From: a virus
Taxonomy: Duplodnaviria; Caudoviricetes
DNA: 64,000 bases
Reading direction: 5' to 3' (one strand)
Virus record (IMG/VR): IMGVR_UViG_3300028591_003737
Location: 105,615-169,614 of that record
Positions 1 to 64,000 of the stretch are shown here, one piece after another. Positions within the stretch are counted from its first letter, which is position 1; each line of letters begins with the position of its first letter. The notes beneath the pieces are model-generated. The model was given only the letters and a program-made list of their open reading frames with translations. It was not told where the DNA came from and did no database searches. The translations under genes were made by a program, and so were the position numbers.

Positions 1-3000
1 AATATTGCTTATGCTGAAGAAGGTACACAATATGGTCTTAAGGGTGAAGAAACAATATTTGAATTTAATCCAAATATTGAAGGTCAACCAATTTATTGGT
101 TAGATGAATCAATTGATTATGAAGATGTTTCTAAATCACTTAATAATGCTAAGATTGGTGAAGTTTGGGGAAGTGATGTTTATGAAGTTCCTATTTATGG
201 ATTTGACTCTCTTAACCGTTTCGTTGATTCTGAAACAGGTTCAATCAATGAAGATGAAGCTTCTAAGTATGCAGTAACAGTATATATGTCAAGAAATGGT
301 AGAACATATACATATACAGATTGTTATGGCGTAACTAAGACATATGCTAATAGTTCTGAAATTTCTGATGATGAATATATGAGAGCAAGTGATGGTATAT
401 CATATGCTCAAAAGACATTTATGCAATTCTTCAGTGCAACTAAGTATGATCACTTAGATGTTTATAAAGTAGCTGCATATTATGTATATATTATGAGATT
501 CGGTGCTGTTGACCAGGTTGTTAAAAACTGTATGATGACATCAGAAGATGGTAAGCACTGGTATTTCATTAACTATGATAATGATACTACTCTTGGTGTT
601 AGAAATGATGCTCAGTTAATCTTTAACTGGGACTTCGATAGAGATACTTATGACTATTCAGGTAACTCATATGCTTACGCTGGTGCTAAGTCAGTTCTTT
701 GGAATAACCTTTCAATGGATAATGACTTTATGAATATCGTTAAAGCAATTGATGCAGTTATGTATTCAACTGGTTTACTTTCAGCTAAAGCAGTTCTTGA
801 ATATCTTGATGAAAAACAAATGAATGTTTGGTGTGAAAGACTTTATAATAGTCAGGAACAGATCAAGTATCTTTCAACATTCAAGAATAATTTTGAAACT
901 GATAAATTCTTGTTATTCATGCAAGGAACAAGACATTCACATAGACAGTGGTGGGTAAATCACCGTTGGGAATTATTCGATGCTATGTGGAGTAATGGTT
1001 CTTATGCTGATAAGAAGATTAAATATTATGAAGTTATTACAGATGCTTCTAATACTAATGAACTTGAATTCTTAAAGATTACAGCTGCTTCTAAGTATTA
1101 CTTCACAGTTCAGAAGAACAATAATACAATTAATGGTGGTTTTGTTGAATTAAAGGCAGGTGAAAGTGCTTCATTCAAGACAAAAGAAAATATTGCTATT
1201 GGTGACCCTATGGTATTCATTGGTCCTCATAAGACTAAAGTTCTTAACTTCCGTCCTGGTAATAGATATCTTTCTGCAACACTTTCACTTAATGAAACTT
1301 ATCAGATCACAGAATCAGATGGTGTTACTAAGAGAAATACTAACTGGGTAGCAGAAGGTGGTACAATGATGAGTAAGTTATTAATTGGTAATGGTGTAAC
1401 TAATTGTCCTGTAACTAATATCTCTGGTCTTAATGATATTTCTTCTCTTGAAGAAATTGATATTAGAAACTGTACATTATTAACAGCTTCACCATCAGTT
1501 AATAGACTTTCTAACTTACATATCTTTAGAGCAACTGGTTCAACATGTACAGTATTTGAACCTGCACAAGGTGTTATCTTACAAGAAGTTTCACTTCCTT
1601 CAGATAATGCTGCAGCATCAGGTGAAATTTATGTAACTGATGAACAAGGTAATCTTATTCCTAAGAAGGATGAACAAGGAAACATCTTAACTGATGAACA
1701 AGGTAATACTATTTATGAAACACAAAGAGTTTCTAATGTATATGCTCTTCAAACATTATCTCTTAATAGAGTAATCTTCCAGGCACCTAATGAAAATTAT
1801 GTTGTTTACCAGGAAGGTACTGATAATGATGCTCTTCCATATTCATTTGATGAAGAAGGTCATCTTACAGGTGTTTATACAGATGATAAAGCATATAGAT
1901 ATACTTCAGAAAGTAAAGCAATCTTTGATGTACAACCTACAGCAAGATTAACTAATGTAACATTTAATAATGTTGTTGGTCTTGATACAAAACAATTTGT
2001 ATTAGATTGGAAAGACAAAGTTGTTGCTTCTGGTGAATCATTAAGTAGTAGACTTGTTGTTCTTAGTGGTATTGATTGGAAGGATATTACAGTATCTCAA
2101 CTTATTGAATTCGTATTTGGTGTTAAAGCTGATGGTTCAAGAACTGCTACATTTAATATCAAAGAATTCACAGGTACAGTTAAGGTTAAATCAGATGATC
2201 CTGAAAATAGTTCAATTAGTATTGATGAATATAATAGAATTATTGAATTCTTCGGAGAAAATGCATTTGATCCTGAAAACCCTGTATTTATTACATGTAA
2301 TGATGGTATTTTCTATCAGCCAACATCTACAACAAAACAAGTTGTTCTTAGTTCTTATGATGCTGATAGTGTTGCTTATTCTCTTGTATCAAGATATGGT
2401 AATGTATATGAACTTATTAGAGGAGATGAATTTAAAGTAAAAGCTACAATCTTCCCTAATGATGGTACAAAATATGTATATGTATTAACTGGTTTCACTA
2501 GAAATAATCCATTTACAATTACACCATCAGAATCATTAGTTTATAATCATGGTACTTCAGGTGCTAGATTAGTAAATAATGCAGATGGTACAGCTACACT
2601 TAAATTCGCTGAAGGTTCAGTATATACAAACTATATATTCGCAATTACTGTATGTAGATTAAATGATGATGGTACTCCTGATTTCACAACATCATCAGTA
2701 TATGATGAAGATCATAATATTTACATTGGTTCAGTAGCAAGAAATATTCCTGTTGCAAATCAAATTACTGTAAATATTGATAGTGATACTAGAAATATTA
2801 CTGAATATAATGTTGTTGATGAAAACAAACATACTGTTAAATTTAATTTACCTGCTAATACTAATGCAGCAGTAAATGAAGTTAATATTACTTTAAGTAA
2901 TATTGGTTATGCAGAAAATATTACTATTGATAAGGATAATTTCAGAATTGAAAATAATGTTGTAAGTGTTGATTTTGAATGTGTAATTCCTGCAGAAAAG

Positions 3001-4884
3001 ATTGAAAACTTAGCTGTTACATTTGGTCTTATCTTCGATACAACAGATGCTTCAATTAGAGAAGTAAATAAGATAATTACATTTACAATCACTCCTATTT
3101 ATCCTTCATCAATTACATTATTAAATGGTGAAGATACTATTACTGATAGATTTGTAATTAATCAAAGTGGTGAATATAATTTCAGTATTGAAGTAAATCC
3201 TTCAAATTATAATGTTGAAGTTACTGAATTAACACTTTCTTCAGAAAATGTATTTGGTGGTAACCATCGTCAAGTAACATATTCTGAAATTGAAAATAAT
3301 ACTTTCAAGATAACTGTTAACAATACTAATTATGAATCATTCGCAAGAAGAGATAATATTACAATAACATTAGTAAATAAATTTGATACTAATAAACAGA
3401 ATACAATTACTAAGACAATTGAAGTAGAAACATTTATAGTATATCCTGAAAATACTTATGTTGCTATCCAGGATTATAATGGTAATACTGAAAATTATAT
3501 CAGAACAAATACTACTGATAGAAATCTTGCTGATATTTATGTATTAAATGGTCAGGGTACAATTAATCCTCATAGCTTATCTAATTATACTAGTTTAATA
3601 AGTGGTTCAGAAGTAATATATGCTAAGATATTACCTGAAAATGTTGAGATGTTTGTTCCTGGTGTAAGTACTCCAGAAGTATTTGAACCTACTGAAGATT
3701 ATACAATTACAATTGGTAATAATATTAATGTTGTAAGTAGTAGTATTGAACAAGTTTCTTCTGATGATGTTAATGTAACAATCGATGGTAATACACTTGC
3801 TATTAAGATTGCTGCTAATACAAATATCATTGCAACAGTAACAATTAGTGGTACTTATACAATTGTATATGATGTTGATAGAGATGATACAACAAATAAT
3901 GGAGTTAATAATACTTATAACTTTACAATTAATGTAAATTATACATTAGCAACTCAAACAACATATACTAAATTAAGTGCTGGTGAATATTACTTAGTTG
4001 ATGAAAATTCTAACTATTATTCAGTAGATCTTGATGGAGAATATAATCTTACTGAAGAATCAAGAAATAGAATTACTAGAGCTCATAACTTAGGTATTAA
4101 ATTTGCTGGTGTCGGTTATAATAGCCAAACATCTACTCAGATAATTCCTCACTTTATTGCTCTTGTTGATGATAGCAGATACTTTAGAACAATTGGTGAA
4201 TTTACTGCTAATGGTGCTAATTCTCCTGTTCCTGTATTCTATCCTCAAAGTGCTAAAACAGGTATTATTGAATCAGCATATCATAATGATAATGATAATG
4301 ATATTAGATTTAATGGTAATGATAATACAGAATACTGGTATGATTTATTACAAGAAGCTAATGATTATCTTGATTCAGGATTTAATGCTATCTATAGTAA
4401 ATATGGTACTACTTTAAATATTACTCCTAAGGTATATGGACAAATGAGAACAGGTAAAGTTCTTCTTTATATTCCTACAAATAAAGAACTTACTGGTTTC
4501 TTTGGAACATCTACAACAACATATATACAGATTGATAAGATTATTGAATACCTTAATACTAAGGAAGGAAATAATTATATGTTAATTGCAAATATATTAT
4601 ATGATAAGGATGGATTTAGAACTGGTTCTGTAGGTAATGATGTTCATGGTGTTGATAATAATATGTTAAATAATCTTGGAGATTATGATAAGATTATGCT
4701 TATATTAACATCTAATGCTAATAATACAGCTTCTTCTGCTCATGTAGTAGCAAGAATTGGTGTTAAGAATGCAGGTGGTGCAAATAGTGTATTTGTAAAT
4801 ACTCCAATTACATTAAATATTGTTACACAATATTATGGTCACTATAACTATACATCAATTTTACCATTCGTAAAGGTATCTTAA
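1..4884 (+). CDS. Very large virion/tail-associated protein (5'-truncated) with CotH-kinase-like domain, LRR-like segment and Ig-like beta-rich repeats
   Basis: Frame 1 is open from base 1, so the 286 ATG is internal. The motif HLDVYKVAAYY..FGAVDQVVKN..W YFINYDNDTTLG matches the CotH-type atypical kinase C-lobe. LEEIDIRNCTLL/LSNLHIFRATGS is LRR-like, and a long T/N/V-rich beta region follows. Confidence 0.6.
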   Translation, partial: NIAYAEEGTQYGLKGEETIFEFNPNIEGQPIYWLDESIDYEDVSKSLNNAKIGEVWGSDVYEVPIYGFDSLNRFVDSETGSINEDEASKYAVTVYMSRNGRTYTYTDCYGVTKTYANSSEISDDEYMRASDGISYAQKTFMQFFSATKYDHLDVYKVAAYYVYIMRFGAVDQVVKNCMMTSEDGKHWYFINYDNDTTLGVRNDAQLIFNWDFDRDTYDYSGNSYAYAGAKSVLWNNLSMDNDFMNIVKAIDAVMYSTGLLSAKAVLEYLDEKQMNVWCERLYNSQEQIKYLSTFKNNFETDKFLLFMQGTRHSHRQWWVNHRWELFDAMWSNGSYADKKIKYYEVITDASNTNELEFLKITAASKYYFTVQKNNNTINGGFVELKAGESASFKTKENIAIGDPMVFIGPHKTKVLNFRPGNRYLSATLSLNETYQITESDGVTKRNTNWVAEGGTMMSKLLIGNGVTNCPVTNISGLNDISSLEEIDIRNCTLLTASPSVNRLSNLHIFRATGSTCTVFEPAQGVILQEVSLPSDNAAASGEIYVTDEQGNLIPKKDEQGNILTDEQGNTIYETQRVSNVYALQTLSLNRVIFQAPNENYVVYQEGTDNDALPYSFDEEGHLTGVYTDDKAYRYTSESKAIFDVQPTARLTNVTFNNVVGLDTKQFVLDWKDKVVASGESLSSRLVVLSGIDWKDITVSQLIEFVFGVKADGSRTATFNIKEFTGTVKVKSDDPENSSISIDEYNRIIEFFGENAFDPENPVFITCNDGIFYQPTSTTKQVVLSSYDADSVAYSLVSRYGNVYELIRGDEFKVKATIFPNDGTKYVYVLTGFTRNNPFTITPSESLVYNHGTSGARLVNNADGTATLKFAEGSVYTNYIFAITVCRLNDDGTPDFTTSSVYDEDHNIYIGSVARNIPVANQITVNIDSDTRNITEYNVVDENKHTVKFNLPANTNAAVNEVNITLSNIGYAENITIDKDNFRIENNVVSVDFECVIPAEKIENLAVTFGLIFDTTDASIREVNKIITFTITPIYPSSITLLNGEDTITDRFVINQSGEYNFSIEVNPSNYNVEVTELTLSSENVFGGNHRQVTYSEIENNTFKITVNNTNYESFARRDNITITLVNKFDTNKQNTITKTIEVETFIVYPENTYVAIQDYNGNTENYIRTNTTDRNLADIYVLNGQGTINPHSLSNYTSLISGSEVIYAKILPENVEMFVPGVSTPEVFEPTEDYTITIGNNINVVSSSIEQVSSDDVNVTIDGNTLAIKIAANTNIIATVTISGTYTIVYDVDRDDTTNNGVNNTYNFTINVNYTLATQTTYTKLSAGEYYLVDENSNYYSVDLDGEYNLTEESRNRITRAHNLGIKFAGVGYNSQTSTQIIPHFIALVDDSRYFRTIGEFTANGANSPVPVFYPQSAKTGIIESAYHNDNDNDIRFNGNDNTEYWYDLLQEANDYLDSGFNAIYSKYGTTLNITPKVYGQMRTGKVLLYIPTNKELTGFFGTSTTTYIQIDKIIEYLNTKEGNNYMLIANILYDKDGFRTGSVGNDVHGVDNNMLNNLGDYDKIMLILTSNANNTASSAHVVARIGVKNAGGANSVFVNTPITLNIVTQYYGHYNYTSILPFVKVS

Positions 4885-4911
4885 TTAAGAAATATATAAA
4901 ATTAAAATATA

Positions 4912-5457
4912 ATGAATACATTTTTTAATAATTTCGGAAAAACATCAGAATTCAAATATATTGTTGAATTAAATGATGGTAAGTATCTTGTTAGTTTTGA
5001 TAAAGTTGATATATTAGTTGATGAAGTAGTTTACAAAAATAGTAAACCAGTTAAAACTGGAAACTCTTTACCATCTGGTGAATCTGTATGGAAATCAATT
5101 ATTTTGGATTTCCATGCAGATCCAGTAACAATAGCAAATACATTAACTCAGTTAATTGACAAAGATACTCAATATAATATTATTAATTCATTCATTTGGA
5201 ATGGTTATAATGTTTACTTAAGTAAAGAAAACCAAATGAATTATAAAAATGCATATGATTTAGCAGTATCAACAAATGGAGAATCACTCCCTGTAACATT
5301 TAAATTTAAAAAGAATGGAAAAGGTGTATATTATACATTTGATACTGTTGCTGAATTAAAAGATTTTTATATCAAATTAAACAAACATATTAATGGTTGT
5401 TTAGAAAATGGATGGAAACGTAAAGATGATATTATTGCAGACAATTATAAAATTTAA
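4912..5457 (+). CDS. DUF4376-like tail-associated protein typical of Bacteroidales phages
   Basis: Pattern FIWNGYNVYLSKENQMNYKNAYDLAV..LPVTFKF..YYTF..ELKDFY..GWKRKD. It directly follows the large tail gene. Confidence 0.6.
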   Translation: MNTFFNNFGKTSEFKYIVELNDGKYLVSFDKVDILVDEVVYKNSKPVKTGNSLPSGESVWKSIILDFHADPVTIANTLTQLIDKDTQYNIINSFIWNGYNVYLSKENQMNYKNAYDLAVSTNGESLPVTFKFKKNGKGVYYTFDTVAELKDFYIKLNKHINGCLENGWKRKDDIIADNYKI

Positions 5458-5482
5458 TATTTTATAAAGTATATTTATTTTG

Positions 5483-5520
5483 AAGAATGTGTATAATTTA
5501 CTTTATACACATTCTTTTTT
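5483..5520 (+). terminator. Intrinsic terminator
   Basis: aagaatgtgtataa / ttatacacattctt inverted repeat followed by a T-run. Confidence 0.75.
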
Positions 5521-5532
5521 TATTTTTATATA
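5520..5532 (+). promoter_or_regulatory. Late-type motif TTATTTTTATATA
   Basis: Recurrent motif, about 20 nt upstream of the ATG at 5554. Confidence 0.55.
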
Positions 5533-5553
5533 TAAAATATATATAATTTAATT

Positions 5554-5841
5554 ATGTCTGCTCAAATTGGAATTCCTACTTATAAAGATGAAATTAATGC
5601 AGTAAAACTTAATGAAATTAAAGAATATATTAATGGTTTATGTTTTGATTTTGCTAAATTATCATCTACAGAAGCAATTGAAAATAGAGAATCAGATGGT
5701 TATGAAGCATATGCACATCAATATGAACATGATATGGCTATAATGAAAGATATTGTTTCATTAGCACAAAAATTACAAAATACAGTTAATGATTCATTAT
5801 TTGCTATTGCAACTCGCGAAGTTTATTCTCATTTAGTATAA
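5554..5841 (+). CDS. Hypothetical protein
   Basis: 95-aa ORF between the motif and a terminator. Confidence 0.7.
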   Translation: MSAQIGIPTYKDEINAVKLNEIKEYINGLCFDFAKLSSTEAIENRESDGYEAYAHQYEHDMAIMKDIVSLAQKLQNTVNDSLFAIATREVYSHLV

Positions 5842-5880
5842 AAAAATAAAGGTATCAATATTGATACCTTTTTATTTTTT
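5841..5880. terminator. Bidirectional terminator between convergent genes
   Basis: aaaggtatcaatattgataccttt palindrome flanked by A- and T-runs. Confidence 0.75.
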
Positions 5881-6310
5881 AGAAACTAGGATCTCGATAT
5901 GGTTTTGCACTTCCAAAATAAACTGGTGAAGAATAACCATACTGACCGGTCTTAACTAATTTTCTCCATTCTCCTTTCTTTCTCTTAGAATAAGTTTCAC
6001 ACTTCTTTCTATCTATTTTATGAAAATCTTCATACCACATTATTCCATCTTCATCAACAGAAATATTACTCTGATTATAAATATTATTTTCATCAAATTC
6101 GTGAAGACGTTTAAGAAGAATTCTCTTAGGAGTTAAATTATCTACACAAACAACAGCATATCTATCAGAACCAACATATTCTGTACCCATCATTCCTGGT
6201 TTAGGATCCCAATCAGATTTATTTGTTAAATCTAATTTTTTTAAAGGAATTTCATTAATAGGAGTTCTATTAGGAAGATCTACTTTAAGATTTTTATCAA
6301 GCTTCAGCAT
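5879..6310 (-). CDS. Hypothetical protein
   Basis: 143-aa ORF with its own early-type promoter motif. Confidence 0.75.
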   Translation of the reverse strand: MLKLDKNLKVDLPNRTPINEIPLKKLDLTNKSDWDPKPGMMGTEYVGSDRYAVVCVDNLTPKRILLKRLHEFDENNIYNQSNISVDEDGIMWYEDFHKIDRKKCETYSKRKKGEWRKLVKTGQYGYSSPVYFGSAKPYRDPSF

Positions 6311-6336
6311 AATATTATTGTTTGTTTTACATTAAT

Positions 6337-6364
6337 AATATAGTTAATTTTTTAGAAAATTCAA
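6337..6364 (-). promoter_or_regulatory. Early-type promoter TTGAAT-N16-TATATT
   Basis: Recurrent bipartite motif upstream of 6310. Confidence 0.6.
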
Positions 6365-6630
6365 TTTACTTTATCTAAATAATCAACTAACTTCCAATAT
6401 CTTTCATCTAAACCAAACAATTCTTCATATGCTTGTAAAACAGTATTATATCCATCACAATATCCTGTATCAAGTATACTATTAATAAAATCTCTGATAT
6501 CTTGAATTTTAGCATCTAACTTTCTTTTTGTCCAGAATCTACGTGATGATTGTCTACCTCTTACTCCTTTCTTCCAAAGTTCAAACTCTTCTTTTGGTAA
6601 TTCTTCAAGTATTATATCTTCTTCTATCAT
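6361..6630 (-). CDS. Hypothetical protein
   Basis: ORF in a tightly packed minus-strand operon. Confidence 0.7.
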   Translation of the reverse strand: MIEEDIILEELPKEEFELWKKGVRGRQSSRRFWTKRKLDAKIQDIRDFINSILDTGYCDGYNTVLQAYEELFGLDERYWKLVDYLDKVN

Positions 6631-6953
6631 ACTATATCTCTAAAATAATTACATTGAAAAAAGTCAATAACTGTATATATATCATCTGGATTTAATAAAT
6701 CATAATTTAATGTATTATTATTTTCAAATAATATATATAAATCATTATTTGTGTATAGATTCTTTATAAATCCAGATATATTTCTATTATTTATAATAAA
6801 ATCTTTTACCATATCATGTGCTTTAAAAATTTGAGAATTATTATCAACATGACATGTTATATATTTACTATCTTCAGACTCAGTATTATAACAATTTGAC
6901 ATAAATTTACTAAGTCTATTTAATATTTCTTCTTTTATACTTTCTTTATTCAT
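6627..6953 (-). CDS. Hypothetical protein (start probably the second Met, MNKES)
   Basis: Operon packing; this start gives a short overlap with the upstream gene. Confidence 0.6.
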   Translation of the reverse strand: MNKESIKEEILNRLSKFMSNCYNTESEDSKYITCHVDNNSQIFKAHDMVKDFIINNRNISGFIKNLYTNNDLYILFENNNTLNYDLLNPDDIYTVIDFFQCNYFRDIV

Positions 6954-7146
6954 AGTCTTCAATTTTTTCTTCAATACAATTTACTTTAAAACTTACTTCT
7001 CCCCAATGATCAAGAGAATCAAAAAGCTGTAAATCAACTTGATTTTTCCAATTTTCAAGTTTTTCTTCAAAGGTATCACCTTCCATATTTGAAGTATCTA
7101 TCTCAGCAGTTACCTCAAATTTTACTACTAATTTTTTATCTTCCAT
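6946..7146 (-). CDS. Hypothetical protein
   Basis: 66-aa ORF, operon packing. Confidence 0.65.
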   Translation of the reverse strand: MEDKKLVVKFEVTAEIDTSNMEGDTFEEKLENWKNQVDLQLFDSLDHWGEVSFKVNCIEEKIEDYE

Positions 7147-7723
7147 TTTTTACTCTTTCTTTATTATACTTAATCTGTTCAGTAAAATCATATTCTGTCA
7201 TACCCATAGATTTTCTAATTGTATTAGAAGCTTGACATGCAGTTTCAAAATTATTAAATGCAATCCATTTACCTTCTTTAACTAAATCTAACCACTTTCC
7301 ACTCATTTTAAATGCTTGCATATAATCTTCACATGGTTGAGGTAAAAAATCTAAATCACGAATATACCACCAATAACCAAACTTTTCTATAAATCTTTCT
7401 TGTTTACTTTTCTTTTCTTCTTTCTCCACAGGCCAATATACTTTTACTTTAGATGGATCATATTCTTTAATATATTCATCAGTATACCAATCAGGACGTT
7501 GAAATCTTGAATTAAATTCAATTTTCTTAACTTCTTCTGAATCTATATCATGTGCTTCTGGCCATTGTTTATATAATTCATCCAATGAATCAACATAAGC
7601 AACAATAATAAAATCAGTATAGCTTTCGCCAGTACACCAATATGGATATTTTACAGGCCAAATAACTGGTCTATAATCATTATCACATTTTTTAAATGGT
7701 AAATAAAATCTAGTCCAAATCAT
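7136..7723 (-). CDS. Phage hypothetical protein
   Basis: Trp/Pro-rich N-terminal domain (DYRPVIWPVKYPYWCTGE). Confidence 0.7.
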   Translation of the reverse strand: MIWTRFYLPFKKCDNDYRPVIWPVKYPYWCTGESYTDFIIVAYVDSLDELYKQWPEAHDIDSEEVKKIEFNSRFQRPDWYTDEYIKEYDPSKVKVYWPVEKEEKKSKQERFIEKFGYWWYIRDLDFLPQPCEDYMQAFKMSGKWLDLVKEGKWIAFNNFETACQASNTIRKSMGMTEYDFTEQIKYNKERVKNGR

Positions 7724-7744
7724 AATTTAAAAATCAAAATTTAA

Positions 7745-8191
7745 TTATCCTGCACAAGGAGTAAGATATAATCTATTAAATAAATCCTCCATACTTGTTG
7801 CTTCATATACAATAGCATGATCTCTTGCAATATCAGATACAAGTCTACCAGTAGCTCTTAATGATTTAATTTCATGTTTTTCAAACTTTTCTGGTGTAAG
7901 AATACAATAAATAACTAAATCTACATTAGTTCCATACATATTAGCAAGATGTGCTGAATGAATTATTTCTGCAATAGAATATACACCTTGCATTTCTGGA
8001 GTAATTACATAAAGATGAATATTACATTTATTATTCTTTTCATCTTCTTCAATTACTTGACATTCTGGTGTCCAATCTTCTACAACAGGATTAAAATATT
8101 CCACCCCTTGTTTATCAAGTAATGGCATTAATTCATCTCTCCATGTTGTTTCACAACAAGTACCACCTAAAAAATATCTTTGTTTTTTCAT
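7745..8191 (-). CDS. Nucleoside 2-deoxyribosyltransferase-like protein
   Basis: Pattern FLGGTC..WR..YFNPVVEDW..YVITP..GVYSIAE. Confidence 0.7.
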   Translation of the reverse strand: MKKQRYFLGGTCCETTWRDELMPLLDKQGVEYFNPVVEDWTPECQVIEEDEKNNKCNIHLYVITPEMQGVYSIAEIIHSAHLANMYGTNVDLVIYCILTPEKFEKHEIKSLRATGRLVSDIARDHAIVYEATSMEDLFNRLYLTPCAG

Positions 8192-8215
8192 TATATAACT
8201 TAAAATATATTTATA

Positions 8216-8707
8216 TTAACTAAAACATACACAACGATGTTTCTTTTCTTTAAGATTAATCCACCATTCTCTACCTGCTAATACTTTCCAACTTATTTCT
8301 GGTGTTCTTGCTGAAATTTCACCATCATTCATTATAGTTATTGTCAATTCATCAAGACCTTTATCATCAGTTTGTAAAAGTTCTTTTACAATTTCTCTTT
8401 CTTCATGAGTTAAAGTATATGGTTTCTTAGAAGCTTTTTTATTTTCATATGCTTTCCATTTTGCTACTTCTTCAGGATGTTCTTCTTCCCATTTCTTTCT
8501 TTTTTCTTCCTCTTCTTTTCTCCAAGCAGCATATTCTTCTTCTGTTTGAGCTTTTAGAGGTTTTATATCAAATCCAATAGTTTTTGAAACGACATCAAAA
8601 GCTAATTTAAGATCCTTTTCTTTATAAGTATCTGTCGATGATTTAGGTTTAAATGTTTCAAACATTTCCTTCATCTGATTACCTAACTTATTATAATCTG
8701 GTTCCAT
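8216..8707 (-). CDS. Hypothetical protein
   Basis: 163-aa ORF. Confidence 0.7.
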   Translation of the reverse strand: MEPDYNKLGNQMKEMFETFKPKSSTDTYKEKDLKLAFDVVSKTIGFDIKPLKAQTEEEYAAWRKEEEEKRKKWEEEHPEEVAKWKAYENKKASKKPYTLTHEEREIVKELLQTDDKGLDELTITIMNDGEISARTPEISWKVLAGREWWINLKEKKHRCVCFS

Positions 8708-8708
8708 A

Positions 8709-8900
8709 TTAATCTTCTAATTTAAAATTTTCTTCAAAATCTTCTTTTGTTCTTGCAAAATACTCTCCATCAGGATTATCATATTCTGTTTTATAAAGGC
8801 AAAGACCTCGTCTCCATTGACCATTATCTTTAAACATAAAATTATCAGTAATCAATGTATAAGGCTTACCAGTTTTAATATGAAAATATCTTTTATTCAT
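8709..8900 (-). CDS. DUF1653-like small protein
   Basis: Pattern RYFHIKTGKPY..LYK..YFAR.KEDF. Confidence 0.6.
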   Translation of the reverse strand: MNKRYFHIKTGKPYTLITDNFMFKDNGQWRRGLCLYKTEYDNPDGEYFARTKEDFEENFKLED

Positions 8901-8933
8901 AATCTTGTATCTTTCTATATACCATAAATCTTT

Positions 8934-9188
8934 TTATAAGAACAGGTCTTTTAAATAATCTTTTTCAATATCATTTATATGTTTTATTCCTTCATTAACA
9001 TATTCTGGATAAATATATTCAATATCATTATTTTCTTTTATAAGAATATTAGGTAAACAAGATGAAATTATTTTACTTCTTAAATTACAAAAATAATTTT
9101 GAATTTCTTTAATTCTTTCATCTTGCAATCTTCTTAAATAAGGATTGGATAATATAAAAGATTGTTTAATTTTTTGTGTATTAGTCAT
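8934..9188 (-). CDS. Hypothetical protein
   Basis: 84-aa ORF, operon packing. Confidence 0.6.
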   Translation of the reverse strand: MTNTQKIKQSFILSNPYLRRLQDERIKEIQNYFCNLRSKIISSCLPNILIKENNDIEYIYPEYVNEGIKHINDIEKDYLKDLFL

Positions 9189-9528
9189 AATCCTTTTCTA
9201 ATTTTCTATATCCCATAAATCCTTTCATAGGAACTTGTTCTTTCAAATAATGGAATTTACCAGTTCTTGAAATATAATTACCATCAGCCCAATCTTTACC
9301 AGTTGTAGTACAAGTAAATCCATCTCTTTTAGATATATTAGATATTTTCATCCAACCTTTAATATATCCATTATGACAAATATAACATCTATCCCCAATA
9401 TTCACATCTTTAGGAATAGTAGGAATACGATAATTCATCTCTTGAGTTTCATCCTCAACAGTCTTTAATTCCTTCTCATAATCTTCCCATTTTATAGACT
9501 TAGGAATTGTTATACAAATACTACTCAT
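9181..9528 (-). CDS. ASCH/PUA-like domain protein
   Basis: IGDRCYICHNGYIKG ... PMKGFMGYR resembles the ASCH/PUA-type fold. Confidence 0.45.
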   Translation of the reverse strand: MSSICITIPKSIKWEDYEKELKTVEDETQEMNYRIPTIPKDVNIGDRCYICHNGYIKGWMKISNISKRDGFTCTTTGKDWADGNYISRTGKFHYLKEQVPMKGFMGYRKLEKDYD

Positions 9529-9712
9529 TTATTTTCTTATATTTATTTACTTTACACTTTACTAATGCATCTGTTGGATGACCATCATAAGTACATTTTC
9601 CATTTGTATCAGAAAATCTTCCTGCTACAGGACCAAAATCTTCATATAATTTACATGAATAACACATTCCTGGATAATCATCAGGATTTAATAAACAACC
9701 AAATCTACCCAT
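9521..9712 (-). CDS. Small Cys-rich hypothetical protein
   Basis: CxxC ... C ... C. Confidence 0.6.
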   Translation of the reverse strand: MGRFGCLLNPDDYPGMCYSCKLYEDFGPVAGRFSDTNGKCTYDGHPTDALVKCKVNKYKKINE

Positions 9713-9713
9713 A

Positions 9714-9911
9714 TTACCAATTACCTTTTATATGATTAACATGAAATGGAAACCAACCAAATGCCCAGTCTCTACTACAAAATATAGTACAGAGAACTTT
9801 CAATGGATTCCAATAAAATACATATAAACCACCACTTTGTGTGGATTTAAACCAAATACCTTGTTTGTCAATGTGATTAATCACAAACCATTTAAACTTC
9901 GGAGCTGTCAT
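9714..9911 (-). CDS. Hypothetical protein
   Basis: 65-aa ORF, operon packing. Confidence 0.55.
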   Translation of the reverse strand: MTAPKFKWFVINHIDKQGIWFKSTQSGGLYVFYWNPLKVLCTIFCSRDWAFGWFPFHVNHIKGNW

Positions 9912-10276
9912 ATTTTGAAAATTAATATAAAATTATCATTATAACTATTTATATCATAAGAATATGCTGCTGGATATATTCGTTTCATATAGCCATTATA
10001 ACCCTTTACTTCAGTAATATATCCTTCCCTATCACATAAAGTAAGTCTTACATTATTAACTTTAGATATCATAAATTTTGAATCTAAATTTTTAAATAAC
10101 TTAGTATATTTTACAATGATGAAAATTTCAGAAGGACTCATATAAACATCGGTTACACCCTCATTTAGTCCTTTAATTTCATCATCATCAATATAAAAAT
10201 TTAATTCAAATAGATCTCTTCTATCATTTTCATCTATTGGTTCAGGAATCCAAGGTTCAAATTTAACTTTATCCAT
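9908..10276 (-). CDS. Hypothetical protein
   Basis: 122-aa ORF. Confidence 0.65.
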   Translation of the reverse strand: MDKVKFEPWIPEPIDENDRRDLFELNFYIDDDEIKGLNEGVTDVYMSPSEIFIIVKYTKLFKNLDSKFMISKVNNVRLTLCDREGYITEVKGYNGYMKRIYPAAYSYDINSYNDNFILIFKI

Positions 10277-10280
10277 AATA

Positions 10281-10532
10281 TTATACTGTTATTACTATTA
10301 GTCGTGCTAATTCATTAAATGTACAAATATGATATTTCTCTTCATATTCTTTTTTAATATATTCTGTAACTTTATTAATATCATATTCATAAGGAATATT
10401 TAATATTACACAAAAACCATAATCTGGTCTTTCAAATAAAATTTCAGGATATTCAGTAACAATATATCTTAAAACTTCACTGAAATTACCAAATAAACTA
10501 CCCCATTGATTTTTTCTACCTAAATTTTTCAT
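10281..10532 (-). CDS. Hypothetical protein
   Basis: 83-aa ORF. Confidence 0.6.
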   Translation of the reverse strand: MKNLGRKNQWGSLFGNFSEVLRYIVTEYPEILFERPDYGFCVILNIPYEYDINKVTEYIKKEYEEKYHICTFNELARLIVITV

Positions 10533-10534
10533 AA

Positions 10535-11017
10535 TTATGCTCTATTAATATCAATATCTAATTCTGTATCTCCTTTATCAGATATATCTCTTACATATCC
10601 ATATCCATTTTTAATACACCAAACTAATGTATTATAACCAGCAATTAATGGATATTCTGCATAAGGAGCATCTCCATTTTCTTTACTATCTTCTGTCTTA
10701 TAATAAAAACCATAAAATGGAGCATCTTTAAAGAAAGTTACTCCTTTATAACCATCTTTTCCAATCCATTCTGGAAGTTTTAATAAAAGTTCAGGAAGAG
10801 TATATGTATCACAAACAAAACTATAATCTTTTGGATTATTTATTTGACTTTCCCAACCAAAATTAGTTTTATATACAACAAATAAATTTAATGGATCTAT
10901 ATTAGCCTGTATAATACAAAACTTTGAATCAGATGTATCTACACCTAATTCAATTAATTTCTGCATTCTTTCTGGACTTAAAAACTCTTGTTTAGTTTTA
11001 TTATCTAACCTTATCAT
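10535..11017 (-). CDS. Hypothetical protein
   Basis: 160-aa ORF. Confidence 0.7.
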   Translation of the reverse strand: MIRLDNKTKQEFLSPERMQKLIELGVDTSDSKFCIIQANIDPLNLFVVYKTNFGWESQINNPKDYSFVCDTYTLPELLLKLPEWIGKDGYKGVTFFKDAPFYGFYYKTEDSKENGDAPYAEYPLIAGYNTLVWCIKNGYGYVRDISDKGDTELDIDINRA

Positions 11018-11018
11018 A

Positions 11019-11357
11019 TTAAAAATCTATACAATCTCTATATAATCTTTCAACTACAAGTTCATCCCCTTTATATTGATATTCATTCCACCATACCCAA
11101 TCAGAAGTCATTGGAATTTCACCTGTAATATCATATAACTTATTATTTATATAACATGCATAATGATTTTCTTTATCATTATACATTATTTGTGATTCAG
11201 GTTCAAATGAACAAAATCTATAATTAAGTATGTATGCAAACCAATAACAACATCCTTGAGTGAATGTTTTTATAGTTCCTTCATTTTGGAATCTTTTAAT
11301 GAAATTTAATATTTCTTCTTCAGTATATCTTAATATTCCAAATTGATCTTTATACAT
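11019..11357 (-). CDS. Hypothetical protein, possible papain/transglutaminase-like Cys-His-Asp fold
   Basis: GCCYWFA..H..YDITG spacing. Confidence 0.45.
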   Translation of the reverse strand: MYKDQFGILRYTEEEILNFIKRFQNEGTIKTFTQGCCYWFAYILNYRFCSFEPESQIMYNDKENHYACYINNKLYDITGEIPMTSDWVWWNEYQYKGDELVVERLYRDCIDF

Positions 11358-11359
11358 AA

Positions 11360-11506
11360 CTAATAATCATAAACATCCATTTCATCATCTTCTATATCGA
11401 GGCATTCTTGATAAACATCTCGATATACTTTACGAACTTCATCAGGAAGAGTTAAATCTTCTGACTTATTCTTACAATATCTTTTTATTTTATCGTATTT
11501 ATACAT
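11360..11506 (-). CDS. Small hypothetical protein (48 aa, not in ORF track)
   Basis: MYKYDKIKRYCKNKSEDLTLPDEVRKVYRDVYQECLDIEDDEMDVYDY*; fills the gap between grpE and the next gene. Confidence 0.55.
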   Translation of the reverse strand: MYKYDKIKRYCKNKSEDLTLPDEVRKVYRDVYQECLDIEDDEMDVYDY

Positions 11507-12053
11507 TTACTCCAACTTTAGCATATCTTAAAATTGTATCACCCATCTTATATCCTTTAAACTGAGTGAACTTAACTGTATTCTTTTTATCTTCTTCACC
11601 AGGAATAGCAACAATAGCTTCATGAACAGAGTCATCAAACTTATCACCATCTTGAGGATTAATAGTATCTATACCATTAGCTTTAAGCATATTCATAATC
11701 TTATTGTAAATAAACTCAACACCTTCAGTAAGTTCACCAGCTTCCTTTGCTTTTTCAAAGTCATCAATAATAGGAAGAAGATCCTTAAATACAGAAATTT
11801 TACCAGCATTCTTAGAACTGGCAATATTAGCGTCAGAAATACGCTTTAAATTTTGATAATCAGCAAGAGCACGAAGATACTTATCATTAGTTTCTTTAAT
11901 AGTAACTCCGCAAGTTTTAATAGTTTCATTTGCTAAAGACATAGCTTTCTTATTTTCTTCAAGAGTCTTTTCAAGCTCTTCATAAGTAGGTTTTACTTTC
12001 TCTACTTCTTCAACTTTCTGAAAATCTTCAATAATTTCTTTATTTTCTTCCAT
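11499..12053 (-). CDS. grpE: GrpE nucleotide exchange factor
   Basis: KYLRALADYQNLKR, LLPIIDDFEKA, FDDSVHEAI, KGYKMGDTILRYAKVGV. Confidence 0.92.
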   Translation of the reverse strand: MEENKEIIEDFQKVEEVEKVKPTYEELEKTLEENKKAMSLANETIKTCGVTIKETNDKYLRALADYQNLKRISDANIASSKNAGKISVFKDLLPIIDDFEKAKEAGELTEGVEFIYNKIMNMLKANGIDTINPQDGDKFDDSVHEAIVAIPGEEDKKNTVKFTQFKGYKMGDTILRYAKVGVNV

Positions 12054-12093
12054 GATTTATTTATTTAAATTATTATACCAATACTTTGAATAT

Positions 12094-12121
12094 AATATAG
12101 TATAAAATACCTCTATTTCAA
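12094..12121 (-). promoter_or_regulatory. Early-type promoter TTGAAA-N16-TATATT
   Basis: Recurrent motif heading the grpE / small-gene operon. Confidence 0.6.
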
Positions 12122-12130
12122 TATAGAAAT

Positions 12131-12160
12131 AAAAAAGAGTTGGTTTCAAAACCAACTCTT
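12131..12160 (-). terminator. Intrinsic terminator
   Basis: aagagttggttt / aaaccaactctt hairpin with an A-run on the + strand. Confidence 0.75.
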
Positions 12161-12164
12161 AATT

Positions 12165-12419
12165 TTAAACAATTAATTCTTTTAAATGTAAAGATCCTTT
12201 ATTATCTATTAATTTACAAATTATCCTAATTATATTTTTGTTTTCAAAAACATATTCTTTAGAACCATCTTTATTATGTATCTCATTATAATTTACCTTA
12301 CAATTAGATAAATCAAGATCTCTATAATAAAAATTATTATTGTCATCAATTCCAGGATAAAAATATAAATGTATAAATTTATCAGAATCTTTAAAAATTG
12401 TTACGTAACCAGGAAACAT
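12165..12419 (-). CDS. Hypothetical protein
   Basis: 84-aa ORF. Confidence 0.55.
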   Translation of the reverse strand: MFPGYVTIFKDSDKFIHLYFYPGIDDNNNFYYRDLDLSNCKVNYNEIHNKDGSKEYVFENKNIIRIICKLIDNKGSLHLKELIV

Positions 12420-12423
12420 AATT

Positions 12424-13278
12424 TTATTGTTTTACAAGAATCATCTTAAACTTATTAATATCAAAGTCTGCACCAAATAACTTAGCTACTGATTCGCAAC
12501 CCCAGTCACCAGCATTGAATAATTTGTCACCCCATGGATATACAGGATCTGCACCTTCATATTCAAATCTGATCTTAGCATTTACATTTTCTGTAATATT
12601 TGGACATACCCAAGGATATTGTGCACCAGGATTATTAACTGCACCAGCCCAACTTCTACCACAATCACTTGAATAAGTAATAGATGAAATAGATAAAGTC
12701 TTATTAGCTGATTCTGTTAATGCAACATCATTAAATAATGCAACATCTTTTGGTTCAAAACCATAGAAAATAGCTCCATAATATTCAACACCATCAATAA
12801 CTAATTTCTGTGCATCGTTACTTGCCCAAGATGCTGAAGCTGATACATTAGCTGATGATTCTGAATCAATAAGAGTACCTATATAAACTCTATCATTGTA
12901 GTTACATGCTCTATTAGCAGCATTGTTCCACCAATCTTCTTCAGGATATTTAGCATGATACTTAGCAAGAGCACCATTTGCTTCAGATTCATTCCAAGAA
13001 GCTTCATCCCATACATAATCATAAGCGGTAGATTCTTCTTCTACTGGTTCAGCTGGTACTACTGGTTCTTCAGGTTTTTCTTCTGGTTCAACATCAGAGA
13101 ATTTTTCTGAAAGATCAAGACCAGCATCTTCCATAAATTCTTTAGTAAGTTCAGCTCTTCTATTATTTTTACCTTCAAGCATAGCTCCATCAGGAATTAA
13201 CCAAGCTAATTTTTCTTCTGAAAGATTAGAAGGATCAAATGTAAGACCTGTTACTTTTGTAAATAATTGTCTATCCAT
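12424..13278 (-). CDS. Probable virion protein; N-terminal domain paralogous to 13302..13553
   Basis: Shared LFTKVTGLTFD..KLAWLIPDGAML..TKEFM, then a Pro/Glu linker; late-motif operon. Confidence 0.65.
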   Translation of the reverse strand: MDRQLFTKVTGLTFDPSNLSEEKLAWLIPDGAMLEGKNNRRAELTKEFMEDAGLDLSEKFSDVEPEEKPEEPVVPAEPVEEESTAYDYVWDEASWNESEANGALAKYHAKYPEEDWWNNAANRACNYNDRVYIGTLIDSESSANVSASASWASNDAQKLVIDGVEYYGAIFYGFEPKDVALFNDVALTESANKTLSISSITYSSDCGRSWAGAVNNPGAQYPWVCPNITENVNAKIRFEYEGADPVYPWGDKLFNAGDWGCESVAKLFGADFDINKFKMILVKQ

Positions 13279-13301
13279 ATTGTATTATTTAAATATAATT
13301 T

Positions 13302-13553
13302 TTAGTCATTACTTGATGAACTATTATTTTCTTCTTCATCATCATAGTCTACTTCTACTGTTGAGAATTTAGAATCTTCACTAAGACCAACAAGAGTCAT
13401 AAATTCCTTTGTTTCTTTTGCTTTTCTACCATCTGTATTATCAAGCATTGCACCATCAGGAATTAACCATGCTAACTTATCAAGATCTGTTATTTTTTCA
13501 ACATCAAAAGTAAGACCAGTTACCTTTGTAAATAATTCTTGTTTTGTAGCCAT
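13302..13553 (-). CDS. Small probable virion protein, paralog of the downstream gene's N-terminus
   Basis: Same shared domain; late-type motif at 13580-13592. Confidence 0.65.
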   Translation of the reverse strand: MATKQELFTKVTGLTFDVEKITDLDKLAWLIPDGAMLDNTDGRKAKETKEFMTLVGLSEDSKFSTVEVDYDDEEENNSSSSND

Positions 13554-13579
13554 TTTATATTTTATATATTTTTACTTTA

Positions 13580-13592
13580 TATATAAAAATAA
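13580..13592 (-). promoter_or_regulatory. Late-type motif TTATTTTTATATA
   Basis: Recurrent motif. Confidence 0.55.
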
Positions 13593-13596
13593 AACT

Positions 13597-14850
13597 TTAA
13601 AATAGTTCAAGTTGAACAACATTACTAGCATTTACAAGAGGTATCTTCATAACTTCCAAGAAGCGGTTAATTGGATCTATGACAGTTTTTTGCCATTGTG
13701 TAAGTTTATCCATTTTAGGTGCCCAAGCTGGAAGTTCACCAGCAGGGAATCCAAAATAACCAGTATCATCTTTACCAAGACCAGTCCTTATATTATAATA
13801 TTTAATTTTACCAGAATAGAACTTAAGATGGTCTTCTCCATTTTTATGAGCTAAATAATTAAATCTTGCTACAGAGTGTACAGATACAGGAGTGCCTTTA
13901 CCAAGAATAAGTTCAGATGTATCATTTATTACATATTTTTTATAATCACCAACACCAATTGATTGTGATATATCTTCAAGAGGTGCTTGATAGAATTGTC
14001 TTCTATATTCAGAAAGTTTATCATTGAAATACATTATATATTCTTCTCTCTTTTCAGGAGTTGAATCATCAAAGTCAAACATAAGACTTTTCATTAAATC
14101 AGAGAGAATAGTTCTACAAAGTTTAGGTGTTGTAGATTTAATAATTTCAATACCAGTTCCTGAAACTTTAGGATTATCATAGAAATTACCTTTACTAAAT
14201 ACAAGTCCTTTAAGATATTTCTTTTTAGCAAGATAAATACCTGCTTTACTTATAGTTTCAAGCTCAAATTCATGAATAGAATGACCATGACGAGGATTAT
14301 AAATCTCTTCACACCATTTTGTATTTTGTTTATCAAGGAATTCTTTATTAAACTTAAGAATAAAATCTACTTTCTTTTTATCAGTATTAAAATTCTTTTG
14401 ACTTTCTGGAGTCATTGCTTGGAATAATGTTCCATATGTTGTATAAACAGAATCAGTATCAGAATAAATACTTATTGTTTGTTGACGATACCAATCATGT
14501 TTACTTTCATCTAATTCAAAACCAAATTGTTCTTGTAAATCTTTTCTTTCCCAAAGAGTTTCATGGAAAAAGTTCTCAAGATTATGCCACATTGTTTTTG
14601 TAAGATGACGGCATTCACCTGTAATATCTCCTGCAAGAGCTATATTAAAGAAATAAAAATATTGATTTGCAGCAGCGCCATAAGCAGCATTACCTAATGC
14701 TTTACATGCCATTTCAAGAAGCCAATACTCTTGACGTAAAATAGTTACTTCTTCTTTAAATGCTTTAAGTTCTTCCAGATTCATTTGATATATATCTTTA
14801 TCTGGAAAATGTTCTTTCATTAATTGAACAATATCTTCAGAAAAATTCAT
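13597..14850 (-). CDS. Family B DNA polymerase, C-terminal subunit (fingers-palm-thumb) of a split enzyme
   Basis: Motif B variant KALGNAAYG, motif C YSDTDS, KKKY and GIEIIKSTTP are present. Exonuclease motifs and motif A are absent. Confidence 0.88.
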   Translation of the reverse strand: MNFSEDIVQLMKEHFPDKDIYQMNLEELKAFKEEVTILRQEYWLLEMACKALGNAAYGAAANQYFYFFNIALAGDITGECRHLTKTMWHNLENFFHETLWERKDLQEQFGFELDESKHDWYRQQTISIYSDTDSVYTTYGTLFQAMTPESQKNFNTDKKKVDFILKFNKEFLDKQNTKWCEEIYNPRHGHSIHEFELETISKAGIYLAKKKYLKGLVFSKGNFYDNPKVSGTGIEIIKSTTPKLCRTILSDLMKSLMFDFDDSTPEKREEYIMYFNDKLSEYRRQFYQAPLEDISQSIGVGDYKKYVINDTSELILGKGTPVSVHSVARFNYLAHKNGEDHLKFYSGKIKYYNIRTGLGKDDTGYFGFPAGELPAWAPKMDKLTQWQKTVIDPINRFLEVMKIPLVNASNVVQLELF

Positions 14851-14916
14851 CTTTCAAATTTATAAGTTGTATTTGTAATATTAAAATAGAAAAACCAATG
14901 AATTAAATTCATTGGC

Positions 14917-15858
14917 TTAATAATTCAAATAAAGACTATCATAAACAATATCTGTTGGATTTGTCTTTACTGTTTTTGATCTCAACTTTTTGAATGATGA
15001 GTGTCCACTATCTACATAAACATGACGAGTATAAAATTTTCTAACATTACATGTTCTATCATCTTTTCCTGATGTTCCATCATATGAAAGAAGTATTTTT
15101 ACATTTTTAGCAGTAAGGTTTTCAATAACATCATACATATGTTCTGAATTAAATGTATCTGCCATAAAATACATACTTCCAGTATTTTCATAAGGAGGAT
15201 CCATATAAATTACATCTCCTTCATGAGCATCTTTAATTATATCATCATAAGAACCACTTATAAATGTAATCTTATCTTTAACAGGTTCAATAACAGAATA
15301 CCAAGAATCTAATACCTTTTCAAGTTCTTCTGGTTTAATACCATATCTTCCACCAACATGAAATGGTGTATTGAATTTACCACTTGGATTATATCTAATA
15401 AGTCCATTAAAACAAGTTCTAGAAATCCAATAAAGAAGTTTTGCTCTTTCTGGATCATCTTCACTCATATTATTATACTTTTCTCTATTCTCATAATATA
15501 CTGGTTGAATTAACTTTATATCATCATGAGTTAATTCTTTTGCATCTTTATAATCAACTTGTTTTCTAAGTTTTTCATAATTCTCAGTATAATAATCTAA
15601 TAGTTCTTCTCTATTATCTTTTAATAAATTCCAGATATTCATAAGATCTTTATTAAGATCAGAACATACAATCTTATTTACTTTAATATTACCAAGAGCT
15701 ATTTCATTTAATAACTCATGAAGAACAGAACCACCACCAAGAAATGGCTCATAATATGTATCTATTTCTTTTGGAAATTGATGTACAATATATGGAGCTT
15801 GCTTTCTTTTAGAACCACTCCATTTAATAAAAGGTTGTTTACCAATATTTACTAACAT
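14917..15858 (-). CDS. dam: Dam-type (D12 class) DNA adenine methyltransferase
   Basis: KWSGSK, YEPFLGGGS, FNGLIRYN.SGKFN.P, DPPY. Confidence 0.9.
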   Translation of the reverse strand: MLVNIGKQPFIKWSGSKRKQAPYIVHQFPKEIDTYYEPFLGGGSVLHELLNEIALGNIKVNKIVCSDLNKDLMNIWNLLKDNREELLDYYTENYEKLRKQVDYKDAKELTHDDIKLIQPVYYENREKYNNMSEDDPERAKLLYWISRTCFNGLIRYNPSGKFNTPFHVGGRYGIKPEELEKVLDSWYSVIEPVKDKITFISGSYDDIIKDAHEGDVIYMDPPYENTGSMYFMADTFNSEHMYDVIENLTAKNVKILLSYDGTSGKDDRTCNVRKFYTRHVYVDSGHSSFKKLRSKTVKTNPTDIVYDSLYLNY

Positions 15859-15859
15859 A

Positions 15860-16750
15860 TTATTTAATTAAATCACTTAATTTTATTATTCTTATTTTAC
15901 ATATTTCATATAATCTTTCATATATTACTTTATTAAGACCTTGATATATTGTATCAAGTAAATCCATATCCATTTTATAATTATTAATTAAGAATTTATT
16001 TAATGCTTCTGTAAAGTTATTAATATATTCTTCATCATAATGTAAAAATTTCATTAATCTTATTACTGATTTAAAAAATTCAGGATGGTTTTCAATAAAT
16101 TCTTTAGAAATATAATCATAAGTATGAATATCAAACTTCTTTTTTAATACTTCTTCCGCAGCTTCTTTTGTTTTAAATATAAACTGTCCATCATAATCAG
16201 AATATATCTTATCATTCATAATTATGATATATTTATCCGTAATAAAATTTGATACTTTATCATTTAAATAAAGATTTCTAACAGAGCGTGATAATGCATC
16301 TTCAATATTATCATCAGGTGGTGCAAAAGTAAATTTATTTAAATCTCTTTTAATTTCCTCATGTTCATCTTTTGGAAATGCATTCTTATTTACTTCATCA
16401 TCAGTTATACAATTATCATATAATTCTTTAGAATCACCCCCATATGAATATTTCCATTCATCAATAAGTTGATTTACTAAATTGCTTTCAAAATATTTAT
16501 TGAATGCATCATATAAATCTTCTATTAATCTATCAACCTCTTCTTTAATATATTCTACTGGTTTTTCTCCTTTAGGTGTTATATCTTTAGGAGTAGACAT
16601 AGCAAGAGATAATAAATCACCCTTTAATTTATCTAATTCATTATTTGCAGAAGTTTCAGCAGATTTTGCTTCATATACTGATTCTATATCAACATTATCA
16701 AAATAAAGAATTGGCTTTCTTAATCTTATTTCAGTACCATTTGAACTCAT
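15860..16750 (-). CDS. Hypothetical protein
   Basis: 296-aa ORF heading the dam operon. Confidence 0.75.
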   Translation of the reverse strand: MSSNGTEIRLRKPILYFDNVDIESVYEAKSAETSANNELDKLKGDLLSLAMSTPKDITPKGEKPVEYIKEEVDRLIEDLYDAFNKYFESNLVNQLIDEWKYSYGGDSKELYDNCITDDEVNKNAFPKDEHEEIKRDLNKFTFAPPDDNIEDALSRSVRNLYLNDKVSNFITDKYIIIMNDKIYSDYDGQFIFKTKEAAEEVLKKKFDIHTYDYISKEFIENHPEFFKSVIRLMKFLHYDEEYINNFTEALNKFLINNYKMDMDLLDTIYQGLNKVIYERLYEICKIRIIKLSDLIK

Positions 16751-16780
16751 ATTATAATGTTTTAAACATAATTATAATTT

Positions 16781-16810
16781 AATATAGATTAATTATAACT
16801 AAAAAATCAA
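16781..16810 (-). promoter_or_regulatory. Early-type promoter TTGATT-N18-TATATT
   Basis: Recurrent motif. Confidence 0.5.
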
Positions 16811-16822
16811 TCTCTCAAAGTT

Positions 16823-16835
16823 TTATTTTTATATA
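16823..16835 (+). promoter_or_regulatory. Late-type motif TTATTTTTATATA
   Basis: Heads the plus-strand structural operon 16863-24359. Confidence 0.6.
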
Positions 16836-16862
16836 TAATATAGTGTTTTGTAATGTATACTT

Positions 16863-17255
16863 ATGGCAGGTGTTAAAATATCTAAAATGGATAAATATGA
16901 ACAGATGTTTGATGGTACTAATTTACCAGAAGACATTACTAATATGATACTTCCAATAAGTTTTGGAAATCAAACTATTAGTATTACTGTTGGAACATTG
17001 ATTCATTTAATGCAACAACAAGATGATGATCAAGATATTAAAATTGATGCTAATACTCAGCTTATTCTTCAGAATACTGAACTTATTAATTCTCTTAGTG
17101 ATGAAATATATCAAAGAATACAGCAATTACAAGAAGAAGCAGAAGCAAAACACAAACAAATGATTGATGACCAAAATGTTATCGATACAGAACAGAATGA
17201 ACGTATTGGTGATATAGAAGCTACAAATCTTTGGGAAATATATGGAACTGAATAA
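16863..17255 (+). CDS. Probable structural protein (coiled coil)
   Basis: First gene of the late operon; KISKM N-terminus is typical of fibre-associated proteins. Confidence 0.6.
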   Translation: MAGVKISKMDKYEQMFDGTNLPEDITNMILPISFGNQTISITVGTLIHLMQQQDDDQDIKIDANTQLILQNTELINSLSDEIYQRIQQLQEEAEAKHKQMIDDQNVIDTEQNERIGDIEATNLWEIYGTE

Positions 17256-17257
17256 TA

Positions 17258-17758
17258 ATGCCTAGTAATATCTTTGTTGGAAAAAATAATTCTAAGAAAA
17301 TATCTGAATTAAGACCTCGTGATATTATTACTACTCATCGAGATCATTCATGGATTCCTGTTGCTCAATTTGATAGCAGAATCAATGCTTATACAAACTT
17401 TGCAATTAACTTATCAGCTATAACTGAATATACTGATGCATATTCATATGCAGCAGCTCAAGTAGTTATGGCTAATTTTGCTTATGAATATAACTTAGAT
17501 GAATGGGAAAGATTACATGATTTTGGTGCTACTGAAAATCCTGGATATATAACTAATGAAATGGACACATTAATTACATATTCAAGTATTGCACAAAATA
17601 TTGTAACTTATTCTTTCTCATATACAGATAAAATTCATGGTTGGCAATATCTTTTTGGACATTATGATGTATTTATTCCAGAAAGACCAGCTTATATTTA
17701 CACAGAACTTGAAGAATATATTAATACTGAAGACGGTACTAATAGAATTACATTATAA
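17258..17758 (+). CDS. Probable structural protein
   Basis: KKISEL motif; late operon. Confidence 0.6.
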   Translation: MPSNIFVGKNNSKKISELRPRDIITTHRDHSWIPVAQFDSRINAYTNFAINLSAITEYTDAYSYAAAQVVMANFAYEYNLDEWERLHDFGATENPGYITNEMDTLITYSSIAQNIVTYSFSYTDKIHGWQYLFGHYDVFIPERPAYIYTELEEYINTEDGTNRITL

Positions 17759-17764
17759 TAGAAT

Positions 17765-18826
17765 ATGGATGAAATTATTAATAGAATAACTGTTGACCAA
17801 TTAAAAGAAAATCCTCCAGTAATTACTAAGAAATTTCTTTTAGTTGATTCATCATTATATACTAATGAAGCTTATGAATATCTTTTAGAGATTATAAATG
17901 AGACAGATTCTATCGCATTTATAAGAGATTTAAAAAAGATATATACTCATGGTGAATATTTTGGTGGAGATATTTGGGAAGAATCATTATTCTATTTTGG
18001 TAGTTTTCAGATTTTAGATAATGAAAGTGAAGAAGTATTAACTAATCTTGAAGCTGAAATAAGAAATGAAACTTTAAGATTAAAAGGAATAAATAATATT
18101 AAGTTAATTCCTGAAATAGAATGGAGTAATGGTGTTAAATATAAAACTATAAAAATTGGTTATAATATTGATAATTCAATAGATAAAACACCAGTTACTA
18201 TTGATGATAATACTGCTCAATATAATCTTGAAATAAAAGATGATAAAATATCTGTAAATAAATATATTCCAATAAGAATAGAAGCACCAAAGTTAAATCT
18301 TATAGAATATGATACAGAAATAGAATCATTTGAATTTAATATCAATATTTTAGGAAATGATGATGATAAAAGAGTAGTAATTACTTCAGACCAAGCTATT
18401 GTAAACTTATCTGATGATTTTAGAACAGTATATACTAATATACTTAGACCAAATGCTACTATTGAATATTTAGTTTTATATAGTGATTCTAAAACACAAG
18501 GAGCAATGAATATTTATCAAAAATATGGATTTGCTAATATATATTCAGTAAATCAAATAACTAAAGAAAATTTTAATTTATTTGATAAATATATATCAGA
18601 AGATAGTTGTCAAGGAGAATTTACATTAGATATTCCTGATGATCAATATGGATGGTTTGCTTGTCCAAGCTTTTTAAAACCAAAATTTATTGATAAAGAT
18701 ACAAATATTTGCGGTGGTTGGGAACAACATAGTTATGTATATTTATATTCATTAAATATGGAATATATTGTATATAAAACTGTTAATAGTGGTTTAGGAT
18801 TAACAAATTGGAAAGTTATTGAATAA
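17765..18826 (+). CDS. Probable tail/fibre-associated protein
   Basis: SIAFIRDLKKIYTHGEYF motif; late operon. Confidence 0.55.
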   Translation: MDEIINRITVDQLKENPPVITKKFLLVDSSLYTNEAYEYLLEIINETDSIAFIRDLKKIYTHGEYFGGDIWEESLFYFGSFQILDNESEEVLTNLEAEIRNETLRLKGINNIKLIPEIEWSNGVKYKTIKIGYNIDNSIDKTPVTIDDNTAQYNLEIKDDKISVNKYIPIRIEAPKLNLIEYDTEIESFEFNINILGNDDDKRVVITSDQAIVNLSDDFRTVYTNILRPNATIEYLVLYSDSKTQGAMNIYQKYGFANIYSVNQITKENFNLFDKYISEDSCQGEFTLDIPDDQYGWFACPSFLKPKFIDKDTNICGGWEQHSYVYLYSLNMEYIVYKTVNSGLGLTNWKVIE

Positions 18827-18843
18827 AATTATTAATTTAATTA

Positions 18844-20292
18844 ATGGCTAGATTAACTTATAATGAAATATTTACTAATGTTCATAAATATGATGAGACT
18901 GGTGCTTATATTGGCCTCCAAATAGCTAGTAAGTTAAATCAAAAGAATGGTCAAGATTATAAACTTATTGATGCAGTTGATATTGATTGGAATGGTGCAT
19001 TTTTAAGAATAACTGGCGCATACATTAATAATACTGAAGATTTATTTGAATCAATAAATAATATTGCAGATTTATCTGACCTTGAATGGATTAGAGAAAA
19101 GATAAATACTTTAACAGAAAATGTTGATACAATATTATCAACATATGTTACTAAAACAGAATTAGATGAAATATTAGCACAATATCAAAAACCAATATCT
19201 GCTGGTGAAAATATTACTATTGATAATGATAATGTAATTAGTACTTATGGATTAATTACTTCAGAACTTGCAAATGAGTTATTTGCTAAAGAATTAGATT
19301 TTGAAGAATTAGTTCAACGTTTAGATGAAGATTATTATACAAAAACAGAAACTGCAGAAGTTGCAGGTGAAATTACTCTTGCTACAATACAAAGTATTAT
19401 TATAAAAGATGCTGATGAAAGATATAATGATTTAGAAAAAATTTCTAATTGGATTTTATCTCAACCAGAAAGTATAACAGAAGATTTTGAAATATTTAAT
19501 AATAGATTAAATCGTATAGATGAAGCTCTTGGTTATGTAGTATATAATGAAGAATTTAATACTTATACTTATACTGATGGTCTTTTATATGAGACACATA
19601 ATCTTCAAATTCAAACAGGTGAATTAAATACCAGAATGGTTAATTTAGAGAATACTGTTGAAGATTTTGGTGTAAAAGTTACTCAAGCTTATAATACTGC
19701 AAATACTGCATATGATATGGCATATGAAGCATATACTACTTCTAATAGTTCTTCTGAAATGGCAGAACTTGCATATGAAATGGCATATACTTCTGTAGTT
19801 AAAATTGGTAATAGAAGTGAAGATGAAAGATTTGAAGAATTAACTCAAGAAGATATTGATTTATTAAATGAAGATCCTAATGCTATTCAGGTTTATACTA
19901 TTCGTGATGATAATCATTCAGGTATTCCTCTTCCAGATTATTATAATCCAGATTCTGGTTTAATATATTATAAATTTATTGAAGCCGTTGAAGGAACAGG
20001 AATTTATAAGGAACTTGAAGATGTAGTTGATATAGCAAATGAAGCTAAAGAATCAGCAGATAATTCATTATTTAGATTACATACTGATAGAAGAGGAACT
20101 ACTTATGCTTATTTATCATTATCACCAGATGAAAATGATGGTTCTGGACATAGAACAATTACTTTAAATGTTGATGAAGCACAGATAAATAGTTATAATG
20201 GTGAAATAGAACAAGAAGGTTTAATTACAACATTTTCATTATCTAATACATTATCTTATATCTCAACTTTTGAAATTATTGAGGTAAACTAG
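18844..20292 (+). CDS. Probable tail fibre-like coiled-coil protein
   Basis: Acidic; AGENITIDND and YNDLEKISNWI (DTLKEIA-like) fibre motifs. Confidence 0.55.
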   Translation: MARLTYNEIFTNVHKYDETGAYIGLQIASKLNQKNGQDYKLIDAVDIDWNGAFLRITGAYINNTEDLFESINNIADLSDLEWIREKINTLTENVDTILSTYVTKTELDEILAQYQKPISAGENITIDNDNVISTYGLITSELANELFAKELDFEELVQRLDEDYYTKTETAEVAGEITLATIQSIIIKDADERYNDLEKISNWILSQPESITEDFEIFNNRLNRIDEALGYVVYNEEFNTYTYTDGLLYETHNLQIQTGELNTRMVNLENTVEDFGVKVTQAYNTANTAYDMAYEAYTTSNSSSEMAELAYEMAYTSVVKIGNRSEDERFEELTQEDIDLLNEDPNAIQVYTIRDDNHSGIPLPDYYNPDSGLIYYKFIEAVEGTGIYKELEDVVDIANEAKESADNSLFRLHTDRRGTTYAYLSLSPDENDGSGHRTITLNVDEAQINSYNGEIEQEGLITTFSLSNTLSYISTFEIIEVN

Positions 20293-20304
20293 GTATAAAA
20301 TAAT

Positions 20305-20317
20305 TTATTTTTAAATA
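20305..20317 (+). promoter_or_regulatory. Late-type motif TTATTTTTAAATA
   Basis: Recurrent motif. Confidence 0.5.
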
Positions 20318-20363
20318 TATAAATATAAATATAAAAAATACATAATATATAATTTATAAAAAT

Positions 20364-23300
20364 ATGGCTAATTCAAATGTAAATATTGCTAATAAATTAT
20401 ATGCATATATTAAACATGGTGTTGATATATCTCCTGAGATAAAGCAGATATATAACAATTCTATGATTTTTATTGGCGATGAACAACAGATTTATGTACC
20501 AGTAATGGATACATATGTTGGTATCGGTATGACTGCATATAATGCAACAATTAACAGAATTGCATCAGTTGAAGAACAATTAAGACAATTAGCTGAAAAC
20601 CTTGCTACAGACCTTGTTACCAAGATCTATGCTGACTACTCTTTAACAGAACTTTCTAAGGGTGGTATGATCGAAGGTGGTCTTCCAGAAGGTTTTAGTG
20701 ATGATTCTTGGTCATTAAATAATGATATCACTATTAAAGGTATCAATGATTATAACCCAGAAACTCATTATGCTCGTAGAATAGTTAATGGAGAAATAAT
20801 TACTTTAACAGATGCTAATGGTGTTAGTGCTCAATTAGTAAATAATGGTAATACTTATGTTGGTGTTGCTCCTTATTCACAAGAACCAGGTGTTGAAACA
20901 TTTGTAAATGCTAGTTCTGGTATTACAATTACTCCACACTGGGGAGATAAAGTAAGAACAACTAACCCTGTTACTGGTCAAGTATTTGAAAAACGTACTG
21001 GTAACTATATCACTATTGATGATAAACTTACATGGAGCTACATGACAAGTGCTTATTCATACTCATTAGCATTTGCTCAGAATTATACAGCTTCTGAAAT
21101 TGATAGAGTTTATCATAATCTTCTTGGTGAAAGTGAAGTTACTTATAATCCTGTTTCATTCAGATCATTTGTTGATGATGTAACTGAAGAATTTTCAGCA
21201 TACACAGAAGGTTTAACAACTGATTTTATTAATCAATATAATGCATCTCACCCTGATACTTGGGTAGTATTACATGATAGTGGTACTGTTGATAGTGAAA
21301 ATAAACCTATTTATGATGGTGCTTATCGTATTGATAGAAAGAATATATATGTTGCTACATATACTGGTAATGATATTCTTCTTGGAGATAAGGTATACTT
21401 TGAAACAACTTATGCTCAAATTGCAAATGTATTAAGTGGTTCAGGTACATCATTTACACCAGCAACTGGAACTTCTTATGTATTATATGATAATGCTGAA
21501 GTTTTAGGTGTAACTTCTAATTTCTATCAGTTATATGAAAGAAGTGAACAGTATAATTCATCATATAACATGAATATTAAAGATGGTATTGAAACTCTTA
21601 AAGAAGTTGCTTACTTACTTGATGTTCTTACAGATGGTACACTTGGTGAAACAACATATTTAACATATGGTGAATGGAAAACTACAGATGCTTTAAAGGA
21701 TCTTACATTTACAGATGAAGATGGTGATGGTGTTTATACAGGAACCGTTAATGATGTAACATATACTAAAGTATATAAAGGAACTGCTCCTAATGATAAT
21801 GAGACATATGCTTTCTATACAGTAATGAATCCAGAAAATCTTGGTATTCAGATGGCTTATTCAATTGCTGGTAATAAGAAAGATATTGAAGATTTACATA
21901 AGCATGCTGAATTATTAGAAAAAGGTGAAACTACTCTTAGAAGTATTCAATCAACTAATTCACAATTTGCTAATGTAACTTTACTTGGTGGTACAAAACA
22001 TTGGACAAATACTGATACTAATCAAGGTGAAGCTAATTTCAATGATGAAGATGGTGATGGTCATAAAATTCATCCAAATCATGATGTAGATGAACATGCT
22101 AGACAAGAAAATTCATATCTTGTTGGTGATGTAAATATTAAAGTTACATTAAATACATCATTAACATATGCAACTGTTCATACTACTGATGGTACAACAA
22201 ATCCTCCATTTACTGATGAGGCTGGTGTTGAATGGCATGGTTTCTATACAGCTGCTGATATGGATGCAATAGATACAGCACATGCTACTTATTATACTAT
22301 TTCAGGTGGTGCTGGTACTTTACAAAGTCCTTATGAATTCCAACCAATAAGTGCTGCAGCTATTGCTGAAGCTCATACAAATGATTCTAGATATCAGACA
22401 GAACAGTATTATTGGGTTCCTGGTGGAATATATAATGAAGAAACTAATCCTGATGGTCTTGCTAAGAATAGTGTTACAGAAAATGCAGTATTCACAAAAA
22501 TTAAAGTTAAAGATTTATTAGCTTTAGGTGATGCTGATGATGTTAAAGATACTGGATTTACAAAGAGTGCAATTACAGAATTCTTTACTTGGGATGAAGG
22601 AAATGATAGATGGTCTAGTTTCGTCGATAATCAGGGTGGTAAAACTGCTATTTCAAAACTTATTGAGCAAGTAAATGCAGATGGTATTGATGTTAATGAT
22701 TATGTTGCATTTATTTCTAAATATGATCAAACAGTTATTCATACTGTTAATGATGAAAATAAACTTGCTACAACTGAATGGACAGAAGTTTATGTAAATT
22801 CAAAGGTTGGTGAAATTGCTGATGATCTTGAAAATATTCTTGAAGAAGCAAAGAAATATACTGATGATGAAATTGCTAAACTTGATAATGAATATATTTA
22901 TTCAGATTTCAGTACATATTGGTCATATTATGTAAGCTTAAATGTTGCTACAAATCCTAATTTAGGTGTAGAAGGTACTCCTGAATATGTAGAAGCATAT
23001 AATAGAGAATATGCAGCATTTGTTTCTAATGATAGTACAAGAGTATTTGATAGTTCATATGAAGAATCAAATCCTGGTGAAGTAAATCCTTATAGATTAA
23101 GTTATATTACTAATTCTCAATATACATATAATATTATTGAAAAGGATGGTATTGTAACAGCTGCTTCTAGAGAACTTCCTACAGATACTCTTAGAGTAAA
23201 TGCTTATGTTTGGGGTTCAGAACAAAGTTCAACAAGAATTCAATATGCTGATATTGAAAATCTTGAAATACAAGCTCCATTATTAGATGCTCTTTATGCT

Positions 23301-24359
23301 TGGAAAGATGCTAATCAAGATAATCAGATCTTTGTAATGGTTAATGATGATAATACTTGGGAACCAGTTCCTACAAATACTGATTTATCAGGTATAGATA
23401 ATTTTGGTAATTATAGAGTTAAACTTGATGATGGTAGTTTTGCTGCTGTTGAAGGTGCAGAATATTCAGTTATTCCAAGTATTTATGCTAATACAAATGA
23501 TATTAGATGGAAACCTCTTTATAAGAAAGTTCCTAAATATCTTGAATTAAATTTACAAGATGCTGTAGTTGGTGATAAGACTAATTCTATCACTATTACA
23601 AAAGATGGTGTTGTATTTACATTAACTAAGAGAAAGAGTGGTGACAATGTAGGTAAGATAGTAGTTACAAGTAGTGTTGAAGGTTATGTTTATTCAGATA
23701 ATATTCTTAAACATATTTCATCTAAACCAGCTGATTCTACTAAATATTTATCTGTTGAAAATAAACACTTCTCATATGTAGATAATGGTCATGGTGAAAA
23801 TCAGTTTGAAGTAACTGCTCATATTACAAAACTTGAAGATGCTACTCCTACAAATACAGGTTTTGCTGATGCATATGATGTAAGATCATTTATTGAAAAT
23901 ATGTTCAGATGGGTTGATATTTCAGCTACAATTTCTGCTGATACTATTAGTCATAGAGATGTATTCTTTAAGAATACTAATCTTGAAGATGTTCCTAATG
24001 GAGCTACATTATATAGCAGAAGTGAAGCTAGCAATGTTGTTACATTCACAGAAGTTAACAATCCTGTATATGGTTGGTTCTGGCTTGATGATAATAAATT
24101 TGCTGGTACTGCAACAGGCGATAGTTTATACACTAATGATATGCCTTCAGGAATTACTATTGGTACTCATATTAAGTGTGCTGTTGAAGGCTCTGAAACA
24201 ACATTCTATCTTGTTAAGAGATTCTGTGGTAATAGTGCTAATCCAGCAGTTGGTGATCCATTCTCAACAACTTATAACTATTACATCAATATTGAAACAG
24301 CTAAGACTAATCCTCTTAATCTTAATGAAACTCTTTATGGCGCACCTGTACAGGGTTAA
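20364..24359 (+). CDS. Large tail fibre/virion protein
   Basis: 1331 aa, T/G/N-rich, with IETLKEVAYLL and EEAKKYTDDEIAKL fibre-type motifs. Confidence 0.6.
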   Translation: MANSNVNIANKLYAYIKHGVDISPEIKQIYNNSMIFIGDEQQIYVPVMDTYVGIGMTAYNATINRIASVEEQLRQLAENLATDLVTKIYADYSLTELSKGGMIEGGLPEGFSDDSWSLNNDITIKGINDYNPETHYARRIVNGEIITLTDANGVSAQLVNNGNTYVGVAPYSQEPGVETFVNASSGITITPHWGDKVRTTNPVTGQVFEKRTGNYITIDDKLTWSYMTSAYSYSLAFAQNYTASEIDRVYHNLLGESEVTYNPVSFRSFVDDVTEEFSAYTEGLTTDFINQYNASHPDTWVVLHDSGTVDSENKPIYDGAYRIDRKNIYVATYTGNDILLGDKVYFETTYAQIANVLSGSGTSFTPATGTSYVLYDNAEVLGVTSNFYQLYERSEQYNSSYNMNIKDGIETLKEVAYLLDVLTDGTLGETTYLTYGEWKTTDALKDLTFTDEDGDGVYTGTVNDVTYTKVYKGTAPNDNETYAFYTVMNPENLGIQMAYSIAGNKKDIEDLHKHAELLEKGETTLRSIQSTNSQFANVTLLGGTKHWTNTDTNQGEANFNDEDGDGHKIHPNHDVDEHARQENSYLVGDVNIKVTLNTSLTYATVHTTDGTTNPPFTDEAGVEWHGFYTAADMDAIDTAHATYYTISGGAGTLQSPYEFQPISAAAIAEAHTNDSRYQTEQYYWVPGGIYNEETNPDGLAKNSVTENAVFTKIKVKDLLALGDADDVKDTGFTKSAITEFFTWDEGNDRWSSFVDNQGGKTAISKLIEQVNADGIDVNDYVAFISKYDQTVIHTVNDENKLATTEWTEVYVNSKVGEIADDLENILEEAKKYTDDEIAKLDNEYIYSDFSTYWSYYVSLNVATNPNLGVEGTPEYVEAYNREYAAFVSNDSTRVFDSSYEESNPGEVNPYRLSYITNSQYTYNIIEKDGIVTAASRELPTDTLRVNAYVWGSEQSSTRIQYADIENLEIQAPLLDALYAWKDANQDNQIFVMVNDDNTWEPVPTNTDLSGIDNFGNYRVKLDDGSFAAVEGAEYSVIPSIYANTNDIRWKPLYKKVPKYLELNLQDAVVGDKTNSITITKDGVVFTLTKRKSGDNVGKIVVTSSVEGYVYSDNILKHISSKPADSTKYLSVENKHFSYVDNGHGENQFEVTAHITKLEDATPTNTGFADAYDVRSFIENMFRWVDISATISADTISHRDVFFKNTNLEDVPNGATLYSRSEASNVVTFTEVNNPVYGWFWLDDNKFAGTATGDSLYTNDMPSGITIGTHIKCAVEGSETTFYLVKRFCGNSANPAVGDPFSTTYNYYINIETAKTNPLNLNETLYGAPVQG

Positions 24360-24381
24360 CCATAATAAAGTATACATAAAT

Positions 24382-24416
24382 AAAAAAGAGAGCTTTTTAA
24401 AAAGCTCTCTTTTTTT
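24382..24416. terminator. Bidirectional terminator
   Basis: aaaaaagagagctttttaaaaagctctcttttttt between convergent genes. Confidence 0.8.
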
Positions 24417-24430
24417 ATATTTAAAATTAA

Positions 24431-25204
24431 TTAAAGATTAATAAATTTTGATTCTTCAGGAATTTCTTCTTTATTTTCTTCAGAAGGTCCAACTAAAACT
24501 CCATTCTTTACTGCTTCATTTAATGATTCAATTGATTTATCTTCAATTTCATCCTTTGAATTTTCCTTTTCATCTACTTCTTCTTCCTCTTTATAATCAT
24601 TATCATCTGGAAGATTTTCAACATATTCATCATTTGCTTTATCTTCTGGATTATCTAGTTCATCATCTTCTAAAATAAGTTTCTTCTCACCATCTTCTTC
24701 TGGTTCATCTTCTTCATCAGGAAGATCTTCAACATATTCTATTTCCTCTTCAAGTTCATCTTTTCTATTTAAGAAACCAGTTACCATACTTGTAAGAAGA
24801 AGTGCAACAATAGGAAGAATAGCACCTTGAATATAAGAAAGAATTACATTTGCTTCAGCATCTGGAAGTTGAGTCCATATAAATAATGGTTCTTTAAAGA
24901 ATTTAAGATTATCACCAGCATTAAGAAGTAAATATTTATAACAATTATATACATTACCCATTACTTGAACTAATGTGAGTATTGTCATAAGTACCCAAGG
25001 CATTACTTTCTTTTGTTGAGTTTTATCTGTCAATATACTGAATAATACTGCTGCTTGACCTACTTCAAAAGCTACTGCAAGCATAATAGCAAGTATAGGA
25101 GTATTAGCAAGACCAAAGAAAGCAAATCCATGAATACCAGATACTAATGCTACAAATACATAAAGTAATAAGAAAAGTATTATGTAAATTTTTTTATTTT
25201 TCAT
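24431..25204 (-). CDS. Multi-pass membrane protein with acidic C-terminal tail
   Basis: About 4 hydrophobic helices followed by a D/E-rich tail; late motif at 25230-25242. Confidence 0.7.
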   Translation of the reverse strand: MKNKKIYIILFLLLYVFVALVSGIHGFAFFGLANTPILAIMLAVAFEVGQAAVLFSILTDKTQQKKVMPWVLMTILTLVQVMGNVYNCYKYLLLNAGDNLKFFKEPLFIWTQLPDAEANVILSYIQGAILPIVALLLTSMVTGFLNRKDELEEEIEYVEDLPDEEDEPEEDGEKKLILEDDELDNPEDKANDEYVENLPDDNDYKEEEEVDEKENSKDEIEDKSIESLNEAVKNGVLVGPSEENKEEIPEESKFINL

Positions 25205-25295
25205 ATCGATATTTTATATATTTACCTTTAGATTAAAAATAAAAATAAAGGCCTACTTTTTAAAATAGACCTTTATTCTTTAAAAATTCAATATC

Positions 25296-25823
25296 TTATT
25301 CTTGTGTGAATTCAGTTAATTCTGAATTATATTTAAGACTTACAGGATATTTATTTATTTCACTTGAATCAAGTTTTGATAGAACTTCATTAAGAACATT
25401 CTTTGGTTCATCATCATTCTTATCAAGAAGTTCAAACTCATCAAAAAGAATAATATACTTCAAATTTGTTAATTTGAACATATCAATCTTTTCATCTTTT
25501 ACTCTATCATCATAATATGGATCCCATTTTAAATTAATCTGTTCATCTTCATAAGTATCTGAAGAATGTTCAAATTTCTCATATTCAAAATATGCATCAT
25601 TTATATAATCCTTATTCTTACCAAGAAGATTTTGATATTTAGTATTTTCTGAAGGAAGTTCTTTAAGAAGAACATCTCCAAGATAAATTTGAATATCACT
25701 TTCAGAATAAATTTCTGGACCAGTGAGAGTAAAAACCTGTGGATTTATATCAAAAACTGCCTTAACATTAGTTAAGTGGATTTTCTCATAAGATTCTTTA
25801 ATATAATTAACTAAATTCTTCAT
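25296..25823 (-). CDS. Hypothetical protein with CTS-like leader
   Basis: Starts MKNLVNYIKE; coupled to the sigma gene by a TAATG overlap. Confidence 0.75.
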   Translation of the reverse strand: MKNLVNYIKESYEKIHLTNVKAVFDINPQVFTLTGPEIYSESDIQIYLGDVLLKELPSENTKYQNLLGKNKDYINDAYFEYEKFEHSSDTYEDEQINLKWDPYYDDRVKDEKIDMFKLTNLKYIILFDEFELLDKNDDEPKNVLNEVLSKLDSSEINKYPVSLKYNSELTEFTQE

Positions 25824-27055
25824 TATTCATCACCATCGATATTATTAAGACCAAACATCTTATCTTCCATTATTCTGGTTGAAAGATAGATTGGTTCTCC
25901 ATCATCTTCATATTCATCTTCATCATGCTTTGCTTCTTGCATAAGTTCAAAGATGTCTACGAATTTCTGGAACATTTTTTTATCTTTCTTGATAAAGTTG
26001 ATAACTTTAGCAATTTCTGCTGTAATTGAAGATGGTGAACTATAACCATACTTCTTAGCCATTTCTTTACCAGAAAGCTTCTTTTCTCCATTTTCAAGAC
26101 CAAAACCAAAGTGGTTCTTAAAGATATCCATAGTCTTTTCACCGAACTTATCTTCAAGAGCCTTAAGAATTTGTGACCAAAGGTCTTCAATTTCCTGACG
26201 GTCAATATTCTTACCAGGATTTTCCATTCCACCTACAAGGTCGAATAATGTCTTACCTTCTTCACCATCCTTTCCACCAAGATGACGGTCACCAGATACT
26301 GAATTAGATTTAGCGATATAACCTTTCTCTTCCTTTTCTTTCTTTTGTCTTGAAATAGGAATACGTACAAGATGTGAGAAATTCTTTGTTGCTTCAAGAA
26401 TTTCTACACGAATCATTTGTGCAGCATACTGAAGGAAAGTATATGACTTATACTTAGAAATATCAATTTCTTCACCAGTCAATTCTTCCTTCTTTTTCTG
26501 TTTATTACTCTTCTTTCCATAAGTGTCCATTGCATAGACAAGTCCCTTCATACCAAAGGCATAAATATCATCTCTATCGAATGAAGTCTTACCAAGCCAA
26601 GAATTAGTAATCTTATGTACAAGAGGTTCATACTTCTTTACAATTTCAGTTCTACCCTTCTCTGTAGTAAGGTCCATGATAATTTCATCAGGAGAAGCAG
26701 TCTTATCAATAATTGAATCAAACTGTTCTTTTGTCATAAGAGTAGGGATTTCAAGTATACGACCACTTGAATATATTTTACTGATGTTACTATATAATGA
26801 TTTAAGAGATGCTTCCTTTGGAAGTCCCTTATTGAAGAAATCAACAATAGCATTATCAGTATCTCCTGTAGAAAGATCTTTAATATATGTCTTATTGTTA
26901 TCAATTAACCATTTACATACTTCTTTTGCTTCAGGAGAAATAAATTTATCAGCAATTTCAAGATACTTGTTAAGCTGATCAACTGTTAAATAATTAACTG
27001 AATCCTCTTGGATTTCAATTGTTTTTGCTTCGAATAACTGCGAAAATCTCTTCAT
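25823..27055 (-). CDS. Sigma70-family RNA polymerase sigma factor with N-terminal extension and CTS-like leader
   Basis: Region 2 (IVKKYEPLVHKI..DDIYAFGMKGLVYA..TFLQYAAQMIRVEI..LVRIP) and region 4 HTH (FKNHFGF..LSGKEMAKKYG); starts MKRFSQLFE. Confidence 0.85.
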   Translation of the reverse strand: MKRFSQLFEAKTIEIQEDSVNYLTVDQLNKYLEIADKFISPEAKEVCKWLIDNNKTYIKDLSTGDTDNAIVDFFNKGLPKEASLKSLYSNISKIYSSGRILEIPTLMTKEQFDSIIDKTASPDEIIMDLTTEKGRTEIVKKYEPLVHKITNSWLGKTSFDRDDIYAFGMKGLVYAMDTYGKKSNKQKKKEELTGEEIDISKYKSYTFLQYAAQMIRVEILEATKNFSHLVRIPISRQKKEKEEKGYIAKSNSVSGDRHLGGKDGEEGKTLFDLVGGMENPGKNIDRQEIEDLWSQILKALEDKFGEKTMDIFKNHFGFGLENGEKKLSGKEMAKKYGYSSPSSITAEIAKVINFIKKDKKMFQKFVDIFELMQEAKHDEDEYEDDGEPIYLSTRIMEDKMFGLNNIDGDE

Positions 27056-27099
27056 ATTATATGTTTAATTAAACTTATTTGTTAGCATACTTCAGATAA

Positions 27100-27198
27100 A
27101 ACATAGAATAAATTTTCAAAAATTCAATATTTTTTACTAAAAAAATTAAAATATTGAAATATAAATTCCAAGTTATCTATATTTATATATAAAAATAA
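27100..27198. promoter_or_regulatory. Divergent control region: minus-strand TTGAAT-N16-TATGTT (27100-27127) and late motif (27186-27198) for the sigma gene; plus-strand TTGAAA-N18-TATATT (27154-27183)
   Basis: Matches to both recurrent motifs. Confidence 0.5.
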
Positions 27199-27216
27199 AA
27201 GTTTTATATCATAGTT

Positions 27217-27753
27217 ATGTCTTTATTTAAATGGTCTTACCAACATTCTCTATTAGGAAGGACTATTAATATGGTATCAGATTATATATATTTCAAAAGA
27301 GATAAAAAAATAGTATCTGATACTTTATATGGTGATGCTTTTAAAGTTGTAATTAGAAAATATTTAAAGACAACTCTTAAAAAGGATTGGATTGGACGTT
27401 TATATGGTGTTGTTAATCCTAATCTTGATGAAAATGGTAAATACGATTTCAATAGTGTAATTATTGAAATTGATGGAGATAATACAAATAATAATGAATA
27501 TGTAAAGAATTGGGTTTACAGACAAATGCAATTAATTGCTTCATTATTTAAAATTGAAAAATTATATGATTATATTGATATAGACTTCAAACATGTAGGT
27601 CCTGAAAATCAAGATAATTATTTAGTTATATTCGATATAGTTTCAAGACAAAGTTTCGTTGATAGTGTAAAAAAGTTTTTCCGTCATATTTTATTTGATG
27701 GTGGTCTTACTGCAATAATACTAATAATTTTGAAACTTTTATTAATTATATAA
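27217..27753 (+). CDS. Hypothetical protein with C-terminal TM helix
   Basis: 178 aa with a hydrophobic C-terminus. Confidence 0.7.
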   Translation: MSLFKWSYQHSLLGRTINMVSDYIYFKRDKKIVSDTLYGDAFKVVIRKYLKTTLKKDWIGRLYGVVNPNLDENGKYDFNSVIIEIDGDNTNNNEYVKNWVYRQMQLIASLFKIEKLYDYIDIDFKHVGPENQDNYLVIFDIVSRQSFVDSVKKFFRHILFDGGLTAIILIILKLLLII

Positions 27754-27773
27754 AAATATTTTTAACGTTAAAA

Positions 27774-28277
27774 ATGGATGTACTTGAAAAGAAAAAGCAA
27801 TTAGCTGAGTACGAGAAGAGTTTAAAGAGTTTAACTCTTGATGAGCTTAAAGCAAAGGAACAGGAAATTATCAAAGAAGCTGATGAGAATGATAAAGCTA
27901 TCGCTTCTAAGGAATTCAAACTTCCTGGTGAAAATTATAAGGTAGTTGCAAATGGAATCAGAAACATTCTTAATAAGCAGAGTGTTGAATGGAGATTTAC
28001 TCTTGGTATGGTTTCAATGTATGAATTCTGGGATCCTGAAAATTTCCCTGGAAATGTAGGTTATCCTATGCTTGATGCAACACTTCGTACAATTGGTGAA
28101 ATGAAATTCACCGGTTATGAAGAGTGGGCAGCAGTAGTAGCAATTAATAAGTATTTTGAAACACTTCATAAAGAATATGAAGAAGCTACAGAAAAGATTT
28201 ATGATATTGCTTCTAAGCATAATGCTATCGTAGATGAAATTACTCTTCGTGAGCCAGTTAAAGCACAAGCTGAATAA
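27774..28277 (+). CDS. Hypothetical protein
   Basis: 167-aa helical ORF followed by a terminator at about 28308-28348. Confidence 0.75.
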   Translation: MDVLEKKKQLAEYEKSLKSLTLDELKAKEQEIIKEADENDKAIASKEFKLPGENYKVVANGIRNILNKQSVEWRFTLGMVSMYEFWDPENFPGNVGYPMLDATLRTIGEMKFTGYEEWAAVVAINKYFETLHKEYEEATEKIYDIASKHNAIVDEITLREPVKAQAE

Positions 28278-28412
28278 TTTAGTTTAGCCAAGTTTATATT
28301 TTAGTATTTCCTTTATTGGAGAGTAAAATCTTCAATAAAGGTTTTTATTTAGTCCCAGATTTAATCTAAAACTATTAACCATATACTAATATATTTTTTT
28401 AGTTAAAGCGCT

Positions 28413-28428
28413 CCAGAATTAAAAAGAG
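28413..28428. repeat. 16-bp direct repeat copy 1 (ccagaattaaaaagag)
   Basis: Identical to 30715-30730. Confidence 0.6.
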
Positions 28429-28464
28429 CTATCAAGGATTTAAAATCTTTGATAGCTTTTAAAT

Positions 28465-28671
28465 TTAAATTCCATATATTTTAGGTAATCTGTCTAAAGT
28501 CTCTTTTAAATTAGAACCAGGATAAATATACCTGTCATTCCAACCATTATATTGTATAAACCATTTTAAATGTATTATACAATTTTGTGAATTAGCAATA
28601 TCAATACATTGTTGAATATCTTCATCAGATGGATGACCATTACTTATAAATTCTTTTACAGGAGTTATCAT
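28465..28671 (-). CDS. Hypothetical protein
   Basis: 68 aa; ATGA overlap with the helicase gene. Confidence 0.65.
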   Translation of the reverse strand: MITPVKEFISNGHPSDEDIQQCIDIANSQNCIIHLKWFIQYNGWNDRYIYPGSNLKETLDRLPKIYGI

Positions 28672-30473
28672 ATATTCTTTACAACTATTTTATAATCATA
28701 TTTATTTTCTTTATAAATCTTTACTTTTTCAAGTCCTTGACGATATATAGATTTATTACATATATCATCATCAAAACAATCTATAAAATCATAAACTATA
28801 TATTTATCTTTAAGTTTACTAAGACCAAGTCCACGACCAAGAGATTGCATATTAATTGTACCTGATTTGAAACTTTCAAAAAGTACACCAAAACAAAGAT
28901 TAGAAAGAGTAATACCAGTTCCTATACAACCATAAGAAGCTACAAGAATACAATTATTATTTTCTTTAAGGGTCTTTTTAATTTGGTCTCTTTCTTTAGA
29001 TTTTGTCTTACCATGAATTATACATACAATTTTATCTGGCATTCTTTTCTTTATTTCTTCAGCAACATATACAAGATATTCTGTATGATGAGCAAGAACA
29101 AGAGTATTATATGGACAAATACTAAGAATATCATTACATAGAATATCAATTCTTTCATTCATAAAATGTACCATCATTTTCTCAATCATAAGACTATTTG
29201 CTCCTGTTGAGGCTTTTATCTGTTCTTGAAGAAAATCAATATATTTCATATCCTTTTGTTCTTTACTTAAATTAGGATCATGATATATCTGATTTTTAAC
29301 CATTAAAATACCATAAGGAAATTGTTTCTCATACTGTATAAGAAATTCTGGATTTTTAAGTAATACTTTATCTTTCTTTTTTGAATTCTTTTTATTTGGT
29401 ACTTCTACAAAAGGAGAAAGACAATATTCAGCACAACGAATAAATAATTCTTTTTGTTTTTCAAAATTCTTATAATTTATTCTATACTGATAAATTTCAA
29501 TATCAGAAATATATCCAGCATCCATCAACTCTCTTGGTTTAATTTCTTGTATCTTTGCACCAATAAGAGCATGAAGACAATAATGTTCAATTGTCTTTTC
29601 TTTAGGAAGTGTACCAGTCATACCAAAAGCAATCTTTACTTTATTCATGAATGGTTGAGAGATAATATTCTTAATCTGTGCTGCTGTCGCACGATGAACT
29701 TCATCTACAAATACACAATCATAATCATCAAAGAAACGAGGATTATATTTCTTATTTCCTCTTTCAATATATCTGATAAGACTTTGGAATGTACCAACTG
29801 TAAGATTTGCTGACTCAACTAATTTACCACCAGACCAAATGCATTCTGTTTTAAAAAATTCAGCATACTCATTAAAATCATCAAATGCTTGTTTAACAAG
29901 ATCAACAGAAGGAACAATCATAAGTATTTTCTTGACACCAAGATATTCCATAGAATATCTGAATATCATATATGAAATAAGAGTTTTACCAGCACGAGTT
30001 GCAAGTTGTGAAAGAGATTTATTCCATTCAATTATTTTATATGCAGCTTCATATTGATATGGTCTAGGTTCAAGAGAAAGATTCCAAGATTTAACTATTT
30101 CTTTGAATTCATCAAATGTATGAATCATTTTACGTTTAAATCTTGAAGGCTCTAGACCATCATAAGGAATATTGTTCTTTTTAAGAAATTTATATATATC
30201 TTGCCAAAGCCCAATACTACACCAAAGAATTTTCTGTCCACTTGGTTGGACATAATCAAATATAAAATCTTGTGTAAATCTTGGTCCAGTAAATGTTGGA
30301 AGATAACAAATAGGATCTACAAGATTTATATGATTTTTTAATTCTTCAAATACATGTTTACGAAAATATTTCTTTACAGATTTATCAAAAACCTGCATAT
30401 ATTCATCTTCTGTCCAATCACATTTGAGAAATAAATATCTATTATCTTTATCTGAAAAAGTAAAATGTACCAT
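28668..30473 (-). CDS. uvsW: UvsW-like SF2 DNA helicase
   Basis: PRPYQ, ATRAGKT (Walker A), DEVH, GMTGT, QSLGRGL, VYDFID. Confidence 0.85.
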   Translation of the reverse strand: MVHFTFSDKDNRYLFLKCDWTEDEYMQVFDKSVKKYFRKHVFEELKNHINLVDPICYLPTFTGPRFTQDFIFDYVQPSGQKILWCSIGLWQDIYKFLKKNNIPYDGLEPSRFKRKMIHTFDEFKEIVKSWNLSLEPRPYQYEAAYKIIEWNKSLSQLATRAGKTLISYMIFRYSMEYLGVKKILMIVPSVDLVKQAFDDFNEYAEFFKTECIWSGGKLVESANLTVGTFQSLIRYIERGNKKYNPRFFDDYDCVFVDEVHRATAAQIKNIISQPFMNKVKIAFGMTGTLPKEKTIEHYCLHALIGAKIQEIKPRELMDAGYISDIEIYQYRINYKNFEKQKELFIRCAEYCLSPFVEVPNKKNSKKKDKVLLKNPEFLIQYEKQFPYGILMVKNQIYHDPNLSKEQKDMKYIDFLQEQIKASTGANSLMIEKMMVHFMNERIDILCNDILSICPYNTLVLAHHTEYLVYVAEEIKKRMPDKIVCIIHGKTKSKERDQIKKTLKENNNCILVASYGCIGTGITLSNLCFGVLFESFKSGTINMQSLGRGLGLSKLKDKYIVYDFIDCFDDDICNKSIYRQGLEKVKIYKENKYDYKIVVKNI

Positions 30474-30605
30474 TTAATTTACTAATAAATATCCAAATGA
30501 AATTAATAGTATTACAATACCAAAGATAATAACACACCAAATATCACTATCAATTTTCTTTAATTGATTTACTATTAAATTTATTTTTTCTTTAATCCAT
30601 TTCAT
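30474..30605 (-). CDS. Small membrane protein (43 aa, not in ORF track)
   Basis: MKWIKEKINLIVNQLKKIDSDIWCVIIFGIVILLISFGYLLVN*; abuts the helicase ATG. Confidence 0.55.
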   Translation of the reverse strand: MKWIKEKINLIVNQLKKIDSDIWCVIIFGIVILLISFGYLLVN

Positions 30606-30714
30606 AATTATAAAATAGTAAACTTAATAAATAAAATACAAATAAATTAGAGCGCTTAGAATAAGTGCAAAAGAATATAAATATATAAGATTATATAATT
30701 TTTGTTAAACTATC

Positions 30715-30730
30715 CCAGAATTAAAAAGAG
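30715..30730. repeat. 16-bp direct repeat copy 2
   Basis: Identical to 28413-28428. Confidence 0.6.
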
Positions 30731-30771
30731 GCGCTAAATATTAAGTTTTTTTAGTGCCTCTTTAAAATCAA

Positions 30772-30951
30772 TTATTCATTAGGAATAAGAATTGCTCCAA
30801 TAAAATATGGAAGTATTCCAAATCCATAACAAAGAGTAAGAATACCAACACCAATTCTAACTATAGTAGGATCAATACCAAAATAGTTAGCAACACCAGA
30901 ACAAACTCCGCAGAGCATCTTTTCACCTTTAACTAATCTTTTGTCACTCAT
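30772..30951 (-). CDS. pspC: PspC-domain membrane protein (59 aa, not in ORF track)
   Basis: MSDKRLVKGEKMLCGVCSGVANYFGIDPTIVRIGVGILTLCYGFGILPYFIGAILIPNE; classic GVCxG.A.YFGID..VR signature. Confidence 0.85.
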   Translation of the reverse strand: MSDKRLVKGEKMLCGVCSGVANYFGIDPTIVRIGVGILTLCYGFGILPYFIGAILIPNE

Positions 30952-30953
30952 AA

Positions 30954-31694
30954 TTAAATATATTCTCTTTTTTGATAAGTTTTTATAATAATAGCATAAT
31001 CTTTATAATCTATTTCAATTCCAGTTTTCCATGGACATAGATTATCAGCATCACATTCATCTATACCAGATTTAACCAATAAATCAAATAAAGGACTATT
31101 TGGATGATAATCACAATATAATTGTGCTTTATATTCTGTACCATCAGAAAATTTATATTTACATCCATTCAAGAAATATTCTTTAATATTTTCTCTTAAT
31201 GTTTTATATGTATTTTCATCATATTTTTCAGATGATAAAGTCTTTAAATATGAACCAAGCATACACATATTAAAACTATGTTCTTCATCTAATGCTCCAT
31301 TATCTTGAAGATGAAAACCAAGAATTCTTTTAGTCCATTCATCAGCAGCAAGATTACATGCTTCTAAGAAATTTCTTCTCCAACCATTACGATAAATAAA
31401 TTCATCTTCAATACTATGTACCCAATTTGAATATTCATAATGTTCTATAAAATTACCATTTTCGGTTCTTTCAATTGTACCATAGAAATAATCAGAATAT
31501 TCTTTATAATAATCACTTTTCCAATCATCTCCTTTTGGTTCAGGAAAATATTTATTACATTCTTCAATGATATAATTATAAATATCTTGATAATATTTTA
31601 TATCATTAAAAAGTTTATTTATACATTCAGCAATATTTTCTTTTTTAATTCTTGAACACTCTGGAAAAGAATTTATAATTTCTTCATTAGTCAT
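30954..31694 (-). CDS. Hypothetical protein
   Basis: 246-aa ORF. Confidence 0.75.
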   Translation of the reverse strand: MTNEEIINSFPECSRIKKENIAECINKLFNDIKYYQDIYNYIIEECNKYFPEPKGDDWKSDYYKEYSDYFYGTIERTENGNFIEHYEYSNWVHSIEDEFIYRNGWRRNFLEACNLAADEWTKRILGFHLQDNGALDEEHSFNMCMLGSYLKTLSSEKYDENTYKTLRENIKEYFLNGCKYKFSDGTEYKAQLYCDYHPNSPLFDLLVKSGIDECDADNLCPWKTGIEIDYKDYAIIIKTYQKREYI

Positions 31695-31819
31695 AATTTA
31701 TACTATTTTTAAAAAATCTATATAATAAATATAGAAAATCAAATGTATTTTCTACTGAAATAAAAAATGTTTATTATATTATTAGATATTTAGAAAAAAT
31801 ATAAAATTTAAATTAAATA

Positions 31820-32200
31820 ATGAATTATCTTAGTATTAATGATCTTGTATCAAAAGAAATCTTACCTCAAATAAATGATACTGTTGCAGATTATCTTGAA
31901 GATAAGTTTTCTTATATTGAAAATCAAGAAGATTTAGAAGATTTAGAAGAATATGAAATTGAAGAAGATTTAATTGAAATAGTAACAAGTGCAATTATTG
32001 ATATGATTGCAGAAGTTAAAGATGATTATTCTGAAGAATTATCAAAGGTAGATGAACCAATGGATAGTACAGAATTATATAATATGATAGAATCTTCTTT
32101 CAATGATTATAAAGAAATCATGATTCAGAGATTCAATGATGAATTTGAAAGAGAAGAATATTTAGATGAATATTATTCAGAAGGTGATTTTGATTTTTAA
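31820..32200 (+). CDS. Highly acidic small protein
   Basis: About 41 D/E versus 7 K/R in 126 aa (manual count). Confidence 0.75.
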   Translation: MNYLSINDLVSKEILPQINDTVADYLEDKFSYIENQEDLEDLEEYEIEEDLIEIVTSAIIDMIAEVKDDYSEELSKVDEPMDSTELYNMIESSFNDYKEIMIQRFNDEFEREEYLDEYYSEGDFDF

Positions 32201-32232
32201 AAAAAAGAGGTTCATTAAGAACCTCTTTTTTT
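32200..32232. terminator. Bidirectional terminator
   Basis: aaaaaagaggttc-attaa-gaacctctttttt. Confidence 0.8.
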
Positions 32233-32691
32233 ATTCTTTCGATATTCCATAAGCCATCTACGCCAAGCTTTACCACCATCAATATTTACATTAGGTCTTT
32301 TAGCAAGTTCTTCTTTAATTTCTTCCATTTGACCTTCCCAATATAATCCATCAAAATGGATTTTCATAAAGTTACCATAATTAACAGTTCTCCACCTATG
32401 TTCTTTAGGAACATACTCATAATGTCTACCACCTTGTTTAGATTTAATAATTGTATGTTCTTTAATTACCTGTTCACGGGTTTTATCTGACAGCTTCATA
32501 TACAGACACATTTTAGGAAGATTTATTTTTTCATCCTTATATGGTCCATATACATTTTCCCATACTTCATATGTATTCTTAATAATATTATACTTAATAT
32601 AATAATCATACATATAACCAGGTTTACAATATCGATTTTTACGATATTCATGAAGCAAAGCCTCTGTAGGAAATTCAGATAATTTATTCAT
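32215..32691 (-). CDS. Hypothetical basic protein
   Basis: 158-aa ORF. Confidence 0.7.
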   Translation of the reverse strand: MNKLSEFPTEALLHEYRKNRYCKPGYMYDYYIKYNIIKNTYEVWENVYGPYKDEKINLPKMCLYMKLSDKTREQVIKEHTIIKSKQGGRHYEYVPKEHRWRTVNYGNFMKIHFDGLYWEGQMEEIKEELAKRPNVNIDGGKAWRRWLMEYRKNKKRGS

Positions 32692-32699
32692 ATTAATTT

Positions 32700-33107
32700 T
32701 TATTTAGATAAAGTATAATATGTTTTCATTTTATATCGTCCACAATCCCAAGTGTCATTAATCTGACCATTCTTTACACAAGCAACATGACTGCGGATAT
32801 TTACAATATAAATACCATTCTTATGAGTTTCACAAAATCTGCGTACAGTTATATAATCTGGAAGTGATACTTTAGAAAAATTATTCTGAAGAGCAAACTT
32901 CTCAATCACTTTAGGATCATTTGGCATATCAAACATTTTTGCTGCCAAAATACAAATCTCATTGAATACTTTGCTCCAAGTAAAATTAAGAGCACAAGCG
33001 AATGCACGAATCACACAATCACCCTTTCTCCAAGTTTTAGGTTTTCCAGTCTTCTTATCAAACTTGACATCAGGATTGGGGTTGAAGTATTTAAAAGTCT
33101 CGCTCAT
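32700..33107 (-). CDS. Conserved phage protein, possible papain/C39-like fold
   Basis: Pattern NPNP..GDCVIRA..H.ACVKNG.I.DTWD; early promoter at 33133-33160. Confidence 0.55.
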   Translation of the reverse strand: MSETFKYFNPNPDVKFDKKTGKPKTWRKGDCVIRAFACALNFTWSKVFNEICILAAKMFDMPNDPKVIEKFALQNNFSKVSLPDYITVRRFCETHKNGIYIVNIRSHVACVKNGQINDTWDCGRYKMKTYYTLSK

Positions 33108-33221
33108 AATGTTTTAATGTTTTAACAATATTAATATAGCACTATTTTTTAAAAATTCAAAAAAAAAGAGGATGAATTTATCATCCTCTTTAATTTTAAC
33201 TATTTGAAAGTGATTTAGTTA

Positions 33222-33806
33222 TTATGCTAAATCTTCATCCCACCAGTCACTTCTGAATGAAACTGTAACTGTTCTAGCATCCATGTTTGTATAATTTAAA
33301 TCATCAATACCAGTAATACCTGTAAGCATTACTTTGTGGAATACATAACTTCTCCAAACAGTACCATCTCTATTAGCTTCAGCAATTCTAAGATTATCAG
33401 CTACATAGTCAGCCATAAGTGTTCTTGTACCATCACTAAGGTCATAACCAAGTTTTCCCCATGCTTTTAAAACTTTAAGTACATAAGCATCTGTAGCATT
33501 TCTGATATTAAGATTGAAAACAATCTGTAATTCAGCAAATGTGCTATCAAGAACTGGGTTAAGGAATGATACATCAACACCAAGGAATTTCTGTGAACCA
33601 GCAGCAACAGTCTTCTGAAGAGCGTCAAGGCCAGCAACTGAAACAACCTGTTCTGTTAAAATAGCTTCATCATCTTTAAATGTGCTTTGAAGTGCAGTTG
33701 GTAAAGTAAAATATACCTCAAAGATACTTGAATGCATAGGATCGTAAAAATTATTACCAGCCTGTGTATTCTTTATATGAGGTAAATGTGAAACTTGACT
33801 TGCCAT
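33222..33806 (-). CDS. Tail tube protein (gp19-like)
   Basis: 194 aa directly downstream of the sheath; ends LNY..TVTVSFRSDWW. Confidence 0.75.
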   Translation of the reverse strand: MASQVSHLPHIKNTQAGNNFYDPMHSSIFEVYFTLPTALQSTFKDDEAILTEQVVSVAGLDALQKTVAAGSQKFLGVDVSFLNPVLDSTFAELQIVFNLNIRNATDAYVLKVLKAWGKLGYDLSDGTRTLMADYVADNLRIAEANRDGTVWRSYVFHKVMLTGITGIDDLNYTNMDARTVTVSFRSDWWDEDLA

Positions 33807-33895
33807 TTTATATATAAAATCTTATGTTTTTGTTATCTAATTAAAAATATACAATATTTTAATTCTGGAGAGATTTTATTCTCTCCAGAAATAAA

Positions 33896-36895
33896 TTATT
33901 TAGTTTCAATAATATTACTTGACATCTGACCTGTCTTGTAAAGTGTAAGTTCGTGAATCATCTTACCACAACCCATACCTGGTTCGATATGTGTAGAAAG
34001 AATTGCCATTTCATTGTCAATAATTTCTGGAGTATTATTTGATTCATCCATTACATTAAGATAAGCCTGAATACCACCATTAGCAGCAACTCTTGCGCAG
34101 ATGAAATTAGCTTTATCAAGGATAGCATTTCTTGTTGTAGGATTATTGAATTCCCACTGATATGCCTGAAGTACCTTTTCAATTTCATCCTGTAAGTAAA
34201 TTACAAGTTCACGTACATTTACTTTAGAAAGAGCTGAAACAGGAGTCTGTTTTGCAGTCTGGTTAGCATTGATAAATGTACCAAAACCTGGACGGTAAAC
34301 AAGACAGTTAACACCAAATGGTTCAATAATCTGAAGTTCATCCATTGAGTAACTGTAATCAGGACCTACAAGATCTGCACATTCAATCTTAGCATTGTTA
34401 GGACCAGCTACGATGTAGTAAGGCTGTCTTGATGTGTACTTAGTCATGAATAAGTTAGAAACAACACCTGCTGAAGGAACGATTGTATCTACATAACCAT
34501 CACTGAGTTTCATTGGTGAATAGAATGCTGCAAATGATGCACCTTCTGCTTCTGTAGGAAGTGAGAATTTCTTACCAAATGCTTTCTTCTTATTATAACC
34601 AGCAGCTACATATGCTACATTGAATACACCCTTAGCATCTGTGAATGAAGTGTAAGGACATTTAAGGAATGTCTTTACTGAAGGGAAGTTAAGAATTGCA
34701 AATGCACTCTGCTTTTCTTTTGCAAGGTATGAAAGAACCTTCTTAGCTGAGCTATCAACATAAGTTTCAAATGTATCAATGATATATCTGTAGTCGATAT
34801 TAGCTTTATTAAGAAGAGCAGTCTTAAGACCCTTATATTCAGAAATAGCTGAAAGTAAGAAGTTCTGCCAATTAAGTTTGTCAATCATGCTTGTTGAAGC
34901 AGGTTTGCCATTCTTATATACATAACCTTCAAGATACTGAGGAACGAATGTACCAATTTCCTGATTAAGAGCAGCATCAATTCTTACAAGATATGAATTA
35001 CCATCATTATCTACTTTAAGAAGAGGTTCACCAGTTAATCTGATAATATATTTAACTTTATCAGTACCTTCTATCTTTTCTGAAAGAATTTCCTGAACAT
35101 ATACATTATCGAAGAAACCATCTTCTGCATCAGCTTCACCATCACCATCTTTATCAATAGAACCGTCTTCTGCAAGGAAGCAGTCACCTACTGAAAGACT
35201 TGTGAAAATACTCTTGTCCCAAGGACTATCAGCGTTTACAAATTCATAAACACCATTATTTTCACTACCAACCCATGCTTGATCATCAACAGGAATAAAT
35301 GTTACTGAAGAACCATAAACTGTATTAGCTTCATCATCATTCTTTACAGATTCTGGTGTAACTTCTACTAATGAAACCTTCATGTTATTATCTGTATCAC
35401 CATAAACACCATAAGGAGATGTTGCTGAAGTTGCTTCAAGACGAGTAATAGAAGTAATAACTGTAGCAGGACCTTCTGATGTAAATTCACCATTTTCATC
35501 AATGAATGCATTACCACTTGTAAATACTGAACCATAACCATCTGTTAAAATACCATTTTCACCAATAGCATTTAATTTACCAAGAATAGTATTGAATTCA
35601 GCAGCATTATCACCACATTCAATATCAATTGTCTTCTGAGAATCACCTACTTGTGTAAGAGTAATCTTATGATTTTCTTCATCAATATTAGATATATAAA
35701 GTGTACCTGTTACTTTCTTTTCATTCTTATTATCGAAATCAATAATAGCTTTAAGAGCACCATTTTCATCTCTCTTAACAACATTGTTTGTAAATTCAAC
35801 CTTTTCAGAAACAACAGGAGCATTTAAGTTACCAAGAAGTGAAGTAGTTGCAGTACCATTAAATAAATTATCAAGTAATTCTTCATTAATTGAAAGTCTA
35901 CCTGAAAGATCAATATTAGCAATACCATCTTCTTCAAGTAAATCAACATTGAAACTCATCATCATATTGTGAGTATCACTGTCATTATTGAAAAGTATAT
36001 CAAGTGCTGCATAACCACCTTGCTTGTTCTTGAAGTAAGGAATAAGAGCACCTACATAGTGACCGATAGCACCAGATGTTTCATCTGCATAAAGAGCATC
36101 AAGAGCATCGATTTCATCACCATAAGCATTAAGAACATGTTTCTTTAATTTAACATCTTCTGAGTTAATATCATCTACACCATCGAAATAGAATTTAAGT
36201 GTTGAAGAAGCAAGAACCTGTGATTTTGTGAATTTTCCTTTGAATACATAGATTTCTGCAAAGAAGTCAGAAATTAATGAATTCTTATATGGTTCAAGAT
36301 ATTCTGGAAGTTCTTCATCTGAATACCAATCACTTACTGTGATATTATATCCATTTACTTTAGAACCAGAAGCTTTACGGATAAAGTATGTACCTGATAA
36401 CTGCTTAGTGTTGATAGCACTAATGTTAATGTACTGATCCATGAAAGCACCAGAAGCTGATTTAAGACCATTAAGTTTTTCTGCAGAAAGTTCCCAGAAT
36501 CTTGTTGTGTCATAAATATCTTCAACATTTAACTTAACTGTGTTAATAATATCGTATTTAGGATTAAAGTCTGTATTGATAGTTGCAGCATCAACTGTTT
36601 CACCATCAAACTTCTTAAGGTTCAAGCAAAGGATAGGACCAGATGCAAGAGCCTGAATAGCGATACGATGGAAGAAAACTCCTCTCTTTTCGAGTTTCTT
36701 TGAAATATCACCATAAACAGCTTTAAAATCAGTAACAGATGTAATATAAGTAGGAATGTTGAAAGGACCCTTTTCTGAGTAACCAACAACAAGTCTAAGA
36801 ACACTACTTTCTACGCCAGCTACGGTTGATTTATCAAAAACAATACGGTATATACCAGCAGCTTTAAATTGTTGTAAATAAACTGGAATAGCCAT
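33896..36895 (-). CDS. Contractile tail sheath protein (gp18-like)
   Basis: N-terminal AGIY..VVGYSEKGPFNIP; C-terminal SALSKVNVRELVIYL..WEFNN..DESNNTPEIIDNE. Confidence 0.92.
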   Translation of the reverse strand: MAIPVYLQQFKAAGIYRIVFDKSTVAGVESSVLRLVVGYSEKGPFNIPTYITSVTDFKAVYGDISKKLEKRGVFFHRIAIQALASGPILCLNLKKFDGETVDAATINTDFNPKYDIINTVKLNVEDIYDTTRFWELSAEKLNGLKSASGAFMDQYINISAINTKQLSGTYFIRKASGSKVNGYNITVSDWYSDEELPEYLEPYKNSLISDFFAEIYVFKGKFTKSQVLASSTLKFYFDGVDDINSEDVKLKKHVLNAYGDEIDALDALYADETSGAIGHYVGALIPYFKNKQGGYAALDILFNNDSDTHNMMMSFNVDLLEEDGIANIDLSGRLSINEELLDNLFNGTATTSLLGNLNAPVVSEKVEFTNNVVKRDENGALKAIIDFDNKNEKKVTGTLYISNIDEENHKITLTQVGDSQKTIDIECGDNAAEFNTILGKLNAIGENGILTDGYGSVFTSGNAFIDENGEFTSEGPATVITSITRLEATSATSPYGVYGDTDNNMKVSLVEVTPESVKNDDEANTVYGSSVTFIPVDDQAWVGSENNGVYEFVNADSPWDKSIFTSLSVGDCFLAEDGSIDKDGDGEADAEDGFFDNVYVQEILSEKIEGTDKVKYIIRLTGEPLLKVDNDGNSYLVRIDAALNQEIGTFVPQYLEGYVYKNGKPASTSMIDKLNWQNFLLSAISEYKGLKTALLNKANIDYRYIIDTFETYVDSSAKKVLSYLAKEKQSAFAILNFPSVKTFLKCPYTSFTDAKGVFNVAYVAAGYNKKKAFGKKFSLPTEAEGASFAAFYSPMKLSDGYVDTIVPSAGVVSNLFMTKYTSRQPYYIVAGPNNAKIECADLVGPDYSYSMDELQIIEPFGVNCLVYRPGFGTFINANQTAKQTPVSALSKVNVRELVIYLQDEIEKVLQAYQWEFNNPTTRNAILDKANFICARVAANGGIQAYLNVMDESNNTPEIIDNEMAILSTHIEPGMGCGKMIHELTLYKTGQMSSNIIETK

Positions 36896-36961
36896 TTTTT
36901 TATATTTGTAATATATTTATTATTTTTTCAATTAATAGAATTAAACATAACTTCTATAATT

Positions 36962-36974
36962 TAATTAAAAATAA
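36962..36974 (-). promoter_or_regulatory. Late-type motif TTATTTTTAATTA
   Basis: Upstream of the sheath gene. Confidence 0.6.
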
Positions 36975-37002
36975 ACTTTTTTAATAGCAATATTTTTAAA
37001 AT

Positions 37003-37035
37003 AAAAAAATCCAGGAGAAATTCCCCTGGATTTTC
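37003..37035 (-). terminator. Terminator of the major capsid gene
   Basis: aaaatccagg / cctggatttt hairpin with an A-run on the + strand. Confidence 0.75.
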
Positions 37036-37099
37036 CATCTTACGATGTGAATTATATATAGAGTGCGAGGTTAAAGTCGCATTATATATATCTTTCAGA

Positions 37100-38827
37100 T
37101 TAGATAAGTCCAAATTCTGAACCAACTGTAAATGTGAAGTACTGTGTTTCTGGATAGAAACCAGCGTCAACAATAGCATATCTTGAGTTAACAAGCATCT
37201 TAGGAGCCATTGTACCTTCAGCTGTGATAGATACTGTATCAGCAAGAATATAAGGCATAAAGATTACACCAGGTTCATTACCGTTACCCTTTCTACCAAC
37301 GCAAACTCTTGTGTCATCCCAATCCATATAAGGATCAACATAAACCTTAAGACCTGCAATTGTACCACTCATGAATAAGTTCTGTGAACCATCCTGTGCG
37401 AAGTTGTTTACCATAGGAGCAACAACATAACCACTAACATCCTGAAGAGCTGTAGCAACCTGAGCATTTGTAACAACCCATGTTGGTCTACCTCTACGTC
37501 CAGTTACCTGGATAAGGTTAGCAGCAGCAAGAAGCTTAGAACCAATTCTTCTCTGACGAGTATGAAGATTTTCAGCACTTGTGTTAACTTCACTGTTCTT
37601 GATTGTTCCCCAATCTCCTTTGTGTTCTACACCATATACATCCTTGAAAGTCTTGATTGACTGAGCAGCCATTGTGCTATCTGATGTACCCATCCAAAGG
37701 TTAAGGTCAACACCCTGATAGATCTTCTGGTTAATAGCGTTAGTTACACCAAGAGCAAATACATGTTCAAGAATTCTAGCATTGATTGACTGAGTGATTT
37801 CATTCTGCATTGCTTCCATAACCTTAGCAACAGCGTCAACACCGTAAAGAGGAAGATCCTGAAGTTGCTGTCTTGTTACAGTACCAGTTACTTCATAAGA
37901 ACCCATCTGTACCCATTTGCTGAATAATCTAAGACCAAGTACATTACCTGTACCAGTTTCATTTTCAGCTCTTGTCATTGATCTCTTTTCACCAGTTGCG
38001 AAGTTAGCGAAACCATCAACGAAATCAACCATTGTCTGAGCGAAATCAACTGAAGTTACATTACCAGCAGCAACACCGCTAAGAACTGCAGGATTTACAC
38101 CATCGAAAAGATCTGCTACAGCAGCGTGACCATCAGCACCTTCGCAAGAAACAACCTTAACGATAAGACCGTGATCCATTCTACCAAGCTGTACAAATGT
38201 ACCCTTGAATGTTACACCATTACCTACAACAGTAACTGATTTGTCAGCATCATCAGCAAGTTTTCTAAGAGCTGCTGTATCACCATCAAAACCAAGGAAT
38301 TTTACATAAAGAGGTTTGTTTTCAGCACCTTCTCCTCTACCATCAAGGCCAGCTACTTCGTTCTTTCTACCCATCTTACCACCAGCATATGGGAAGTCCA
38401 TATAAGTTAACATTGCCCAAGGACCTTTAGCAGGAATAACTGGAACAAGTTCAAGACCGATTGTAAGAAGTGCTACGTTAAGGGCCATAGGAAGTGTTGA
38501 TACAGGAATATCACCGCTACCAACTGCCTGTTTAAAGAAGTCACCTGATGCACCCATTGGAACCTGACCATTAGCACCATAACCTGGAGCCATTGGATTA
38601 CCCATACCAAGAGTATTAAGAGGTGTAGCATAAAGTGGAGAAACACCCTGTGCAGGAGCTACCTGACCATTGATATTAGCGCCACCAACACCAAGCATTG
38701 ATTCATGAATTTCATGGATAGCTGCATATTGTGATACCCAGTTTAACTTTTCGTTATCTGTAACGTTGAAATTTTCTTTCAACATTTTAGTCCACATCTG
38801 TGTACCATTTTGTTCGTTAATAAACAT
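37100..38827 (-). CDS. Major capsid protein (T4 gp23-like)
   Basis: TRQQLQDL..GVDAVA..NEITQSIN..GRRGRPTWVVT..GTIAGLKVYVDPY..GVIFMPYI..PKMLVNSRYA; strong codon bias. Confidence 0.92.
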   Translation of the reverse strand: MFINEQNGTQMWTKMLKENFNVTDNEKLNWVSQYAAIHEIHESMLGVGGANINGQVAPAQGVSPLYATPLNTLGMGNPMAPGYGANGQVPMGASGDFFKQAVGSGDIPVSTLPMALNVALLTIGLELVPVIPAKGPWAMLTYMDFPYAGGKMGRKNEVAGLDGRGEGAENKPLYVKFLGFDGDTAALRKLADDADKSVTVVGNGVTFKGTFVQLGRMDHGLIVKVVSCEGADGHAAVADLFDGVNPAVLSGVAAGNVTSVDFAQTMVDFVDGFANFATGEKRSMTRAENETGTGNVLGLRLFSKWVQMGSYEVTGTVTRQQLQDLPLYGVDAVAKVMEAMQNEITQSINARILEHVFALGVTNAINQKIYQGVDLNLWMGTSDSTMAAQSIKTFKDVYGVEHKGDWGTIKNSEVNTSAENLHTRQRRIGSKLLAAANLIQVTGRRGRPTWVVTNAQVATALQDVSGYVVAPMVNNFAQDGSQNLFMSGTIAGLKVYVDPYMDWDDTRVCVGRKGNGNEPGVIFMPYILADTVSITAEGTMAPKMLVNSRYAIVDAGFYPETQYFTFTVGSEFGLI

Positions 38828-38908
38828 TGTAATTTATAAAAATTTATTTGTTATTTTTTGTAATTATATTCTTTTTATTTATCTTCCGATAAATGTTGTC
38901 TATTTACT

Positions 38909-38921
38909 TAATTAAAAATAA
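38909..38921 (-). promoter_or_regulatory. Late-type motif TTATTTTTAATTA
   Basis: Upstream of the MCP gene. Confidence 0.6.
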
Positions 38922-38943
38922 ATAATTTTAAATGAGATAGAAA

Positions 38944-40689
38944 TTAAGCTCTTCTGAGTCTCATCATCTGAGCATATACATTGTTATAATGACTTTCAAG
39001 AACGTCCTTTGGTTCTTCAACTGACTGAGGAGTTTTTGCTGAAGCAAAATCTACACTCTGCCAGAATGATTCAAGAACACCTTCTTTCTTAAAGTCATAA
39101 GCCTTTGACATTCTAACTATTTCGTCTTGTCTTTCTTCTGAAAGAGCATTCCAAGATGGCTGATATTCAGCAGGCATATTTTCAACTACGTATACACCAG
39201 CGAACTTATCTTGTGCTTTCTGTTCTTTTACAAGCTGTGAGATAGCTTCATCTTTGTTTTCAAGGCTTTCAATAAGAGCGTCAATATCTGAAAGCTTAGC
39301 AGATTTCTGACTTTCCATGAAAGCAGAAACATTTTCATTTACTTTTGCTTCGATATTAGCATTGTTTTCAGGAGTATATTCTTCATTAATCCAACCTTCG
39401 ATAACTGGAGCAAATTCTTCACAAACCCAATTCTGAACTTCTGGTGCAAATTCTTCACATACCCAATTCTGTACTTCTGGAGCAAATTCTTCACATACCC
39501 AGTTCTGTACTTCTGGAGCGAATTCTTCTGTAATCCAATTCTGTACTTCAGGAGCGAATTCTTCGCATACCCAATTCTGAATAGTTTCTGAGAAATTCTC
39601 AACTACCCAATTTTGAACATCTGAATTAATAGACTCTGAAAGTTCTGTCTTAAATTCAGGAGCAAATTCTTCTGTAACCCATTTTTCAATCTTTTCATAC
39701 TGAGGAGCTTCATAAGCATTTACCTTTTCATTTACACCATTAAGTGTTTCATTAACACTATTAATAGAAGTATTAACACCTTCAAGTGTTTCATTAAGTT
39801 TTGCAATTTCTGCATCCTTAGCTGTTAATGATTCTTGAGCAACATGAAGTTCAGCTTCTAAACTAGTTACCTTTTCAGTAAGTTTATCAATTGCTTCTTT
39901 TAAATCATTCATTGTAGTATCTTGACTATTTTTGTTATTATCATCTTTATCAGATGTATCTTCTTTATTTTCATCGTCATTTTCTTCATCTTCTTTCTTG
40001 TCATCACCTTCTTCAGATTTTTCATCTTTCTTAGGTTCGTTTTCAGAAGAAGAATCTCCTTCACCTTTATCCTTGTTGTCTTTATTATCTTCTTCACCAA
40101 GTAAATCATCGTCTTCGCTTTCATCTACGATAGCCCAGATTTCATTACCGTCTTCAGCAGATTCATTTAAACATTCAAGGGTTTGATTGGCTTTAAGGTT
40201 TAATTTAGCTTGAGCAAAACCAGGTGTACCAACTAAGTCATAAGTTTTAATAGTAGAAAGTGTTACATTACCATTTTCATCAATAGAACCAGCACCTCTA
40301 GAAGAAATATAAAGAGGAACACCACCAGCAACAATAGCTTTTGCATCTTTACCTTTAGCAGTATCAAGTAAAAGAATTGTACCAGTAATTGTACCATCTT
40401 CATTCATTTCAATAGACTCAATCTTATGTGAAACATTATTAAGATTAATATTCATAGTATTAGGATGTTCAAGTTCTCCAAGAAGACCTTCAGTTGAAAT
40501 AACTTTTTGAAGATTTTCAACCATTAATCCGTAATTTTCCTTTGAATATATACGTCTATTTTCATTCTTAATTCCGCAAACACCAAATACACCTGTCATA
40601 CGAACTTCATTAGTATTCTGAGACTCCTGGATCTGCAATCCTGTTGTAGGTCCTAAAGTTTCAAATACCATGCATTTTTTATTTGCCAT
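38944..40689 (-). CDS. Prohead protease (gp21-like) fused to a scaffold/core (gp22-like) region
   Basis: N-terminal GVFG..KNENRRIYS..LGELEHP..VSHKI..ISSRGAGS..TYDLVGTPG, followed by an acidic linker and coiled coil. Confidence 0.9.
   Translation of the reverse strand: MANKKCMVFETLGPTTGLQIQESQNTNEVRMTGVFGVCGIKNENRRIYSKENYGLMVENLQKVISTEGLLGELEHPNTMNINLNNVSHKIESIEMNEDGTITGTILLLDTAKGKDAKAIVAGGVPLYISSRGAGSIDENGNVTLSTIKTYDLVGTPGFAQAKLNLKANQTLECLNESAEDGNEIWAIVDESEDDDLLGEEDNKDNKDKGEGDSSSENEPKKDEKSEEGDDKKEDEENDDENKEDTSDKDDNNKNSQDTTMNDLKEAIDKLTEKVTSLEAELHVAQESLTAKDAEIAKLNETLEGVNTSINSVNETLNGVNEKVNAYEAPQYEKIEKWVTEEFAPEFKTELSESINSDVQNWVVENFSETIQNWVCEEFAPEVQNWITEEFAPEVQNWVCEEFAPEVQNWVCEEFAPEVQNWVCEEFAPVIEGWINEEYTPENNANIEAKVNENVSAFMESQKSAKLSDIDALIESLENKDEAISQLVKEQKAQDKFAGVYVVENMPAEYQPSWNALSEERQDEIVRMSKAYDFKKEGVLESFWQSVDFASAKTPQSVEEPKDVLESHYNNVYAQMMRLRRA
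39368..39690 (-). repeat. 33-bp tandem repeat encoding QNW(V/I)(C/T)EEFAPEV
   Basis: Five near-identical units plus three degenerate ones within the protease-scaffold gene. Confidence 0.9.
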
Positions 40690-40729
40690 ATTATATATTA
40701 TGTATTATATTTGATATTTCCTAATTACT

Positions 40730-40800
40730 TTATTAAAAATAAATAAAAAATAAACTAATTGAAAAATGATGACAGATCTCAAATAGTTTATTAAAAATAA
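40730..40800 (-). promoter_or_regulatory. Two late-type motifs TTATTTTTAATAA (40730-40742, 40788-40800)
   Basis: Upstream of the protease gene. Confidence 0.55.
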
Positions 40801-40810
40801 TATTAATTTG

Positions 40811-41470
40811 TTAACTCGCAATTTCTTTTGCTATTAAATCTTCTGCTAATACTTCTCCTGTTTCAATATCTACATTTTCTCCATTTTCTAATGATTGAAC
40901 TTTTATAGTACTATTACTTTCAGATTTAGAAAGTGATTCAATAAATTCTTTAGAACCACGTACAATAACTGAACCATCTTCAAGATTAGTTTCTTTAGGT
41001 TTCTCAGAGAATGTCTTTTCAGCATTATCCTGCATATCTTTAAATATTGCCTCAACACTTGCAACAATTTCATTTAATTGTTTCTGGATATCAAGCATTG
41101 ATTTTTGAAGTGCTGTAAGAGATGTATAAAGAGCACCTTTACCAGCATTCATTGTAATATTTTGTATAAGAGTATCTTGGGCCTTTTCATTTACACTCTG
41201 CATTTTAAGGAGCATACGGATTTGGTCCATTTCTTGAGAAATCTTATTTGGAATATATGGATGTTCTTCAATATACTTTTGATCAAAATAATAATTAGAA
41301 AGACGTTCTGTTATTTGTTTAGCTTTATCTTTAGCTTGTCCTTCTACTTCATCTAAATCAATAACTAATGTTGGGGTTTCAAGAACATCATCAGGAGAAT
41401 CATAAACAGGATTCTCTTCACTTCTTAAGAAAAGATCATTAAGAGCGTCTCTATCTTCATTTGTAACCAT
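40811..41470 (-). CDS. Probable terminase small subunit (gp16-like)
   Basis: Helical hairpin (ALYTSLTALQKSMLDIQKQL) then VIVRGSKEFIESL, resembling the gp16 C-terminal motif; next to head genes; late motif at 41490-41502. Confidence 0.5.
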   Translation of the reverse strand: MVTNEDRDALNDLFLRSEENPVYDSPDDVLETPTLVIDLDEVEGQAKDKAKQITERLSNYYFDQKYIEEHPYIPNKISQEMDQIRMLLKMQSVNEKAQDTLIQNITMNAGKGALYTSLTALQKSMLDIQKQLNEIVASVEAIFKDMQDNAEKTFSEKPKETNLEDGSVIVRGSKEFIESLSKSESNSTIKVQSLENGENVDIETGEVLAEDLIAKEIAS

Positions 41471-41562
41471 ATAACATTTAATATTTTTACAAATAAAAAT
41501 AAAAAAATAAAGATAACTAATGTAAATTAGCTATCTTTTTATATAAAATATGTAAATTTTTC

Positions 41563-41745
41563 TTATGAAGTCATCAACTTTGAAAGAGATTCAATGTGAT
41601 TTTTAAGATTTATTTTAGTATCAGGACAAACATCTTCAAGAAAAGGAGAACTCATTTCTTCAGGAGTAAGTTCAGTTTCAAGAACTGTTTTCATAACAGT
41701 CATATAAGCGAAATTCTCAAATCTTTTCTGTTTTGTATATGCCAT
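41563..41745 (-). CDS. Small hypothetical protein
   Basis: 60 aa with its own early-type promoter (41769-41796) and terminator (about 41506-41540). Confidence 0.65.
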   Translation of the reverse strand: MAYTKQKRFENFAYMTVMKTVLETELTPEEMSSPFLEDVCPDTKINLKNHIESLSKLMTS

Positions 41746-41792
41746 ATTGTCTATTGTTTTACACTATTAATATAGTATTAAAACTAAATAAT

Positions 41793-42116
41793 TCAATACT
41801 TAGGATAAATATATAATATCATATTGTTTGTTTTACAAGGTTTTTCAACATCTAAATTTTCTTCAATCCATTTAGCAACTGGTTTATATATCCATCTATG
41901 TTGTTTCTGTACTGATAAGAAAATATATTTCTTTGATTTACCTACGTTAATATATTCTTCATAATTATCAAATTTTACTAATCCAGAATATTTTTCAATA
42001 ATATATTTTTTAATCTCTGAAATAAATTTATTGTTTATTTCATCAATATCATCTAATACTTCTGTTTCTTTATTTAAGTGAAGTTTTTCTAATATGTAAT
42101 TATTGATATTAATCAT
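41793..42116 (-). CDS. Leader-bearing small protein (EKLHLNK family)
   Basis: MININNYILEKLHLNKE. Confidence 0.75.
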   Translation of the reverse strand: MININNYILEKLHLNKETEVLDDIDEINNKFISEIKKYIIEKYSGLVKFDNYEEYINVGKSKKYIFLSVQKQHRWIYKPVAKWIEENLDVEKPCKTNNMILYIYPKY

Positions 42117-42118
42117 TT

Positions 42119-42547
42119 TTATTTATATAATTTTTTATTACCATCAATATATTCATAATATTCATCATATAGTTCTCTACCTGATAAATGCATACTATCA
42201 TTACCAAAAGTTATAGTTACTCTACTTCTATTAACTAACCATTCAATAATTCTTCTATGTTTTTTAATTAATAAAAATATATCACCATCTCTTCTATTAA
42301 TATCAGACATACTAAAACTATATTGGAAATAATTATTTAAAATATTAATAATTTCTTCATAATCTATTCTACCCCAATATATTTGTTTTTGAAATGTAGA
42401 ATTTTCTTTATATATTTTATATATCATAATACATAAATATGTAGCAATGATAATATCTCTAACTTTATCAATATTATCAATTTCAGATGATTCAAAATCT
42501 TTATTTAAATGTAATTTTTCAGATATATAATTATTAATGTTAATCAT
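42119..42547 (-). CDS. Leader-bearing small protein (EKLHLNK family)
   Basis: MININNYISEKLHLNKD. Confidence 0.75.
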   Translation of the reverse strand: MININNYISEKLHLNKDFESSEIDNIDKVRDIIIATYLCIMIYKIYKENSTFQKQIYWGRIDYEEIINILNNYFQYSFSMSDINRRDGDIFLLIKKHRRIIEWLVNRSRVTITFGNDSMHLSGRELYDEYYEYIDGNKKLYK

Positions 42548-43035
42548 TTTTCTTCTAATTCTTCTTTAATTTTTTTAATATCTGCTTTTGTATTTATTTT
42601 GGTATTTCCTGGATCATATCTAAATGATGAAAATAAAAAAAGTTTATTACGATTAATATAATCATCTATCATTTTAATTGCTTTATCTACTTTCATTAAT
42701 GCAGACCACTCACCATTCTTTTTATAAAATGCAAATGTATTTTGTATATGAGGACTTGAATGAGTATGATCTTCAAATGTATATTCTATCTCTCTGACTA
42801 CTTTACCAGTTCTATAACTCTTTAAAATTATTGTTTCTTCATTTATTTCTTCTATAATACCAACAAATAATTTAACATATTTATATGAAGTATTTGTTTT
42901 AGGAGAACTACATATCCCTAACACTTTATCTCCAACATGTATATTATATATATCACAATGTATAGAAGAAGTATTAGTATCTATATTCTTATCTAAATGT
43001 AATTTTTCAAATATGTAGTTATATATCTGTTTCAT
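42544..43035 (-). CDS. Leader-bearing small protein (EKLHLNK family)
   Basis: MKQIYNYIFEKLHLDKN. Confidence 0.75.
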   Translation of the reverse strand: MKQIYNYIFEKLHLDKNIDTNTSSIHCDIYNIHVGDKVLGICSSPKTNTSYKYVKLFVGIIEEINEETIILKSYRTGKVVREIEYTFEDHTHSSPHIQNTFAFYKKNGEWSALMKVDKAIKMIDDYINRNKLFLFSSFRYDPGNTKINTKADIKKIKEELEEK

Positions 43036-43508
43036 TATTTCTTTTCAAATACTCTTAATAAAGGTTCAAGACCATTTTGTGCTGCTATATCAATAAGGCA
43101 TTCATCTTTTACATATATAAAATGATCTGCACCACCATCATCTACCCAAGTATATTCTGATTTAGCTCCTGAAATAGCAATATTTTTAAATTTTTTTAAT
43201 ATCTCATTATTTTCAGAATAAAATTCTTTTTGTTTCTTATTTACTTTCCAATCATCTAAATTATAATCTTGTGCATATACATTAAAATCAATTACATCAT
43301 TATCTTCAATCCATTTAAGTATTATTGAACTCATCTCATCTTTTCTAGTATTATCAGTAATTGTAAAATTCTTATAATGATTATCATATTTATCAAATGA
43401 TAATATACAAATAATTTTACCAAGAAGTTTTCCTTTTAATACATCACCACTTTCTAAATCTTTATTAAGATGGAGTTTTTCTAATATATATGTACTTAAA
43501 TTAATCAT
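43035..43508 (-). CDS. Leader-bearing small protein (EKLHLNK family)
   Basis: MINLSTYILEKLHLNKD. Confidence 0.75.
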   Translation of the reverse strand: MINLSTYILEKLHLNKDLESGDVLKGKLLGKIICILSFDKYDNHYKNFTITDNTRKDEMSSIILKWIEDNDVIDFNVYAQDYNLDDWKVNKKQKEFYSENNEILKKFKNIAISGAKSEYTWVDDGGADHFIYVKDECLIDIAAQNGLEPLLRVFEKK

Positions 43509-44572
43509 TTATTATCTGTTATTATTTTATTTATTCTTTCTTGGAATTCTTTAGATATTACAAATCCTCTTTTCTTTTCTTTATAAAATAACTTAATAAA
43601 TAATTCTAATAATTGTTTATATACATTACCCTTTTGACGAATTGCTTTTTGTAATTCAGGAATAACTCTATCAACTTGTACAGCATATGTTTTAGAAGTA
43701 TTAAGTCTAATTTTTGCACCAAGATTAATTAATTTATTAAATATCTTAGTATCACTCATCATATAAAAGAATGCTCTTTGTAATTTCTCTAACCAACTAA
43801 CATCAACATTCCATTCTGGATCTTTTGCATTTTCAAGATAATCTACAAAAGTATTATATATCTTCTCATAAGTATCAGCATTCTTTTCTCTTTCTTCTTC
43901 ATTTCCTTTATCTCTATCTTTCATACTCTGTCTATAAGTAGGATCAACTATTTTATATTCAGCAATCTTTTCACCAACTGGAAAGAAGAATACAATACCT
44001 TCAATATAATCATCAGCAGCAGATATAAGTTTATCTGGGAAATTCTTATAAGTATCAAACATTGAATGAACCCAATTAATAAATTCTTTCTTTTCTGGAA
44101 CAATAGCACTTGAAAGAATATTTACGATACTGTCAATCTGTTCATCAGTAAGTTTACCCTCCCAAAGAGTAGGCATTACATCAGTACCAAGTTCATCAGC
44201 TATTTCTTTAATCTTATCAGCAGACTGAATAAAATTATCATTCTTATCAATAATAGCAGTAAGAAGAAGTAAATTATCAATTACTTCAAATGTCAAAAAC
44301 TTATAGTTTTTAAATACATCTACATGTTTTTCAACATGAGCGATAGCATCATTAACTGGTTTTGAGAATAATCTTGTATAGTCATCAATCTCTGGACCAA
44401 CATGAGTTTCATCACCAGAACGACCATGATATTCTAATGAATCTGATTGTTCATTATAAAGAACTTGAAATGGTTTACCATCTACTTTAAGATTGATTTT
44501 AATACCATCAAGTTCAAGAAGTTTTTCACAAACTTCTGGTTTCTTTTTATATATATCAATAAAATGTTCCAT
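43505..44572 (-). CDS. ATP-dependent RNA ligase-like (covalent nucleotidyltransferase) protein
   Basis: Motif I KVDG, Ia GRSG, III TFEV, PTLWEG, IV EGIVF, V YKIV. Confidence 0.65.
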   Translation of the reverse strand: MEHFIDIYKKKPEVCEKLLELDGIKINLKVDGKPFQVLYNEQSDSLEYHGRSGDETHVGPEIDDYTRLFSKPVNDAIAHVEKHVDVFKNYKFLTFEVIDNLLLLTAIIDKNDNFIQSADKIKEIADELGTDVMPTLWEGKLTDEQIDSIVNILSSAIVPEKKEFINWVHSMFDTYKNFPDKLISAADDYIEGIVFFFPVGEKIAEYKIVDPTYRQSMKDRDKGNEEEREKNADTYEKIYNTFVDYLENAKDPEWNVDVSWLEKLQRAFFYMMSDTKIFNKLINLGAKIRLNTSKTYAVQVDRVIPELQKAIRQKGNVYKQLLELFIKLFYKEKKRGFVISKEFQERINKIITDNK

Positions 44573-44586
44573 AATATATTATTTAA

Positions 44587-45489
44587 TTAATCTTTTACTT
44601 TACCATAACTTCCATCATCTTTATAATAAGTACATGGAAAATCTTCTTTTTCAACAGGAACTTCACATTTAGGATCATTTATATATTCCATATAAAATCT
44701 CTTTTCAGTTCTTTCAAGAACTTCTTTACCCCAAGGCCATAAATCTGAATGAATTGCTTTCCAAAGTCCTTCTACAGTATTAAATATCTTAGGATCAATA
44801 TCATTAGTATCAAATATAAATCTCATTACATTCATAGGATCATTAGAAACAAGTTCTTTAAATTCTTGCTTAGCAGTACTTACATATTGACCTTTCTTTC
44901 CAACATGATTAGCAAGATATTTGAATACACCTTCTTGATTAAATGTATATCTCCATTTTTTCTTTACATCTCCATTGTCAAAATATTCATTCTGTGCATC
45001 TTTTACAGGAATACTTGATACAATATGTTGAATAAGATATACTTTAGGAGCAGCTTTATATTTACTTTCTCCTTTCTTAAAATCTGGACTTGAGAATCTC
45101 CATTTAGCCCAATCAATATTATCTGTAAACATAAAATCAACTTGAGCAACTCCTTTCTTTCCTTCTTTATCCCATTCATATCCAATAGATACAATCTTAG
45201 GAGTAGTAAAAGGATTTAATTCTGATTCAGGAAATACTTCCTTAATCATATTCATAAGTTCTTCTCTATTATTTAAATCAATAGCGATATCAATATCACC
45301 ATTAAAATCATCATCTTTCTTTTTACCAATACTTCCAAGAGGAGCCATTTTTACACTACTTTTCCAAGCATGTACTTTATCTTCTATTTCTTTATATATA
45401 AGAGGAGTTATATATGCAGGAATTGGTTGAGAAGAAACTGCATGTCCACTTTCTAACATTAAATTAATATATTCAATTATTGATTTCAT
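44587..45489 (-). CDS. Pol-beta-superfamily nucleotidyltransferase with CTS-like leader
   Basis: LGSIGKK..GDIDIAI and QVDFMF (GS, DxD, third Asp); starts MKSIIEYINLMLE. Confidence 0.75.
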   Translation of the reverse strand: MKSIIEYINLMLESGHAVSSQPIPAYITPLIYKEIEDKVHAWKSSVKMAPLGSIGKKKDDDFNGDIDIAIDLNNREELMNMIKEVFPESELNPFTTPKIVSIGYEWDKEGKKGVAQVDFMFTDNIDWAKWRFSSPDFKKGESKYKAAPKVYLIQHIVSSIPVKDAQNEYFDNGDVKKKWRYTFNQEGVFKYLANHVGKKGQYVSTAKQEFKELVSNDPMNVMRFIFDTNDIDPKIFNTVEGLWKAIHSDLWPWGKEVLERTEKRFYMEYINDPKCEVPVEKEDFPCTYYKDDGSYGKVKD

Positions 45490-45491
45490 AA

Positions 45492-45806
45492 TTATTTATC
45501 TTCATCTTTATTTTGTAATGTTGATAATGAAACAAAATGTTTACAAAATTTAGTTAAATTTTTAAAATCTCTTTGCATTAATATTTTAAATCCTAAAATC
45601 ATTAATGCTCCTCCTAATTGTATAGGATGCCAGATTTTTTTAGCTTCTATACCTTCTTTTTCTAAAAGATTACGTAATTTAATTTCATCAATTTCTAATT
45701 CTTGAAGAAAATTAGAAAATATTTTATCTATATCTTTATTTTCTAAACTTTCAGAAATTAATAAATTATTTACTGGTTTATTTATAAATTCTTCTAATGA
45801 TTTCAT
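45492..45806 (-). CDS. Leader-bearing hypothetical protein
   Basis: MKSLEEFINK..LLISE. Confidence 0.65.
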   Translation of the reverse strand: MKSLEEFINKPVNNLLISESLENKDIDKIFSNFLQELEIDEIKLRNLLEKEGIEAKKIWHPIQLGGALMILGFKILMQRDFKNLTKFCKHFVSLSTLQNKDEDK

Positions 45807-46723
45807 TTTATATATTCTATAGCTTTATTTAATAATTGTGTAAATTCATCAACTAATGATTTATCAGTTTTCATTTTAAACTGCCAATCTTCAAGATATG
45901 ATTTCTTAATATTTTCCATCATTTCTTTACTTCTTCTTGGATATTTATCAGATACAAGATAATCAAGAAGAGATTCAAAAGAATTACAATCACTTTGTTC
46001 TGATTCTTTACCAAGAATTAAATCAAGTATCTTTCTTACATTAGTAGTAACTTTTTCTTTTGAAACTGTTTTAGGTGAAGCAAGTGGTTTTGTTTTACCT
46101 TCAAATGATTTTTTAACTATCAATAATCCTTCTGCTTGTGATAATTGATATTTATAAAATTCTTTAACTTGTCCAGAATATTTACCATTAAATTCATCAG
46201 TAAATTTAACTTCTTCTTTTCCTTCAACTGGAGTATTTGATACAACAGCCATTAAAAGATTAGACTGATACATTCCTTTATATTTTGATTCTCCTTTAGT
46301 AAAATCTGGTGAATTATAAGCAAATTTAGCAAATTCAACATCATTTACAAACATAAAATCAACTTGAACAATCTTTTCTGTTCCATCTTCATCATATTTA
46401 TATCCAATATTAAATACATGAAGACCTTCATTTATATTTCCAATTTCACTTCCAAATTGTTTCTTTACAAAATCAATAACTTTATCTTTATCTTCCCAAG
46501 GTAATTCAAGAGCAATATCAATATCTCCTGAAGTTTGTTCTTTAGATTTCTTACCTGTTGAACCAAGTGCTGAAGCTTTACATTTAAATTCTTTAGTAAT
46601 AGAATTAATAATTTCATCTGCTACTACTTTAGCAAGATCACCACGAATAGGTGATGCATTTTCAACGGAATGTCCACCTTCAACTATTAAAGATTCTTTT
46701 ATATATTCAATTATTGATTTCAT
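45803..46723 (-). CDS. Pol-beta-superfamily nucleotidyltransferase (paralog) with CTS-like leader
   Basis: LGSTGKK..GDIDIAL and QVDFMF; SPDF.KGESKYK is shared with 44587..45489; starts MKSIIEYIKE. Confidence 0.75.
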   Translation of the reverse strand: MKSIIEYIKESLIVEGGHSVENASPIRGDLAKVVADEIINSITKEFKCKASALGSTGKKSKEQTSGDIDIALELPWEDKDKVIDFVKKQFGSEIGNINEGLHVFNIGYKYDEDGTEKIVQVDFMFVNDVEFAKFAYNSPDFTKGESKYKGMYQSNLLMAVVSNTPVEGKEEVKFTDEFNGKYSGQVKEFYKYQLSQAEGLLIVKKSFEGKTKPLASPKTVSKEKVTTNVRKILDLILGKESEQSDCNSFESLLDYLVSDKYPRRSKEMMENIKKSYLEDWQFKMKTDKSLVDEFTQLLNKAIEYIK

Positions 46724-46724
46724 A

Positions 46725-47540
46725 TTAATAAATTTCTTTATTTACTTCTTCTTCTATTCTATTAATAAAATCTGAACATCTTTTTATAAATTTATCATCT
46801 CCATCATAATATTGTTTATTCTCTTCTAATCCTTTTTTTGCTCCTTTTATAAAAGAACTTAAAACATTTCCAAAGAATTCTACTCCCCATTCACCAATCC
46901 AAGATTTACCATAATTTTCAATATCTTGTAATCTTGTTTTTGATTCATTAACTATATATTCATTAATTGATTTCATATTATTATTTTGTATATATTTCAA
47001 TATATTGCTTTCTTTAATTGATGATATTTGTTTTTTAAATTCAGAGAATAAATCATGAGCTTCTTTAGGCATTAATTCTTTAAATTTTTCTTCATCATCA
47101 TTTTTTATTGCTTCTCTAACATCTGTTGCTGAACCATATCTTTTAGTAATATAAAATTCTGGTTCATCTATTCCAAGTTCATCTTTAATAGATTTACCTT
47201 TCATTAATTTTTTATATCCATCAATTCTATCTTCACCAGCAAGCCAAAGAACTGGTTCATATCCATTTTCAATACATACTCTACATATTGTCATTGGCAT
47301 TGGTCTTCTTATCCAATTAATTCCTTCAATATATTCATATTTATCTACAAGACGTTCAAGTTCTTTCTTTGTCAATTCATCATCAAATGGTTTTCTTGAA
47401 TCAAACTTTTCATTATGAATATACATAATATAAACTGGAAGACCATTCTTTTTGAATGCATCTTCACAAGCTTTCAAGTGACCATTATGAAATGGTTGAA
47501 AACGACCTGGGAATATATTTACTTTTTTAAGTTCTGACAT
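46725..47540 (-). CDS. HIGH-motif cytidylyl/adenylyltransferase (NadM/NMNAT-like) with C-terminal leader-bearing module
   Basis: PGRFQPFHNGH, AGEDR, SATDVREAI; internal MKSINEYIVNE at 46976. Confidence 0.75.
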   Translation of the reverse strand: MSELKKVNIFPGRFQPFHNGHLKACEDAFKKNGLPVYIMYIHNEKFDSRKPFDDELTKKELERLVDKYEYIEGINWIRRPMPMTICRVCIENGYEPVLWLAGEDRIDGYKKLMKGKSIKDELGIDEPEFYITKRYGSATDVREAIKNDDEEKFKELMPKEAHDLFSEFKKQISSIKESNILKYIQNNNMKSINEYIVNESKTRLQDIENYGKSWIGEWGVEFFGNVLSSFIKGAKKGLEENKQYYDGDDKFIKRCSDFINRIEEEVNKEIY

Positions 47541-47549
47541 AATATTTAT

Positions 47550-49445
47550 TTATTTTTTTACAAAACCAATTGTTCCATGTCCATTCCAATCTGATGGACC
47601 ACAACCAGCAATATCAAATTTAAATACTTGTTTATTTAATGGATATAATTTCAAAATAATATCTAATTTTTTATCTTCTTTGTTCCATTTTATTTCAGTA
47701 TCTATTTGATTAGATTCTAAATAATTATTTAATAAAATAGATAATATATTAGAAGTATCATTTTCATTATTTATTTCATTTGAATATAAATTATTTAATT
47801 CATCTACACATCTAATAATTAATGGGTACATAATTTTTGAATAATTTTCTTGATAAACTTTATTCTTTCCTCCACTTTTAATATAATAATCAGTATTTTT
47901 TATATCCTTTTCAGAACTTAATCCATCCCAAGATATAAAATTCCAATCCATATTACCTTTTATTTTTGTTTTATTACTTATACCAATTAAAATATCTTTT
48001 ATCTCATCTTTATTTTTATAATTATCTATTAAATATAATGCTCTATCTTTTTCTGGATAATCCCAATTATCTTTTTTTAATTGTAAAATATTACATAATT
48101 TTTTAAAATTCTCATCATCTTCAAATAATGACCAAGATAATTTCCATATATTTCTATTTTGATCAGTTTTTGCTAAACCGCTTCCATCTTTTTTTAATTT
48201 ATAAAATATTTTCATTCTTTCAAGAAATTCATCAATTTCTTGTTTAGTAATATTAAATGAATCAGCTATTTGATAAATATTATTTAAAATATCTTTATCT
48301 TTATTATCAATTTCTTTAAAAATATTTATCATTATAGAAGAAATACTTGGTCTATGTCCATTTTTAGAATCTTTACTTTTAATAGAAATACCTATTCCAT
48401 TAAAATATAAATCATTTAAAAATTCACTACCATTATCTGGCCAATATAATGAATTTCTATCTTCTTTTTTACAATATTTATATAATAACAATCCTGCTAA
48501 TACTTCTCCAAATCCTACTTCTAATGAATTTCTATCTTGTGGAGATAATGTATTATAAATATTATTATACTTTTCTGTTAAATTAATTGTATGTTTTATT
48601 TCTAAATTATTTTTTGATAATTTAGATAAAATATCTTTATCAATTATATAATTACTAATATTAGAATTTAAAATTTCTTTTGATATATATGATATAAAAT
48701 CTGAATATATACCATCTTCTATAGTTATATTTTTCTTTGAGTTATTTGTAATTAATGATAATATTCTTTCTATATCTTTATTATTTTGTAAATTAAATCC
48801 ATCTTCAATCGAATTTGAAGTTAATCCTAATGCTTTTGGTTGTACTGATTCTGTTTTTATAAGAATTCTTTCTCCTTTACCATTTGAATCTGTATTACAA
48901 ATATAAAATTCTTTATCTTTCCAAGTAACTTTTACACTAAGGAAACTTCTAGAAGATTTTTCTCTATTTATTTTTGGTTCATCTACTTTAAAATCATCCA
49001 TTCCAACAATATTACCTCCCAAAATTTTTTCAATATTTTCTTTAAAAGTTGATGAATGACCAAATTCTCCTCTTATATATTCTTCAGGATATTTTCCAGA
49101 ATTCCAACCTTTAACTATATTTGGCCCAGTTTTTATATAAAAAGATACATTTCTTTTTCCTAAAATATTTAAATATGTTTTTAATGAATTAGCATTTGAA
49201 GTACAAATAACTTTTGAACCCTTTTTATAAATTGGTTCATTATTATCATTAAATCCTTCTATAGGAAATTTAGTATTATAAATAGAATATTTTTGATCTT
49301 TAGAAGGAAATAAATAATCATATAAAGAAATATTATATTTTGACATAATACTTCTCATAGCATCATATTTATTTTTTGATGTTTCTTCTATGTCTTCAAA
49401 AATATTTATAATATTTTCATTAATATATTCTATAATACTTTTCAT
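47550..49445 (-). CDS. Large leader-bearing protein with putative PD-(D/E)XK nuclease-like core
   Basis: Likely start is MKSIIEYINE (49445); FGEVLAG..WPDNGSEFLNDLYFNGIGISIKSK. Confidence 0.5.
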   Translation of the reverse strand: MKSIIEYINENIINIFEDIEETSKNKYDAMRSIMSKYNISLYDYLFPSKDQKYSIYNTKFPIEGFNDNNEPIYKKGSKVICTSNANSLKTYLNILGKRNVSFYIKTGPNIVKGWNSGKYPEEYIRGEFGHSSTFKENIEKILGGNIVGMDDFKVDEPKINREKSSRSFLSVKVTWKDKEFYICNTDSNGKGERILIKTESVQPKALGLTSNSIEDGFNLQNNKDIERILSLITNNSKKNITIEDGIYSDFISYISKEILNSNISNYIIDKDILSKLSKNNLEIKHTINLTEKYNNIYNTLSPQDRNSLEVGFGEVLAGLLLYKYCKKEDRNSLYWPDNGSEFLNDLYFNGIGISIKSKDSKNGHRPSISSIMINIFKEIDNKDKDILNNIYQIADSFNITKQEIDEFLERMKIFYKLKKDGSGLAKTDQNRNIWKLSWSLFEDDENFKKLCNILQLKKDNWDYPEKDRALYLIDNYKNKDEIKDILIGISNKTKIKGNMDWNFISWDGLSSEKDIKNTDYYIKSGGKNKVYQENYSKIMYPLIIRCVDELNNLYSNEINNENDTSNILSILLNNYLESNQIDTEIKWNKEDKKLDIILKLYPLNKQVFKFDIAGCGPSDWNGHGTIGFVKK

Positions 49446-49449
49446 AATT

Positions 49450-49920
49450 CTATACTTTTTTATCTTCTTTAACTGGAATTGGTGGAATTGGTACAATATT
49501 CAATGCAGGAACATTTACTTGTACACCCCTTATGTCTTCCATATTCTTTGGTGGATTTGATTCTCCAAAATTTTCTTTATAATATTTATCCAAATCAATA
49601 CTATCTTTTGGAATATATGGAATTGGAACAATTGTCAAAAGAGGAACTTTAAGTTGTGTTGTCTTTCCATTAGCATCAGTAAATTTTATTTTACCGTCAG
49701 ATTCAACAATATTTGGATGATCAAACTTAGGATATTCTTTAATTAAATCTTCAAGAAAATCTTTAGTAAATACTCCAGGTAATTGTTCTAATTTTTGAAC
49801 ATGATTATTCATTAATTCATCAACAGTCATATCTGCCGCATCAACTACTCTTACGGTGTTTGGTAATATAAACTTACCAATTTTTTCTCTAAGCTTATTA
49901 AACATATTTAATTTATTCAT
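49450..49920 (-). CDS. Hypothetical Pro-rich protein
   Basis: 156 aa with two VP.L.IVPIP repeats. Confidence 0.65.
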   Translation of the reverse strand: MNKLNMFNKLREKIGKFILPNTVRVVDAADMTVDELMNNHVQKLEQLPGVFTKDFLEDLIKEYPKFDHPNIVESDGKIKFTDANGKTTQLKVPLLTIVPIPYIPKDSIDLDKYYKENFGESNPPKNMEDIRGVQVNVPALNIVPIPPIPVKEDKKV

Positions 49921-49939
49921 TATCTTTTAAAATTTTATA

Positions 49940-50581
49940 TTAATCTTTCCATGCTTGAATAACCTTCAAATTATCTAATTGAAGTCCACGAGCATATTGT
50001 ATATTTTTGGTATCATCATCAACAAAGATGACTTTATCATATTTTGAGCAAAGATCTTTAAGAACATTTGCTTTCTTTTCTGCATCAGATTTTCCAGGAT
50101 AATCTTTGAATTCATCATTGATAGCATGAGAAAGTGTTTCTTTAAATATATCTTCTAATTCTTTAAGATTACCTTCATCATCTTTATATCTTAAGAAATC
50201 ACGAAGTGCTTTTTTAACGGCTTCTTCACAACCTCTAGCAGTTAAGAAACAGAAATGATAACCAGCTTTAATATAAGAATCCATAATCTTAAGATTCTTT
50301 ATAAGTGGTGTTCCTTCAATAATTGAATTATATACTTTTACTTCATCACGAAAATCTCTAAAGTCAAACCAATCTCTATGATTAGCAATATCTGGATCAA
50401 CAGCAAATTCTTCTGTTGTTAATGCTATTTCTTTTTTAGTAGTAGGATCTTTTTTATAAATCTTTATACTATCTGGTTTTACTTTAAGAAGAGTATCATC
50501 TATATCAAAAACAATCAAGCCACTCACTGATTTAGGAAGTGGTTTGATTGCCTCATATATATATTCTATAATGCTTTTCAT
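49940..50581 (-). CDS. HAD-superfamily phosphatase with CTS-like leader
   Basis: FDIDDTL, FLTARG, K, FVDDD; likely start is MKSIIEYIYE (50581), just downstream of the late motif. Confidence 0.8.
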   Translation of the reverse strand: MKSIIEYIYEAIKPLPKSVSGLIVFDIDDTLLKVKPDSIKIYKKDPTTKKEIALTTEEFAVDPDIANHRDWFDFRDFRDEVKVYNSIIEGTPLIKNLKIMDSYIKAGYHFCFLTARGCEEAVKKALRDFLRYKDDEGNLKELEDIFKETLSHAINDEFKDYPGKSDAEKKANVLKDLCSKYDKVIFVDDDTKNIQYARGLQLDNLKVIQAWKD

Positions 50582-50607
50582 TTTTATATAATTAATATGA
50601 TTTAATA

Positions 50608-50620
50608 TATATAAAAATAA
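50608..50620 (-). promoter_or_regulatory. Late-type motif TTATTTTTATATA
   Basis: Heads the 50581-to-41793 operon. Confidence 0.6.
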
Positions 50621-50625
50621 AATCT

Positions 50626-50970
50626 TTATTCCCAATAATTTTTAGGATTTAAACAATTATCTCCAAAAGTGCCGCATAAATCCTTTCTACCATCAACATA
50701 ATGCCATATATCAAGAGCAATATCTTTAGTAGTTTTTATTTCTTCATTTAAAACAAATCTAAGATTTAAATCAGTATTTATTTCATCTAATAATTTTTGA
50801 TTAAAAATTTTAATAATCCAATAAAGATGTTCTATATGATTAAAATTACCTTGTTCATCTTCTATTCTTTTATAACAATCAGATATTTCATAATCTAAAT
50901 GAAATTTAATTACTTCATCATCTTTAATATTCATTAAATCTTCAATATGTTCTAATTCTTTTACTCGCAT
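50626..50970 (-). CDS. Hypothetical protein
   Basis: 114-aa ORF. Confidence 0.65.
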   Translation of the reverse strand: MRVKELEHIEDLMNIKDDEVIKFHLDYEISDCYKRIEDEQGNFNHIEHLYWIIKIFNQKLLDEINTDLNLRFVLNEEIKTTKDIALDIWHYVDGRKDLCGTFGDNCLNPKNYWE

Positions 50971-51128
50971 ATCAATTCAACTTTAGTAATTTTAACTTCA
51001 TCAGTAAGTCCATGTTTATATATACCTACTTCAACTGCATCATATTCATCATAGACATTATCCACATAGAATTCACCTTTTGATGAATAACTATCACCAT
51101 ATAAATAAGAAACTTTATACGTTGCCAT
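50961..51128 (-). CDS. Small hypothetical protein (55 aa, not in ORF track)
   Basis: MATYKVSYLYGDSYSSKGEFYVDNVYDEYDAVEVGIYKHGLTDEVKITKVELICE*; early-type promoter at 51164-51193. Confidence 0.6.
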   Translation of the reverse strand: MATYKVSYLYGDSYSSKGEFYVDNVYDEYDAVEVGIYKHGLTDEVKITKVELICE

Positions 51129-51189
51129 ATATTATTGATATATTTTTTTAGTTTATATATAATAATATAGAAAAAGAGGTTGAATTAAA

Positions 51190-51831
51190 TCAACCTCTTT
51201 TAGTATACCATGATGGTTTTTTCTTTAATTTATTACAATCTTTAAACATTAAAGTTTTTTTACCAATTCTTTTATAATCCCAAGATTCTAAATCTCTATT
51301 AAAATTCTTACAACCCCAGAACATATAATCACAATCACAACCATTTTCTCTGAATTTCCAATTAGATATATCTTCATTAAATAATTCACAATTCATGAAC
51401 ATACTTTTTGTACTTCTACAATTATCTAATTCCCAATATCTTAAACCATTTCCTTCAAAGTTTTTACAATTCAAGAACATACCATACATGTCTTGAACAT
51501 TATGTACATCCCATTTAGATAAATCACAATCAAAGTTTACACAATCTCTAAACATTTCATCCATATCTTTTACATTAGATACATCCCAATCAGATATATT
51601 AATATTATATATCTTATCTCCGAATGGTTTAAATAAATCACTCATATAATCTATTTTAGATACATCAATATCATTTAAATCTGCATCTCTTCCTCTTTCA
51701 TTAATAAGTCTTTCAAGAAGTTCACTTAATTCTTTTTTATTTTCTGGAAAGAATTGAGGTTCTACTTCTTTTTTAACTTCTGAATGATTAAACTTAAGTT
51801 TTTCTATTATGTAGTTATCTATATGTTTCAT
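51190..51831 (-). CDS. DUF285/BspA-like repeat protein with CTS-like leader
   Basis: Repeats ISDWDVSNVKDMDEMF / LSKWDVHNVQDMYGMF / FNEDISNW; starts MKHIDNYIIEKLKFN. Confidence 0.8.
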   Translation of the reverse strand: MKHIDNYIIEKLKFNHSEVKKEVEPQFFPENKKELSELLERLINERGRDADLNDIDVSKIDYMSDLFKPFGDKIYNINISDWDVSNVKDMDEMFRDCVNFDCDLSKWDVHNVQDMYGMFLNCKNFEGNGLRYWELDNCRSTKSMFMNCELFNEDISNWKFRENGCDCDYMFWGCKNFNRDLESWDYKRIGKKTLMFKDCNKLKKKPSWYTKRG

Positions 51832-51834
51832 GAA

Positions 51835-52134
51835 TTATTGTTTAATATATTTTACTATAAATTCAGCAATTTGATCTTTTATTTTATCTTTCTTATCATC
51901 TTGTAAAAATTCATCATCAGATGGTTGATATGCAAGATATTCTTTTGGATATTTCTCTGCTAAACAATCTGATAATTTCTTTAATCTACCTTCAACATCA
52001 CAAATTCCATCAAGTAATTCACTATAATTTTCTTTAGTAAAGTTTTTACTTGACTTAAACATATTTATTGTTATTTCACACCAAAGAGGATGTTTCTTTA
52101 ATTCCTCAGTAATATATTCATTAATCTTTATCAT
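51835..52134 (-). CDS. Leader-bearing small protein
   Basis: MIKINEYITEEL. Confidence 0.7.
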   Translation of the reverse strand: MIKINEYITEELKKHPLWCEITINMFKSSKNFTKENYSELLDGICDVEGRLKKLSDCLAEKYPKEYLAYQPSDDEFLQDDKKDKIKDQIAEFIVKYIKQ

Positions 52135-52136
52135 AA

Positions 52137-52595
52137 TTAAATTACTCCTGAAATTATAAAACTTTTTGTATCATCAGTTATTGAAAATCCAATAATTCTA
52201 TCTGATAAACAATATCTTTCAACATACTTAGATAAATTTCCATTATCTAAAATTACTTCTGTACTAGTTTGTGAAGCAACTATATCATTTATTTTATCTC
52301 TATCTTGTTTTGAATATTTTCCATAACTTGGAATATACTTTTCAATAAAATCTTTACTTTCTTCAGATAATTTTCCTTTATTTGGATAATCAGTAGTTCC
52401 TCTATAAAGATATTTAAAATCTTCAATTTTAGAAACATGCATATCTTTAAAAAGTTTTTTAATATTTTCACTTTCTTTTAACTCTTCCCAATCAAATAAT
52501 TCAGATATAGTTTTTAAAAAATCATCCATATCTGATACTTTAGTATTCTTATCTAAATGAAGTTTTTCTATTATATATGTATTAAGTTTTATCAT
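52137..52595 (-). CDS. Leader-bearing small protein (EKLHLNK family)
   Basis: MIKLNTYIIEKLHLDKN. Confidence 0.75.
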   Translation of the reverse strand: MIKLNTYIIEKLHLDKNTKVSDMDDFLKTISELFDWEELKESENIKKLFKDMHVSKIEDFKYLYRGTTDYPNKGKLSEESKDFIEKYIPSYGKYSKQDRDKINDIVASQTSTEVILDNGNLSKYVERYCLSDRIIGFSITDDTKSFIISGVI

Positions 52596-52610
52596 TATTT
52601 AATATTTTCT

Positions 52611-53006
52611 TTATTTAATATTTTCTTTTAAAAAATTATAAAAACTATTAAAGAGATTATTCATATTATCTCTATCATCAAGATCATTATATTCTATTTT
52701 ATTTTTTGATGACCATCCATTTTCATCTGGCCAATCTATAGTATCATTATAAATTAAAGATAATTCTAAATGATGCATATCAGAATATCTAAATATATGA
52801 ATAAATTTTTCGGTATCTGATAAATAAATATTTAAAGCACTTTTATGATCTTTTCCTTTTAAATATCTAGATATAACTTTTTTATTATCAGATAATTCTA
52901 AATCACTTAATTTAGAAATAGATAATAAATTTATATTAGATTCTTTTGCTTCACTGTTTTTATTAAGTTGAAGTTTCTCAATTATATATGTATTAAGTTC
53001 TTTCAT
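52611..53006 (-). CDS. Leader-bearing small protein (EKLHLNK family)
   Basis: MKELNTYIIEKLQLNKN. Confidence 0.75.
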   Translation of the reverse strand: MKELNTYIIEKLQLNKNSEAKESNINLLSISKLSDLELSDNKKVISRYLKGKDHKSALNIYLSDTEKFIHIFRYSDMHHLELSLIYNDTIDWPDENGWSSKNKIEYNDLDDRDNMNNLFNSFYNFLKENIK

Positions 53007-53704
53007 TATGCTCCTAATTCTTTTTTTAATTCATCAATAAATTGTTGACTCCATTTAAAATTTTTATCATTTACCCTATAATTATAATATGTTCCTCCAA
53101 TTATAAATATTATTTCACATTTAGCACTTTTATTCTTATAAGTTACTTTAAAAGGTAAAGCAATTTTTCCATTTCTTTCTTTCATTATTTCAAGAGCTTC
53201 TTTTGAATAACTATCATAATCAGTATAATTAAATTCTATTCTATACTTTTGATTCTTAATTATTACATCTAATAAAGTTTCAATAACATCATAATATTCT
53301 GCTGCTAATTTAGTAGGTAAATCATGTAATTCTTCTGGTTTAGCTAATTCATAAGCATTTATAAAATCTTGAGGTTTAGCATTATATTGATCTATTCCTC
53401 TATCAACAAAATATGAACCAAAATTACCTGGAAGAGAAATTAGTGTATTTTTATAAATATATGGTACAGAATTAGTCATTATCATTATTGTAACCCATTT
53501 TTTAATACAACTATTAGCACTTAAACATTTATTAGAAAGATTTTTACATCTTTCTCTATCATAACCAACACTATATCTTGATGTAGAATTAAAAATATCT
53601 TTTACCTTTTCTTCATCTTCTTTAGTGATAGTATATGTATTGATATCTTTAATATCTTTATTAAGTTTAAGTTTCTCTACTATATAATTATCTAATTCTA
53701 TCAT
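53006..53704 (-). CDS. Leader-bearing protein (EKLHLNK family)
   Basis: Likely start is MIELDNYIVEKLKLNKD (53704). Confidence 0.75.
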   Translation of the reverse strand: MIELDNYIVEKLKLNKDIKDINTYTITKEDEEKVKDIFNSTSRYSVGYDRERCKNLSNKCLSANSCIKKWVTIMIMTNSVPYIYKNTLISLPGNFGSYFVDRGIDQYNAKPQDFINAYELAKPEELHDLPTKLAAEYYDVIETLLDVIIKNQKYRIEFNYTDYDSYSKEALEIMKERNGKIALPFKVTYKNKSAKCEIIFIIGGTYYNYRVNDKNFKWSQQFIDELKKELGA

Positions 53705-53705
53705 A

Positions 53706-53897
53706 TTATCCTTTATGTGCAAAATATGCTTTTAATGCATTTTCAGCATCTGTTTTTGTATGATATTTAGCTTTCCAATATCCTCGTTTAGGTGTATTAG
53801 TTCCTTTACCAGCATGTCCTTTTATTCTCCAATAATCACCAACTTTTACAATGACATCTTCAAGTTCTTCTGTTAAATATTGTTTTAATGTTTTCAT
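53706..53897 (-). CDS. Leader-bearing small basic protein
   Basis: MKTLKQYLTEEL; late motif at 53899-53911 immediately upstream. Confidence 0.7.
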   Translation of the reverse strand: MKTLKQYLTEELEDVIVKVGDYWRIKGHAGKGTNTPKRGYWKAKYHTKTDAENALKAYFAHKG

Positions 53898-53914
53898 ATA
53901 TATAAAAATAAAAA

Positions 53915-55546
53915 TTAAGGTGTGACTAAACCATTTAAGTCAATAATCTTTCTAGCAGTATCATTAATTAAAAGATTAGAATTTGTTGGGTACATTTGAA
54001 GTATTTCACTAACATTATCTATATAAATATCAAATACTTTAATATTTGTTATATTACCATAAAATGAACTTAATATAACTTCTGATTTAGTATCTATAAC
54101 TAATTCAATATCAAATCTTGATACACTCTTTATAGAATTATCAATATCAAACCAATAATGATGGTTTTGTAATTTATAAATAGGTAAATCAGCATGTGTA
54201 TATTCTGAAGCAGAAAATTCTGAAACATTCAAATCTTGACTATATCTGAAATATACAAAATATGTTTTATCTGGAGTTAATTCTAATGACATATTTTTAA
54301 GATTAATTAAAGTAAGTTTACAGCTAGTTTTTGTTTGTTTTATCTTAATTTTAATATGTCCAACTTCAAATAATACTCCTTCATAATTTTCTTGACGAGG
54401 AGTAATTATAAATGAGAATGTTCCTTGATTTGAACAGAATGTTCTTTGGTAAACTATTTTACCAGATTTATATCCATTAAATGTATAAATATCATCAGCA
54501 ATCATTGTACCACGATAATAAAGAACACCTTGTTTAAAGTCAATAGCATCTACACTCATATATTTTCTTGTAGAGTCACTTTCAAATACAGCATATAATC
54601 CATCTGGTGAATATGATGGTGTAGTTGTTGATTCTTCTCCTGAACCAAGATTTTCTTCATCTCCAAATAAATCTTCATACTTATTCTTTACAAAACTGTT
54701 AACCATAGCTTCAGTATCTTTAAGATCAACACTATCTTTTTCTTGATATTTTACAAGAGTTACATGGAAAGTAGTTGCATTCCACATGAAGGCATCTTTC
54801 TTTTCTTCATATGCTTCATTAACCATCCACATTCTCTTCATCATTGGAATATATATCAAGTCTCCTTCAGTTGGTTGAGCAGTATTACCAAATGCTGTAG
54901 CAAACATTCCTTTAGAAATTTCTGTTTCCCAATCTGTCTGCCAATCAAGACCCCAGTCATTAAATTCTGGTTTAGATGATGGCATCTGATTATCAGTAAT
55001 TATAATCTTAATTTGTTTTACTGAGTCAACATTTAATAATGTATATTCTTTAAATGTTATATCTTTACTATTAGTTTCTGGAGAAAGTTTAAAATAATAA
55101 CAAGGAATACCAACTACACATGCAACTGTTTCTGTTAATTGTTGTTGAAGAGCAATAGCACATTCCATATTTATATATGGATTATACATATTAGTTGTAC
55201 TTACTCCACTTGAACAATAACTAAATGTAAAACCACTTTCAATACTTGTTGTATAATCATAAAAATTATTACCATTGATAATAACTCCATTAACTTGTCC
55301 TTTAACTTTTACTCTAAGATAAAAGTCATTCTTTAAATCAATAATATTTCTGATAAATGTATCATAATCCATATAGCATGACCAGCAAAGTCCATCAATA
55401 CTATATGCAAATTGTAATACAGAATTATCATAAGTATTATTACATGAATCAAGTATTTGAATATTACTTAAATCATTGAAAGCAAAATTAATATTTATAA
55501 TTTGTGAAGGAGAACATCCTTCTAAACAAGTATTTTGAAAGTTCAT
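53915..55546 (-). CDS. Neck/head-closure protein (gp14-like) with N- and C-terminal extensions
   Basis: GIPCYYF..FNDWGL..PTEGDLIYIPM..WMVNEAYEE. Confidence 0.65.
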   Translation of the reverse strand: MNFQNTCLEGCSPSQIININFAFNDLSNIQILDSCNNTYDNSVLQFAYSIDGLCWSCYMDYDTFIRNIIDLKNDFYLRVKVKGQVNGVIINGNNFYDYTTSIESGFTFSYCSSGVSTTNMYNPYINMECAIALQQQLTETVACVVGIPCYYFKLSPETNSKDITFKEYTLLNVDSVKQIKIIITDNQMPSSKPEFNDWGLDWQTDWETEISKGMFATAFGNTAQPTEGDLIYIPMMKRMWMVNEAYEEKKDAFMWNATTFHVTLVKYQEKDSVDLKDTEAMVNSFVKNKYEDLFGDEENLGSGEESTTTPSYSPDGLYAVFESDSTRKYMSVDAIDFKQGVLYYRGTMIADDIYTFNGYKSGKIVYQRTFCSNQGTFSFIITPRQENYEGVLFEVGHIKIKIKQTKTSCKLTLINLKNMSLELTPDKTYFVYFRYSQDLNVSEFSASEYTHADLPIYKLQNHHYWFDIDNSIKSVSRFDIELVIDTKSEVILSSFYGNITNIKVFDIYIDNVSEILQMYPTNSNLLINDTARKIIDLNGLVTP

Positions 55547-55567
55547 ATTTTTATATTAAAGTATTTT

Positions 55568-57424
55568 TTAAAAAGCATTTGTTTTAAAAGGTATTTTATC
55601 TGTACCCCAAATTTTAAATCCTGTATCTGATTCTTGTGTATTATTTTGTTTAGATGACATTTCATCAGTTAAATCTTTATTAATAATATTAGCTGGTGGT
55701 TCAACTTCTTCTCCATCAAATATACTAGCAACAAATTCTCTATATAAATTATCATTATCAGAACCTTTACCAAGATTCCATCCTCTAATACCTGGGCAAC
55801 ATTTACCCATAATATCATAGTGACGTATTACTCTTTCAGGAGGTATATTAAATTCTTTTACTAATAATTTACATAAATATCTTGTATTAGCTAAAACTTC
55901 ATCAGTAAAATAAAAATGAGGATCATTAGGAACCCATTTACCACCATTAGCAAGAGTTGAAGACATTTCAATAGATACTGAATTATTATTATTTGCATTT
56001 TTACCTGCTGATGTACCACTTGAACTCCATCTTTGAACAGCAGTACTAGCCCATTTTGTAATATCATCAGCTAATTGTATTATTAGGTTATCATCTACAG
56101 CAAAATCTGAAGAAAGTTCACGAGTATTAAGTGTTCTTAATGTATTCATCGCATTATTTTTTCCAGAAGTAGTTGATGCTGAATAGTGAAGTATAATATA
56201 TTGAATAGTACTTGTTCTTTTAAACATAAATTGTGTTTGATTAACAACAGTAATACCTTTAGCATTTGGTTTTTCAGGAACAATTGGTATATTTTTTCCA
56301 CTACCTTTATAAGTTTTACTTTCAAATGATCCTTCAAAATTCATCATTGATAATTGACCAAATGATGGGAATATATCTAATAAATTAAGATCATCAATAG
56401 GAACTCCACAACAAAATTGAGATAATATTTTAGCAACTAATAAAGATACGATAAAATCATTTGGTATTTCATTATATGATTTATTAGTATTTAATTTTTC
56501 TTCTTCTTTATTTTTATCTATTTTTTCTTCTATTGATTCAAATGTTTTAGAATAATCTTTTGCTTCAGTTAAAAGATATGCTGCATATAATAATTTATGA
56601 TCATCATCTTCTAAATCATTTCTTTGTTTAGGTTTTCTATCATAACTTAAATAATCAAATAATGTTCTATCATCTCCACTATTTTTCTCAGAATTTTGAA
56701 TAATATAACATAATATACTAACCCATGAATTTAAATCTAACATACTTAAAAGACCATGTTTAGCAGTATTATATTTTGTTTCATTAGTAGTTATTGATTT
56801 AACATTAGTATTTACTGCGAAAGAAGCACTATGATTTAAATTTAAAGCTTCTATTATTTTCTTTTTATCAGGCCATTTATTAATACCTAATAATCCTTCT
56901 TTACGTCTAGTCCAATCTTTATTATTTTCATATACATCAAAATATGTTGGATCCCATTTACTTTTAGAAAATATCATTCCACAAAGCATATATGCACTTT
57001 GTCTAGGAAATTTTAAACTTCTTAAAGTATCAAATAAATCTTTACCCATATATAATTCTTGAATGTTATGTGGGAATTTTTCTTCATAATAATCAAAAAC
57101 TATACTACTACCAATATTATCTTGAATATATTTAATTAAATCTGGAGGAATAATAAAATAATCATCATCTCTATATAACATTGCTATAGCACCTTCTGCT
57201 GATAAATTACTATATTCATTACTTCTAGAATCTTGAATTATAAAATTTTTAAATTCAATTAAATTATCTTCATTTTCAGTAGGAATAATATTATTTATAT
57301 CATCGCCATAAAAAGACATATACATACCAATTAAACTAGAACGAATATTAGAAATCGTTCTATAAATATCATCTTCTTGACGTTCTGATAGCCAATCTAT
57401 TTTAATATTTTCATCATTATTCAT
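55568..57424 (-). CDS. N-acetylmuramoyl-L-alanine amidase (Amidase_2-like C-terminal domain) with long N-terminal region
   Basis: YIILHYSA..SSDFAVDD..NNNSVSIEM..VIRHYDIMGKCCPG; likely start is MNNDEN (57424), after the late motif at 57427-57439. Confidence 0.8.
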   Translation of the reverse strand: MNNDENIKIDWLSERQEDDIYRTISNIRSSLIGMYMSFYGDDINNIIPTENEDNLIEFKNFIIQDSRSNEYSNLSAEGAIAMLYRDDDYFIIPPDLIKYIQDNIGSSIVFDYYEEKFPHNIQELYMGKDLFDTLRSLKFPRQSAYMLCGMIFSKSKWDPTYFDVYENNKDWTRRKEGLLGINKWPDKKKIIEALNLNHSASFAVNTNVKSITTNETKYNTAKHGLLSMLDLNSWVSILCYIIQNSEKNSGDDRTLFDYLSYDRKPKQRNDLEDDDHKLLYAAYLLTEAKDYSKTFESIEEKIDKNKEEEKLNTNKSYNEIPNDFIVSLLVAKILSQFCCGVPIDDLNLLDIFPSFGQLSMMNFEGSFESKTYKGSGKNIPIVPEKPNAKGITVVNQTQFMFKRTSTIQYIILHYSASTTSGKNNAMNTLRTLNTRELSSDFAVDDNLIIQLADDITKWASTAVQRWSSSGTSAGKNANNNNSVSIEMSSTLANGGKWVPNDPHFYFTDEVLANTRYLCKLLVKEFNIPPERVIRHYDIMGKCCPGIRGWNLGKGSDNDNLYREFVASIFDGEEVEPPANIINKDLTDEMSSKQNNTQESDTGFKIWGTDKIPFKTNAF

Positions 57425-57490
57425 ACTATATAAAAATAAAAAATCATAGCGATATGCTATGATTTTCATATATTATATTTAGATTTTAAA

Positions 57491-58333
57491 TTAATTATTA
57501 AATCTTGCTCTATCAAGTAATGTACTGATTATCTGTACTGAATGATTTAATGCTGCAATAATTTCAGCTTTAGGTGGATGTACATTTCCATCTTTATAAT
57601 GAAGTGTTAAGAAACCAAGTGGACCATTAATACCTTCTAGAACAATAAATGCACCGAAGTTAGCATCTACAACTCTAAGTTTTGCAGCAAAATATCTATC
57701 TTGTTTTTCTACTTCATCAGTTGAACCAATCCATGTTCCTTTTTTATAATTAAGGGCTACAAAAGGTAATTTAGCTAAATTGAAATTCTTAAATTCGTCT
57801 TGAGCGAAATTTACATTATTACTAATCTGTTCATATGCCATATCTCCATAAATAAATGGGAATCCGGATGCATTATTTGTACCATTATGTAATTCGACAA
57901 TAGCTGCACGATCAGCATCAAGTTTTATAAGTAAACTTTTTAATTCACTATCAATAAGAGCACTGTTATCAAGTCTCTTTATTGACATTTTAACATGTTC
58001 CTTTCTTACTTCTTCAGCTTTACGTGTCATTGCTTCTTCATATTCACCAATTCGTTGTTCTTTTGTTGAAGCTCTATCTTCACGTTGTACACTTTTAGAT
58101 AACTGATAAAAACCAGCTATCGAACAGAATAATGCAAATACTACCCATAAACCATCCATTTTAAATGAACCAAAAAATTCTACTGGGTTAGTAATACAAG
58201 TTGGATTAGTAAGGATAAATATTGAAATAAAAACAAGAAGAACCATCCCAATATTCTTCATAAAATAACCAAAGCCCTTAGTTGTTTTCTTTTCTAAGTT
58301 CTCCTTAAATTTATCAATATCATTAATATTCAT
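57491..58333 (-). CDS. Probable holin-like membrane protein (TM helices plus GAF-like domain)
   Basis: Two hydrophobic helices, then ADRAAIVELHNG..YE..GFLTLHY; adjacent to the amidase; late motif at 58405-58417. Confidence 0.5.
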   Translation of the reverse strand: MNINDIDKFKENLEKKTTKGFGYFMKNIGMVLLVFISIFILTNPTCITNPVEFFGSFKMDGLWVVFALFCSIAGFYQLSKSVQREDRASTKEQRIGEYEEAMTRKAEEVRKEHVKMSIKRLDNSALIDSELKSLLIKLDADRAAIVELHNGTNNASGFPFIYGDMAYEQISNNVNFAQDEFKNFNLAKLPFVALNYKKGTWIGSTDEVEKQDRYFAAKLRVVDANFGAFIVLEGINGPLGFLTLHYKDGNVHPPKAEIIAALNHSVQIISTLLDRARFNN

Positions 58334-58436
58334 TTTATTTAATTTAAGCTAAATTTTGCATAAAACTTTTCACATAATATACAATGAATTTATCTTAAAT
58401 TTTATAATTAAAAATAATACAAAAACAAACCTATTA

Positions 58437-58470
58437 AAAAAGATGGAAGCAAGAGAACCTTACTTCCATC
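58437..58470 (-). terminator. Intrinsic terminator
   Basis: agatggaag / cttccatct hairpin with an A-run. Confidence 0.7.
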
Positions 58471-58497
58471 TAATAATAAAATATATTAATAGAAAAA

Positions 58498-59589
58498 TTA
58501 GTTATAATAAACTTCTTCTGAACTTTGTATTTTTGTTGTATAAACTAAGAACTTATTTGATTTTTCATCAAAGTCTAATTTAGTACAAACATAAGAATTA
58601 TCATCTATAATAGGAACAGATTTATTAATTTCAATAGTAGGTCCACCAACAGGATCAATCATATAAATTTCTCCTTCATTTTTATAAATCTGTTGTATTG
58701 GATATTGTGTACAAAGTTTATAAACACTATTCCATTGATGTTCTTCTGAATATTCATTGATTAATCTGAGATAATTACAAACATCATCTCTTGTTTGAAG
58801 ATTATAAATTATATCACTAAATTCAATATTTGTATGAAGAATATTCCAAATCTTTTCGAATAATTCATCATAAGTACCATTATTAGTGATTATATAATCC
58901 CATCTATCTTCTTCATCAAGATCATGTTCTGCAATATTATCAAGTTGTTGTACATCATCTCTTTGAATAGAAATTGTTATACCATTATTCTTATGGATAT
59001 AATTTATTTCATGATTAAATCTTATATCTGTAAGAATTACATATTTAAGATTATGATTTTTCTGTTGTTCATGTTTAACAAGATTACTTACAATATTTAC
59101 AAATACATTCTTATTCAAATCTTGTTGAAGAACATATGTACCTACATAAACAAGAATTTCACGAAGACTCATCCAATATTTATCTTCTGATGCTTTATAT
59201 ACAGCAATATTATTATAATATTCCTCTGATGTTACTATATAATTATCAAGAGGCTTTACTTCTGTATACTTAAAATCTTTATTGATACATACCCATGCAT
59301 TTGCTTTATTTTGATAAAATCTATTTACTGGAATACCAAAAATATTTGAGCAAATAATTTTAAGCTGATCAGCGAATGCTACACAATAAACAGGATTATT
59401 TTCTGTTTTTATTTCATTAGGATTATATGTTGCAGAAATTGTTGGAGAAGTATAAACTGATTTATAATATTGTTTACATTCTTCTAAATTATTCCAATGA
59501 AAATTTAATATTGTTTTAATCATTTTTGCTACAGTGTCCTTTCCACTACCAGCAAAACCATTAAGACCGATATATAATAAATTTGACAT
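58498..59589 (-). CDS. Deoxynucleoside monophosphate kinase (T4 gp1-like)
   Basis: IGLNGFAGSGKDT, AFADQLK, LREILVYVGT, TDIRFNHE. Confidence 0.85.
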   Translation of the reverse strand: MSNLLYIGLNGFAGSGKDTVAKMIKTILNFHWNNLEECKQYYKSVYTSPTISATYNPNEIKTENNPVYCVAFADQLKIICSNIFGIPVNRFYQNKANAWVCINKDFKYTEVKPLDNYIVTSEEYYNNIAVYKASEDKYWMSLREILVYVGTYVLQQDLNKNVFVNIVSNLVKHEQQKNHNLKYVILTDIRFNHEINYIHKNNGITISIQRDDVQQLDNIAEHDLDEEDRWDYIITNNGTYDELFEKIWNILHTNIEFSDIIYNLQTRDDVCNYLRLINEYSEEHQWNSVYKLCTQYPIQQIYKNEGEIYMIDPVGGPTIEINKSVPIIDDNSYVCTKLDFDEKSNKFLVYTTKIQSSEEVYYN

Positions 59590-59662
59590 TTCTATTAATA
59601 TACATTATTTTATTGTATAATATAGAAATGTCAATTAAATATATTCAGTTAATTATTAATTC

Positions 59663-61774
59663 TTACTTTTCTTTATTTACTTTAGAAGGATCTTTAGCAG
59701 ATAATTTATGTCTACTATATTCATTAGCAGTTGGCATTGTACTAGCCCACATAGTACCAAATTGATTTGCAGTATAAAATATATTATTACCATATCCAGC
59801 AGGAGGAGCAAGTTTATATTGTTCACCAGTAGTTTTATTTCGCATAGATGCTTCAACAATTTCTAATGGAATACCAGAAGCATTACTTATTAAATCACTA
59901 TATAATGTTCTACCAAGAGGAACTCCAAGACCAGCACGACCCATTGTATACATCTTACCAATTTCCATCATATCTCTAGATTTACCATGTTTAAGATTAA
60001 TAGTAACTTTTAATCCTGTTGGGAAATCATCAAGACCAAGTGGACCATATTGCTGTATAGTTGAACCATCAATAATTAAATTACCCATACACATTATAGG
60101 ATTTCTAGGATTACCAATAGTTAAGTGCCAAAGACCAACAGGTTCACCACTTAAAATAGAATCTGTTGCATAAAGAGCAGGACGGCCTAATTTATTTTTA
60201 ATCATACTCTTTAACATATTACCAGCCCCTACTGAATGTAATTTATCATAAATATCTTGCATTAATTTTTGTGGATCTGAAACAGCATTACCAATACTAT
60301 TTAATAATGTAGAACCAGCCTTTTCTAAATTAGACCATAAACCAGCAAAGAAATTTCCTAAATCCATTTCTCCAGAACATAACATTTGAAATGTTCCAGA
60401 TAATTTATCCCATGCACCATCAATCATTGCATTAGCTGTTTGCCATCCTTTAGTATTAGCAGGAGCACCTTTCCACCAAACAGCACCACCCCAGAAATTA
60501 CCTTTACGATATGTAACTTGTTGAATATTATTTAATAAATCAAGAAATGCTGTTCTAGGATTAATATTTTCATATGCTCTTAATTCATAATCAAAAGTTA
60601 ATGAGAAAGTTTGTTCAAAAGTTAATTTACCTTCATATAAATGAGTATCTCTAACAGTTCCTTTTGGTTCATAAATTCTATTATTATCATATCTTTCCCA
60701 TAATACTCTAACATTTTCTGAATCTCCACCAGATACACTATTTGCACCAGTTAAAAATGATTGATCAAATACCATACCAAGTATTTTATTCTCATTACCC
60801 CAACCAGCCATACCAGTTTTATTAGTATCTCCTATTCTATAATTAGGATTTGCTAAGTTAATAGCTGCTCCTAAAATACCTCTATGACTATCATCTTCTG
60901 TAGAACTAGCATCACTGAAGTGACCAGTTTTAGGTTCAAAACTATCTTTATAATTATATTTTAATATATCTTCTAATTTATTATTATCATCCATCCAAGT
61001 AACTAAACGACCAATATCTCCAGAAATATTAGCACCACCTTTTTCTTGCTGATTAACTGACCAAATATCATCACCAATAGGAACAGGAAATCTTCTTAAT
61101 GTAAGTAAACGGTTATTAGATATTTTACCAAGATTTTTACAATACATAAAATCAGCATATTTAAATATACCTCTACCTAATTTACCTTCATCAGATAATT
61201 TAACTAATGTTTTAATTGAACAATCACTTAAATCATCAGGATAATCTGTTTTTTTAATAGATTTTCCATTATATTCATATAAAATATTATCAGGAGTATT
61301 AATCACTGGAGTATTACTGTCCATACCAATAATATTAATACCATAAAGAGGATTAAACATTGATGGTATTATTGGCATAGTATAATATTCTCCACCAGCA
61401 AGATCTTTACCATTTTTATCTTTTCCTACAATACCGTATTCACCTAAAATATATGCAGGTTTTTTATATATAAATTGATAATTTTTAGTAGAATTATCTA
61501 ATACTTCTTGAGATAATTTAAATGGATTTTCATAAATAAATTCTTTATTTACAGTAAGATTAGAATAATTTTGATAATCAGCAGTTTGTTGAAGTTGTGT
61601 TATATTACTATTATCATTGATAAATGATAATTTACCAATGTTTTCTTTATAAAAAGAACTATAAGGATTCTTTTCTATGTGTTCTTTAGTAAGTTTTTCT
61701 CTATTTTCTTTAGTATCTTTTGCTGAATTCCAACCTTCTTTAAAAGCACCACCTATGCTACTAAATATTCCCAT
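59663..61774 (-). CDS. Probable baseplate/tail-tube-initiator-like structural protein
   Basis: Gly-rich; TFSLTFDYEL..WHLTIGNP..FPTGLKVTINLK tube-fold-like strands; late motif at 61794-61806. Confidence 0.45.
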   Translation of the reverse strand: MGIFSSIGGAFKEGWNSAKDTKENREKLTKEHIEKNPYSSFYKENIGKLSFINDNSNITQLQQTADYQNYSNLTVNKEFIYENPFKLSQEVLDNSTKNYQFIYKKPAYILGEYGIVGKDKNGKDLAGGEYYTMPIIPSMFNPLYGINIIGMDSNTPVINTPDNILYEYNGKSIKKTDYPDDLSDCSIKTLVKLSDEGKLGRGIFKYADFMYCKNLGKISNNRLLTLRRFPVPIGDDIWSVNQQEKGGANISGDIGRLVTWMDDNNKLEDILKYNYKDSFEPKTGHFSDASSTEDDSHRGILGAAINLANPNYRIGDTNKTGMAGWGNENKILGMVFDQSFLTGANSVSGGDSENVRVLWERYDNNRIYEPKGTVRDTHLYEGKLTFEQTFSLTFDYELRAYENINPRTAFLDLLNNIQQVTYRKGNFWGGAVWWKGAPANTKGWQTANAMIDGAWDKLSGTFQMLCSGEMDLGNFFAGLWSNLEKAGSTLLNSIGNAVSDPQKLMQDIYDKLHSVGAGNMLKSMIKNKLGRPALYATDSILSGEPVGLWHLTIGNPRNPIMCMGNLIIDGSTIQQYGPLGLDDFPTGLKVTINLKHGKSRDMMEIGKMYTMGRAGLGVPLGRTLYSDLISNASGIPLEIVEASMRNKTTGEQYKLAPPAGYGNNIFYTANQFGTMWASTMPTANEYSRHKLSAKDPSKVNKEK

Positions 61775-61804
61775 TTATAAAAAAGATATATTATATATAA
61801 AAAT

Positions 61805-61833
61805 AAAAAAGACTGATAAAATATCAGTCTTTT
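61805..61833 (-). terminator. Intrinsic terminator
   Basis: aaaagactgata / tatcagtctttt. Confidence 0.75.
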
Positions 61834-61853
61834 AATTATATATTTGATATATT

Positions 61854-62375
61854 TTATGAAAGCATCATAAGATGTTCAGCATGACGACGTTTGATATGAC
61901 CTGGAGCAGAAATTCTAGACTCTTTAACACCTGCTACTGTATAATTAAAATCATCTTCATTCATTATTCCATTCTTAACTCTACATTTAAGAAGACGCTG
62001 ATAAAATGTACTTTTCTTTACTCCACCTTCACCACAATTATAAATAAGAGAATAAAGACCATCAATAAATCCCTGAGAAAATTCATATTCATAAGGAAGA
62101 GCTTCAATAAGACGTTTTACACTTCCTTTAAATTTATTGATATCTTTTCTAAAATATTCATCTGCCTGAGCTCGTGTAATAGTCATTCCTTCATAAACAT
62201 CAGAACCATGATGACCATAACCAATAGAATAACCATTTGCATCATGATAAGCAGTCAACTGACAAGTTTCATATTTCTTAATGAATTCAATACCTTCAGA
62301 AGAAATACTATATTCTTTACTAAAAGAAATAAAACTTATAGTAAGAAAAGAAATAATAGTAATAATCTTTTTCAT
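61854..62375 (-). CDS. GH24 phage lysozyme with N-terminal signal peptide
   Basis: GIEFIKKYE..LTAYHDANGYSIGYGH..YNCG..RRHAE; MKKIITIISFLTISFISFS signal-like N-terminus; early-type promoter at 62402-62429. Confidence 0.85.
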   Translation of the reverse strand: MKKIITIISFLTISFISFSKEYSISSEGIEFIKKYETCQLTAYHDANGYSIGYGHHGSDVYEGMTITRAQADEYFRKDINKFKGSVKRLIEALPYEYEFSQGFIDGLYSLIYNCGEGGVKKSTFYQRLLKCRVKNGIMNEDDFNYTVAGVKESRISAPGHIKRRHAEHLMMLS

Positions 62376-62457
62376 AATATTTTTATTTTGTTTCACATAT
62401 TAATATAGTATAAAAAAGAAAAAATTCAAAGATTTTATTTCTTTGAATTTCAATTTA

Positions 62458-62907
62458 TTAATATACTCCTTTAAAATAATATATATTTAATTTACCAGGT
62501 TTTTTAACTAATAAATTATTTGAAGGATATTTTTGTCCTAAACAACTTTCATCTGAATATATTTCTATACCATTTTTATTATATAATTCTTTAAATCTTT
62601 TTTTATCTTGTTTATATAATTCTATAGCATCTTCATCTTCAAGAGGACTTAATGATACTCCATCTGGTAAATCAGCATGTTCTGCACAAAATGTTGAAAG
62701 ATCTTTTTTAATTTTAAATGTTTTAATCCATGTTTCTAATACATCAGCAATATCATAATTATCTTTAAAATCCAATATATATAACATTAAATCAACTAAT
62801 TTATTTTCATGAAGTTTAAATTTAGTTGTTAAACTATCTCTATCTTGAATTTTAATATCTTTATCTAATTTAAGTTTTTCTAATATATATTCATTAAAGT
62901 TTTTCAT
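62458..62907 (-). CDS. Leader-bearing small protein (EKLHLNK family)
   Basis: MKNFNEYILEKLKLDKD. Confidence 0.75.
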   Translation of the reverse strand: MKNFNEYILEKLKLDKDIKIQDRDSLTTKFKLHENKLVDLMLYILDFKDNYDIADVLETWIKTFKIKKDLSTFCAEHADLPDGVSLSPLEDEDAIELYKQDKKRFKELYNKNGIEIYSDESCLGQKYPSNNLLVKKPGKLNIYYFKGVY

Positions 62908-63415
62908 ATAAATCTAATAAATCTTTTACTTTATCTGGATTATTTTTGATTGTTACTGAATCAAATGAATCATTTTTATCAAAATATTGATAAATTTTAT
63001 TTTTTTGATGATAAAAATCTAATGCTATATCTTTTATAAAGTTAATACCTTCTTCTTTATTTAAATATATTATTTTTGCTTTCCATTTATCTTGATCAGT
63101 TCCAACACTTCCTAAAAATTCATAATAACCATTAGAGTTAATAAACATATCTCTTTCATAAGAATATTTATCTATATCATATTTATCATTTGGTGTATAT
63201 GTAAATCTTATTTCTCCATTATCTTGAGTATCATAGTAATAATATACAATAGATCTAACTGGATCATTTATCTCAAGTTCATCTATTGTTCTACCATTAT
63301 AAGAAAATATACCAATTCTAATAATTGGTTCACCTTTTTTAAAATCTACTGGAGATGTATTGATATTCTTATTTAAATGAAGTTTTTCAATAATATATGA
63401 ATCTAATTGTTTCAT
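62894..63415 (-). CDS. Leader-bearing small protein (EKLHLNK family)
   Basis: MKQLDSYIIEKLHLNKN. Confidence 0.75.
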   Translation of the reverse strand: MKQLDSYIIEKLHLNKNINTSPVDFKKGEPIIRIGIFSYNGRTIDELEINDPVRSIVYYYYDTQDNGEIRFTYTPNDKYDIDKYSYERDMFINSNGYYEFLGSVGTDQDKWKAKIIYLNKEEGINFIKDIALDFYHQKNKIYQYFDKNDSFDSVTIKNNPDKVKDLLDLYEKL

Positions 63416-63834
63416 TATACTAATTGTTTTTGAAGAATTAATTTATATTCTCTTTCTACATTTTCTTTTGAGTCAGATGAATGCATTGCATTTTTCATAT
63501 CATCTTTACCCCATTCTTTACGAACTTTATTTTTTATAGTTTTTAAATCTTTAATAGGATCTTTACAATCTTTTCTTAACATATAAGAAATAGAATCTCC
63601 AGAAGCCATATAAGTACATAATTCATCATAAAATGGTTTATCTTTTAATCCTATATAAAGTTCTTTAGCTTCATCAAGAGATAAAGTTCTTTTTACTTTC
63701 TGTACAATCTGCCAATCTTTATTTCTTAAAAGATTATCAAAATCATATTCATGATCTAAAAATTCTGGTTTAAGAATAGCAAATCCATTTACTTCAGATA
63801 ATGCTTCTTGAATGTATTGAACTAAGTTTTTCAT
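63415..63834 (-). CDS. ndk: Nucleoside diphosphate kinase with CTS-like leader
   Basis: FAILKPE, KDKPFYDELCTYMASG, NAMHSSDS; likely start is MKNLVQYIQE (63834). Confidence 0.85.
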   Translation of the reverse strand: MKNLVQYIQEALSEVNGFAILKPEFLDHEYDFDNLLRNKDWQIVQKVKRTLSLDEAKELYIGLKDKPFYDELCTYMASGDSISYMLRKDCKDPIKDLKTIKNKVRKEWGKDDMKNAMHSSDSKENVEREYKLILQKQLV

Positions 63835-63835
63835 A

Positions 63836-64000
63836 TTATCCAAATTTTAATAATCTTTTTATATCACTTTGACGTATTGATTCATACATCTGTTGTTCAT
63901 TATATGTTCCACCACCTGGAGCTTTAGCTGATTTATCCCATTCAACTCTATCTTTTTCCCAATAATTTCTATTAGGATTATTTAAATTCCTAGTTATATT
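63836..64000 (-). CDS. 3' end of a CDS entering from beyond the window
   Basis: Open frame NITRNLNNP...SDIKRLLKFG* ending just before the ndk start. Confidence 0.6.
   Translation of the reverse strand, partial: NITRNLNNPNRNYWEKDRVEWDKSAKAPGGGTYNEQQMYESIRQSDIKRLLKFG

Follow-up and report, generated by a model that had tools for sequence, protein, structure and literature searches.

The uncultured T4-related phage described here (G000; a genome of 169.6 kb on one contig, with ~219 ORFs) probably packs an unusually large protein cargo into its head, because ~35 unrelated genes start with a peptide that resembles the T4 capsid targeting sequence (CTS). Head loading by a T4-type tag is already known, and what is new here is probably the much enlarged set of tagged genes. 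The leader, M-x-x-(L/I)-x-x-Y-I-x-E, opens 31-36 of the ORFs of the whole genome and in ~20 cases runs on into K-L-H-L-N-K-D. The ~35 tagged genes make up 12.7% of the coding capacity. Unless stated otherwise, coordinates are those of the window, a stretch of 64,000 nucleotides of this genome.

The leader is real, strictly N-terminal and located on unrelated bodies. A six-frame regular expression search of the whole genome gave 34 matches. In 32 of these a long ORF starts no more than a few codons away, and the other two are in short spurious ORFs. A scan of all ORFs of this genome and of relatives had been proposed in the preliminary description of this DNA; with the looser pattern ^M.{4,5}[FYL][IL].E it gave 31/219 ORFs here and 2/297 in phage PTm1 (Fisher p = 1.6e-10). 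Counting by N-terminal similarity gave 34 clustered genes here and 0 in PTm1, and the same count on residues 31-42 gave 0 clustered genes in both phages. The preliminary description had listed 21 leaders, and all 21 N-termini were found at their coordinates on the minus strand. The strict form M-x-x-[LIF]-x-x-[YF]-[IL]-x-E holds for seventeen of them. Among the four variants, 27055 carries its Glu at position 9, Glu-10 is missing from 45489 and 45806, and 46976 is a copy inside the 271 aa ORF 46725-47540. The small-gene operon at 5879-12053 was said to lack the leader, and indeed none of its genes has it.

For an unbiased view of the conserved positions, leaders were chosen only by the downstream K-L-x-L-x-K, which gave 48 six-frame matches in four genomes. 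Met is found exactly 10 residues upstream of this motif in 45 of the 48, and Glu-10 is present in 45/45 of the leaders selected in this way. Their information content is highest at positions 1, 4, 7, 8 and 10. In T4 IPIII, mutagenesis assigned targeting to residues 4 and 7 and processing to residues 8 and 10, and Asp-10 was found to block cleavage and leave targeting unaffected (PMC9026906). The conservation peaks at 4, 7, 8 and 10 coincide with these mutationally mapped positions of the T4 tag, a coincidence that concerns conservation and not function. In the G001 and G003 orthologues the same four positions are kept and the other leader positions drift.

The leader genes form arrays that share a strand with the scaffold-protease and capsid genes and lie upstream of them. 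All window genes listed below are on the minus strand. A 175 aa leader gene (25296..25823) is 75% identical in G001. It adjoins a 410 aa sigma-like protein (25823..27055) with a PAU-type N-terminus, in which Glu at position 9 is followed by A-K; in Pfam, Sigma70_r2 is reached only at E = 0.1, and viral sigma-like clusters are among the Atlas look-alikes. Upstream of the protease gene, beyond two small ORFs, come four tandem long-leader genes of 107, 142, 163 and 157 aa (41793..43508), for which no Pfam or PHROG family was found; their orthologues in G001 show no more than 29-56% identity or are alike in the leader only. The 300 aa NTase-like protein at 44587..45489, with a variant leader that lacks Glu-10, is 97% identical in G001 and is a paralogue of the 306 aa NTase-like protein at 45803..46723, which has a short leader and Atlas look-alikes with NTP_transf_2 (a lead only). 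Between them is a 104 aa ORF (45492..45806) with a weak leader variant, also lacking Glu-10, and a low PSSM score of 8.0. The ORF that holds the internal leader copy (46725..47540, 271 aa; copy from 46976) is a HIGH-type nucleotidyltransferase according to Pfam (CTP_transf_like). In G001 an in-frame fusion joins this nucleotidyltransferase module to the leader gene that follows, with the Y-I-K-E junction preserved.

A 631 aa protein (47550..49445), recognized by the short leader at its N-terminus, has no match in Pfam or PDB. The HAD-type hydrolase at 49940..50581 (213 aa, short leader) matches Pfam DUF2608 and Hydrolase, the latter from residue 22, and its G001 orthologue is 92% identical with the leader kept. 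The DUF285 protein at 51190..51831 (213 aa, long leader) matches Pfam DUF285 at E = 2.3e-41 from residue 49, and seven such DUF285 cargo proteins are found across four genomes. Five further genes, of 99, 152, 131, 232 and 63 aa (51835..53897), were recognized by their N-termini, and the first-transcribed of them adjoins a TTTTTATTTTTATATAT motif; four were scanned and gave no Pfam or PHROG family, and the 63 aa ORF has no Pfam match. Two long-leader genes at 62458..63415 (149 and 173 aa), also assigned from their N-termini, have no Pfam or PHROG match at thresholds, and two Pfam matches are far below the cut-offs. Adjoining them is a nucleoside diphosphate kinase (NDK; 63415..63834, 139 aa, short leader) that matches Pfam NDK at E = 5.4e-16 from residue 18 and keeps its leader in the G001 and G003 orthologues. 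Among the domains that the preliminary description had placed behind the leader, NDK, DUF285 and HAD are supported by Pfam; sigma and NTase stay below the Pfam thresholds and are language-model look-alikes only.

Analysis of the mature parts of the cargo proteins indicates that they are acidic, with a median pI of 5.6 and only 6/36 above pI 8. One copy of each leader protein amounts to 6,657 residues in all, and the T4 head holds roughly 900 internal protein molecules (PMC9026906). The total load is small beside the content of the T4 head, so that packing is feasible. Enzymes such as NDK are expected to act in the cytoplasm during replication, and this was counted against head loading, together with the acidic cargo, the lack of a leader family in PTm1 and the conserved K-L-H-L-N-K-D after the proposed cut.

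A gp21-like protease had been placed at 38944-40689, and this assignment is sound: the 581 aa protein matches Peptidase_S77 (PF03420) at E = 4.7e-9, with 36.5 bits against a cut-off of 27. The protein is a fusion: besides the protease it comprises an acidic linker, a coiled coil and a repeat-rich scaffold region, and its PTm1 orthologue is annotated as 'prohead core scaffolding protein and protease'. It is 41% identical to the PAU capsid maturation protease, and its G-E-L-E-H-P (His) and S-S-R-G-A-G-S (Ser) motifs, which we take to be the site of the catalytic residues in the family, align with T4 gp21 and PAU gp151. Its own N-terminal (V)-F-E|T aligns with the L-I-E|T of T4 gp21. The S77 protease is found in G000, G001 and G003. 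The neighbouring major capsid protein (37100..38827) belongs to the gp23 family (Pfam Gp23, E = 1.2e-29), shares ~34% identity with gp156, the major capsid protein of PAU, and has an N-terminal propeptide, in which (L/I)-x-E sites at residues 16-18 and 37-42 align with the PAU and PTm1 sites.

When the looser pattern is run on the T4 genome, it returns 7/275 ORFs: ipII, ipIII, gp21, gp22, gp24, inh and gp61.1. Apart from gp61.1, which is unknown, all of these are head-core or head proteins, by the T4 record annotation or by reviews (PMC9026906, PMC5694885). Yet the likeness between the leader and the T4 tag is one of pattern and not demonstrable homology, because neither ipII nor ipIII is among the 12 best of 1,580 T4 Met-starts when these are ranked by an HMM of the first 10 leader residues, and only gp61.1 scores; a genome search with alignment A1 found nothing in T4. 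Both phages combine a gp21-family protease and a gp23-family capsid protein with a 9-10 residue N-terminal peptide that ends in aromatic/hydrophobic-(I/L)-x-E, has its weight on positions 4, 7, 8 and 10 and is located on unrelated proteins. They differ in that T4 has 2 canonical tags and ~6 tag-like propeptides, whereas ~35 genes are tagged here, many of the leaders having a conserved 7-residue extension past the presumed cut, and in the protease-scaffold fusion. T4 IPI-III are small, basic and DNA-associated, unlike the acidic and partly enzymatic cargo described above.

Another parallel is phage PAU, in which 17 genes open with a sister leader, most of them between the portal and capsid genes. 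Four of its five 'internal capsid protein' genes and its 'scaffolding' gene carry this leader (hypergeometric p = 3.7e-5 and 2e-6). These labels come from the GenBank annotation (JQ362498) and would be circular if the annotators had used the leader itself, but PAU gp70 has an 'internal capsid protein' note and no leader, which argues against such circularity. It was found by N-terminal sequencing that the PAU capsid protein loses 65 residues (PMC5646251), and an L-M-E ends at residue 64. PAU and the present phage share a related capsid protein (34%) and protease (41%) and probably a Bacteroidota host (for PAU, by a reference cited in PMC10537231). The leader common to the 17 PAU genes is likewise N-terminal and contains L-x-E, and many of these genes are inside the head module; the 410 aa sigma-like protein of the window has a PAU-like version of it. 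In PAU, however, the leader has its Glu at position 9 and an additional L-N-E site at positions 12-14, it is also found on the scaffold, and protease and scaffold are separate genes. In PTm1, which is related, AT-rich and of similar base composition, the same protease-scaffold fusion is found but no leader family. Encapsulin cargo-loading peptides are another case in which a short, portable terminal peptide sends unrelated enzymes into a shell, of the HK97 fold, much as the leader is located on unrelated proteins here. Unlike the N-terminal leader with its proposed cleavage, these tags are usually C-terminal and uncleaved, and encapsulins hold no DNA and do not deliver into another cell. In the phiKZ-like giant phages (phiKZ, 201phi2-1 and SPN3US), with their inner-body and ejection proteins, a gp21-related protease cuts many head-internal proteins after Glu, and the propeptides are believed to direct proteins into the prohead (PMC5694885); yet these are mostly 79 to >120 residues long, share no common short tag and have the cleavage motif (S/A/G)-x-E.

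The T4 pattern test, the T4 mutant positions, the capsid propeptide sites and the PAU annotation suggest a link between the leader and a gp21-type protease and head loading. The explanation we prefer, with somewhat better than even confidence, is that the leader is a T4-CTS-like propeptide for head targeting and cleavage. The leader would be an amphipathic N-terminal segment, hydrophobic at position 4 with Tyr at 7 and Ile at 8, and extended in the long form by Leu-12 and Leu-14. It may dock the newly made protein on the prohead core, that is, on the scaffold fused to the protease. The gp21-family serine protease would then cut after the invariant Glu-10, with Ile-8 at P3 and the conserved K-L-H-L-N-K-D falling after the proposed cut site, and free the cargo within the head. 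That the proteins dock, are cleaved, stay in the mature head and reach the host is our inference, and we hold injection of the tagged proteins with lower confidence than targeting and cleavage.

Several other explanations were considered. One is that the motif is a feature of the mRNA or of translation initiation, or a DNA recombination cassette, in an AT-rich genome. The codons are AT-rich, and ATA at Ile-8 and AAA at Lys-11 are preferred beyond genome-wide usage. Selection on the leader, however, acts on the peptide and not on the DNA, which is not conserved because Leu switches between TTA and CTT (in genome-wide proportions at Leu-12 and Leu-14) and Ser between TCA, AGT and AGC (at Ser-3). 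This codon variation, together with upstream DNA that is unrelated between genes and with a PTm1 genome that lacks the motif, contradicts such a bias or cassette; moreover, the capsid, sheath and tube proteins, of which the highest expression is expected, start with M-A or M-F and lack the motif, so that this option is hardly credible. Common descent is another option, in which all the genes stem from a single paralogue family that diverged fast and retained nothing but the N-terminus. The genes do stand in tandem arrays as duplicated genes would, and most of the small long-leader proteins have no recognizable family (of the leader bodies altogether, ~80% belong to no known one). Nevertheless, the leader is found on clearly different folds (NDK, HAD, DUF285, P-loop kinase and RNA ligase), BLASTP of 36 bodies against each other relates only 3/630 pairs, and strong selection at 4, 7, 8 and 10 needs a function even among paralogues, which makes descent alone improbable. 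The same comparison upholds the earlier view that the domains behind the leader are unrelated, and with the peptide-level selection and the known domains that start right after the leader it supports the portable-tag part of that view.

The leader could also be a docking helix for a common partner outside the prohead, such as a host protein, a membrane site or a phage replication/repair complex, with the invariant Glu as part of the binding surface and not as a cleavage site. In favour of this are the resemblance of the long form to a 17-residue amphipathic helix, the conservation of residues 11-17 beyond the supposed cut, the cytoplasmic-type enzymes in the cargo (NDK, HAD, kinase and RNA ligase) and PTm1, with the same head genes and no leader family. 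It leaves unexplained why the short form ends exactly at Glu-10, the match to the T4 targeting and processing positions (PMC9026906), the same pattern on T4 head-core proteins, and the place of the PAU leader genes in the head module with their internal capsid protein annotation; we consider it unlikely. A RiPP-like system, in which a modifying enzyme recognizes the leader and one maturase serves many precursors, is very improbable. A radical-SAM protein (G000 66667-67554), with a weak leader variant two genes away, is the candidate enzyme, but it matches only Radical_SAM and Fer4_12, without a SPASM domain, and its gene is far from the arrays, beside which no other candidate was noticed; the S77 protease, by contrast, is present in all three genomes named above.

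If, as we prefer, the T4 mode of action applies to this tag, roughly one gene in seven encodes head cargo and the virion is as much a protein-delivery device as a DNA container. A broader scenario, which we put forward only tentatively, is that in a clade of uncultured T4-superfamily phages of Bacteroidota one short, cleavable N-terminal tag loads the head with dozens of interchangeable proteins that are delivered with the DNA, and that the protease cuts in the middle of the docking helix and releases the cargo. Such cargo would comprise an RNA-repair-like set (kinase, ligase, phosphatase and nucleotidyltransferases), NDK, DUF285 proteins, perhaps a sigma-like factor and many small proteins that evolve fast. 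Were this true, the virion would be a pre-loaded counter-defence kit, far beyond the handful of tagged proteins of T4. To our knowledge, little is known of phage-host conflict in Bacteroidota, for which the fast-turnover small cargo genes would then offer many counter-defence candidates. A 10-residue tag with its own protease could likewise be of practical use where selected proteins are to be loaded into such phages, and in PAU, which is cultivable and has its own version of the tag, the prediction is directly testable. The turnover itself is seen between G000 and G001, where the small cargo genes are replaced or just 29-61% identical and the capsid and sheath proteins are 90-93% identical.

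Our source contig (IMGVR_UViG_3300028591_003737, here G000) is a single contig of 169,614 bp with 27% G+C, of which the window is the final 64 kb, and simple ORF calling shows the window's genes to be tightly packed. The preliminary description had listed 21 minus-strand N-termini that carry a common leader, and all 21 were found where it placed them. Seventeen of these fit the pattern M-x-x-[LIF]-x-x-[YF]-[IL]-x-E and four are variants: the one at 27055 has its Glu at position 9, those at 45489 and 45806 lack Glu-10, and the one at 46976 is located inside ORF 46725-47540. When the leader pattern is searched in all six frames of the whole genome it gives 34 matches, 32 of them at most a few codons from the start of a long ORF and two in short spurious ORFs. 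The leader has two forms. In the long form, found in about 20 genes, Glu-10 is followed by K-L-(H/K)-L-(N/D)-K-(D/N), while the remaining genes have a short form that ends at the 10-residue unit, such as the five genes of the enzyme operon (44587-50581), which start with M-K-S-I-I-E-Y-I. Leader genes account for 6,657 of the 52,261 coding residues.

The observation is confirmed, and the leader is present across the whole genome and in relatives. That it is more than chance is shown by comparison with Tenacibaculum phage PTm1, a relative with a similar base composition: the pattern ^M.{4,5}[FYL][IL].E opens 31 of 219 ORFs here versus 2 of 297 in PTm1 (Fisher p = 1.6e-10). When N-termini were clustered, 34 genes here, 19 in the cultured relative PAU and none in PTm1 shared 50% or more of residues 1-12 with at least four others; over residues 31-42 such genes number zero in all three genomes.

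Analysis of the proteins behind the leader shows that their bodies are unrelated, as had been proposed: BLASTP with the first 20 residues removed detects only three related pairs among 36 leader proteins, and their Pfam folds differ. The Pfam domains start soon after the leader: at residue 18 for NDK, 22 for the HAD-type Hydrolase and 49 for DUF285. Pfam thus supports the NDK, HAD and DUF285 calls of the preliminary description, whereas its 'sigma' and 'NTase' calls fall below Pfam thresholds and are based solely on language-model look-alikes. Among 75 leader proteins of four related genomes we found DUF285 (seven), NDK (three), HAD (two), a P-loop kinase (AAA_33/KTI12; one) and an RNA ligase (one); about 80% of the 75 have no Pfam family, and most of the cargo has no match in Pfam, PHROG or PDB sequence searches. 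NDK and HAD enzymes are not obvious candidates for injection. One cargo protein, a HIGH-type nucleotidyltransferase (46725-47540, minus strand), contains the internal leader copy at 46976. In G001, a related contig, the same nucleotidyltransferase module (G001:C1:35771-37279) is fused in frame to the next leader gene, with the junction keeping Y-I-K-E and losing the Met. The internal copy could be a start codon within the gene or mark the cut site of a precursor made of two modules. Elsewhere in the window, two adjoining minus-strand genes of 284 and 83 aa (12424-13278 and 13302-13553) have an N-terminal module of ~35 residues in common and then diverge.

In phage T4, the 10-residue capsid-targeting tag quoted in the preliminary description is indeed common to ipII and ipIII in the T4 record. 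The pattern ^M.{4,5}[FYL][IL].E opens exactly seven of 275 T4 ORFs: ipII, ipIII, gp21 (protease), gp22 (scaffold), gp24 (vertex), inh (minor head protein) and the hypothetical gp61.1, so that in T4 it is nearly specific to proteins entering the prohead. In the IPIII tag, targeting depends on residues 4 and 7 and processing on residues 8 and 10, and an Asp at position 10 prevents cleavage while leaving targeting intact (PMC9026906). To avoid circularity, we chose leaders only by the downstream K-L-x-L-x-K motif, which gave 48 six-frame matches in four genomes. In 45 of the 48 a Met stands exactly 10 residues before the motif, the information content is highest at positions 1, 4, 7, 8 and 10, and Glu-10 is found in 45 of 45. 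An invariant Glu two residues past an invariant Ile is the requirement of a gp21-type cleavage site, one that a mere docking helix would not need. When T4 N-termini were scored by an HMM of the 10-residue leader, ipII and ipIII were absent from the top 12, and the relation to T4 is one of shared design and not of demonstrable homology. The cargo here is acidic (median pI 5.6), unlike the internal proteins of T4. The T4 protein that best matches the leader profile from our genome is gp61.1 (54 aa; NC_000866, 18966-19130, minus strand, locus L082), and its N-terminus is identical to the ipII/ipIII tag at 7 of 10 residues.

Seventeen PAU genes open with a sister leader, M-K-T-L-x-x-L-Y-E, often followed by A-K-L-N-E-A, which gives two L-x-E sites. 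Of the 17, ten are located in the interval between gp142 and gp154, surrounding the portal gene and immediately upstream of the capsid gene. In GenBank record JQ362498 the note 'internal capsid protein' is attached to five PAU genes, of which four carry the leader; the 'scaffolding' gene carries it as well (hypergeometric probabilities 3.7e-5 and 2e-6). The PAU capsid protein loses 65 residues, as determined by N-terminal sequencing (PMC5646251), and it has an L-M-E that ends at residue 64. The nicknames given to capsid components in the PAU record, together with the N-terminal sequencing by the same group, suggest that this annotation has an unpublished experimental basis. In our window, the leader at the start of a 410-aa sigma-like protein resembles that of PAU.

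The protease proposed for ORF 38944-40689 is borne out by a match to Peptidase_S77, the gp21 family, with conserved His and Ser motifs. The protease is followed by an acidic linker, a coiled coil and a repeat-rich C-terminal part, and the PTm1 orthologue is annotated as prohead core scaffolding protein and protease. PTm1 has the same fused protease-scaffold, yet it lacks the leader family. The N-terminus of our protease, V-F-E|T (residues 8-10), aligns with L-I-E|T of T4 gp21. ORF 37100-38827 encodes a gp23-family major capsid protein and is followed by tail sheath and tube genes; the (L/I)-x-E sites in the capsid protein's propeptide, at residues 16-18 and 37-42, align with sites in PAU and PTm1. 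The leader arrays are directly upstream of the scaffold-protease and capsid genes, on the same strand. A complex prediction between the first 40 residues of one leader protein and the full protease-scaffold, run without controls, gave a score of 0.00, which weighs neither for nor against binding. The scaffold part also contains about six tandem 12-residue repeats, Q-N-W-V/I-C/T-E-E-F-A-P-E-V (39352-39576, minus strand), each holding a (V/I)-x-E site, with more copies in the related contigs G001 (~8) and G003 (~9). These may be protease-cut scaffold modules or docking sites.

Taken together, we consider it probable that the leader is a T4-type capsid-targeting and cleavage propeptide, predicted on ~35 genes. 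Delivery of the leader proteins into the host is plausible but less certain. The K-L-H-L-N-K-D extension, past the presumed cut, possibly lengthens a docking helix, which cleavage at Glu-10 would then split and thereby release the cargo. The principle is known from T4, whose reviewers had already proposed that with this tag T4-like phages can package a variety of proteins; what is new here is the scale, the extended form of the leader, the enzyme cargo and the Bacteroidota phage clade.

Other explanations were weighed against the propeptide. A tag that docks the proteins to a partner outside the capsid would suit enzyme cargo, but the exact stop at Glu-10, the pattern test in T4 and the PAU annotation are all at odds with it, and we regard it as unlikely. 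That the leader genes are one diverged paralogue family is contradicted by their distinct folds and is quite improbable. The chance that the leader is the recognition sequence of a modifying enzyme is slighter still: a radical-SAM maturase was judged unlikely, as the sole radical-SAM gene has no SPASM domain and is far from the leader arrays. Least credible of all is a feature of the mRNA or DNA, which the codon data contradict. Leu-12 is encoded by CTT (12 times), TTA (7) and CTC (1), and Leu-14 by CTT (10) and TTA (9), which is in line with codon usage across the genome; Ser-3 in the short form is TCA, AGT or AGC, and the 60 bases 5' of the leader genes are unrelated to one another. What is conserved is the peptide and not the DNA, and this codon evidence rules out a DNA-level cassette and a translation bias.

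Based on the capsid protein, the nearest cultured relatives are PAU, PTm1, pT24, Lak phages and a Chryseobacterium phage (32-38% identity). PMC10537231 cites a reference by which the host of PAU is in fact a Sphingobacterium, so the known hosts of the clade are Bacteroidota. In IMG/VR contigs, a degenerate DNA pattern of the long leader found 43 stretches with 58 protein-level motif matches, and the peptide is at an ORF start in all but about nine. Two relatives are syntenic with our contig and have the same protease and capsid genes: G001, a fragment of 74.7 kb with 29 leader matches, and G003, of 28 kb with 10. G004 (168 kb, ~59% complete; 16 matches), a fragment without the capsid gene region, is a member of the PAU/PTm1 clade and has portal and terminase homologues. 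As for co-occurrence of the protease in the more distant leader-bearing contigs (G002, G004-G007), the Pfam search gave no match in any genome searched, but these are fragments 12-59% complete without the capsid gene region, and the result has no bearing on the link. Comparison of G000 with G001 shows 90-96% identity for the capsid, sheath and tube proteins and 88-97% for the enzyme cargo (NTases, HAD, NDK). For the small long-leader genes identity is 29-61%, or the leader alone matches, meaning that the small cargo turns over fast and the tag persists. Neither megablast of 24 kb against cultured phages nor tblastn with a 25-residue leader gave a match, a protein-database search with residues 1-40 returned only the query's own cluster, and a whole-protein search with one cargo found five close relatives. 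No paper turned up when the literature was searched for the leader strings.

Upstream of the genes, TTTTTATTTTTATATAT occurs at 14 window sites between 4892 and 61809 versus 1.7 expected (for example 53898-53914, 61793-61809 and 16820-16836), often fused directly after a G+C-poor hairpin, resembling a terminator-promoter cassette. At 53898-53914 the ATG abuts TTTTTATTTTTATATAT, pointing to a leaderless transcript. Several leader arrays and several operons for proteins of >1,000 residues are preceded by TTTTTATTTTTATATAT, while the capsid, sheath, tube and protease genes have the related but different TTATTTTTAATTA, and a third motif, CTATATTA(A/T)TAT, is upstream of five other genes. An argument from late operons was dropped, since sequence alone gives no timing. 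Two very large proteins, of 1331 aa (window 20364-24359, plus strand) and 1297 aa (G000 44692-48585, plus strand), are ~68% identical in their first 60 residues, the longest match reported; each is preceded by a T-rich motif, and the pair may be tail fibre-like proteins that share an attachment end. The T-rich motif is also upstream of a 618-aa protein (55568-57424, minus strand), in which residues 394-599 form an amidase/endolysin-like domain; its gene is flanked by a head-closure-like gene on one side and by that of a holin-like membrane protein on the other.

Follow-up and report, generated by a model that had tools for sequence, protein, structure and literature searches.

We identified, in a 64,000-nt window (the whole stretch of phage DNA analysed here), a minus-strand gene of 410 aa (25823..27055), hereafter sigma-1, whose profile matches and structural model mark it as a true, though highly divergent, member of the sigma70 family. 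Sigma-1 is the first gene of a conserved operon of two, the other encoding an acidic protein of 175 aa, and lies behind a tandem of a late and an early/middle promoter. The best explanation of these observations as a whole, to which we give a probability of about 0.4, is that sigma-1 would be made late, packaged, trimmed and ejected, and would then reprogram the host core polymerase.

Identity and domain architecture of sigma-1

Sigma-1 itself matched nothing in Pfam or PHROGs, or in 50,697 phage records searched by tblastn, and a single-sequence phmmer search of the PDB returned nothing useful. TIGR02937 (NCBIfam) matched residues 202-355 (E 7.7e-8) with 32.1 bits, below its curated cut-off of 42.9 bits, and curated family cut-offs (Pfam, NCBIfam) were not reached. 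A profile built from 33 homologs retrieved sigma factors only from the PDB, with SigA as the top match (3.6e-6), and many of the 256 homologs of sigma-1 carry Pfam Sigma70_r2 (precomputed PF04542). The AF2 model of sigma-1 (pLDDT 74) matched sigma70/SigA with a Foldseek probability of 1.0. Profile, Foldseek and superposition thus all support the sigma identity, in agreement with the sigma70 regions 2 and 4 recognized in a preliminary description of this DNA. Binding to the core polymerase and promoter-specific initiation are the functions predicted from this assignment.

In the model, sigma-1 consists of a new, acidic domain at the N-terminus, then sigma2 joined by a short linker to sigma4, and finally an acidic tail, with a net charge of -10 for the whole protein. 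The extension of about 130 aa described earlier at the N-terminus corresponds to a confidently predicted helical domain of about 120 aa (residues 10-128), which reached a pLDDT of 88.9 and a pTM of 0.83 when folded alone; residues 11-128 (26672..27025, minus strand) have a net charge of -7. Structure searches with this domain found no solved relative, and the best matches (VIA Z 3.1, Foldseek E 0.46) were too weak for a fold to be assigned. In the ESM Atlas the sole lead was a weak one (0.83), towards sigma region 1.1.

Sigma domain 2 (regions 1.2/2.1-2.4, about residues 130-230; 26360..26671, minus strand) was delimited by superposition and HMM alignment. It superposes on domain 2 of SigE, RpoS, sigma70, sigma28 and SigA with an rmsd of 1.5-2.7 Å and Z of 10-12. 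In the profile alignment, regions 2.1-2.4, with the motifs for core binding and -10 melting, align to SigA and RpoS, with an insert of about 20 aa between regions 2.2 and 2.3, and the promoter-melting region is fully conserved. By structural superposition, sigma2 to sigma4 covers residues 121-373. Sigma domain 4, a helix-turn-helix (about residues 300-373; 25937..26158, minus strand), is defined by the model and TIGR02937, and up to residues 363-373 the model can be aligned to sigma4 of sigmaS, sigma70, SigB and sigma28. In our reading of the alignment, Ser, Thr and Ala replace the -35-contacting Arg, Glu and Gln of sigma70. A recognition helix without the usual -35-contacting basic residues would suit the early/middle class less well than late promoters, in which a -35 element is absent. 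The tail (residues 374-410; 25826..25936, minus strand) is of low pLDDT and has a net charge of -11.

A tandem of two promoter classes precedes sigma-1

Two classes of promoter motif were observed genome-wide: the late (L) motif TTATTTTTATATA, which precedes structural genes, and the early/middle (E) motif TTGAAT-N16-TATATT, found before genes for ligase, kinase, DNA polymerase and Dam methylase. The E class departs little from the canonical promoter TTGACA-N17-TATAAT. Sigma-1 lies behind one promoter of each class, both on the minus strand and both recognized by motif match and conservation. The L-class promoter (TTATTTTTATATA plus TAAATATAG; 27177..27198) is located 130 nt before the ATG, and its positions 27186-27198 reproduce exactly the late 13-mer, a sequence present 8 times in the window for 0.15 expected. 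The E-class promoter (TTGAAT-N16-TATGTT; 27100..27127) is located 44 nt before the ATG and fits a pattern found 5 times in the window for 0.35 expected. An E-class site was present upstream of the ortholog in 9/9 related loci (42-90% protein identity), and the L motif, exact or as a near variant, was found in all nine. Both promoters had been proposed from the sequence beforehand and both are borne out, the late one as an exact member of a class far above chance and the early one as a member of an enriched class kept at every related locus.

The same-strand L+E tandem was found at sigma-1 only in the 170-kb contig, and it is likewise unique to sigma-1 in a 97%-complete relative (about 400-410 kb). 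No terminator was found between the late promoter and sigma-1, and the 5' leader from the late promoter to the ATG showed no significant RNA structure (z -0.12). Since the operon is placed behind both promoters, sigma-1 would be made in both phases, the late timing being deduced from which genes each motif precedes. Late sigma genes under positive feedback classically carry an E plus an L promoter as well, and the tandem fits such a positively autoregulated late sigma equally well.

Leader peptides, the operon partner and the head protease

In this genome, 31 of 216 ORFs begin with M-x2-hydrophobic-x2-[YF]-[ILVM]-x-E, a pattern found at 1 of 774 internal Met positions, and the bodies of these proteins are unrelated. 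The nearest upstream promoter was of the L class for 26 of 28 leader genes, compared with 54 L and 84 E for the other genes. The 97%-complete relative gave the same picture (56 L and 4 E for leader genes, 112 L and 204 E for other genes), which supports the assignment of the leader genes to the late class. A prohead protease of the T4 gp21 family, fused to a scaffold-like coiled coil, is encoded at 38944..40689 (minus strand; Peptidase_S77, phrog_207). It scored 36.5 bits with Pfam Peptidase_S77, over the cut-off of 27, and the relative encodes such a protease too (46.8 bits). By analogy with T4, this gp21-family protease would remove the leaders.

The preliminary description assigned a packaging-type leader to sigma-1, in a variant form. 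Its residues 1-10, MKRFSQLFEA (27026..27055, minus strand), form a CTS-like variant, L-F-E then A, recognized by pLDDT and family conservation, and residues 1-9 are predicted to be disordered (pLDDT <50). The T4-type CTS criterion is a hydrophobic residue at 4, an aromatic at 7, I/L at 8 and Glu at 10; the corresponding residues of sigma-1 are F4, L7, F8 and E9. Sigma-1 fails the strict leader pattern of the genome, with Glu at 9 and not 10 and Leu in place of an aromatic at 7, and its PSSM score is -4.1. At the level of the family, the consensus MKKFSQ[LIF][IV]xE[AS] matches the leader pattern and 14 of 33 relatives have PSSM scores above the 99th percentile. All 117 family members carry [LIVMF]-x-E within residues 4-14 (background 16-21%), followed by [ASGT] in 109 of them (background 3-4%). 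Within the family, the position of the Glu varies between 6 and 13, while true leader families keep E10 invariant. The leader of sigma-1 is thus, as described, only a CTS-like variant and off-register, in a family that keeps a hydrophobic-x-Glu throughout.

The second gene of the operon (25296..25823, minus strand) encodes the 175-aa acidic protein, with a net charge of -17 and the strict leader MKNLVNYIKE. The stop codon of sigma-1 overlaps its start in a TAATG, a translational coupling to another leader-bearing gene that had already been noticed and is confirmed here. The family of this partner counts 109 members, in which M1 and E10 are invariant; no known family or fold was found for it, with no PDB profile match and no Atlas match.

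Host, RNA polymerase and a second sigma factor

The genome belongs to a large phage from the gut or rumen that has its relatives in the Lak, PTm1 and PAU group. Its host is probably a member of the Bacteroidota, as suggested by the lack of Shine-Dalgarno sequences and an A at -3. When the TonB-dependent receptor of the phage was used as a host query, the sole matches were a phage contig that had been mis-binned and a Bacteroidetes sequence with 23% identity. Searches for Rpb1 and Rpb2 domains gave no match in the 170-kb contig, nor was Rpb1 detected in the 97%-complete relative; very divergent polymerases could escape such searches. The giant ORFs have no DxDGD motif. Since no own RNA polymerase was found in either genome, the phage would have to use the host core polymerase, which is consistent with the earlier proposal of a phage working without a virion RNA polymerase.

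The genome encodes a second sigma factor, sigma-2, which is more RpoD-like (RpoD_Cterm 4e-20), has Lys at two -35-contact positions and is without leader. A family HMM run over the contig (about 60% complete) detected only these two sigmas; a third or gp55-like sigma was searched for in the same contig and none was found, ten guessed ORFs giving no matches. E promoters share the TTG-N19-TAnnTT geometry with the Bacteroidota consensus, so the host sigma-A might start them. Host-type promoters (TTG-N18-22-TAnnTTTG) were not enriched in the contig (20 compared with 15 in the control) and, in the 97%-complete relative, were not biased to either strand. PTm1 and LR756500.1 are without sigma-1 and without both motif classes. 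The preliminary description had proposed that, if the host is one of the Bacteroidales, the phage promoters would need a phage sigma at time zero: a Bacteroidota host is indeed probable, but the E promoters have the Bacteroidota-consensus geometry and sigma-2 could read them.

Packaging and its alternatives

Under the packaging reading, the late pool of sigma-1 would be carried into the prohead by its N-terminal T4-CTS-like peptide, where a gp21-type protease would trim it after L-F-E. Sigma-1 would then be ejected with the DNA and reprogram the host core polymerase at once, and the early/middle promoter would renew it. We regard the loading of sigma-1 into virions as plausible, if unproven, at a little under even odds; the off-register leader of sigma-1 and the drifting Glu of its family argue against it. 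That sigma-1 starts early transcription appears doubtful, because the RpoD-like sigma-2 exists and the tandem fits a self-activating late sigma equally. We consider unlikely a complete loop across generations, in which late-made sigma-1, loaded into the head with its acidic partner, trimmed and injected, would direct the Bacteroidota core to TTGAAT/TATATT promoters unreadable by host sigma-A, its own included, and so replace a virion RNA polymerase.

A serious competitor to packaging, which we hold to be a real possibility, is an ordinary, unpackaged cascade sigma. Host sigma-A or sigma-2 would fire the E promoters and sigma-1 would read the L promoters, which have no -35, including its own, in a positive autoregulation; the likeness of its N-terminus to a leader would be coincidental or serve another purpose. 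The tandem layout matches this scheme, as do the Ser, Thr and Ala at DNA-contact positions of sigma4, the off-register leader, the more canonical character of sigma-2 and the closeness of the E class to the canonical promoter. Group 2 jumbo phages do run on the host polymerase plus phage sigma factors (PMC7824862). However, a simple cascade leaves unexplained the disordered hydrophobic-x-Glu-[AS] N-terminus of the whole family, the conservation of a translational coupling with a protein that bears a strict leader, and the lateness of the other leader-type genes.

Packaging could also serve a purpose other than early initiation. Sigma-1, perhaps held by its acidic partner, may be injected to compete with host sigma-A for the core, so that host transcription would be shut off or biased at time zero, much as T4 Alt modifies the polymerase on entry. 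The leader, late-promoter and protease evidence is the same as for the packaging reading, and the acidity of both operon products and the non-canonical sigma4 helix would agree with it; the fully conserved promoter-melting region of sigma2 suggests instead a real initiation activity, and we judge this version improbable. Even less credible, and in our view very improbable, is a pro-sigma in which the N-terminal peptide would be an inhibitory pro-sequence, as in Bacillus pro-sigma-E and pro-sigma-K, removed by the phage protease to time activity without any packaging. The conserved short peptide does end in a protease-type site and a gp21-family serine protease is encoded, but known pro-sequences are longer than 9-10 residues, and T4 gp21 is active within the core of the prohead (PMC9026906), so that cleavage in the cytoplasm is unlikely.

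Comparison with known systems

The closest parallel to the proposed packaging is with the T4 internal proteins. As in IPII, IPIII and Alt, the tag has 10 N-terminal residues with the same key positions: IPII and IPIII start MKTYQEFIAEA, that is MKTYQEFIAE then A, compared with MKKFSQLIKE then S for the sigma-1 family. Residues 4 and 7 of the T4 CTS direct targeting, and residues 8 and 10 cleavage (PMC9026906). A gp21-family protease, late genes and unrelated cargo bodies are further shared features. Unlike in T4, the putative cargo is a sigma factor with Glu 9 and Leu 7, the host is probably one of the Bacteroidota, and packaging and cleavage are predicted from the genes alone.

Phage sigma cascades on the host core polymerase are exemplified by SPO1 gp28 and gp33/34 and by T4 gp55. 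As in these and in the group 2 jumbo phages, we observed a sigma70 relative, no own polymerase and phage promoter classes with temporal gene sets; sigma-1 differs by its N-terminal domain without solved relative, its leader-like tag and its unique tandem. T4 gp55 is a minimal factor (about 185 aa) that has no sigma4 and whose sole domain is region-2-like. A gp55-type late sigma was rejected for sigma-1 on account of its 410 aa and its sigma4; the extra N-terminal domain is a further difference.

Gp10 of Salmonella phage Arash is a sigma factor detected in virions by mass spectrometry, and the beta and beta' subunits of the phage's own polymerase are packaged in Arash as well (PMC10585845). A sigma-family protein is thus physically in Arash particles, whereas sigma-1 is known from its gene and its phage has no detectable polymerase; the two sigmas have no sequence match. 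Virion RNA polymerases are known in N4, phiKZ/AR9 and crAss-like phages (PMC7598289). Sigma-1 delivery would share their purpose, namely to have phage genes transcribed at time zero whatever the promoter specificity of the host; those phages bring in a complete enzyme, whereas the sigma-1 phage would deliver the specificity subunit only.

Two routes are known by which phages seize early transcription: promoters readable by the host holoenzyme, or the injection of a whole RNA polymerase. If true, the injection of a sigma alone through T4-type head loading would add a third route at a much lower cost, and would explain how large Bacteroidota phages use promoters unlike those of their host. Packaging aside, these results describe a large unannotated sigma family (at least 256 members) having an N-terminal domain without solved relative, a strictly conserved tandem unique in each genome, and two sharply defined promoter classes that can be used for annotating uncultured megaphage relatives.

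Genes flanking the operon

The two-gene operon ends at a terminator-like hairpin (25241..25280, minus strand). Beyond it, a membrane protein with an acidic tail (24431..25204, minus strand) is the third gene of the module, conserved with the same position and N-terminus in four related loci (L002, L004, L011 and L012). On the other side, two divergent genes encoding hypothetical proteins of 178 and 167 aa (27217..28277, plus strand) are neighbours conserved by synteny.

Phage and putative host

The window makes up the terminal 64 kb of one viral contig of 169,614 bp (27% GC), whose completeness CheckV estimates at about 60%. Genes for a tail sheath (33896-36895), a major capsid protein (37100-38827) and a prohead protease (38944-40689, minus strand) mark the phage, by gene content, as a myovirus. 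The protease, a Peptidase_S77 of the gp21 family, is fused to an extended coiled coil that resembles a scaffold, and Tenacibaculum phage PTm1 carries the same fusion, annotated "prohead core scaffolding protein and protease". At 32-38% identity, the capsid protein resembles its counterparts in Sphingomonas phage PAU, Tenacibaculum phages pT24 and PTm1, Prevotella Lak megaphages and huge uncultured phages. A Shine-Dalgarno core was found in 6/197 genes against a 6% background, and A occupies position -3 in 69%; both a scarcity of Shine-Dalgarno sequences and A at -3 typify translation in Bacteroidota (as cited in PMC7366714). These features favor a Bacteroidota host; the preliminary description had made its argument conditional on a Bacteroidales one. 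The nearest public contigs are labelled "Clostridia MAG", and close relatives are deposited as "MAG: Clostridia bacterium" (JAFRDD010000051.1, NCBI tags IJH39_08305 and IJH39_08310). Since one of these contigs carries a TonB-dependent receptor gene and the genes lack Shine-Dalgarno sequences, the label is probably a binning error and such records misbinned phage contigs.

Sigma-1 is a divergent sigma70-family protein

The ORF at 25823-27055 (minus strand, 410 aa), hereafter sigma-1, itself had no match in Pfam or PHROG, nor by tblastn against 50,697 phage records. Its 256 homologs include many with a precomputed Sigma70_r2 match and two that JGI annotates as sigma-70 family. Searched against the PDB, a profile built from 33 homologs picked up sigma factors alone, its regions 2.1-2.2 and 2.3-2.4 lining up with SigA and RpoS, and NCBIfam TIGR02937 matched sigma-1 at 7.7e-8, under the family cut-off. 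With the AlphaFold model (pLDDT 74.3), the top Foldseek matches were all sigma70/SigA chains (probability 1.0), and VIA-align fitted residues 121/130-227 to solved sigma domain 2 structures (1.5-2.7 Å, Z 10-12), the alignment extending through sigma4 up to residues 363-373. Taken together, profile, TIGR02937, Foldseek and VIA-align bear out the earlier assignment of this ORF as a sigma factor.

The protein begins with a leader-like peptide (residues 1-9), predicted to be disordered, that precedes a folded, acidic and helical N-terminal domain (residues 10-128). Modelled alone, this domain was confident (pLDDT 88.9), and structure searches with its model found no solved relative. Sigma2 (about 129-232), with an insert of roughly 20 aa, is joined by a short, poorly ordered linker without a globular sigma3 to sigma4 (about 300-373), and an acidic tail follows.

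Late and early promoter classes

The late (L) motif, TTATTTTTATATA, often followed by TAAATA, has 21 exact copies in the contig, 17 of them intergenic; 8 lie in the window, where 0.15 are expected. Most copies are 16-28 nt upstream of structural-gene starts (capsid, sheath, fibres, giant virion proteins); the remaining few stand 46-130 nt from the start codon. The early/middle (E) consensus is TTGAATTT-N13-CTATATTA, then TAATGTAA; five copies occur in the window against 0.35 expected, and E sites lie 23-27 nt upstream of ligase, polynucleotide kinase, DNA polymerase, Dam methylase and many small genes. Because of these two gene sets the early and late labels proposed previously look right, timing being read from gene content. 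TAATGTAA forms a third conserved element 3-9 nt past the -10-like box (6337-6364, 33133-33160, 41769-41796 and other E sites) and may be the start-site region; the E site of sigma-1 lacks it. In G002, a 97%-complete 410-kb relative, we counted 49 E and 41 L sites, and in Tenacibaculum phage PTm1 and the uncultured phage LR756500.1 we found neither class and no sigma-1. Both classes are therefore, judging from these genomes, restricted to the sigma-1-bearing clade.

As the preliminary description had noted, both classes precede sigma-1: an exact late 13-mer at 27186-27198 and an E site at 27100-27127, in the same direction and with no terminator between them. Such a same-strand tandem occurs nowhere else in the 170-kb contig and is also a single case in 400 kb of G002. 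We compared the orthologous loci L002, L003, L004, L011, L012 and L019-L022 (42-90% protein identity): 9/9 readable loci retained an E site together with an L motif that was exact or nearly so, with their order reversed in three and the remaining spacer sequence diverged. The tandem arrangement is under selection.

A T4-like leader in late genes and at the sigma-1 operon

A strict N-terminal leader, M-x2-[LIVMF]-x2-[YF]-[ILVM]-x-E, was present at 31/216 ORF starts of the contig versus 1/774 internal Met positions, and in 84/498 ORFs (17%) of G002 versus 4/2524 internal Met positions. Apart from 1 pair in 465, the proteins behind it are unrelated to one another. T4 IPII and IPIII start with MKTYQEFIAEA, in which residues 4 and 7 serve targeting and residues 8 and 10 gp21 cleavage (PMC9026906); the head protease is a Peptidase_S77 both here and in G002. 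The nearest upstream promoter was L for 26/28 leader genes, other genes having 54 L and 84 E (Fisher 1e-7, the arrays not being independent), and all six leader-gene arrays begin at an L site. In G002, the nearest promoters were 56 L and 4 E for leader genes, and 112 L and 204 E for the others. Because enrichment, unrelated bodies, likeness to IPII/IPIII, protease and L promoters combine, the leader is best read as a T4-like head-loading signal.

Leader-gene arrays lie at 41793-53897 and 62458-63843 in the window and at 18265-24085 and 55433-57233 of the contig; their unrelated proteins stand almost all directly behind L promoters, and the arrays end where an E promoter starts. At 61854-62408 the coding strand is ambiguous: a minus-strand GTG ORF (180 aa) directly behind an E promoter (62402-62429) is a likelier gene than the 178-aa ORF that overlaps it on the plus strand.

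The N-terminus of sigma-1, MKRFSQLFEA (Glu9, Leu7), had been called a leader variant. Within its own genome the fit is loose (leader matrix score -4.1 versus at least 16 for true leaders), but a hydrophobic-x-Glu motif holds family-wide: [LIVMF]-x-E lies at residues 4-14 in 117/117 representatives (background 16-21%), followed directly by A, S, G or T in 109/117 (background 3-4%). The Glu is at position 9 in 59 members, 10 in 39 and 11 in 9, and 14 of the 33 aligned members score above the leader matrix's 99th percentile.

The reported coupling of sigma-1 to a leader-bearing gene was confirmed. A TAATG overlap joins it to the gene of a 175-aa acidic protein whose leader is perfect and whose E10 is invariant in 26/26 aligned relatives; a terminator-like hairpin follows this gene. 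Since this strict-leader protein is coupled to leader-like sigma-1, the operon, as read from its sequence, encodes two leader-type proteins.

A second sigma factor and no detected polymerase

Outside the window, at contig 90858-92108, lies sigma-2 (416 aa, GTG start), with Pfam r2 and r4, strong RpoD-type NCBIfam matches and no leader; across 124 residues it shares 30% identity with sigma-1. A sigma family HMM found these two alone on the contig, and G002 has exactly two Sigma70_r2 matches. No RNA polymerase beta or beta' domain was found in the 169,614-bp contig, no DxDGD motif in its giant ORFs, and no beta' domain in G002 (97% complete). Two sigmas without a detected polymerase are consistent with group 2 jumbo phages, Lak included, which encode sigma factors and no polymerase (PMC7824862).

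The sigma-2 gene and its upstream region occupy contig 90858-92240 (L001:838-2240) on the minus strand. Upstream of the gene stands a -10 element of E type (ACTATTTTAT), its -35 mis-spaced, followed by a hairpin enclosing TATAAATA that ends at the GTG start codon. In G002 the -10, a hairpin and the GTG are all retained, but TTGAAT is missing. Sigma-2 thus looks to be under separate transcriptional or translational control.

Possible transcription circuits

Two circuits fit these facts. In the first, which builds on the model of the preliminary description, injected sigma-1 would read E promoters, its own included, sigma-2 would read L promoters, and L expression would yield structural proteins, cargo and fresh sigma-1 for packaging. 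The conserved leader-like peptide and its strict-leader partner speak for it, every other leader gene being late. Moreover, since E is the sole abundant non-late class in G002, with no distinct early class of host type apparent beside it, an E reader must exist at time zero. That reader may also be host sigma-A: the Bacteroidota consensus has TTTG near -33 and TAnnTTTG at -7 (PMC7366714), and E, as TTG-N19-TAnnTT, shares this geometry up to the final TG, which, however, all strong E sites lack.

Alternatively, in an unpackaged cascade, host sigma-A or sigma-2 would read E and sigma-1 would read L, including the copy upstream of its own gene, giving positive feedback. Of the two sigmas, sigma-2 resembles RpoD more, and E differs little from TTGACA-N17-TATAAT; the sigma4 helix of sigma-1 has Ser, Thr and Ala for the -35-contacting Arg, Glu and Gln of sigma70, a non-canonical helix that suits L promoters without a -35 element. 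We regard this cascade as a tentative possibility. Packaging of sigma-1 in the virion we put at slightly under even odds (about 0.45), and the full model, in which virion sigma starts early transcription, we consider unlikely.

Taken singly, there are precedents for phage sigma factors, for T4 capsid targeting sequences and for virion-delivered transcription enzymes. Salmonella phage Arash has a sigma factor in its published virion proteome (PMC10585845), where it accompanies a packaged polymerase; in the literature searched, no sigma with a capsid targeting sequence serving the host polymerase was described.

Neighboring genes

In relatives, the sigma-1/175-aa pair is always followed by a membrane protein with a long acidic tail (24431-25204, minus strand) and a shared N-terminus, MK..KKI..LF.LLY..VA, which may be a third module member. 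At 25241-25291 (minus strand), the terminator-like hairpin behind the 175-aa gene overlaps an E-like match (TTGAATTTTTAAAGAATAAAGGTCTATTTT) that precedes the membrane-protein gene. On the other side, two divergent genes (27217-28277, plus strand), one for a 178-aa protein that has a hydrophobic helix at its C-terminus and one for a 167-aa protein, adjoin sigma-1 in at least six relatives, and the reverse complement of the L motif reads as an E-type -10 (CTATATT) for them.

Follow-up and report, generated by a model that had tools for sequence, protein, structure and literature searches.

Arrays of genes with a common N-terminal head

We analysed a 64,000-nucleotide window from the genome (169.6 kb, 27% GC) of an uncultured T4-type rumen phage, which its gp23-like major capsid protein (MCP) and S77 protease place in the T4 superfamily. 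An initial annotation of the window had described ten open reading frames with a constant head in three arrays, and we found all of them where it had put them, on the minus strand and each beginning with M-x-x-[LI]-x-x-Y-I-x-E-K-L-[HKQ]-[LF]-[ND]-[KH] (Table 1). The arrays are tightly packed, with overlapping stops and starts, and lie in variable regions beside head and baseplate genes.

Table 1. Headed genes and neighbouring features, numbered from the first nucleotide of the window
Feature	Coordinates	Strand	Length (aa)	Head	Remarks
Major capsid protein, gp23 family	37100..38827	-			Pfam PF07068, 1.2e-29; propeptide ...YAAIHEIHE/S
Prohead protease (S77, gp21-like) with scaffold-like tail	38944..40689	-			Pfam PF03420, 4.7e-9
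A1	41793..42116	-	107	MININNYILEKLHLNK	Orphan body
A2	42119..42547	-	142	MININNYISEKLHLNK	
A3	42544..43035	-	163	MKQIYNYIFEKLHLDK	
A4	43035..43508	-	157	MINLSTYILEKLHLNK	Orphan body
Conserved flank of array A	43505..44572	-	355		Anchor for comparing relatives
B1	51190..51831	-	213	MKHIDNYIIEKLKFNH	DUF285 body (BspA-like leucine-rich repeat)
B2	51835..52134	-	99	MIKINEYITEELKKH	Variant head, EEL instead of EKL (YITEELKKH)
B3	52137..52595	-	152	MIKLNTYIIEKLHLDK	Orphan body
B4	52611..53006	-	131	MKELNTYIIEKLQLNK	Orphan body
B5	53006..53704	-	232	MIELDNYIVEKLKLNK	
Short-headed gene	53706..53897	-	63	MKTLKQYLTEEL	Immediately upstream of array B
C1	62458..62907	-	149	MKNFNEYILEKLKLDK	
C2	62894..63415	-	173	MKQLDSYIIEKLHLNK	

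Ten proved too low a count for the family. A six-frame regular-expression scan of the full genome for [YF][ILV]xEKL[HKQ][LF][ND][KH] gave 20 matches, all with a Met exactly six residues before the motif, which is therefore strictly N-terminal; each of 30 composition-preserving shuffles of the genome gave 0. Ten extra EKL-headed genes lie beyond the window (genome 18265-24085, 28204 and 56877), and array B alone holds a previously uncounted eleventh reading frame, B2, with a positional homologue (60% aa) in the relative G001. The genome has ~21 genes with the extended head and ~35 tag carriers in total. The short head is found on ~16% of genes, including those for NDK, an NMN-adenylyltransferase-like protein, a HAD phosphatase and nucleotidyltransferase-like proteins; the short-headed gene next to array B has homologues in G003 and L048. 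The EKL extension is also not confined to this phage. The motif, EK[LF]x[LIV]x[KN], extends across the clade, has arrays of DUF285 paralogues as its ancestral association and varies by lineage (EKLHLNK, EKLKLNK, EKLNLSK and EKFRLSK).

Bodies behind the head

The claim that the sequences beyond the head are unrelated was mostly borne out. All-against-all BLASTP and hhalign of the bodies revealed no relationship except between B1 and its DUF285 paralogue g28204, which lies outside the window, and, marginally, between C2 and g21177. B1 matches Pfam PF03382 at 2.3e-41 (140.8 bits, cut-off 25), and the remaining nine genes first described had no DUF285 match in Pfam. B1 and its paralogue are clear members of the DUF285 paralogue families, which form arrays of ~10 in relatives and account for 23 of the 65 EK[LF]-headed genes there; here DUF285 bears the N-terminal phage tag, which has also spread to bodies unrelated to it. 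The body of B5 belongs to a family of ~22 clusters without a known domain, a homologue search with A4 returned nothing beyond its own 98% cluster, and no A1 homologue was found in G001. The AF2 model of A3 consists of a separate, low-confidence head helix (residues 2-12), a linker and a confident beta-rich body with helices. Foldseek gave no match to this body at E<=0.001, and a fold search gave only weak Tudor/PWWP-like barrel matches (best VIA Z 5.2, with 84 aligned residues at rmsd 3.3). Instead of being basic, the bodies are acidic or close to neutral, and candidate cleavage motifs within them are not depleted (20 observed, 21.8 expected).

It is possible to see the head as the leftover N-terminus, without special function, of a single ancient family of paralogues in which the bodies have diverged past recognition. 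The secondary-structure elements of the A3 and C2 models come in similar order, and there are weak body pairs (C2 with g21177, g18265 with g19386). However, the similarity between the A3 and C2 profiles vanishes after head trimming, and B1 consists of DUF285 repeats, unlike A3 with its beta-rich domain and helices. Head residues are also invariant where bodies are only 25-40% identical, and body-head combinations are swapped among relatives. We therefore consider this explanation highly improbable.

Selection on the head peptide

The 5' ends of the headed genes had also been described as similar in DNA. This similarity is real, with a mean identity of 75% over 51 nt, and the 19-mer quoted at the time is present at two positions only, 52570 and 52981 (0 expected), but it does not rise above the codon-bias expectation. 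Identical residues use the same codon at a frequency of 0.694, where the codon usage of the genome predicts 0.647 +/- 0.026, and synonymous codons differ between heads, with Leu12 and Leu14 split between CTT and TTA. Because same-codon use is so near to this expectation, most of the DNA similarity can be put down to conserved residues and AT-rich codon use, and selection on the head evidently acts at the peptide level. In an alignment of 21 homologues from the B5 family, 24-38% identical, M1, Y7 and E10 are invariant (three of just six invariant columns), and I8 and K11 are at least 90% conserved. Judged by sequence, the second part of the head (K11-L12-x-L14-x-K16) is under protein-level selection as strong as that on the first part (residues 1-10).

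These findings bear on whether the 5' segment might work as nucleic acid, for example as a translation start, rich in AT and unstructured, for a host that does not use Shine-Dalgarno sequences, or as a regulatory site. The heads are indeed extremely rich in AT, and we found neither a conserved motif nor a Shine-Dalgarno sequence in the regions upstream of headed genes. Such a role is nonetheless extremely unlikely, as synonymous sites are free to vary and Y7, I8, E10, K11 and L12 are kept in distant homologues despite other codons.

Cassette turnover among relatives

Species-level relatives differ strongly in their arrays. Behind the conserved flank of array A (82-93% aa identity in closer relatives, 56-62% at more distant loci) stand 0, 1, 2+, 3, 4 or 8 cassettes, depending on the relative, and A3 is the sole array-A cassette common to several of them. 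G001 has 21 headed genes, for just ~6 of which this genome has homologues; one is the homologue of A2 (53% aa), whose position within the array order has changed. The homologue of C1 in G001 and L037 is 88.6% identical but has another head (MNNLSQYILEKLHLNK), which makes it a head/body chimera. In place of C2, these relatives have two other cassettes, one of which is 90.6% identical to G000 g23137 of another array, so that a cassette has changed arrays between relatives. The same head was seen on different bodies, and the same body with different heads. The gain, loss and swap of bodies envisaged in the initial annotation were thus apparent between relatives, but between strains of about 98-99% identity the arrays stay colinear, which indicates that shuffling is not rapid.

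Among relatives 93-98% identical to one another, comparison of L039 with L043 and L040 revealed 1.1-kb and 0.64-kb indels of whole cassettes (one- and two-cassette), and both crossovers map to +30..+38 from the ATG, which are the E-K-L codons. Together with the moved cassette, these crossovers support the earlier suggestion that the shared 5' segments are recombination handles. Because each cassette starts with ~50 nt of similar sequence, we propose that unequal homologous crossovers between heads could remove or add whole cassettes, relocate them or give them a new head. Viable recombinants of a packed array come only from gene-boundary junctions, which biases the recombinants observed.

This arrangement is similar to PeSL shuffling in the hyperplastic regions of T4-type phages, where short repeats also flank variable genes and are homologous-recombination sites for inserting, deleting and replacing genes between conserved core blocks (PMC2839356, PMC4122927). 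PeSL repeats are intergenic promoter-stem-loops, whereas in this phage the repeat lies in coding sequence, as the opening 17 codons of every gene, and each crossover would consequently re-head the downstream body in frame.

A putative capsid-loading signal

Position by position, the 34 heads that we tallied have L or I at position 4 in 30, Y at 7 in 30, I at 8 in 29 and E at 10 in 33. Residues 1-10 fit the functional positions of the T4 capsid targeting sequence (CTS), where positions 4 and 7 serve targeting and positions 8 and 10 steer processing (PMC9026906); the N-terminus of T4 IPII and IPIII is MKTYQEFIAE. The leader guides the T4 proteins into the head and is removed by a cut behind Glu; the proteins are later ejected and block defences of the host (PMC9026906, PMC3012670, PMC12373910). 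As here, the CTS of T4 IPI, IPII and IPIII is a short N-terminal leader on otherwise unrelated small proteins, with the pattern M-K-x-hydrophobic-x-x-aromatic-I-x-E, and occurs with a gp21-type protease and a gp23-type capsid. The packaging leader is the sole part common to T-even Ip proteins (PMC12373910, PMC3012670), and T-even ip loci likewise vary between related phages. We found no T4 matches in searches for IP homology, and on the position matrix of the heads the N-termini of T4 IPs score poorly (-1 to -2 bits), which makes this a likeness of pattern and not demonstrable homology; lacking sequence homology to the T4 IPs, the headed proteins are classed as working like CTS proteins and not as members of the family. 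Unlike the T4 IPs, they have KLxLxK right after the predicted cut and are encoded in tandem arrays in which stops overlap starts, and the short tag sits on many enzymes. T4 has 3 tagged genes and at least 10 are reported for T-evens, compared with the ~21 extended and ~35 total here. The ~16% share of tagged genes, far above the handful of T4 CTS proteins, counts against a cargo role, as packaging so many products would require a large cargo volume. The non-basic bodies, the undepleted cleavage motifs within them and the poor scores of the T4 IPs count against it as well.

The neighbouring morphogenesis genes echo the head motif. The protease gives a profile match to the T4 gp21 structure 5jbl (E 0.0012) and is fused to a tail of tandem 12-residue repeats, EEFAPEVQNW[VI][CT], whose 6-9 W-[VI]-x-E-E-F repeats are similar to the Y-I-x-E-K-L of the heads. 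The fusion has nine aromatic-[ILV]-x-E sites (genome-wide rate, 0.29 per 100 aa) and presumably serves as both processing enzyme and docking core. In an N-terminal alignment, the MCP propeptide ends in I-H-E-I-H-E/S in nine of nine relatives, with cleavage presumed at this site.

These data suggest, with moderate confidence, that the headed genes encode cargo that is packaged in the phage head and trimmed by the protease; we infer packaging and cleavage, and likewise ejection and any action of the bodies against the host. Residues 1-10 (M-K/I-x-L/I-x-x-Y-I-x-E) would dock, in a CTS-like manner, to the scaffold core while the prohead assembles, and would then be removed by the gp21-type protease, which would cut after Glu10; the body would remain in the head and then go into the host together with the DNA. 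The second part may lengthen the docking helix or stay on the mature cargo as its new N-terminus. A cut after Glu that leaves KLxLxK in place is plausible given the S77 protease, the W[VI]xE repeats, the MCP propeptide and the match to the T4 CTS. The ejection (inner-body) proteins of giant myophages such as phiKZ and SPN3US provide a parallel, as they are large, diverse head cargo trimmed at x-x-E motifs by a T4-like, gp21-related prohead protease (PMC5694885, PMC7411985, PMC10052503). According to these papers, their propeptides are long and heterogeneous, whereas the tag here is a uniform 10-17 residues, and their genes, unlike those of this phage, are not in uniform-head cassettes.

The head could instead be an uncleaved docking or oligomerisation helix for another partner shared within infected cells, such as a phage hub protein, a chaperone or a host factor. 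It is modelled as a short amphipathic helix on a linker, many carriers are enzymes and not obvious virion cargo, and lineage-specific extensions would be expected if it co-evolved with a partner. We consider this unlikely, as the strongest conservation falls on the residues used for targeting and cleavage in T4 (PMC9026906), the aromatic-[IV]-x-E motif recurs in the scaffold and closes the MCP propeptide, and the arrays flank head morphogenesis genes. Still less probable is that the head anchors swappable surface modules, DUF285 adhesin-like repeats among them, outside the virion in the way of receptor-binding-protein anchors. Among the bodies, DUF285/BspA-like repeats are both the commonest kind and the ancestral one, and they occur in many large phages (one record is annotated as an outer surface protein), and a baseplate-like gene adjoins the arrays, but 17 residues are much below the length of known fibre anchors, the bodies are mostly small globular orphans, the short head is also on cytoplasmic enzymes, and we saw no sign of trimeric fibres.

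Implications

Under the cargo reading, KLxLxK might also be a designed mature N-terminus, a second address after ejection separate from the loading signal, although we regard this as improbable. In the bacterial Leu/N-degron pathway, Lys at the N-terminus counts as a secondary destabilising residue. Exposed on a flexible linker, Lys-Leu-x-Leu-x-Lys could possibly act as an N-degron that gives injected proteins a short, timed life; alternatively, it could set copy number or ejection order. If so, the short-headed enzymes, exposing small residues, would be the stable class, and the phage would sort a changeable injected proteome into two fates by means of a modular 17-codon, exon-like piece that also drives cassette exchange.

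If headed proteins are indeed packaged and injected, a rumen and gut phage clade related to Lak megaphages would inject dozens of proteins rather than a handful, and would renew this set through in-frame recombination at a coding tag. A simple sequence rule would then list candidate injected effectors of uncultured Bacteroidota phages, including likely anti-defence proteins, and the head would offer a natural design for delivering proteins through phage heads. It would also be a clear case of a targeting peptide that doubles as a recombination site, and the crossover at the E-K-L codons makes this evolutionary part directly testable in metagenomes.

A shared leader on unrelated small genes

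The contig that carries the window is a single viral sequence of 169,614 bp (27% GC), of which the window forms the final 64 kb. Near-identical DNA is present in sheep and bovine gut metagenomes, and some contigs from RNA libraries match parts of the window exactly, which does not prove transcription. Besides sheath and tube genes, the window encodes a capsid protein and a prohead protease of T4 type; a protease profile built from 11 relatives matched the T4 gp21 structure 5jbl (E 0.0012), with SRGxGS aligned. Judged by the capsid protein, the closest phages with a name were Sphingomonas PAU, Tenacibaculum pT24 and PTm1, and the Prevotella Lak megaphages, at only 34–38% identity. A megablast search with the region gave no match among cultured phages, nor did tblastn of two array genes, C2 and B5, against phages.

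Features of the window
Feature	Position	Details
Major capsid protein, gp23 family	37100-38827	PF07068, 1.2e-29
Prohead protease S77 (T4 gp21 type) with a long fused tail (acidic, coiled-coil, repeats)	38944-40689	PF03420, 4.7e-9; protease domain ~residues 1-185
Repeats in scaffold tail of protease gene	39400-39700	6-9 tandem 12-residue units, EEFAPEVQNW[VI][CT]
~190 bp segment with 60-aa ORF (MAYTKQKRF...)	41591-41778	Between array A and a 219-aa head gene
104-aa short-headed gene (MKSLEEFINK)	45492-45806	Between two nucleotidyltransferase-like paralogs
Head-like end (...NKAIEYIK) of 306-aa nucleotidyltransferase-like protein	45803-45830	
Cytidylyltransferase-like (NMN adenylyltransferase-type) gene fused in frame to headed cassette	46725-47540	Internal MKSINEYIVNESKTR at ~residue 187
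B2, extra array-B ORF with EEL variant head	51835-52134	

Ten small genes in three arrays (A1–A4; B1 and B3–B5; C1 and C2) share an N-terminal head ahead of individual bodies. They match their description in the initial annotation, and the family is bigger than was claimed there. A six-frame search of the whole genome with [YF][ILV]xEKL[HKQ][LF][ND][KH] returned 20 matches, all 20 with a methionine exactly six residues upstream, against zero in 30 shuffles; the ten further members lie at genome 18–24 kb, 28 kb and 57 kb. The 19-mer cited by the initial annotation occurs exactly at window positions 52570 and 52981. The short head, M-K-x-[LI]-x-x-Y-I-x-E, begins roughly 35 of the 221 crude gene calls, including two nucleotidyltransferase-like genes, a HAD phosphatase, an NDK and a 631-aa protein. 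Two decapitated variants were also observed: a gene outside the window (genome 85784-86074) starts MLHLNKN, the second motif without the first, and one in L005 (3248-3598) starts MKTLLEKLKLDKN, the head minus five residues. In the literature we found no mention of the motif strings, nor of such a leader for Lak or Jug phages.

The head is conserved as a peptide

The initial annotation had noted that the first ~50 bp of these genes are also similar as DNA. The similarity is present, with 75% identity over 51 nt, but it is explained by selection on the peptide: synonymous sites show no excess conservation. The longest exact run between two heads was 11 nt in the median and never more than 30 nt. 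Identical residues used the same codon in 69.4% of pairs, compared with the 64.7 ± 2.6% that the codon usage of the genome would give, the codons for Leu12 and Leu14 were divided between CTT and TTA, and upstream of the heads we found neither a conserved motif nor a Shine-Dalgarno sequence, all of which argues for peptide selection, in an AT-rich genome, as the source of the DNA likeness. Recent gene conversion as its main cause was rejected by the same synonymous-site test. Peptide-level selection appears most clearly in the B5 family, in which 21 homologs only 24–38% identical retain M1, Y7 and E10 as three of six invariant columns, with I8 and K11 conserved at 90% or more. Across window 41000-61000, headed genes lack a Shine-Dalgarno-like motif and many of their starts overlap the preceding stop (ATGA), which fits a Bacteroidota host.

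Bodies behind the head

B1 has a DUF285 leucine-rich repeat body (Pfam, 2.3e-41). With this exception, the Pfam scan, which covered the array ORFs other than C2, gave no credible match for 9 of 11, and PHROGs gave none for the ten EKL genes. The B5 family, of ~22 clusters, has no known domain, and its profile matched nothing in Pfam or PDB; a homolog search with A4 returned its own cluster alone. An all-against-all comparison of 21 bodies from this genome by BLASTP and hhalign recovered the DUF285 pair, a marginal pair between C2 and g21177 (a gene outside the window) and no others. Family profiles of A3 and C2 matched with 94.5% probability when the heads were included and 0.3% when they were removed. 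These comparisons do not support the alternative that the bodies are one diverged paralogous fold, with the caution that most bodies lack a structure. The A3 body has at best a weak likeness to a Tudor/PWWP-like barrel (Z 5.2), its model finding nothing above background by Foldseek (PDB, BFVD) or in a VIA-wide search, and the C2 model (pLDDT 54) was too poor for fold searching.

The extension across relatives

The EKL-type motif that follows the short head (the extension) is clade-wide and, within each lineage, drifts in step.

Head and extension types in genomes and contigs of relatives
Relative	Type
G001	18-21 EKLHLNK genes
G002	EKLHL[KN]KG
L039, L040, L043	EKLKLNKD
L002	EKLK[IV]S
G003	11 EKLNLS[TK] genes, 11/11 DUF285
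G005	EKFE[IL]N
G004	26 short heads, zero extension
G006 (contig of L008; e.g. L051-L053), 410-kb megaphage, CheckV completeness estimate 97%	73 head-pattern matches vs 1 in control

In the megaphage, DUF285 paralogs form several arrays with about ten members apiece, and every paralog has MKKLNQFITEKFRLSKDNL at its start. When 65 extended genes were clustered, 23 were DUF285 proteins, 8 fell into four two-member families and 34 were singletons. Given this DUF285 share and the lineage survey, the extension looks like the native leader of DUF285 paralogs that has since spread onto other bodies. PAU had zero head-pattern matches, and its long DUF285 protein, gp103, lacks the head.

Cassette turnover and crossovers within heads

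The relative G001 (74.6 kb) shares with this genome a common backbone that is 77–96% identical. Its 21 extended genes have homologs here only for matches to A2 (53% amino acid identity), A3 (47%), B1, B2, C1 (88.6%) and g23137 (90.6%). Array A has four cassettes here and eight in G001, with the order of the A2-like and A3-like genes reversed; other contigs have 3, 2+, 1 or 0, and in the closer of these the flanking 355-aa gene is 82–93% identical. At the place of C2 in array C, G001 has another cassette and a homolog of g23137, as does L037, an independent contig; in this genome g23137 belongs to a different array. The C1 homolog of both keeps its body and carries a different head, MNNLSQYILEKLHLNK, which also begins another G001 gene, the switch lying near +45 to +60. 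Arrays A and B are colinear in strains ~98–99% identical from other studies, so between strains the turnover is slow. The 104-aa short-headed gene is missing from G001 and from a ~98–99% identical bovine strain (X2 record 9), an indel of one cassette with a headed gene on either side.

The initial annotation had proposed that the shared 5' segments serve as recombination handles, an idea that gained support from crossovers mapped within heads. Three contigs that are mutually 93–98% identical carry three (L043), two (L040) and one (L039) cassettes. The flank and head nucleotides 1–29 of L039 correspond to the first cassette of L043, and +39 onward to its third, the two alignments sharing a 33-nt overlap inside the head. 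By the informative sites, the crossover falls between +30 and +38, within codons GAA AAA CTT AAA (E-K-L-K), and comparison of L039 with L040 likewise placed it in the E-K-L-K codons, with the caution that packed arrays allow only gene-boundary junctions to survive. On these alignments, the differences are whole-cassette indels generated by head-to-head recombination, the outcome of a comparison that the initial annotation had suggested.

Other rearrangements were observed nearby. In L039 and L043 the ~190 bp segment stands in inverted orientation between its flanks, and clean inverted repeats were not found around it. The cassette fused to the cytidylyltransferase-like gene is a separate small gene in L041 and L008. 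The head-like ending of the 306-aa protein is doubled in G001 at ~35783 (NKAIEYIKNKSIEYIK), immediately before the next gene's MKTIVEYI; both endings may be scars of head-to-head recombination.

Likeness to the T4 capsid targeting sequence

T4 IPII and IPIII start MKTYQEFIAE and IPI starts MKTFKEF...ITE (NC_000866). The first ten residues are enough for packaging in T4, residues 4 and 7 being important in targeting and 8 and 10 in gp21 processing (PMC9026906); the best-conserved head positions in this phage are 4 (L/I), 7 (Y), 8 (I) and 10 (E). T4 gp61.1, a hypothetical 54-aa protein (NC_000866 18966-19130), also has a CTS-like N-terminus, MKTFKEFIKE.

The scaffold repeats, kept in 9 of 9 relatives with varying copy number, contain W-[VI]-x-E-E-F, similar to Y-I-x-E-K-L of the head, and the scaffold tail has nine aromatic-[ILV]-x-E sites, compared with a genome-wide rate of 0.29 per 100 residues. 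Every relative has a capsid propeptide with ...YAAIHEIHE at its end, before S. The repeats and this end fit a protease cutting after aromatic/aliphatic-[IV]-x-E, where we infer that the phage protease would cut. No covariation was found between extension type and scaffold repeats, which are nearly identical across all relatives, and candidate cleavage motifs showed no depletion within tagged bodies. In the AF2 model of A3 (pLDDT 79.9) the head forms a helix of its own at low confidence (2–12), followed by a linker and a confident beta-rich body; a complex prediction for the protease domain and A3 residues 1–36 scored below the mark and carries no weight in either direction.

The T-even Ip proteins have the leader as their sole shared part, and Ip1-3 each block a different GmrSD nuclease (PMC12373910, PMC3012670). 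For the headed proteins of this phage, loading and cleavage in the T4 manner is the best explanation and, as an inferential one, moderately probable.

Follow-up and report, generated by a model that had tools for sequence, protein, structure and literature searches.

Modules that link the gene for a Pol-beta enzyme with one for an ATP-type RNA-ligase-fold enzyme have been described in bacteria and jumbo phages, where the RNA-ligase-associated Pol-beta enzymes (RlaP, PF10127) add one or two nucleotides ahead of ligation (PMC12776372; PMC7824862). These modules follow a logic of replacing lost nucleotides before sealing, often with an HAD phosphatase as an accessory (PMC7824862, PMC12776372). 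The locus described here, from an uncultured jumbo T4-related myophage of the ruminant (sheep, cattle) gut, has the same linkage and probably the same logic, but differs in composition. Its nucleotidyltransferases have a palm and thumb of family X type, and no member of their family matches PF10127 at E values up to 0.1. Moreover, the ligase belongs to a very divergent branch, a HIGH-motif adenylyltransferase is the most constant partner, and the set is virus-restricted, capsid-tagged and kinase-free.

Other described systems share single aspects of this locus. The T4 internal proteins IPI-IPIII and Alt likewise carry a ten-residue leader with the same key positions, depend on a gp21-type protease and place varied, unrelated cargo behind one leader among head genes. 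Here, the cargo consists of nucleotidyl-transfer enzymes, one leader is internal, and the predicted tagged set is about ten times larger. Pol X of African swine fever virus (ASFV) is a palm-plus-thumb-only enzyme of similar core size, accompanied by a ligase in a large DNA virus; identity is, however, ~13%, and the enzymes of this locus have an extra C-terminal helical domain and an RNA-ligase-like partner. Like phage NAD+ salvage, in which NadV is combined with NadM-Nudix or NadR, this locus includes a HIGH enzyme with the archaeal-NMNAT-like GRFQPFHxGH motif; that enzyme, however, lacks Nudix and kinase domains, misses the curated NMNAT cut-offs and has a polymerase-like protein and a ligase as its constant neighbours, and NadV is missing from the contig. 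In T4, too, Pnkp and Rnl1 bring together an HAD-type phosphatase and a protein with an RNA-ligase fold; here, however, no kinase domain is present, sequence similarity to the T4 genome is undetectable, and the phosphatase lies outside the conserved core.

Organization of the enzyme block

The enzyme block spans positions 43505-50620 on the minus strand of the window (the whole 64-kb stretch of DNA analysed), and its tightly packed genes are followed directly downstream by those of the prohead protease and the major capsid protein. All genes named in the initial annotation were recovered on this strand, each where it had been placed. The intergenic gaps range from -4 to 19 bases. A terminator search found no site between 40500 and 51172; the sole terminator-like site in 40500-54500 is an intrinsic-terminator-like hairpin on the minus strand (51201-51172; 12-pair stem, four G-C pairs, T-rich tail), which closes the preceding DUF285 gene and forms the upstream boundary of the unit. 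Given these short gaps and the terminator-free stretch from 51172 to 40500, it is plausible that the block constitutes a single transcription unit. This unit extends beyond 43505 through four additional small leader-bearing ORFs (157, 163, 142 and 107 aa; 41793..43508, minus strand), whose starts overlap or abut and whose N-termini fit M..L..YI.EKLHLNK. A T4 gp21-type prohead protease (38944..40689, minus strand), which would be expected to cleave the leaders, matches PF03420 Peptidase_S77 (E 4.7e-9, 36.5 bits; cut-off 27) and phrog_207 (E 4.6e-40).

The promoter-like motif TTATTTTTATATA is matched exactly at 50608..50620 (minus strand), 27 bases upstream of the HAD start codon. The window contains it nine times without mismatch, chiefly between genes, and sites with at most one mismatch number 19, compared to 4.5 expected. 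The motif had been labelled late, a label that was not confirmed: no copy was found upstream of the capsid, sheath and protease genes. Exactly matching contigs from the RNA libraries of two studies cover the genes of the ligase, the HIGH enzyme and nucleotidyltransferases A and B, although carried-over DNA may be among them.

A conserved trio of nucleotidyl-transfer proteins

Nucleotidyltransferase A (306 aa, leader MKSIIEYIKE; 45803..46723, minus strand) belongs to the Pol-beta superfamily and has a family-X-like palm and thumb. Nucleotidyltransferase B (300 aa, leader MKSIIEYIN; 44587..45489, minus strand) is its paralog, with 32% identity (E 3e-38) and the GS...DIDIA...QVDFMF signature retained. 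Residues G54, S55, D67, D69 and D122, which include the catalytic triad, are invariant across 42 homologs. When the structure model of A (pLDDT 92; leader disordered) was searched with Foldseek, the top matches were Pol beta/lambda. In the structural ranking, places 1-9 were all occupied by family X polymerases (Z 10.0-12.2), while CCA-adding enzymes reached Z 7-8 and CD-NTases were also farther than family X. ASFV Pol X aligned with Z 10.7 and an rmsd of 2.7 over 157 of 176 residues, and the viral fold search also returned giant-virus Pol X proteins. Judged from the model, these proteins resemble minimal family X polymerases, not CCA-adding or cyclic-nucleotide enzymes. The initial annotation was thus right about the superfamily and the paralogy, but not about the CCA-adding or cyclic-nucleotide type, and the split into CC- and A-adding enzymes that it envisaged is unsupported by this ranking.

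The HIGH-motif adenylyltransferase (46725..47540, minus strand) is NMNAT/PPAT-like, with a GRFQPFHNGH motif and a match to PF01467 (E 1.8e-7). Its gene comprises a catalytic part (46980-47540), an in-frame internal leader (MKSINEYIVNE, residue 189, from 46976) and an 83-aa tail; no stop codon was found in the reading frame ahead of the internal ATG. Among solved proteins, the best relative of the family profile is an archaeal NMNAT (MJ0541, 1.4e-10), with PPATs scoring nearly equally (1e-8). The enzyme exceeds the cut-off of the generic domain but falls far under every curated NMNAT equivalog cut-off, and no NadV partner was detected on the 170-kb contig. In a survey of sequenced phages, all those bearing NadM also had NadV (PMC9503650). 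The superfamily proposed for this enzyme holds; because the NMNAT cut-offs are missed and NadV is missing, NAD+ restoration, its proposed role, becomes just one possibility. We found no precedent for a HIGH enzyme in end repair.

The third protein is an RNA-ligase-fold covalent nucleotidyltransferase (355 aa; 43505..44572, minus strand) with an all-helical C-terminal domain. A fold search with its model (pLDDT 91) retrieved T4 Rnl2 first (E 2.9e-6), followed by Trl1, Rnl3, NgrRnl and Rnl1, and structural comparison favoured RNA ligases (Z 7.5-8.8) over DNA ligases (5.8-6.9). K29 (KVDG), E96, E191 and G192 are invariant in 25 homologs, and K207 nearly so. Fold, lysine motif and conserved active-site residues all agree with the earlier view of an RNA ligase-like enzyme. 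At the sequence level, the match to PF09414 is sub-threshold, and comparison of the family with solved ligases, broad profile included, and with the T4 genome gave no significant match. The lack of a leader, already remarked on, was confirmed here and extends to relatives, where 0 of 25 distinct ligase sequences are tagged.

The nucleotidyltransferase family is encoded in 172 viral contigs. Among 82 loci examined by iterated profile searches, 58 encode the HIGH enzyme and 32 the ligase, always on the strand of the nucleotidyltransferase and mostly adjacent to it, so the synteny sought in other large phages exists for these genes. The conserved core comprises only the nucleotidyltransferase, the HIGH enzyme and the ligase, in dozens of very divergent viral contigs. 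Fusions link them as well. HIGH-nucleotidyltransferase fusions include P0007-type proteins (~500 aa) and the 97%-identical relative L008, in which HIGH is joined to nucleotidyltransferase A instead of the unrelated 83-aa tail found here; ligase-HIGH fusions occur in L033, L040 and L051, and L069 encodes a single 1058-aa protein with nucleotidyltransferase and HIGH at opposite ends. On the 377-kb contig L002, A, B, the ligase and the HIGH enzyme all have counterparts with 45-61% identity, the B ortholog (57%) adjoining that of A. This set lies beside nrdD, away from head genes, indicating that it moves as a unit. Only one cellular match was obtained among 185,579 prokaryote species, and the nearest Atlas clusters are all 100% viral.

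Leader peptides and accessory proteins

The leader is present at the N-terminus of the HAD phosphatase, a 631-aa protein, both nucleotidyltransferases and a 104-aa protein, and missing from the ligase and a 156-aa protein. Its consensus, MKSIIEYIxE, equals the T4 IPIII N-terminus (MKTYQEFIAE) at M1, K2, E6, I8 and E10; the substitutions at positions 3, 4 and 7 are conservative. Hydrophobic residues occupy positions 4 and 7, and I/E positions 8 and 10; in T4-type leaders, positions 4, 7, 8 and 10 serve targeting and processing (PMC9026906). The leader ends in a gp21-type I-x-E site, and the gp21-type protease gene lies 3 kb downstream. The likeness to IPIII and the S77 prohead protease support the earlier interpretation as a T4-type capsid tag. 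About 32 genes on the 170-kb contig bear leaders, which also start 26 nucleotidyltransferase genes and 18 HIGH genes of relatives, within arrays of about 200 other tagged ORFs. In view of a T4-type leader ending in I-x-E, the nucleotidyltransferases, the HAD phosphatase, the 631-aa protein and the HIGH enzyme are most likely packaged in the capsid.

The HAD-superfamily phosphatase (213 aa, leader MKSIIEYIYE; 49940..50581, minus strand; true start codon, the ATG at 50581) contains DIDDT, a later T, K and VDDD, and matches DUF2608 (30 bits, cut-off 22.6), Hydrolase (E 2.6e-5) and phrog_415 (E 5e-10). Its phage family is annotated as polynucleotide kinase, which we take to mean the phosphatase part. 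The gene adjoins the module in L008 and L009 only, the two closest relatives. The 631-aa protein (47550..49445, minus strand), which has only a handful of relatives, had been called nuclease-like. This was not confirmed: family and PDB searches gave no family, solved relative or supported fold, its profile search gave zero matches, and the Atlas hint to R.HinP1I (0.86) is under the trusted level. The 156-aa protein (49450..49920, minus strand) contains repeated IVPIPxIP motifs, has DUF2589 as its best, sub-threshold family match, and lacks homologs across the 82 loci. The 104-aa protein (45492..45806, minus strand) had no match in the family search and is not conserved across those loci.

Possible roles of the module

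The locus is best explained as a virus-specific module predicted to extend and seal nucleic-acid ends and to be partly loaded into the capsid, a reading to which we assign a probability of about 0.45. RNA is a somewhat more likely substrate than DNA. The one or two family-X-like nucleotidyltransferases of the core would add nucleotides to a 3'-OH end, and the RNA-ligase-fold enzyme would seal a 3'-OH/5'-phosphate break via a lysyl-AMP intermediate. The HIGH enzyme may act on a phosphate end by adenylylation or produce an adenylylated cofactor, for instance NAD+, and the HAD phosphatase, added in this lineage, could clear 3'-phosphates. Tagged proteins would enter the prohead core, be trimmed by the S77 protease and be ejected with the DNA; the untagged ligase would remain in the producing cell or ride bound to a partner. 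Neither the block nor the extensions that module proteins carry in relatives contained a 5' kinase, without which the ends produced by metal-independent RNases could not be sealed.

Two further observations run counter to this picture: the ligase, needed for sealing, is untagged, and conservation of the core trio does not extend to the HAD enzyme.

Alternatively, the proteins might repair ends or gaps of the injected genome at its entry, against nicks, restriction cuts and exonucleases, with Pol X-like filling or tailing (possibly using ribonucleotides), HAD removal of 3'-phosphates and sealing by the ligase. The ASFV set of Pol X and ligase and bacterial LigD-type end joining are parallels. 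Enzymes delivered with DNA would meet DNA ends first, and the nine best structural matches of A, palm-plus-thumb-only ASFV Pol X among them, are family X DNA polymerases; giant-virus Pol X proteins were also retrieved in the viral fold search. We nevertheless consider DNA repair unlikely: the ligase is nearer to RNA ligases, has no OB fold but a helical C-domain, and carries no capsid tag, the nucleotidyltransferases lack a helix-hairpin-helix or 8-kDa domain, and the HIGH partner is left unexplained. A strict tRNA-repair and NAD+ kit, in which HAD and ligase heal and seal the cuts of anticodon nucleases, the nucleotidyltransferases rebuild CCA and HIGH acts as an NMNAT, appears improbable to an even greater degree. 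The RNA-ligase fold, the polynucleotide kinase annotation of the HAD family, the archaeal NMNAT as best solved relative and the tRNA genes of the contig (at least 26, none encoding CCA) are all in keeping with it. Heal-and-seal of the T4 Pnkp/Rnl1 type, as initially suggested, requires a 5' kinase, however, and this is missing, similarity to T4 Pnkp or Rnl is undetectable, and HAD is confined to the closest relatives. Pol X also fits better than CCA-adding enzymes, whose tRNA-binding body and tail domains are missing, and the NAD+ branch meets widely missed equivalog cut-offs, PPAT scores close to those of NMNATs and the absence of the NadV that the surveyed NadM-bearing phages carry. Combinations of ligases with HAD phosphatases and nucleotide-restoring enzymes are nonetheless known from jumbo phages (PMC7824862).

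The packaging component of the extend-and-seal reading has its own competitor, namely that the leader is a recombination or translation-start cassette of a hyperplastic gene array and that the enzymes are cytoplasmic in the infected cell. The number of carriers on 170 kb, far above T4's few, the partner swap at the leader in L008, and the leaderless ligase and L002 HIGH enzyme fit such a cassette, as do the untagged versions in Lak phages and Stenotrophomonas phage Moby. We hold it to be improbable in view of the five positions shared with T4 IPIII and the I-x-E terminus with a gp21-type protease gene nearby; in divergent phages, moreover, the letters of the leader drift while its pattern is kept, as in a functional peptide.

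A conserved three-enzyme core in related viruses

The family of the two cassette nucleotidyltransferases, A (306 aa, 45803-46723, minus strand) and its paralog B (300 aa, 44587-45489, minus strand), comprises more than 140 protein clusters, nearly all unannotated, and was found on 172 viral contigs. A scan of 185,579 prokaryote species, each represented by a single genome, was pre-filtered by a short peptide pattern and returned one match, on a goat-gut MAG contig. Iterated profile searches of 82 related loci detected the NMNAT/PPAT-like adenylyltransferase (the HIGH enzyme, 46725-47540) in 58 and the ligase-like protein (355 aa, 43505-44572) in 32, all on the same strand as the nucleotidyltransferase gene and mostly adjacent to it, which bears out the expected synteny for these enzymes. 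The same searches recovered the HAD phosphatase in 2 of the 82 loci and the 631-, 156- and 104-aa proteins in none. A regular-expression search found neither Walker A (kinase) nor HAD motifs in the extended module proteins of relatives.

Gene fusions tie the three core enzymes to one another. Fusions of the HIGH enzyme with the nucleotidyltransferase occur as proteins of about 500 aa, and also in the related locus L008, while the ligase is fused to the HIGH enzyme at three other loci (L033, L040 and L051). On a 377-kb contig, A, B, the ligase and the HIGH enzyme stand together beside nrdD, not beside head genes; therefore, the set moves as a unit. At a further related locus (L069:9998-13174), one 1058-aa protein combines an N-terminal nucleotidyltransferase, a central DUF6267 (E 2.7e-47) and a C-terminal HIGH enzyme. 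Because this DUF6267 occupies the usual position of the ligase and carries a KIDG motif, it may represent a ligase-fold family; hhalign detected no match between the domain and the ligase profile, and a literature search on DUF6267 found nothing.

Among GenBank phages, nothing was found by megablast of the cassette or by tblastn of the HAD enzyme and the ligase, and nucleotidyltransferase matches were limited to Lak megaphages, plus a weak one in Sinorhizobium phage Phosso. Lak megaphages carry a single untagged family member (Prevotella phage Lak-B6, L007:8010-8987, in a region translated with TAG as glutamine), with no HIGH or ligase gene within 8 kb of it.

Predicted folds of the core enzymes

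The initial annotation had described A and B as paralogous nucleotidyltransferases of the Pol-beta superfamily, and both points stand. The two proteins share 32% identity (E 3e-38), and the catalytic signature (hG[GS], DxD and a third carboxylate; G54, S55, D67, D69 and D122) is invariant in 42 homologs, A and B among them, 12 of which match PF01909 (best E 1.3e-5). With a pLDDT of 92, the predicted structure of A is confident, and poorly ordered at the leader only. In searches with Foldseek and an independent aligner, family X polymerases (Pol beta, lambda, mu, TdT, bacterial PolX and the minimal ASFV Pol X) ranked first, with Z scores of 10.0-12.2 over palm and thumb. The palm-thumb of Pol beta (3lqc_B) aligned with Z 12.1 and an rmsd of 3.0 over 170 residues, followed by Thermus PolX (Z 11.7), TdT (Z 11.1) and ASFV Pol X (Z 10.7), against Z 9.5 for the best chain outside family X. 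Residues 21-250 of A align to Pol beta 144-334; the model begins at the palm, and the helix-hairpin-helix fingers and 8-kDa domains of family X were not found in it. By sequence, the family X palm profile PF14792 was matched weakly by 3 of the 42 members (E 0.017), which falls short of family X membership.

Terminal uridylyltransferases, CCA-adding enzymes and CD-NTases ranked lower than family X against the model of A. In CCA-adding enzymes, a class I or II head domain is joined by a neck, body and tail that bind tRNA; for these enzymes, Z was 7.8 (1miv) and 7.2 (4x4n), with rmsd values of 5.7-7.0. The protein has only about 300 aa, and no CCA-family Pfam match was found among the 42 members. 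RlaP (PF10127) was absent from their Pfam matches at E up to 0.1. A reading of the family as CD-NTases was rejected, the profile search against the PDB giving chance-level matches only, including CdnC at E 2. In a viral fold library, the nearest neighbours of A were uncharacterised phage proteins, the top one from Agrobacterium phage Atu_ph07, and then giant-virus Pol X proteins.

The predicted model of the ligase-like protein is also confident (pLDDT 91). Its best Foldseek matches are RNA ligases, namely T4 Rnl2 (E 2.9e-6), fungal Trl1, archaeal Rnl3, Naegleria Rnl5 and T4 Rnl1, and a second aligner (VIA) placed RNA ligases above DNA ligases, with Z 8.6-8.8 over 160-199 residues. The proposed ligase-like nature was upheld by a covalent nucleotidyltransferase fold that keeps the lysine of motif I as well as motifs III, IV and V, K29 (KVDG), E96, E191 and G192 being invariant and K207 nearly so; the broader family consensus reads EKxDG, FxFE, IEGxVF and KLVDP. 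The C-terminal domain of the model is all-helical and has no OB fold. Judged by sequence, the protein is very remote from described ligases: PF09414 reached 14 bits, under its cut-off of 27 (best family member E 6e-4), the ligase-family profiles A2 and A4 found no solved ligase in the PDB, and a ligase profile found nothing in the T4 genome. T4 gene 57B (L006:7953-8411) is annotated as "RNA ligase" in the T4 reference record, which looks like an odd automatic name.

Both motifs of its fold (HxGH and SxTxxR) are present in the HIGH enzyme, as GRFQPFHNGH and GSATDVR, and G12, F14, P16, G20, H21, S137 and R142 are invariant in its family. A 21-sequence profile retrieved the Methanocaldococcus NMNAT MJ0541 first (E 1.4e-10), with phosphopantetheine adenylyltransferases scoring nearly as well. 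The earlier description of the enzyme as NMNAT-like is thus fair by motifs and profile, whereas the claim that it makes NAD+ is not established: it falls below every curated NMNAT equivalog cut-off (31.6 bits against 127, 27.9 against 409 and 24 against 181), and no NadV gene (PF04095) was found on the contig, itself about 60% complete. Neither a Nudix nor a kinase domain was found in the protein. A second PF01467 HIGH-motif gene (376-aa frame, E 2.7e-7) lies outside the window and separate from the cassette, at G000:C1:71614-72069 of the whole contig (minus strand).

Putative transcription unit, leader and accessory proteins

The window, with a GC content of about 26%, forms the right-hand 64 kb of an IMG/VR phage contig of 169.6 kb whose completeness is estimated at 60%; gut metagenomes of sheep and cattle, drawn from about 15 studies, contain near-identical DNA. 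The major capsid protein is of the T4 type (34-38% identity with Sphingomonas phage PAU, Tenacibaculum phages and Lak megaphages), and the structural genes also encode a tail sheath of 999 aa and a prohead protease of 581 aa that matches Peptidase_S77 (PF03420, the T4 gp21 family; E 4.7e-9) over the curated cut-off. At the left contig end, outside the window, a tRNA array (G000:C1:283-6819) contains at least 26 genes, none with an encoded 3' CCA, and a further tRNA apparently runs off the contig.

All cassette genes (43505-50620) lie on the minus strand, with the protease, capsid and sheath genes directly downstream in the direction of transcription. Intergenic gaps range from a 4-base overlap to 19 bases, and a scan found no terminator-like sites inside the block; the region's only clear terminator is a strong hairpin (51201-51172) closing the gene that precedes the cassette. 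This preceding gene (51190-51831, minus strand) encodes a leader-bearing 213-aa protein of DUF285 (BspA-like) repeats (E 2.3e-41). The unit continues past 43505 with four more leader-bearing ORFs directly after. Metatranscriptome contigs from two studies, which may include carried-over DNA, match the ligase, A, B, HIGH and 156/631-aa genes, mostly exactly; the depths of the RNA libraries cannot order the genes by expression.

An exact copy of TTATTTTTATATA is located at 50608-50620, 27 bases ahead of the HAD start codon. The window contains nine exact copies, mostly intergenic, and 19 sites with at most one mismatch, compared with 4.5 expected. The initial annotation had called this a late motif. 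It was not seen upstream of the capsid, sheath and protease genes, so "late" derives from the gene neighbourhood and is not a result. A sigma-70 promoter scan was at best equal to shuffles. Another exact copy (57427-57439, minus strand) falls within the annotated 5' end of the ORF at 55568-57469, which encodes a 633-aa amidase-domain protein whose true start codon probably lies downstream of the annotated one.

The cassette leader, MKSIIEYIxE, is identical at 5 of 10 positions to the start of T4 IPIII (MKTYQEFIAE in the T4 record), with hydrophobic residues at positions 4 and 7, I at 8 and E at 10. In T4, targeting and gp21 processing depend on hydrophobic positions 4 and 7 and I/E at 8 and 10 (PMC9026906; also PMC3012670 and PMC10229621). 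The features of a T4-type capsid-targeting sequence are therefore all present: about 10 N-terminal residues, hydrophobic positions 4/7, an (I/L)-x-E site and a gp21-type protease on the contig. The leader, or a longer ...YI.EKLHLNK form, occurs on about 32 contig genes. Within the cassette, the HAD, 631-aa, A, B and 104-aa proteins bear it and the 156-aa protein does not. The ligase, as had been noted, has none, nor has any of 25 distinct ligases in relatives. In very divergent contigs, nucleotidyltransferase and HIGH genes begin with drifting versions of the leader, such as MKHVKLFEQFINE, and stand within arrays of other tagged ORFs. The likeness to T4 and the conservation of the tag predict that the tagged proteins would be packaged in the capsid.

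In the HIGH protein the leader is internal, with no stop codon ahead of it, and the protein's tail has the leader alone in common with a 91-aa ORF at the same position in the related locus L002. In the 97%-identical relative (L008:7050-13592), the HIGH enzyme is fused directly to A via a leader remnant, and other leader-bearing ORFs replace the 631- and 156-aa genes. From this comparison, the leader-bearing array appears to have been reshuffled at the leaders.

The 213-aa HAD protein carries all four HAD motifs, I (DxDxT), II (S/T), III (K) and IV (DD), including DIDDT at 26-30, LTARG and a VDDD close to the C-terminus. It scores 30 bits for DUF2608, over the cut-off, and matches phrog_415 (E 5e-10), a phage family annotated as polynucleotide kinase. 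In T4 Pnkp the phosphatase is joined to a 5' kinase, whereas no P-loop 5' kinase domain was found in the HAD protein, which, at E up to 10, matched nothing in the T4 record. The 631-aa protein had been labelled nuclease-like, a label that our searches do not support: neither singly nor as a 7-sequence profile did it match Pfam, PHROG, NCBIfam or the PDB, its relatives number only a handful, and its Atlas model is poor (pLDDT 0.43), the sole hints being restriction enzymes at 0.84-0.86. A conserved D...SxKxK stretch is compatible with a nuclease but no proof of one. In the leaderless 156-aa protein (49450-49920, minus strand), a proline-rich motif, (L)xIVPIPxIP, occurs twice.

Possible roles of the core

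The closest described logic to the conserved core is the pair of RNA ligase and RlaP, in which the Pol-beta enzyme first puts back one or two nucleotides and ligation follows (PMC12776372, PMC7824862). As in that pair, a ligase-fold gene stands beside a nucleotidyltransferase gene (32 of 82 loci); RlaP belongs to the PF10127 family, whereas the family of A and B has no PF10127 match. Given this parallel, we favour a core that would extend and seal nucleic-acid ends, combining a polymerase-like extender of 3' ends with a sealing enzyme and an adenylyltransferase. The substrate is somewhat more likely to be RNA than DNA, because the ligase resembles RNA ligases and the phage invests in at least 26 tRNA genes, none with an encoded CCA; given the family X likeness of the nucleotidyltransferases, the role may instead lie at DNA ends. 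The more specific scheme of the initial annotation, T4 Pnkp/Rnl1-type repair combined with restoration of NAD+, is argued against by the missing kinase, by the untagged ligase and by the unexplained presence of a HIGH partner.

Beyond the favoured extension and sealing of ends, the trio could be a virus-only, capsid-delivered machine with a so far undescribed chemistry, acting at genome entry, to which we assign roughly one chance in four. For example, the HIGH enzyme may then attach AMP or a cap to the phosphate end of a polynucleotide, or supply the very divergent ligase with a dedicated AMP donor, while the family-X-like enzyme tails that end or fills it in; such a machine might safeguard or prepare the nucleic acid of the phage itself, or disable that of the host, at entry. 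A literature search for family X together with phage RNA ligase and virion found nothing. If the favoured reading holds, with the tagged enzymes packaged, many large T4-related phages of gut, rumen and other habitats would pre-load nucleic-acid end-processing enzymes in their heads. The T4 "internal protein" concept would then reach beyond small inhibitors and Alt to include a repair-type set of enzymes. Three uncharacterised enzyme families would also be defined, linked by fusions and almost without cellular members, which may serve as reagents: a minimal nucleotidyltransferase resembling family X, a deeply divergent enzyme of RNA-ligase fold and a HIGH adenylyltransferase without a known role beside a ligase.

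A likely distant version of the trio in cultured Stenotrophomonas phages makes the question accessible to bench testing. We regard the locus in one of these phages, the T4-like Moby (L091:2375-5492, MN095772.1 36907-40024), as a lead to a tractable model, short of demonstrated homology. Flanked by genes for capsid decoration and for a baseplate hub, it encodes a clear homolog of the HIGH enzyme (profile E 1e-24). Three genes upstream of this homolog, a 306-aa protein with MGGN..., GS...GDVDIAV and QIDLE motifs shows weak BLAST similarity to the nucleotidyltransferase family (E 3.6e-5 in a small database) and is probably a distant member. The 268-aa protein immediately upstream of the homolog carries KMDG and EGVI motifs, a 314-aa protein is also encoded upstream, and all four Moby genes are leaderless.
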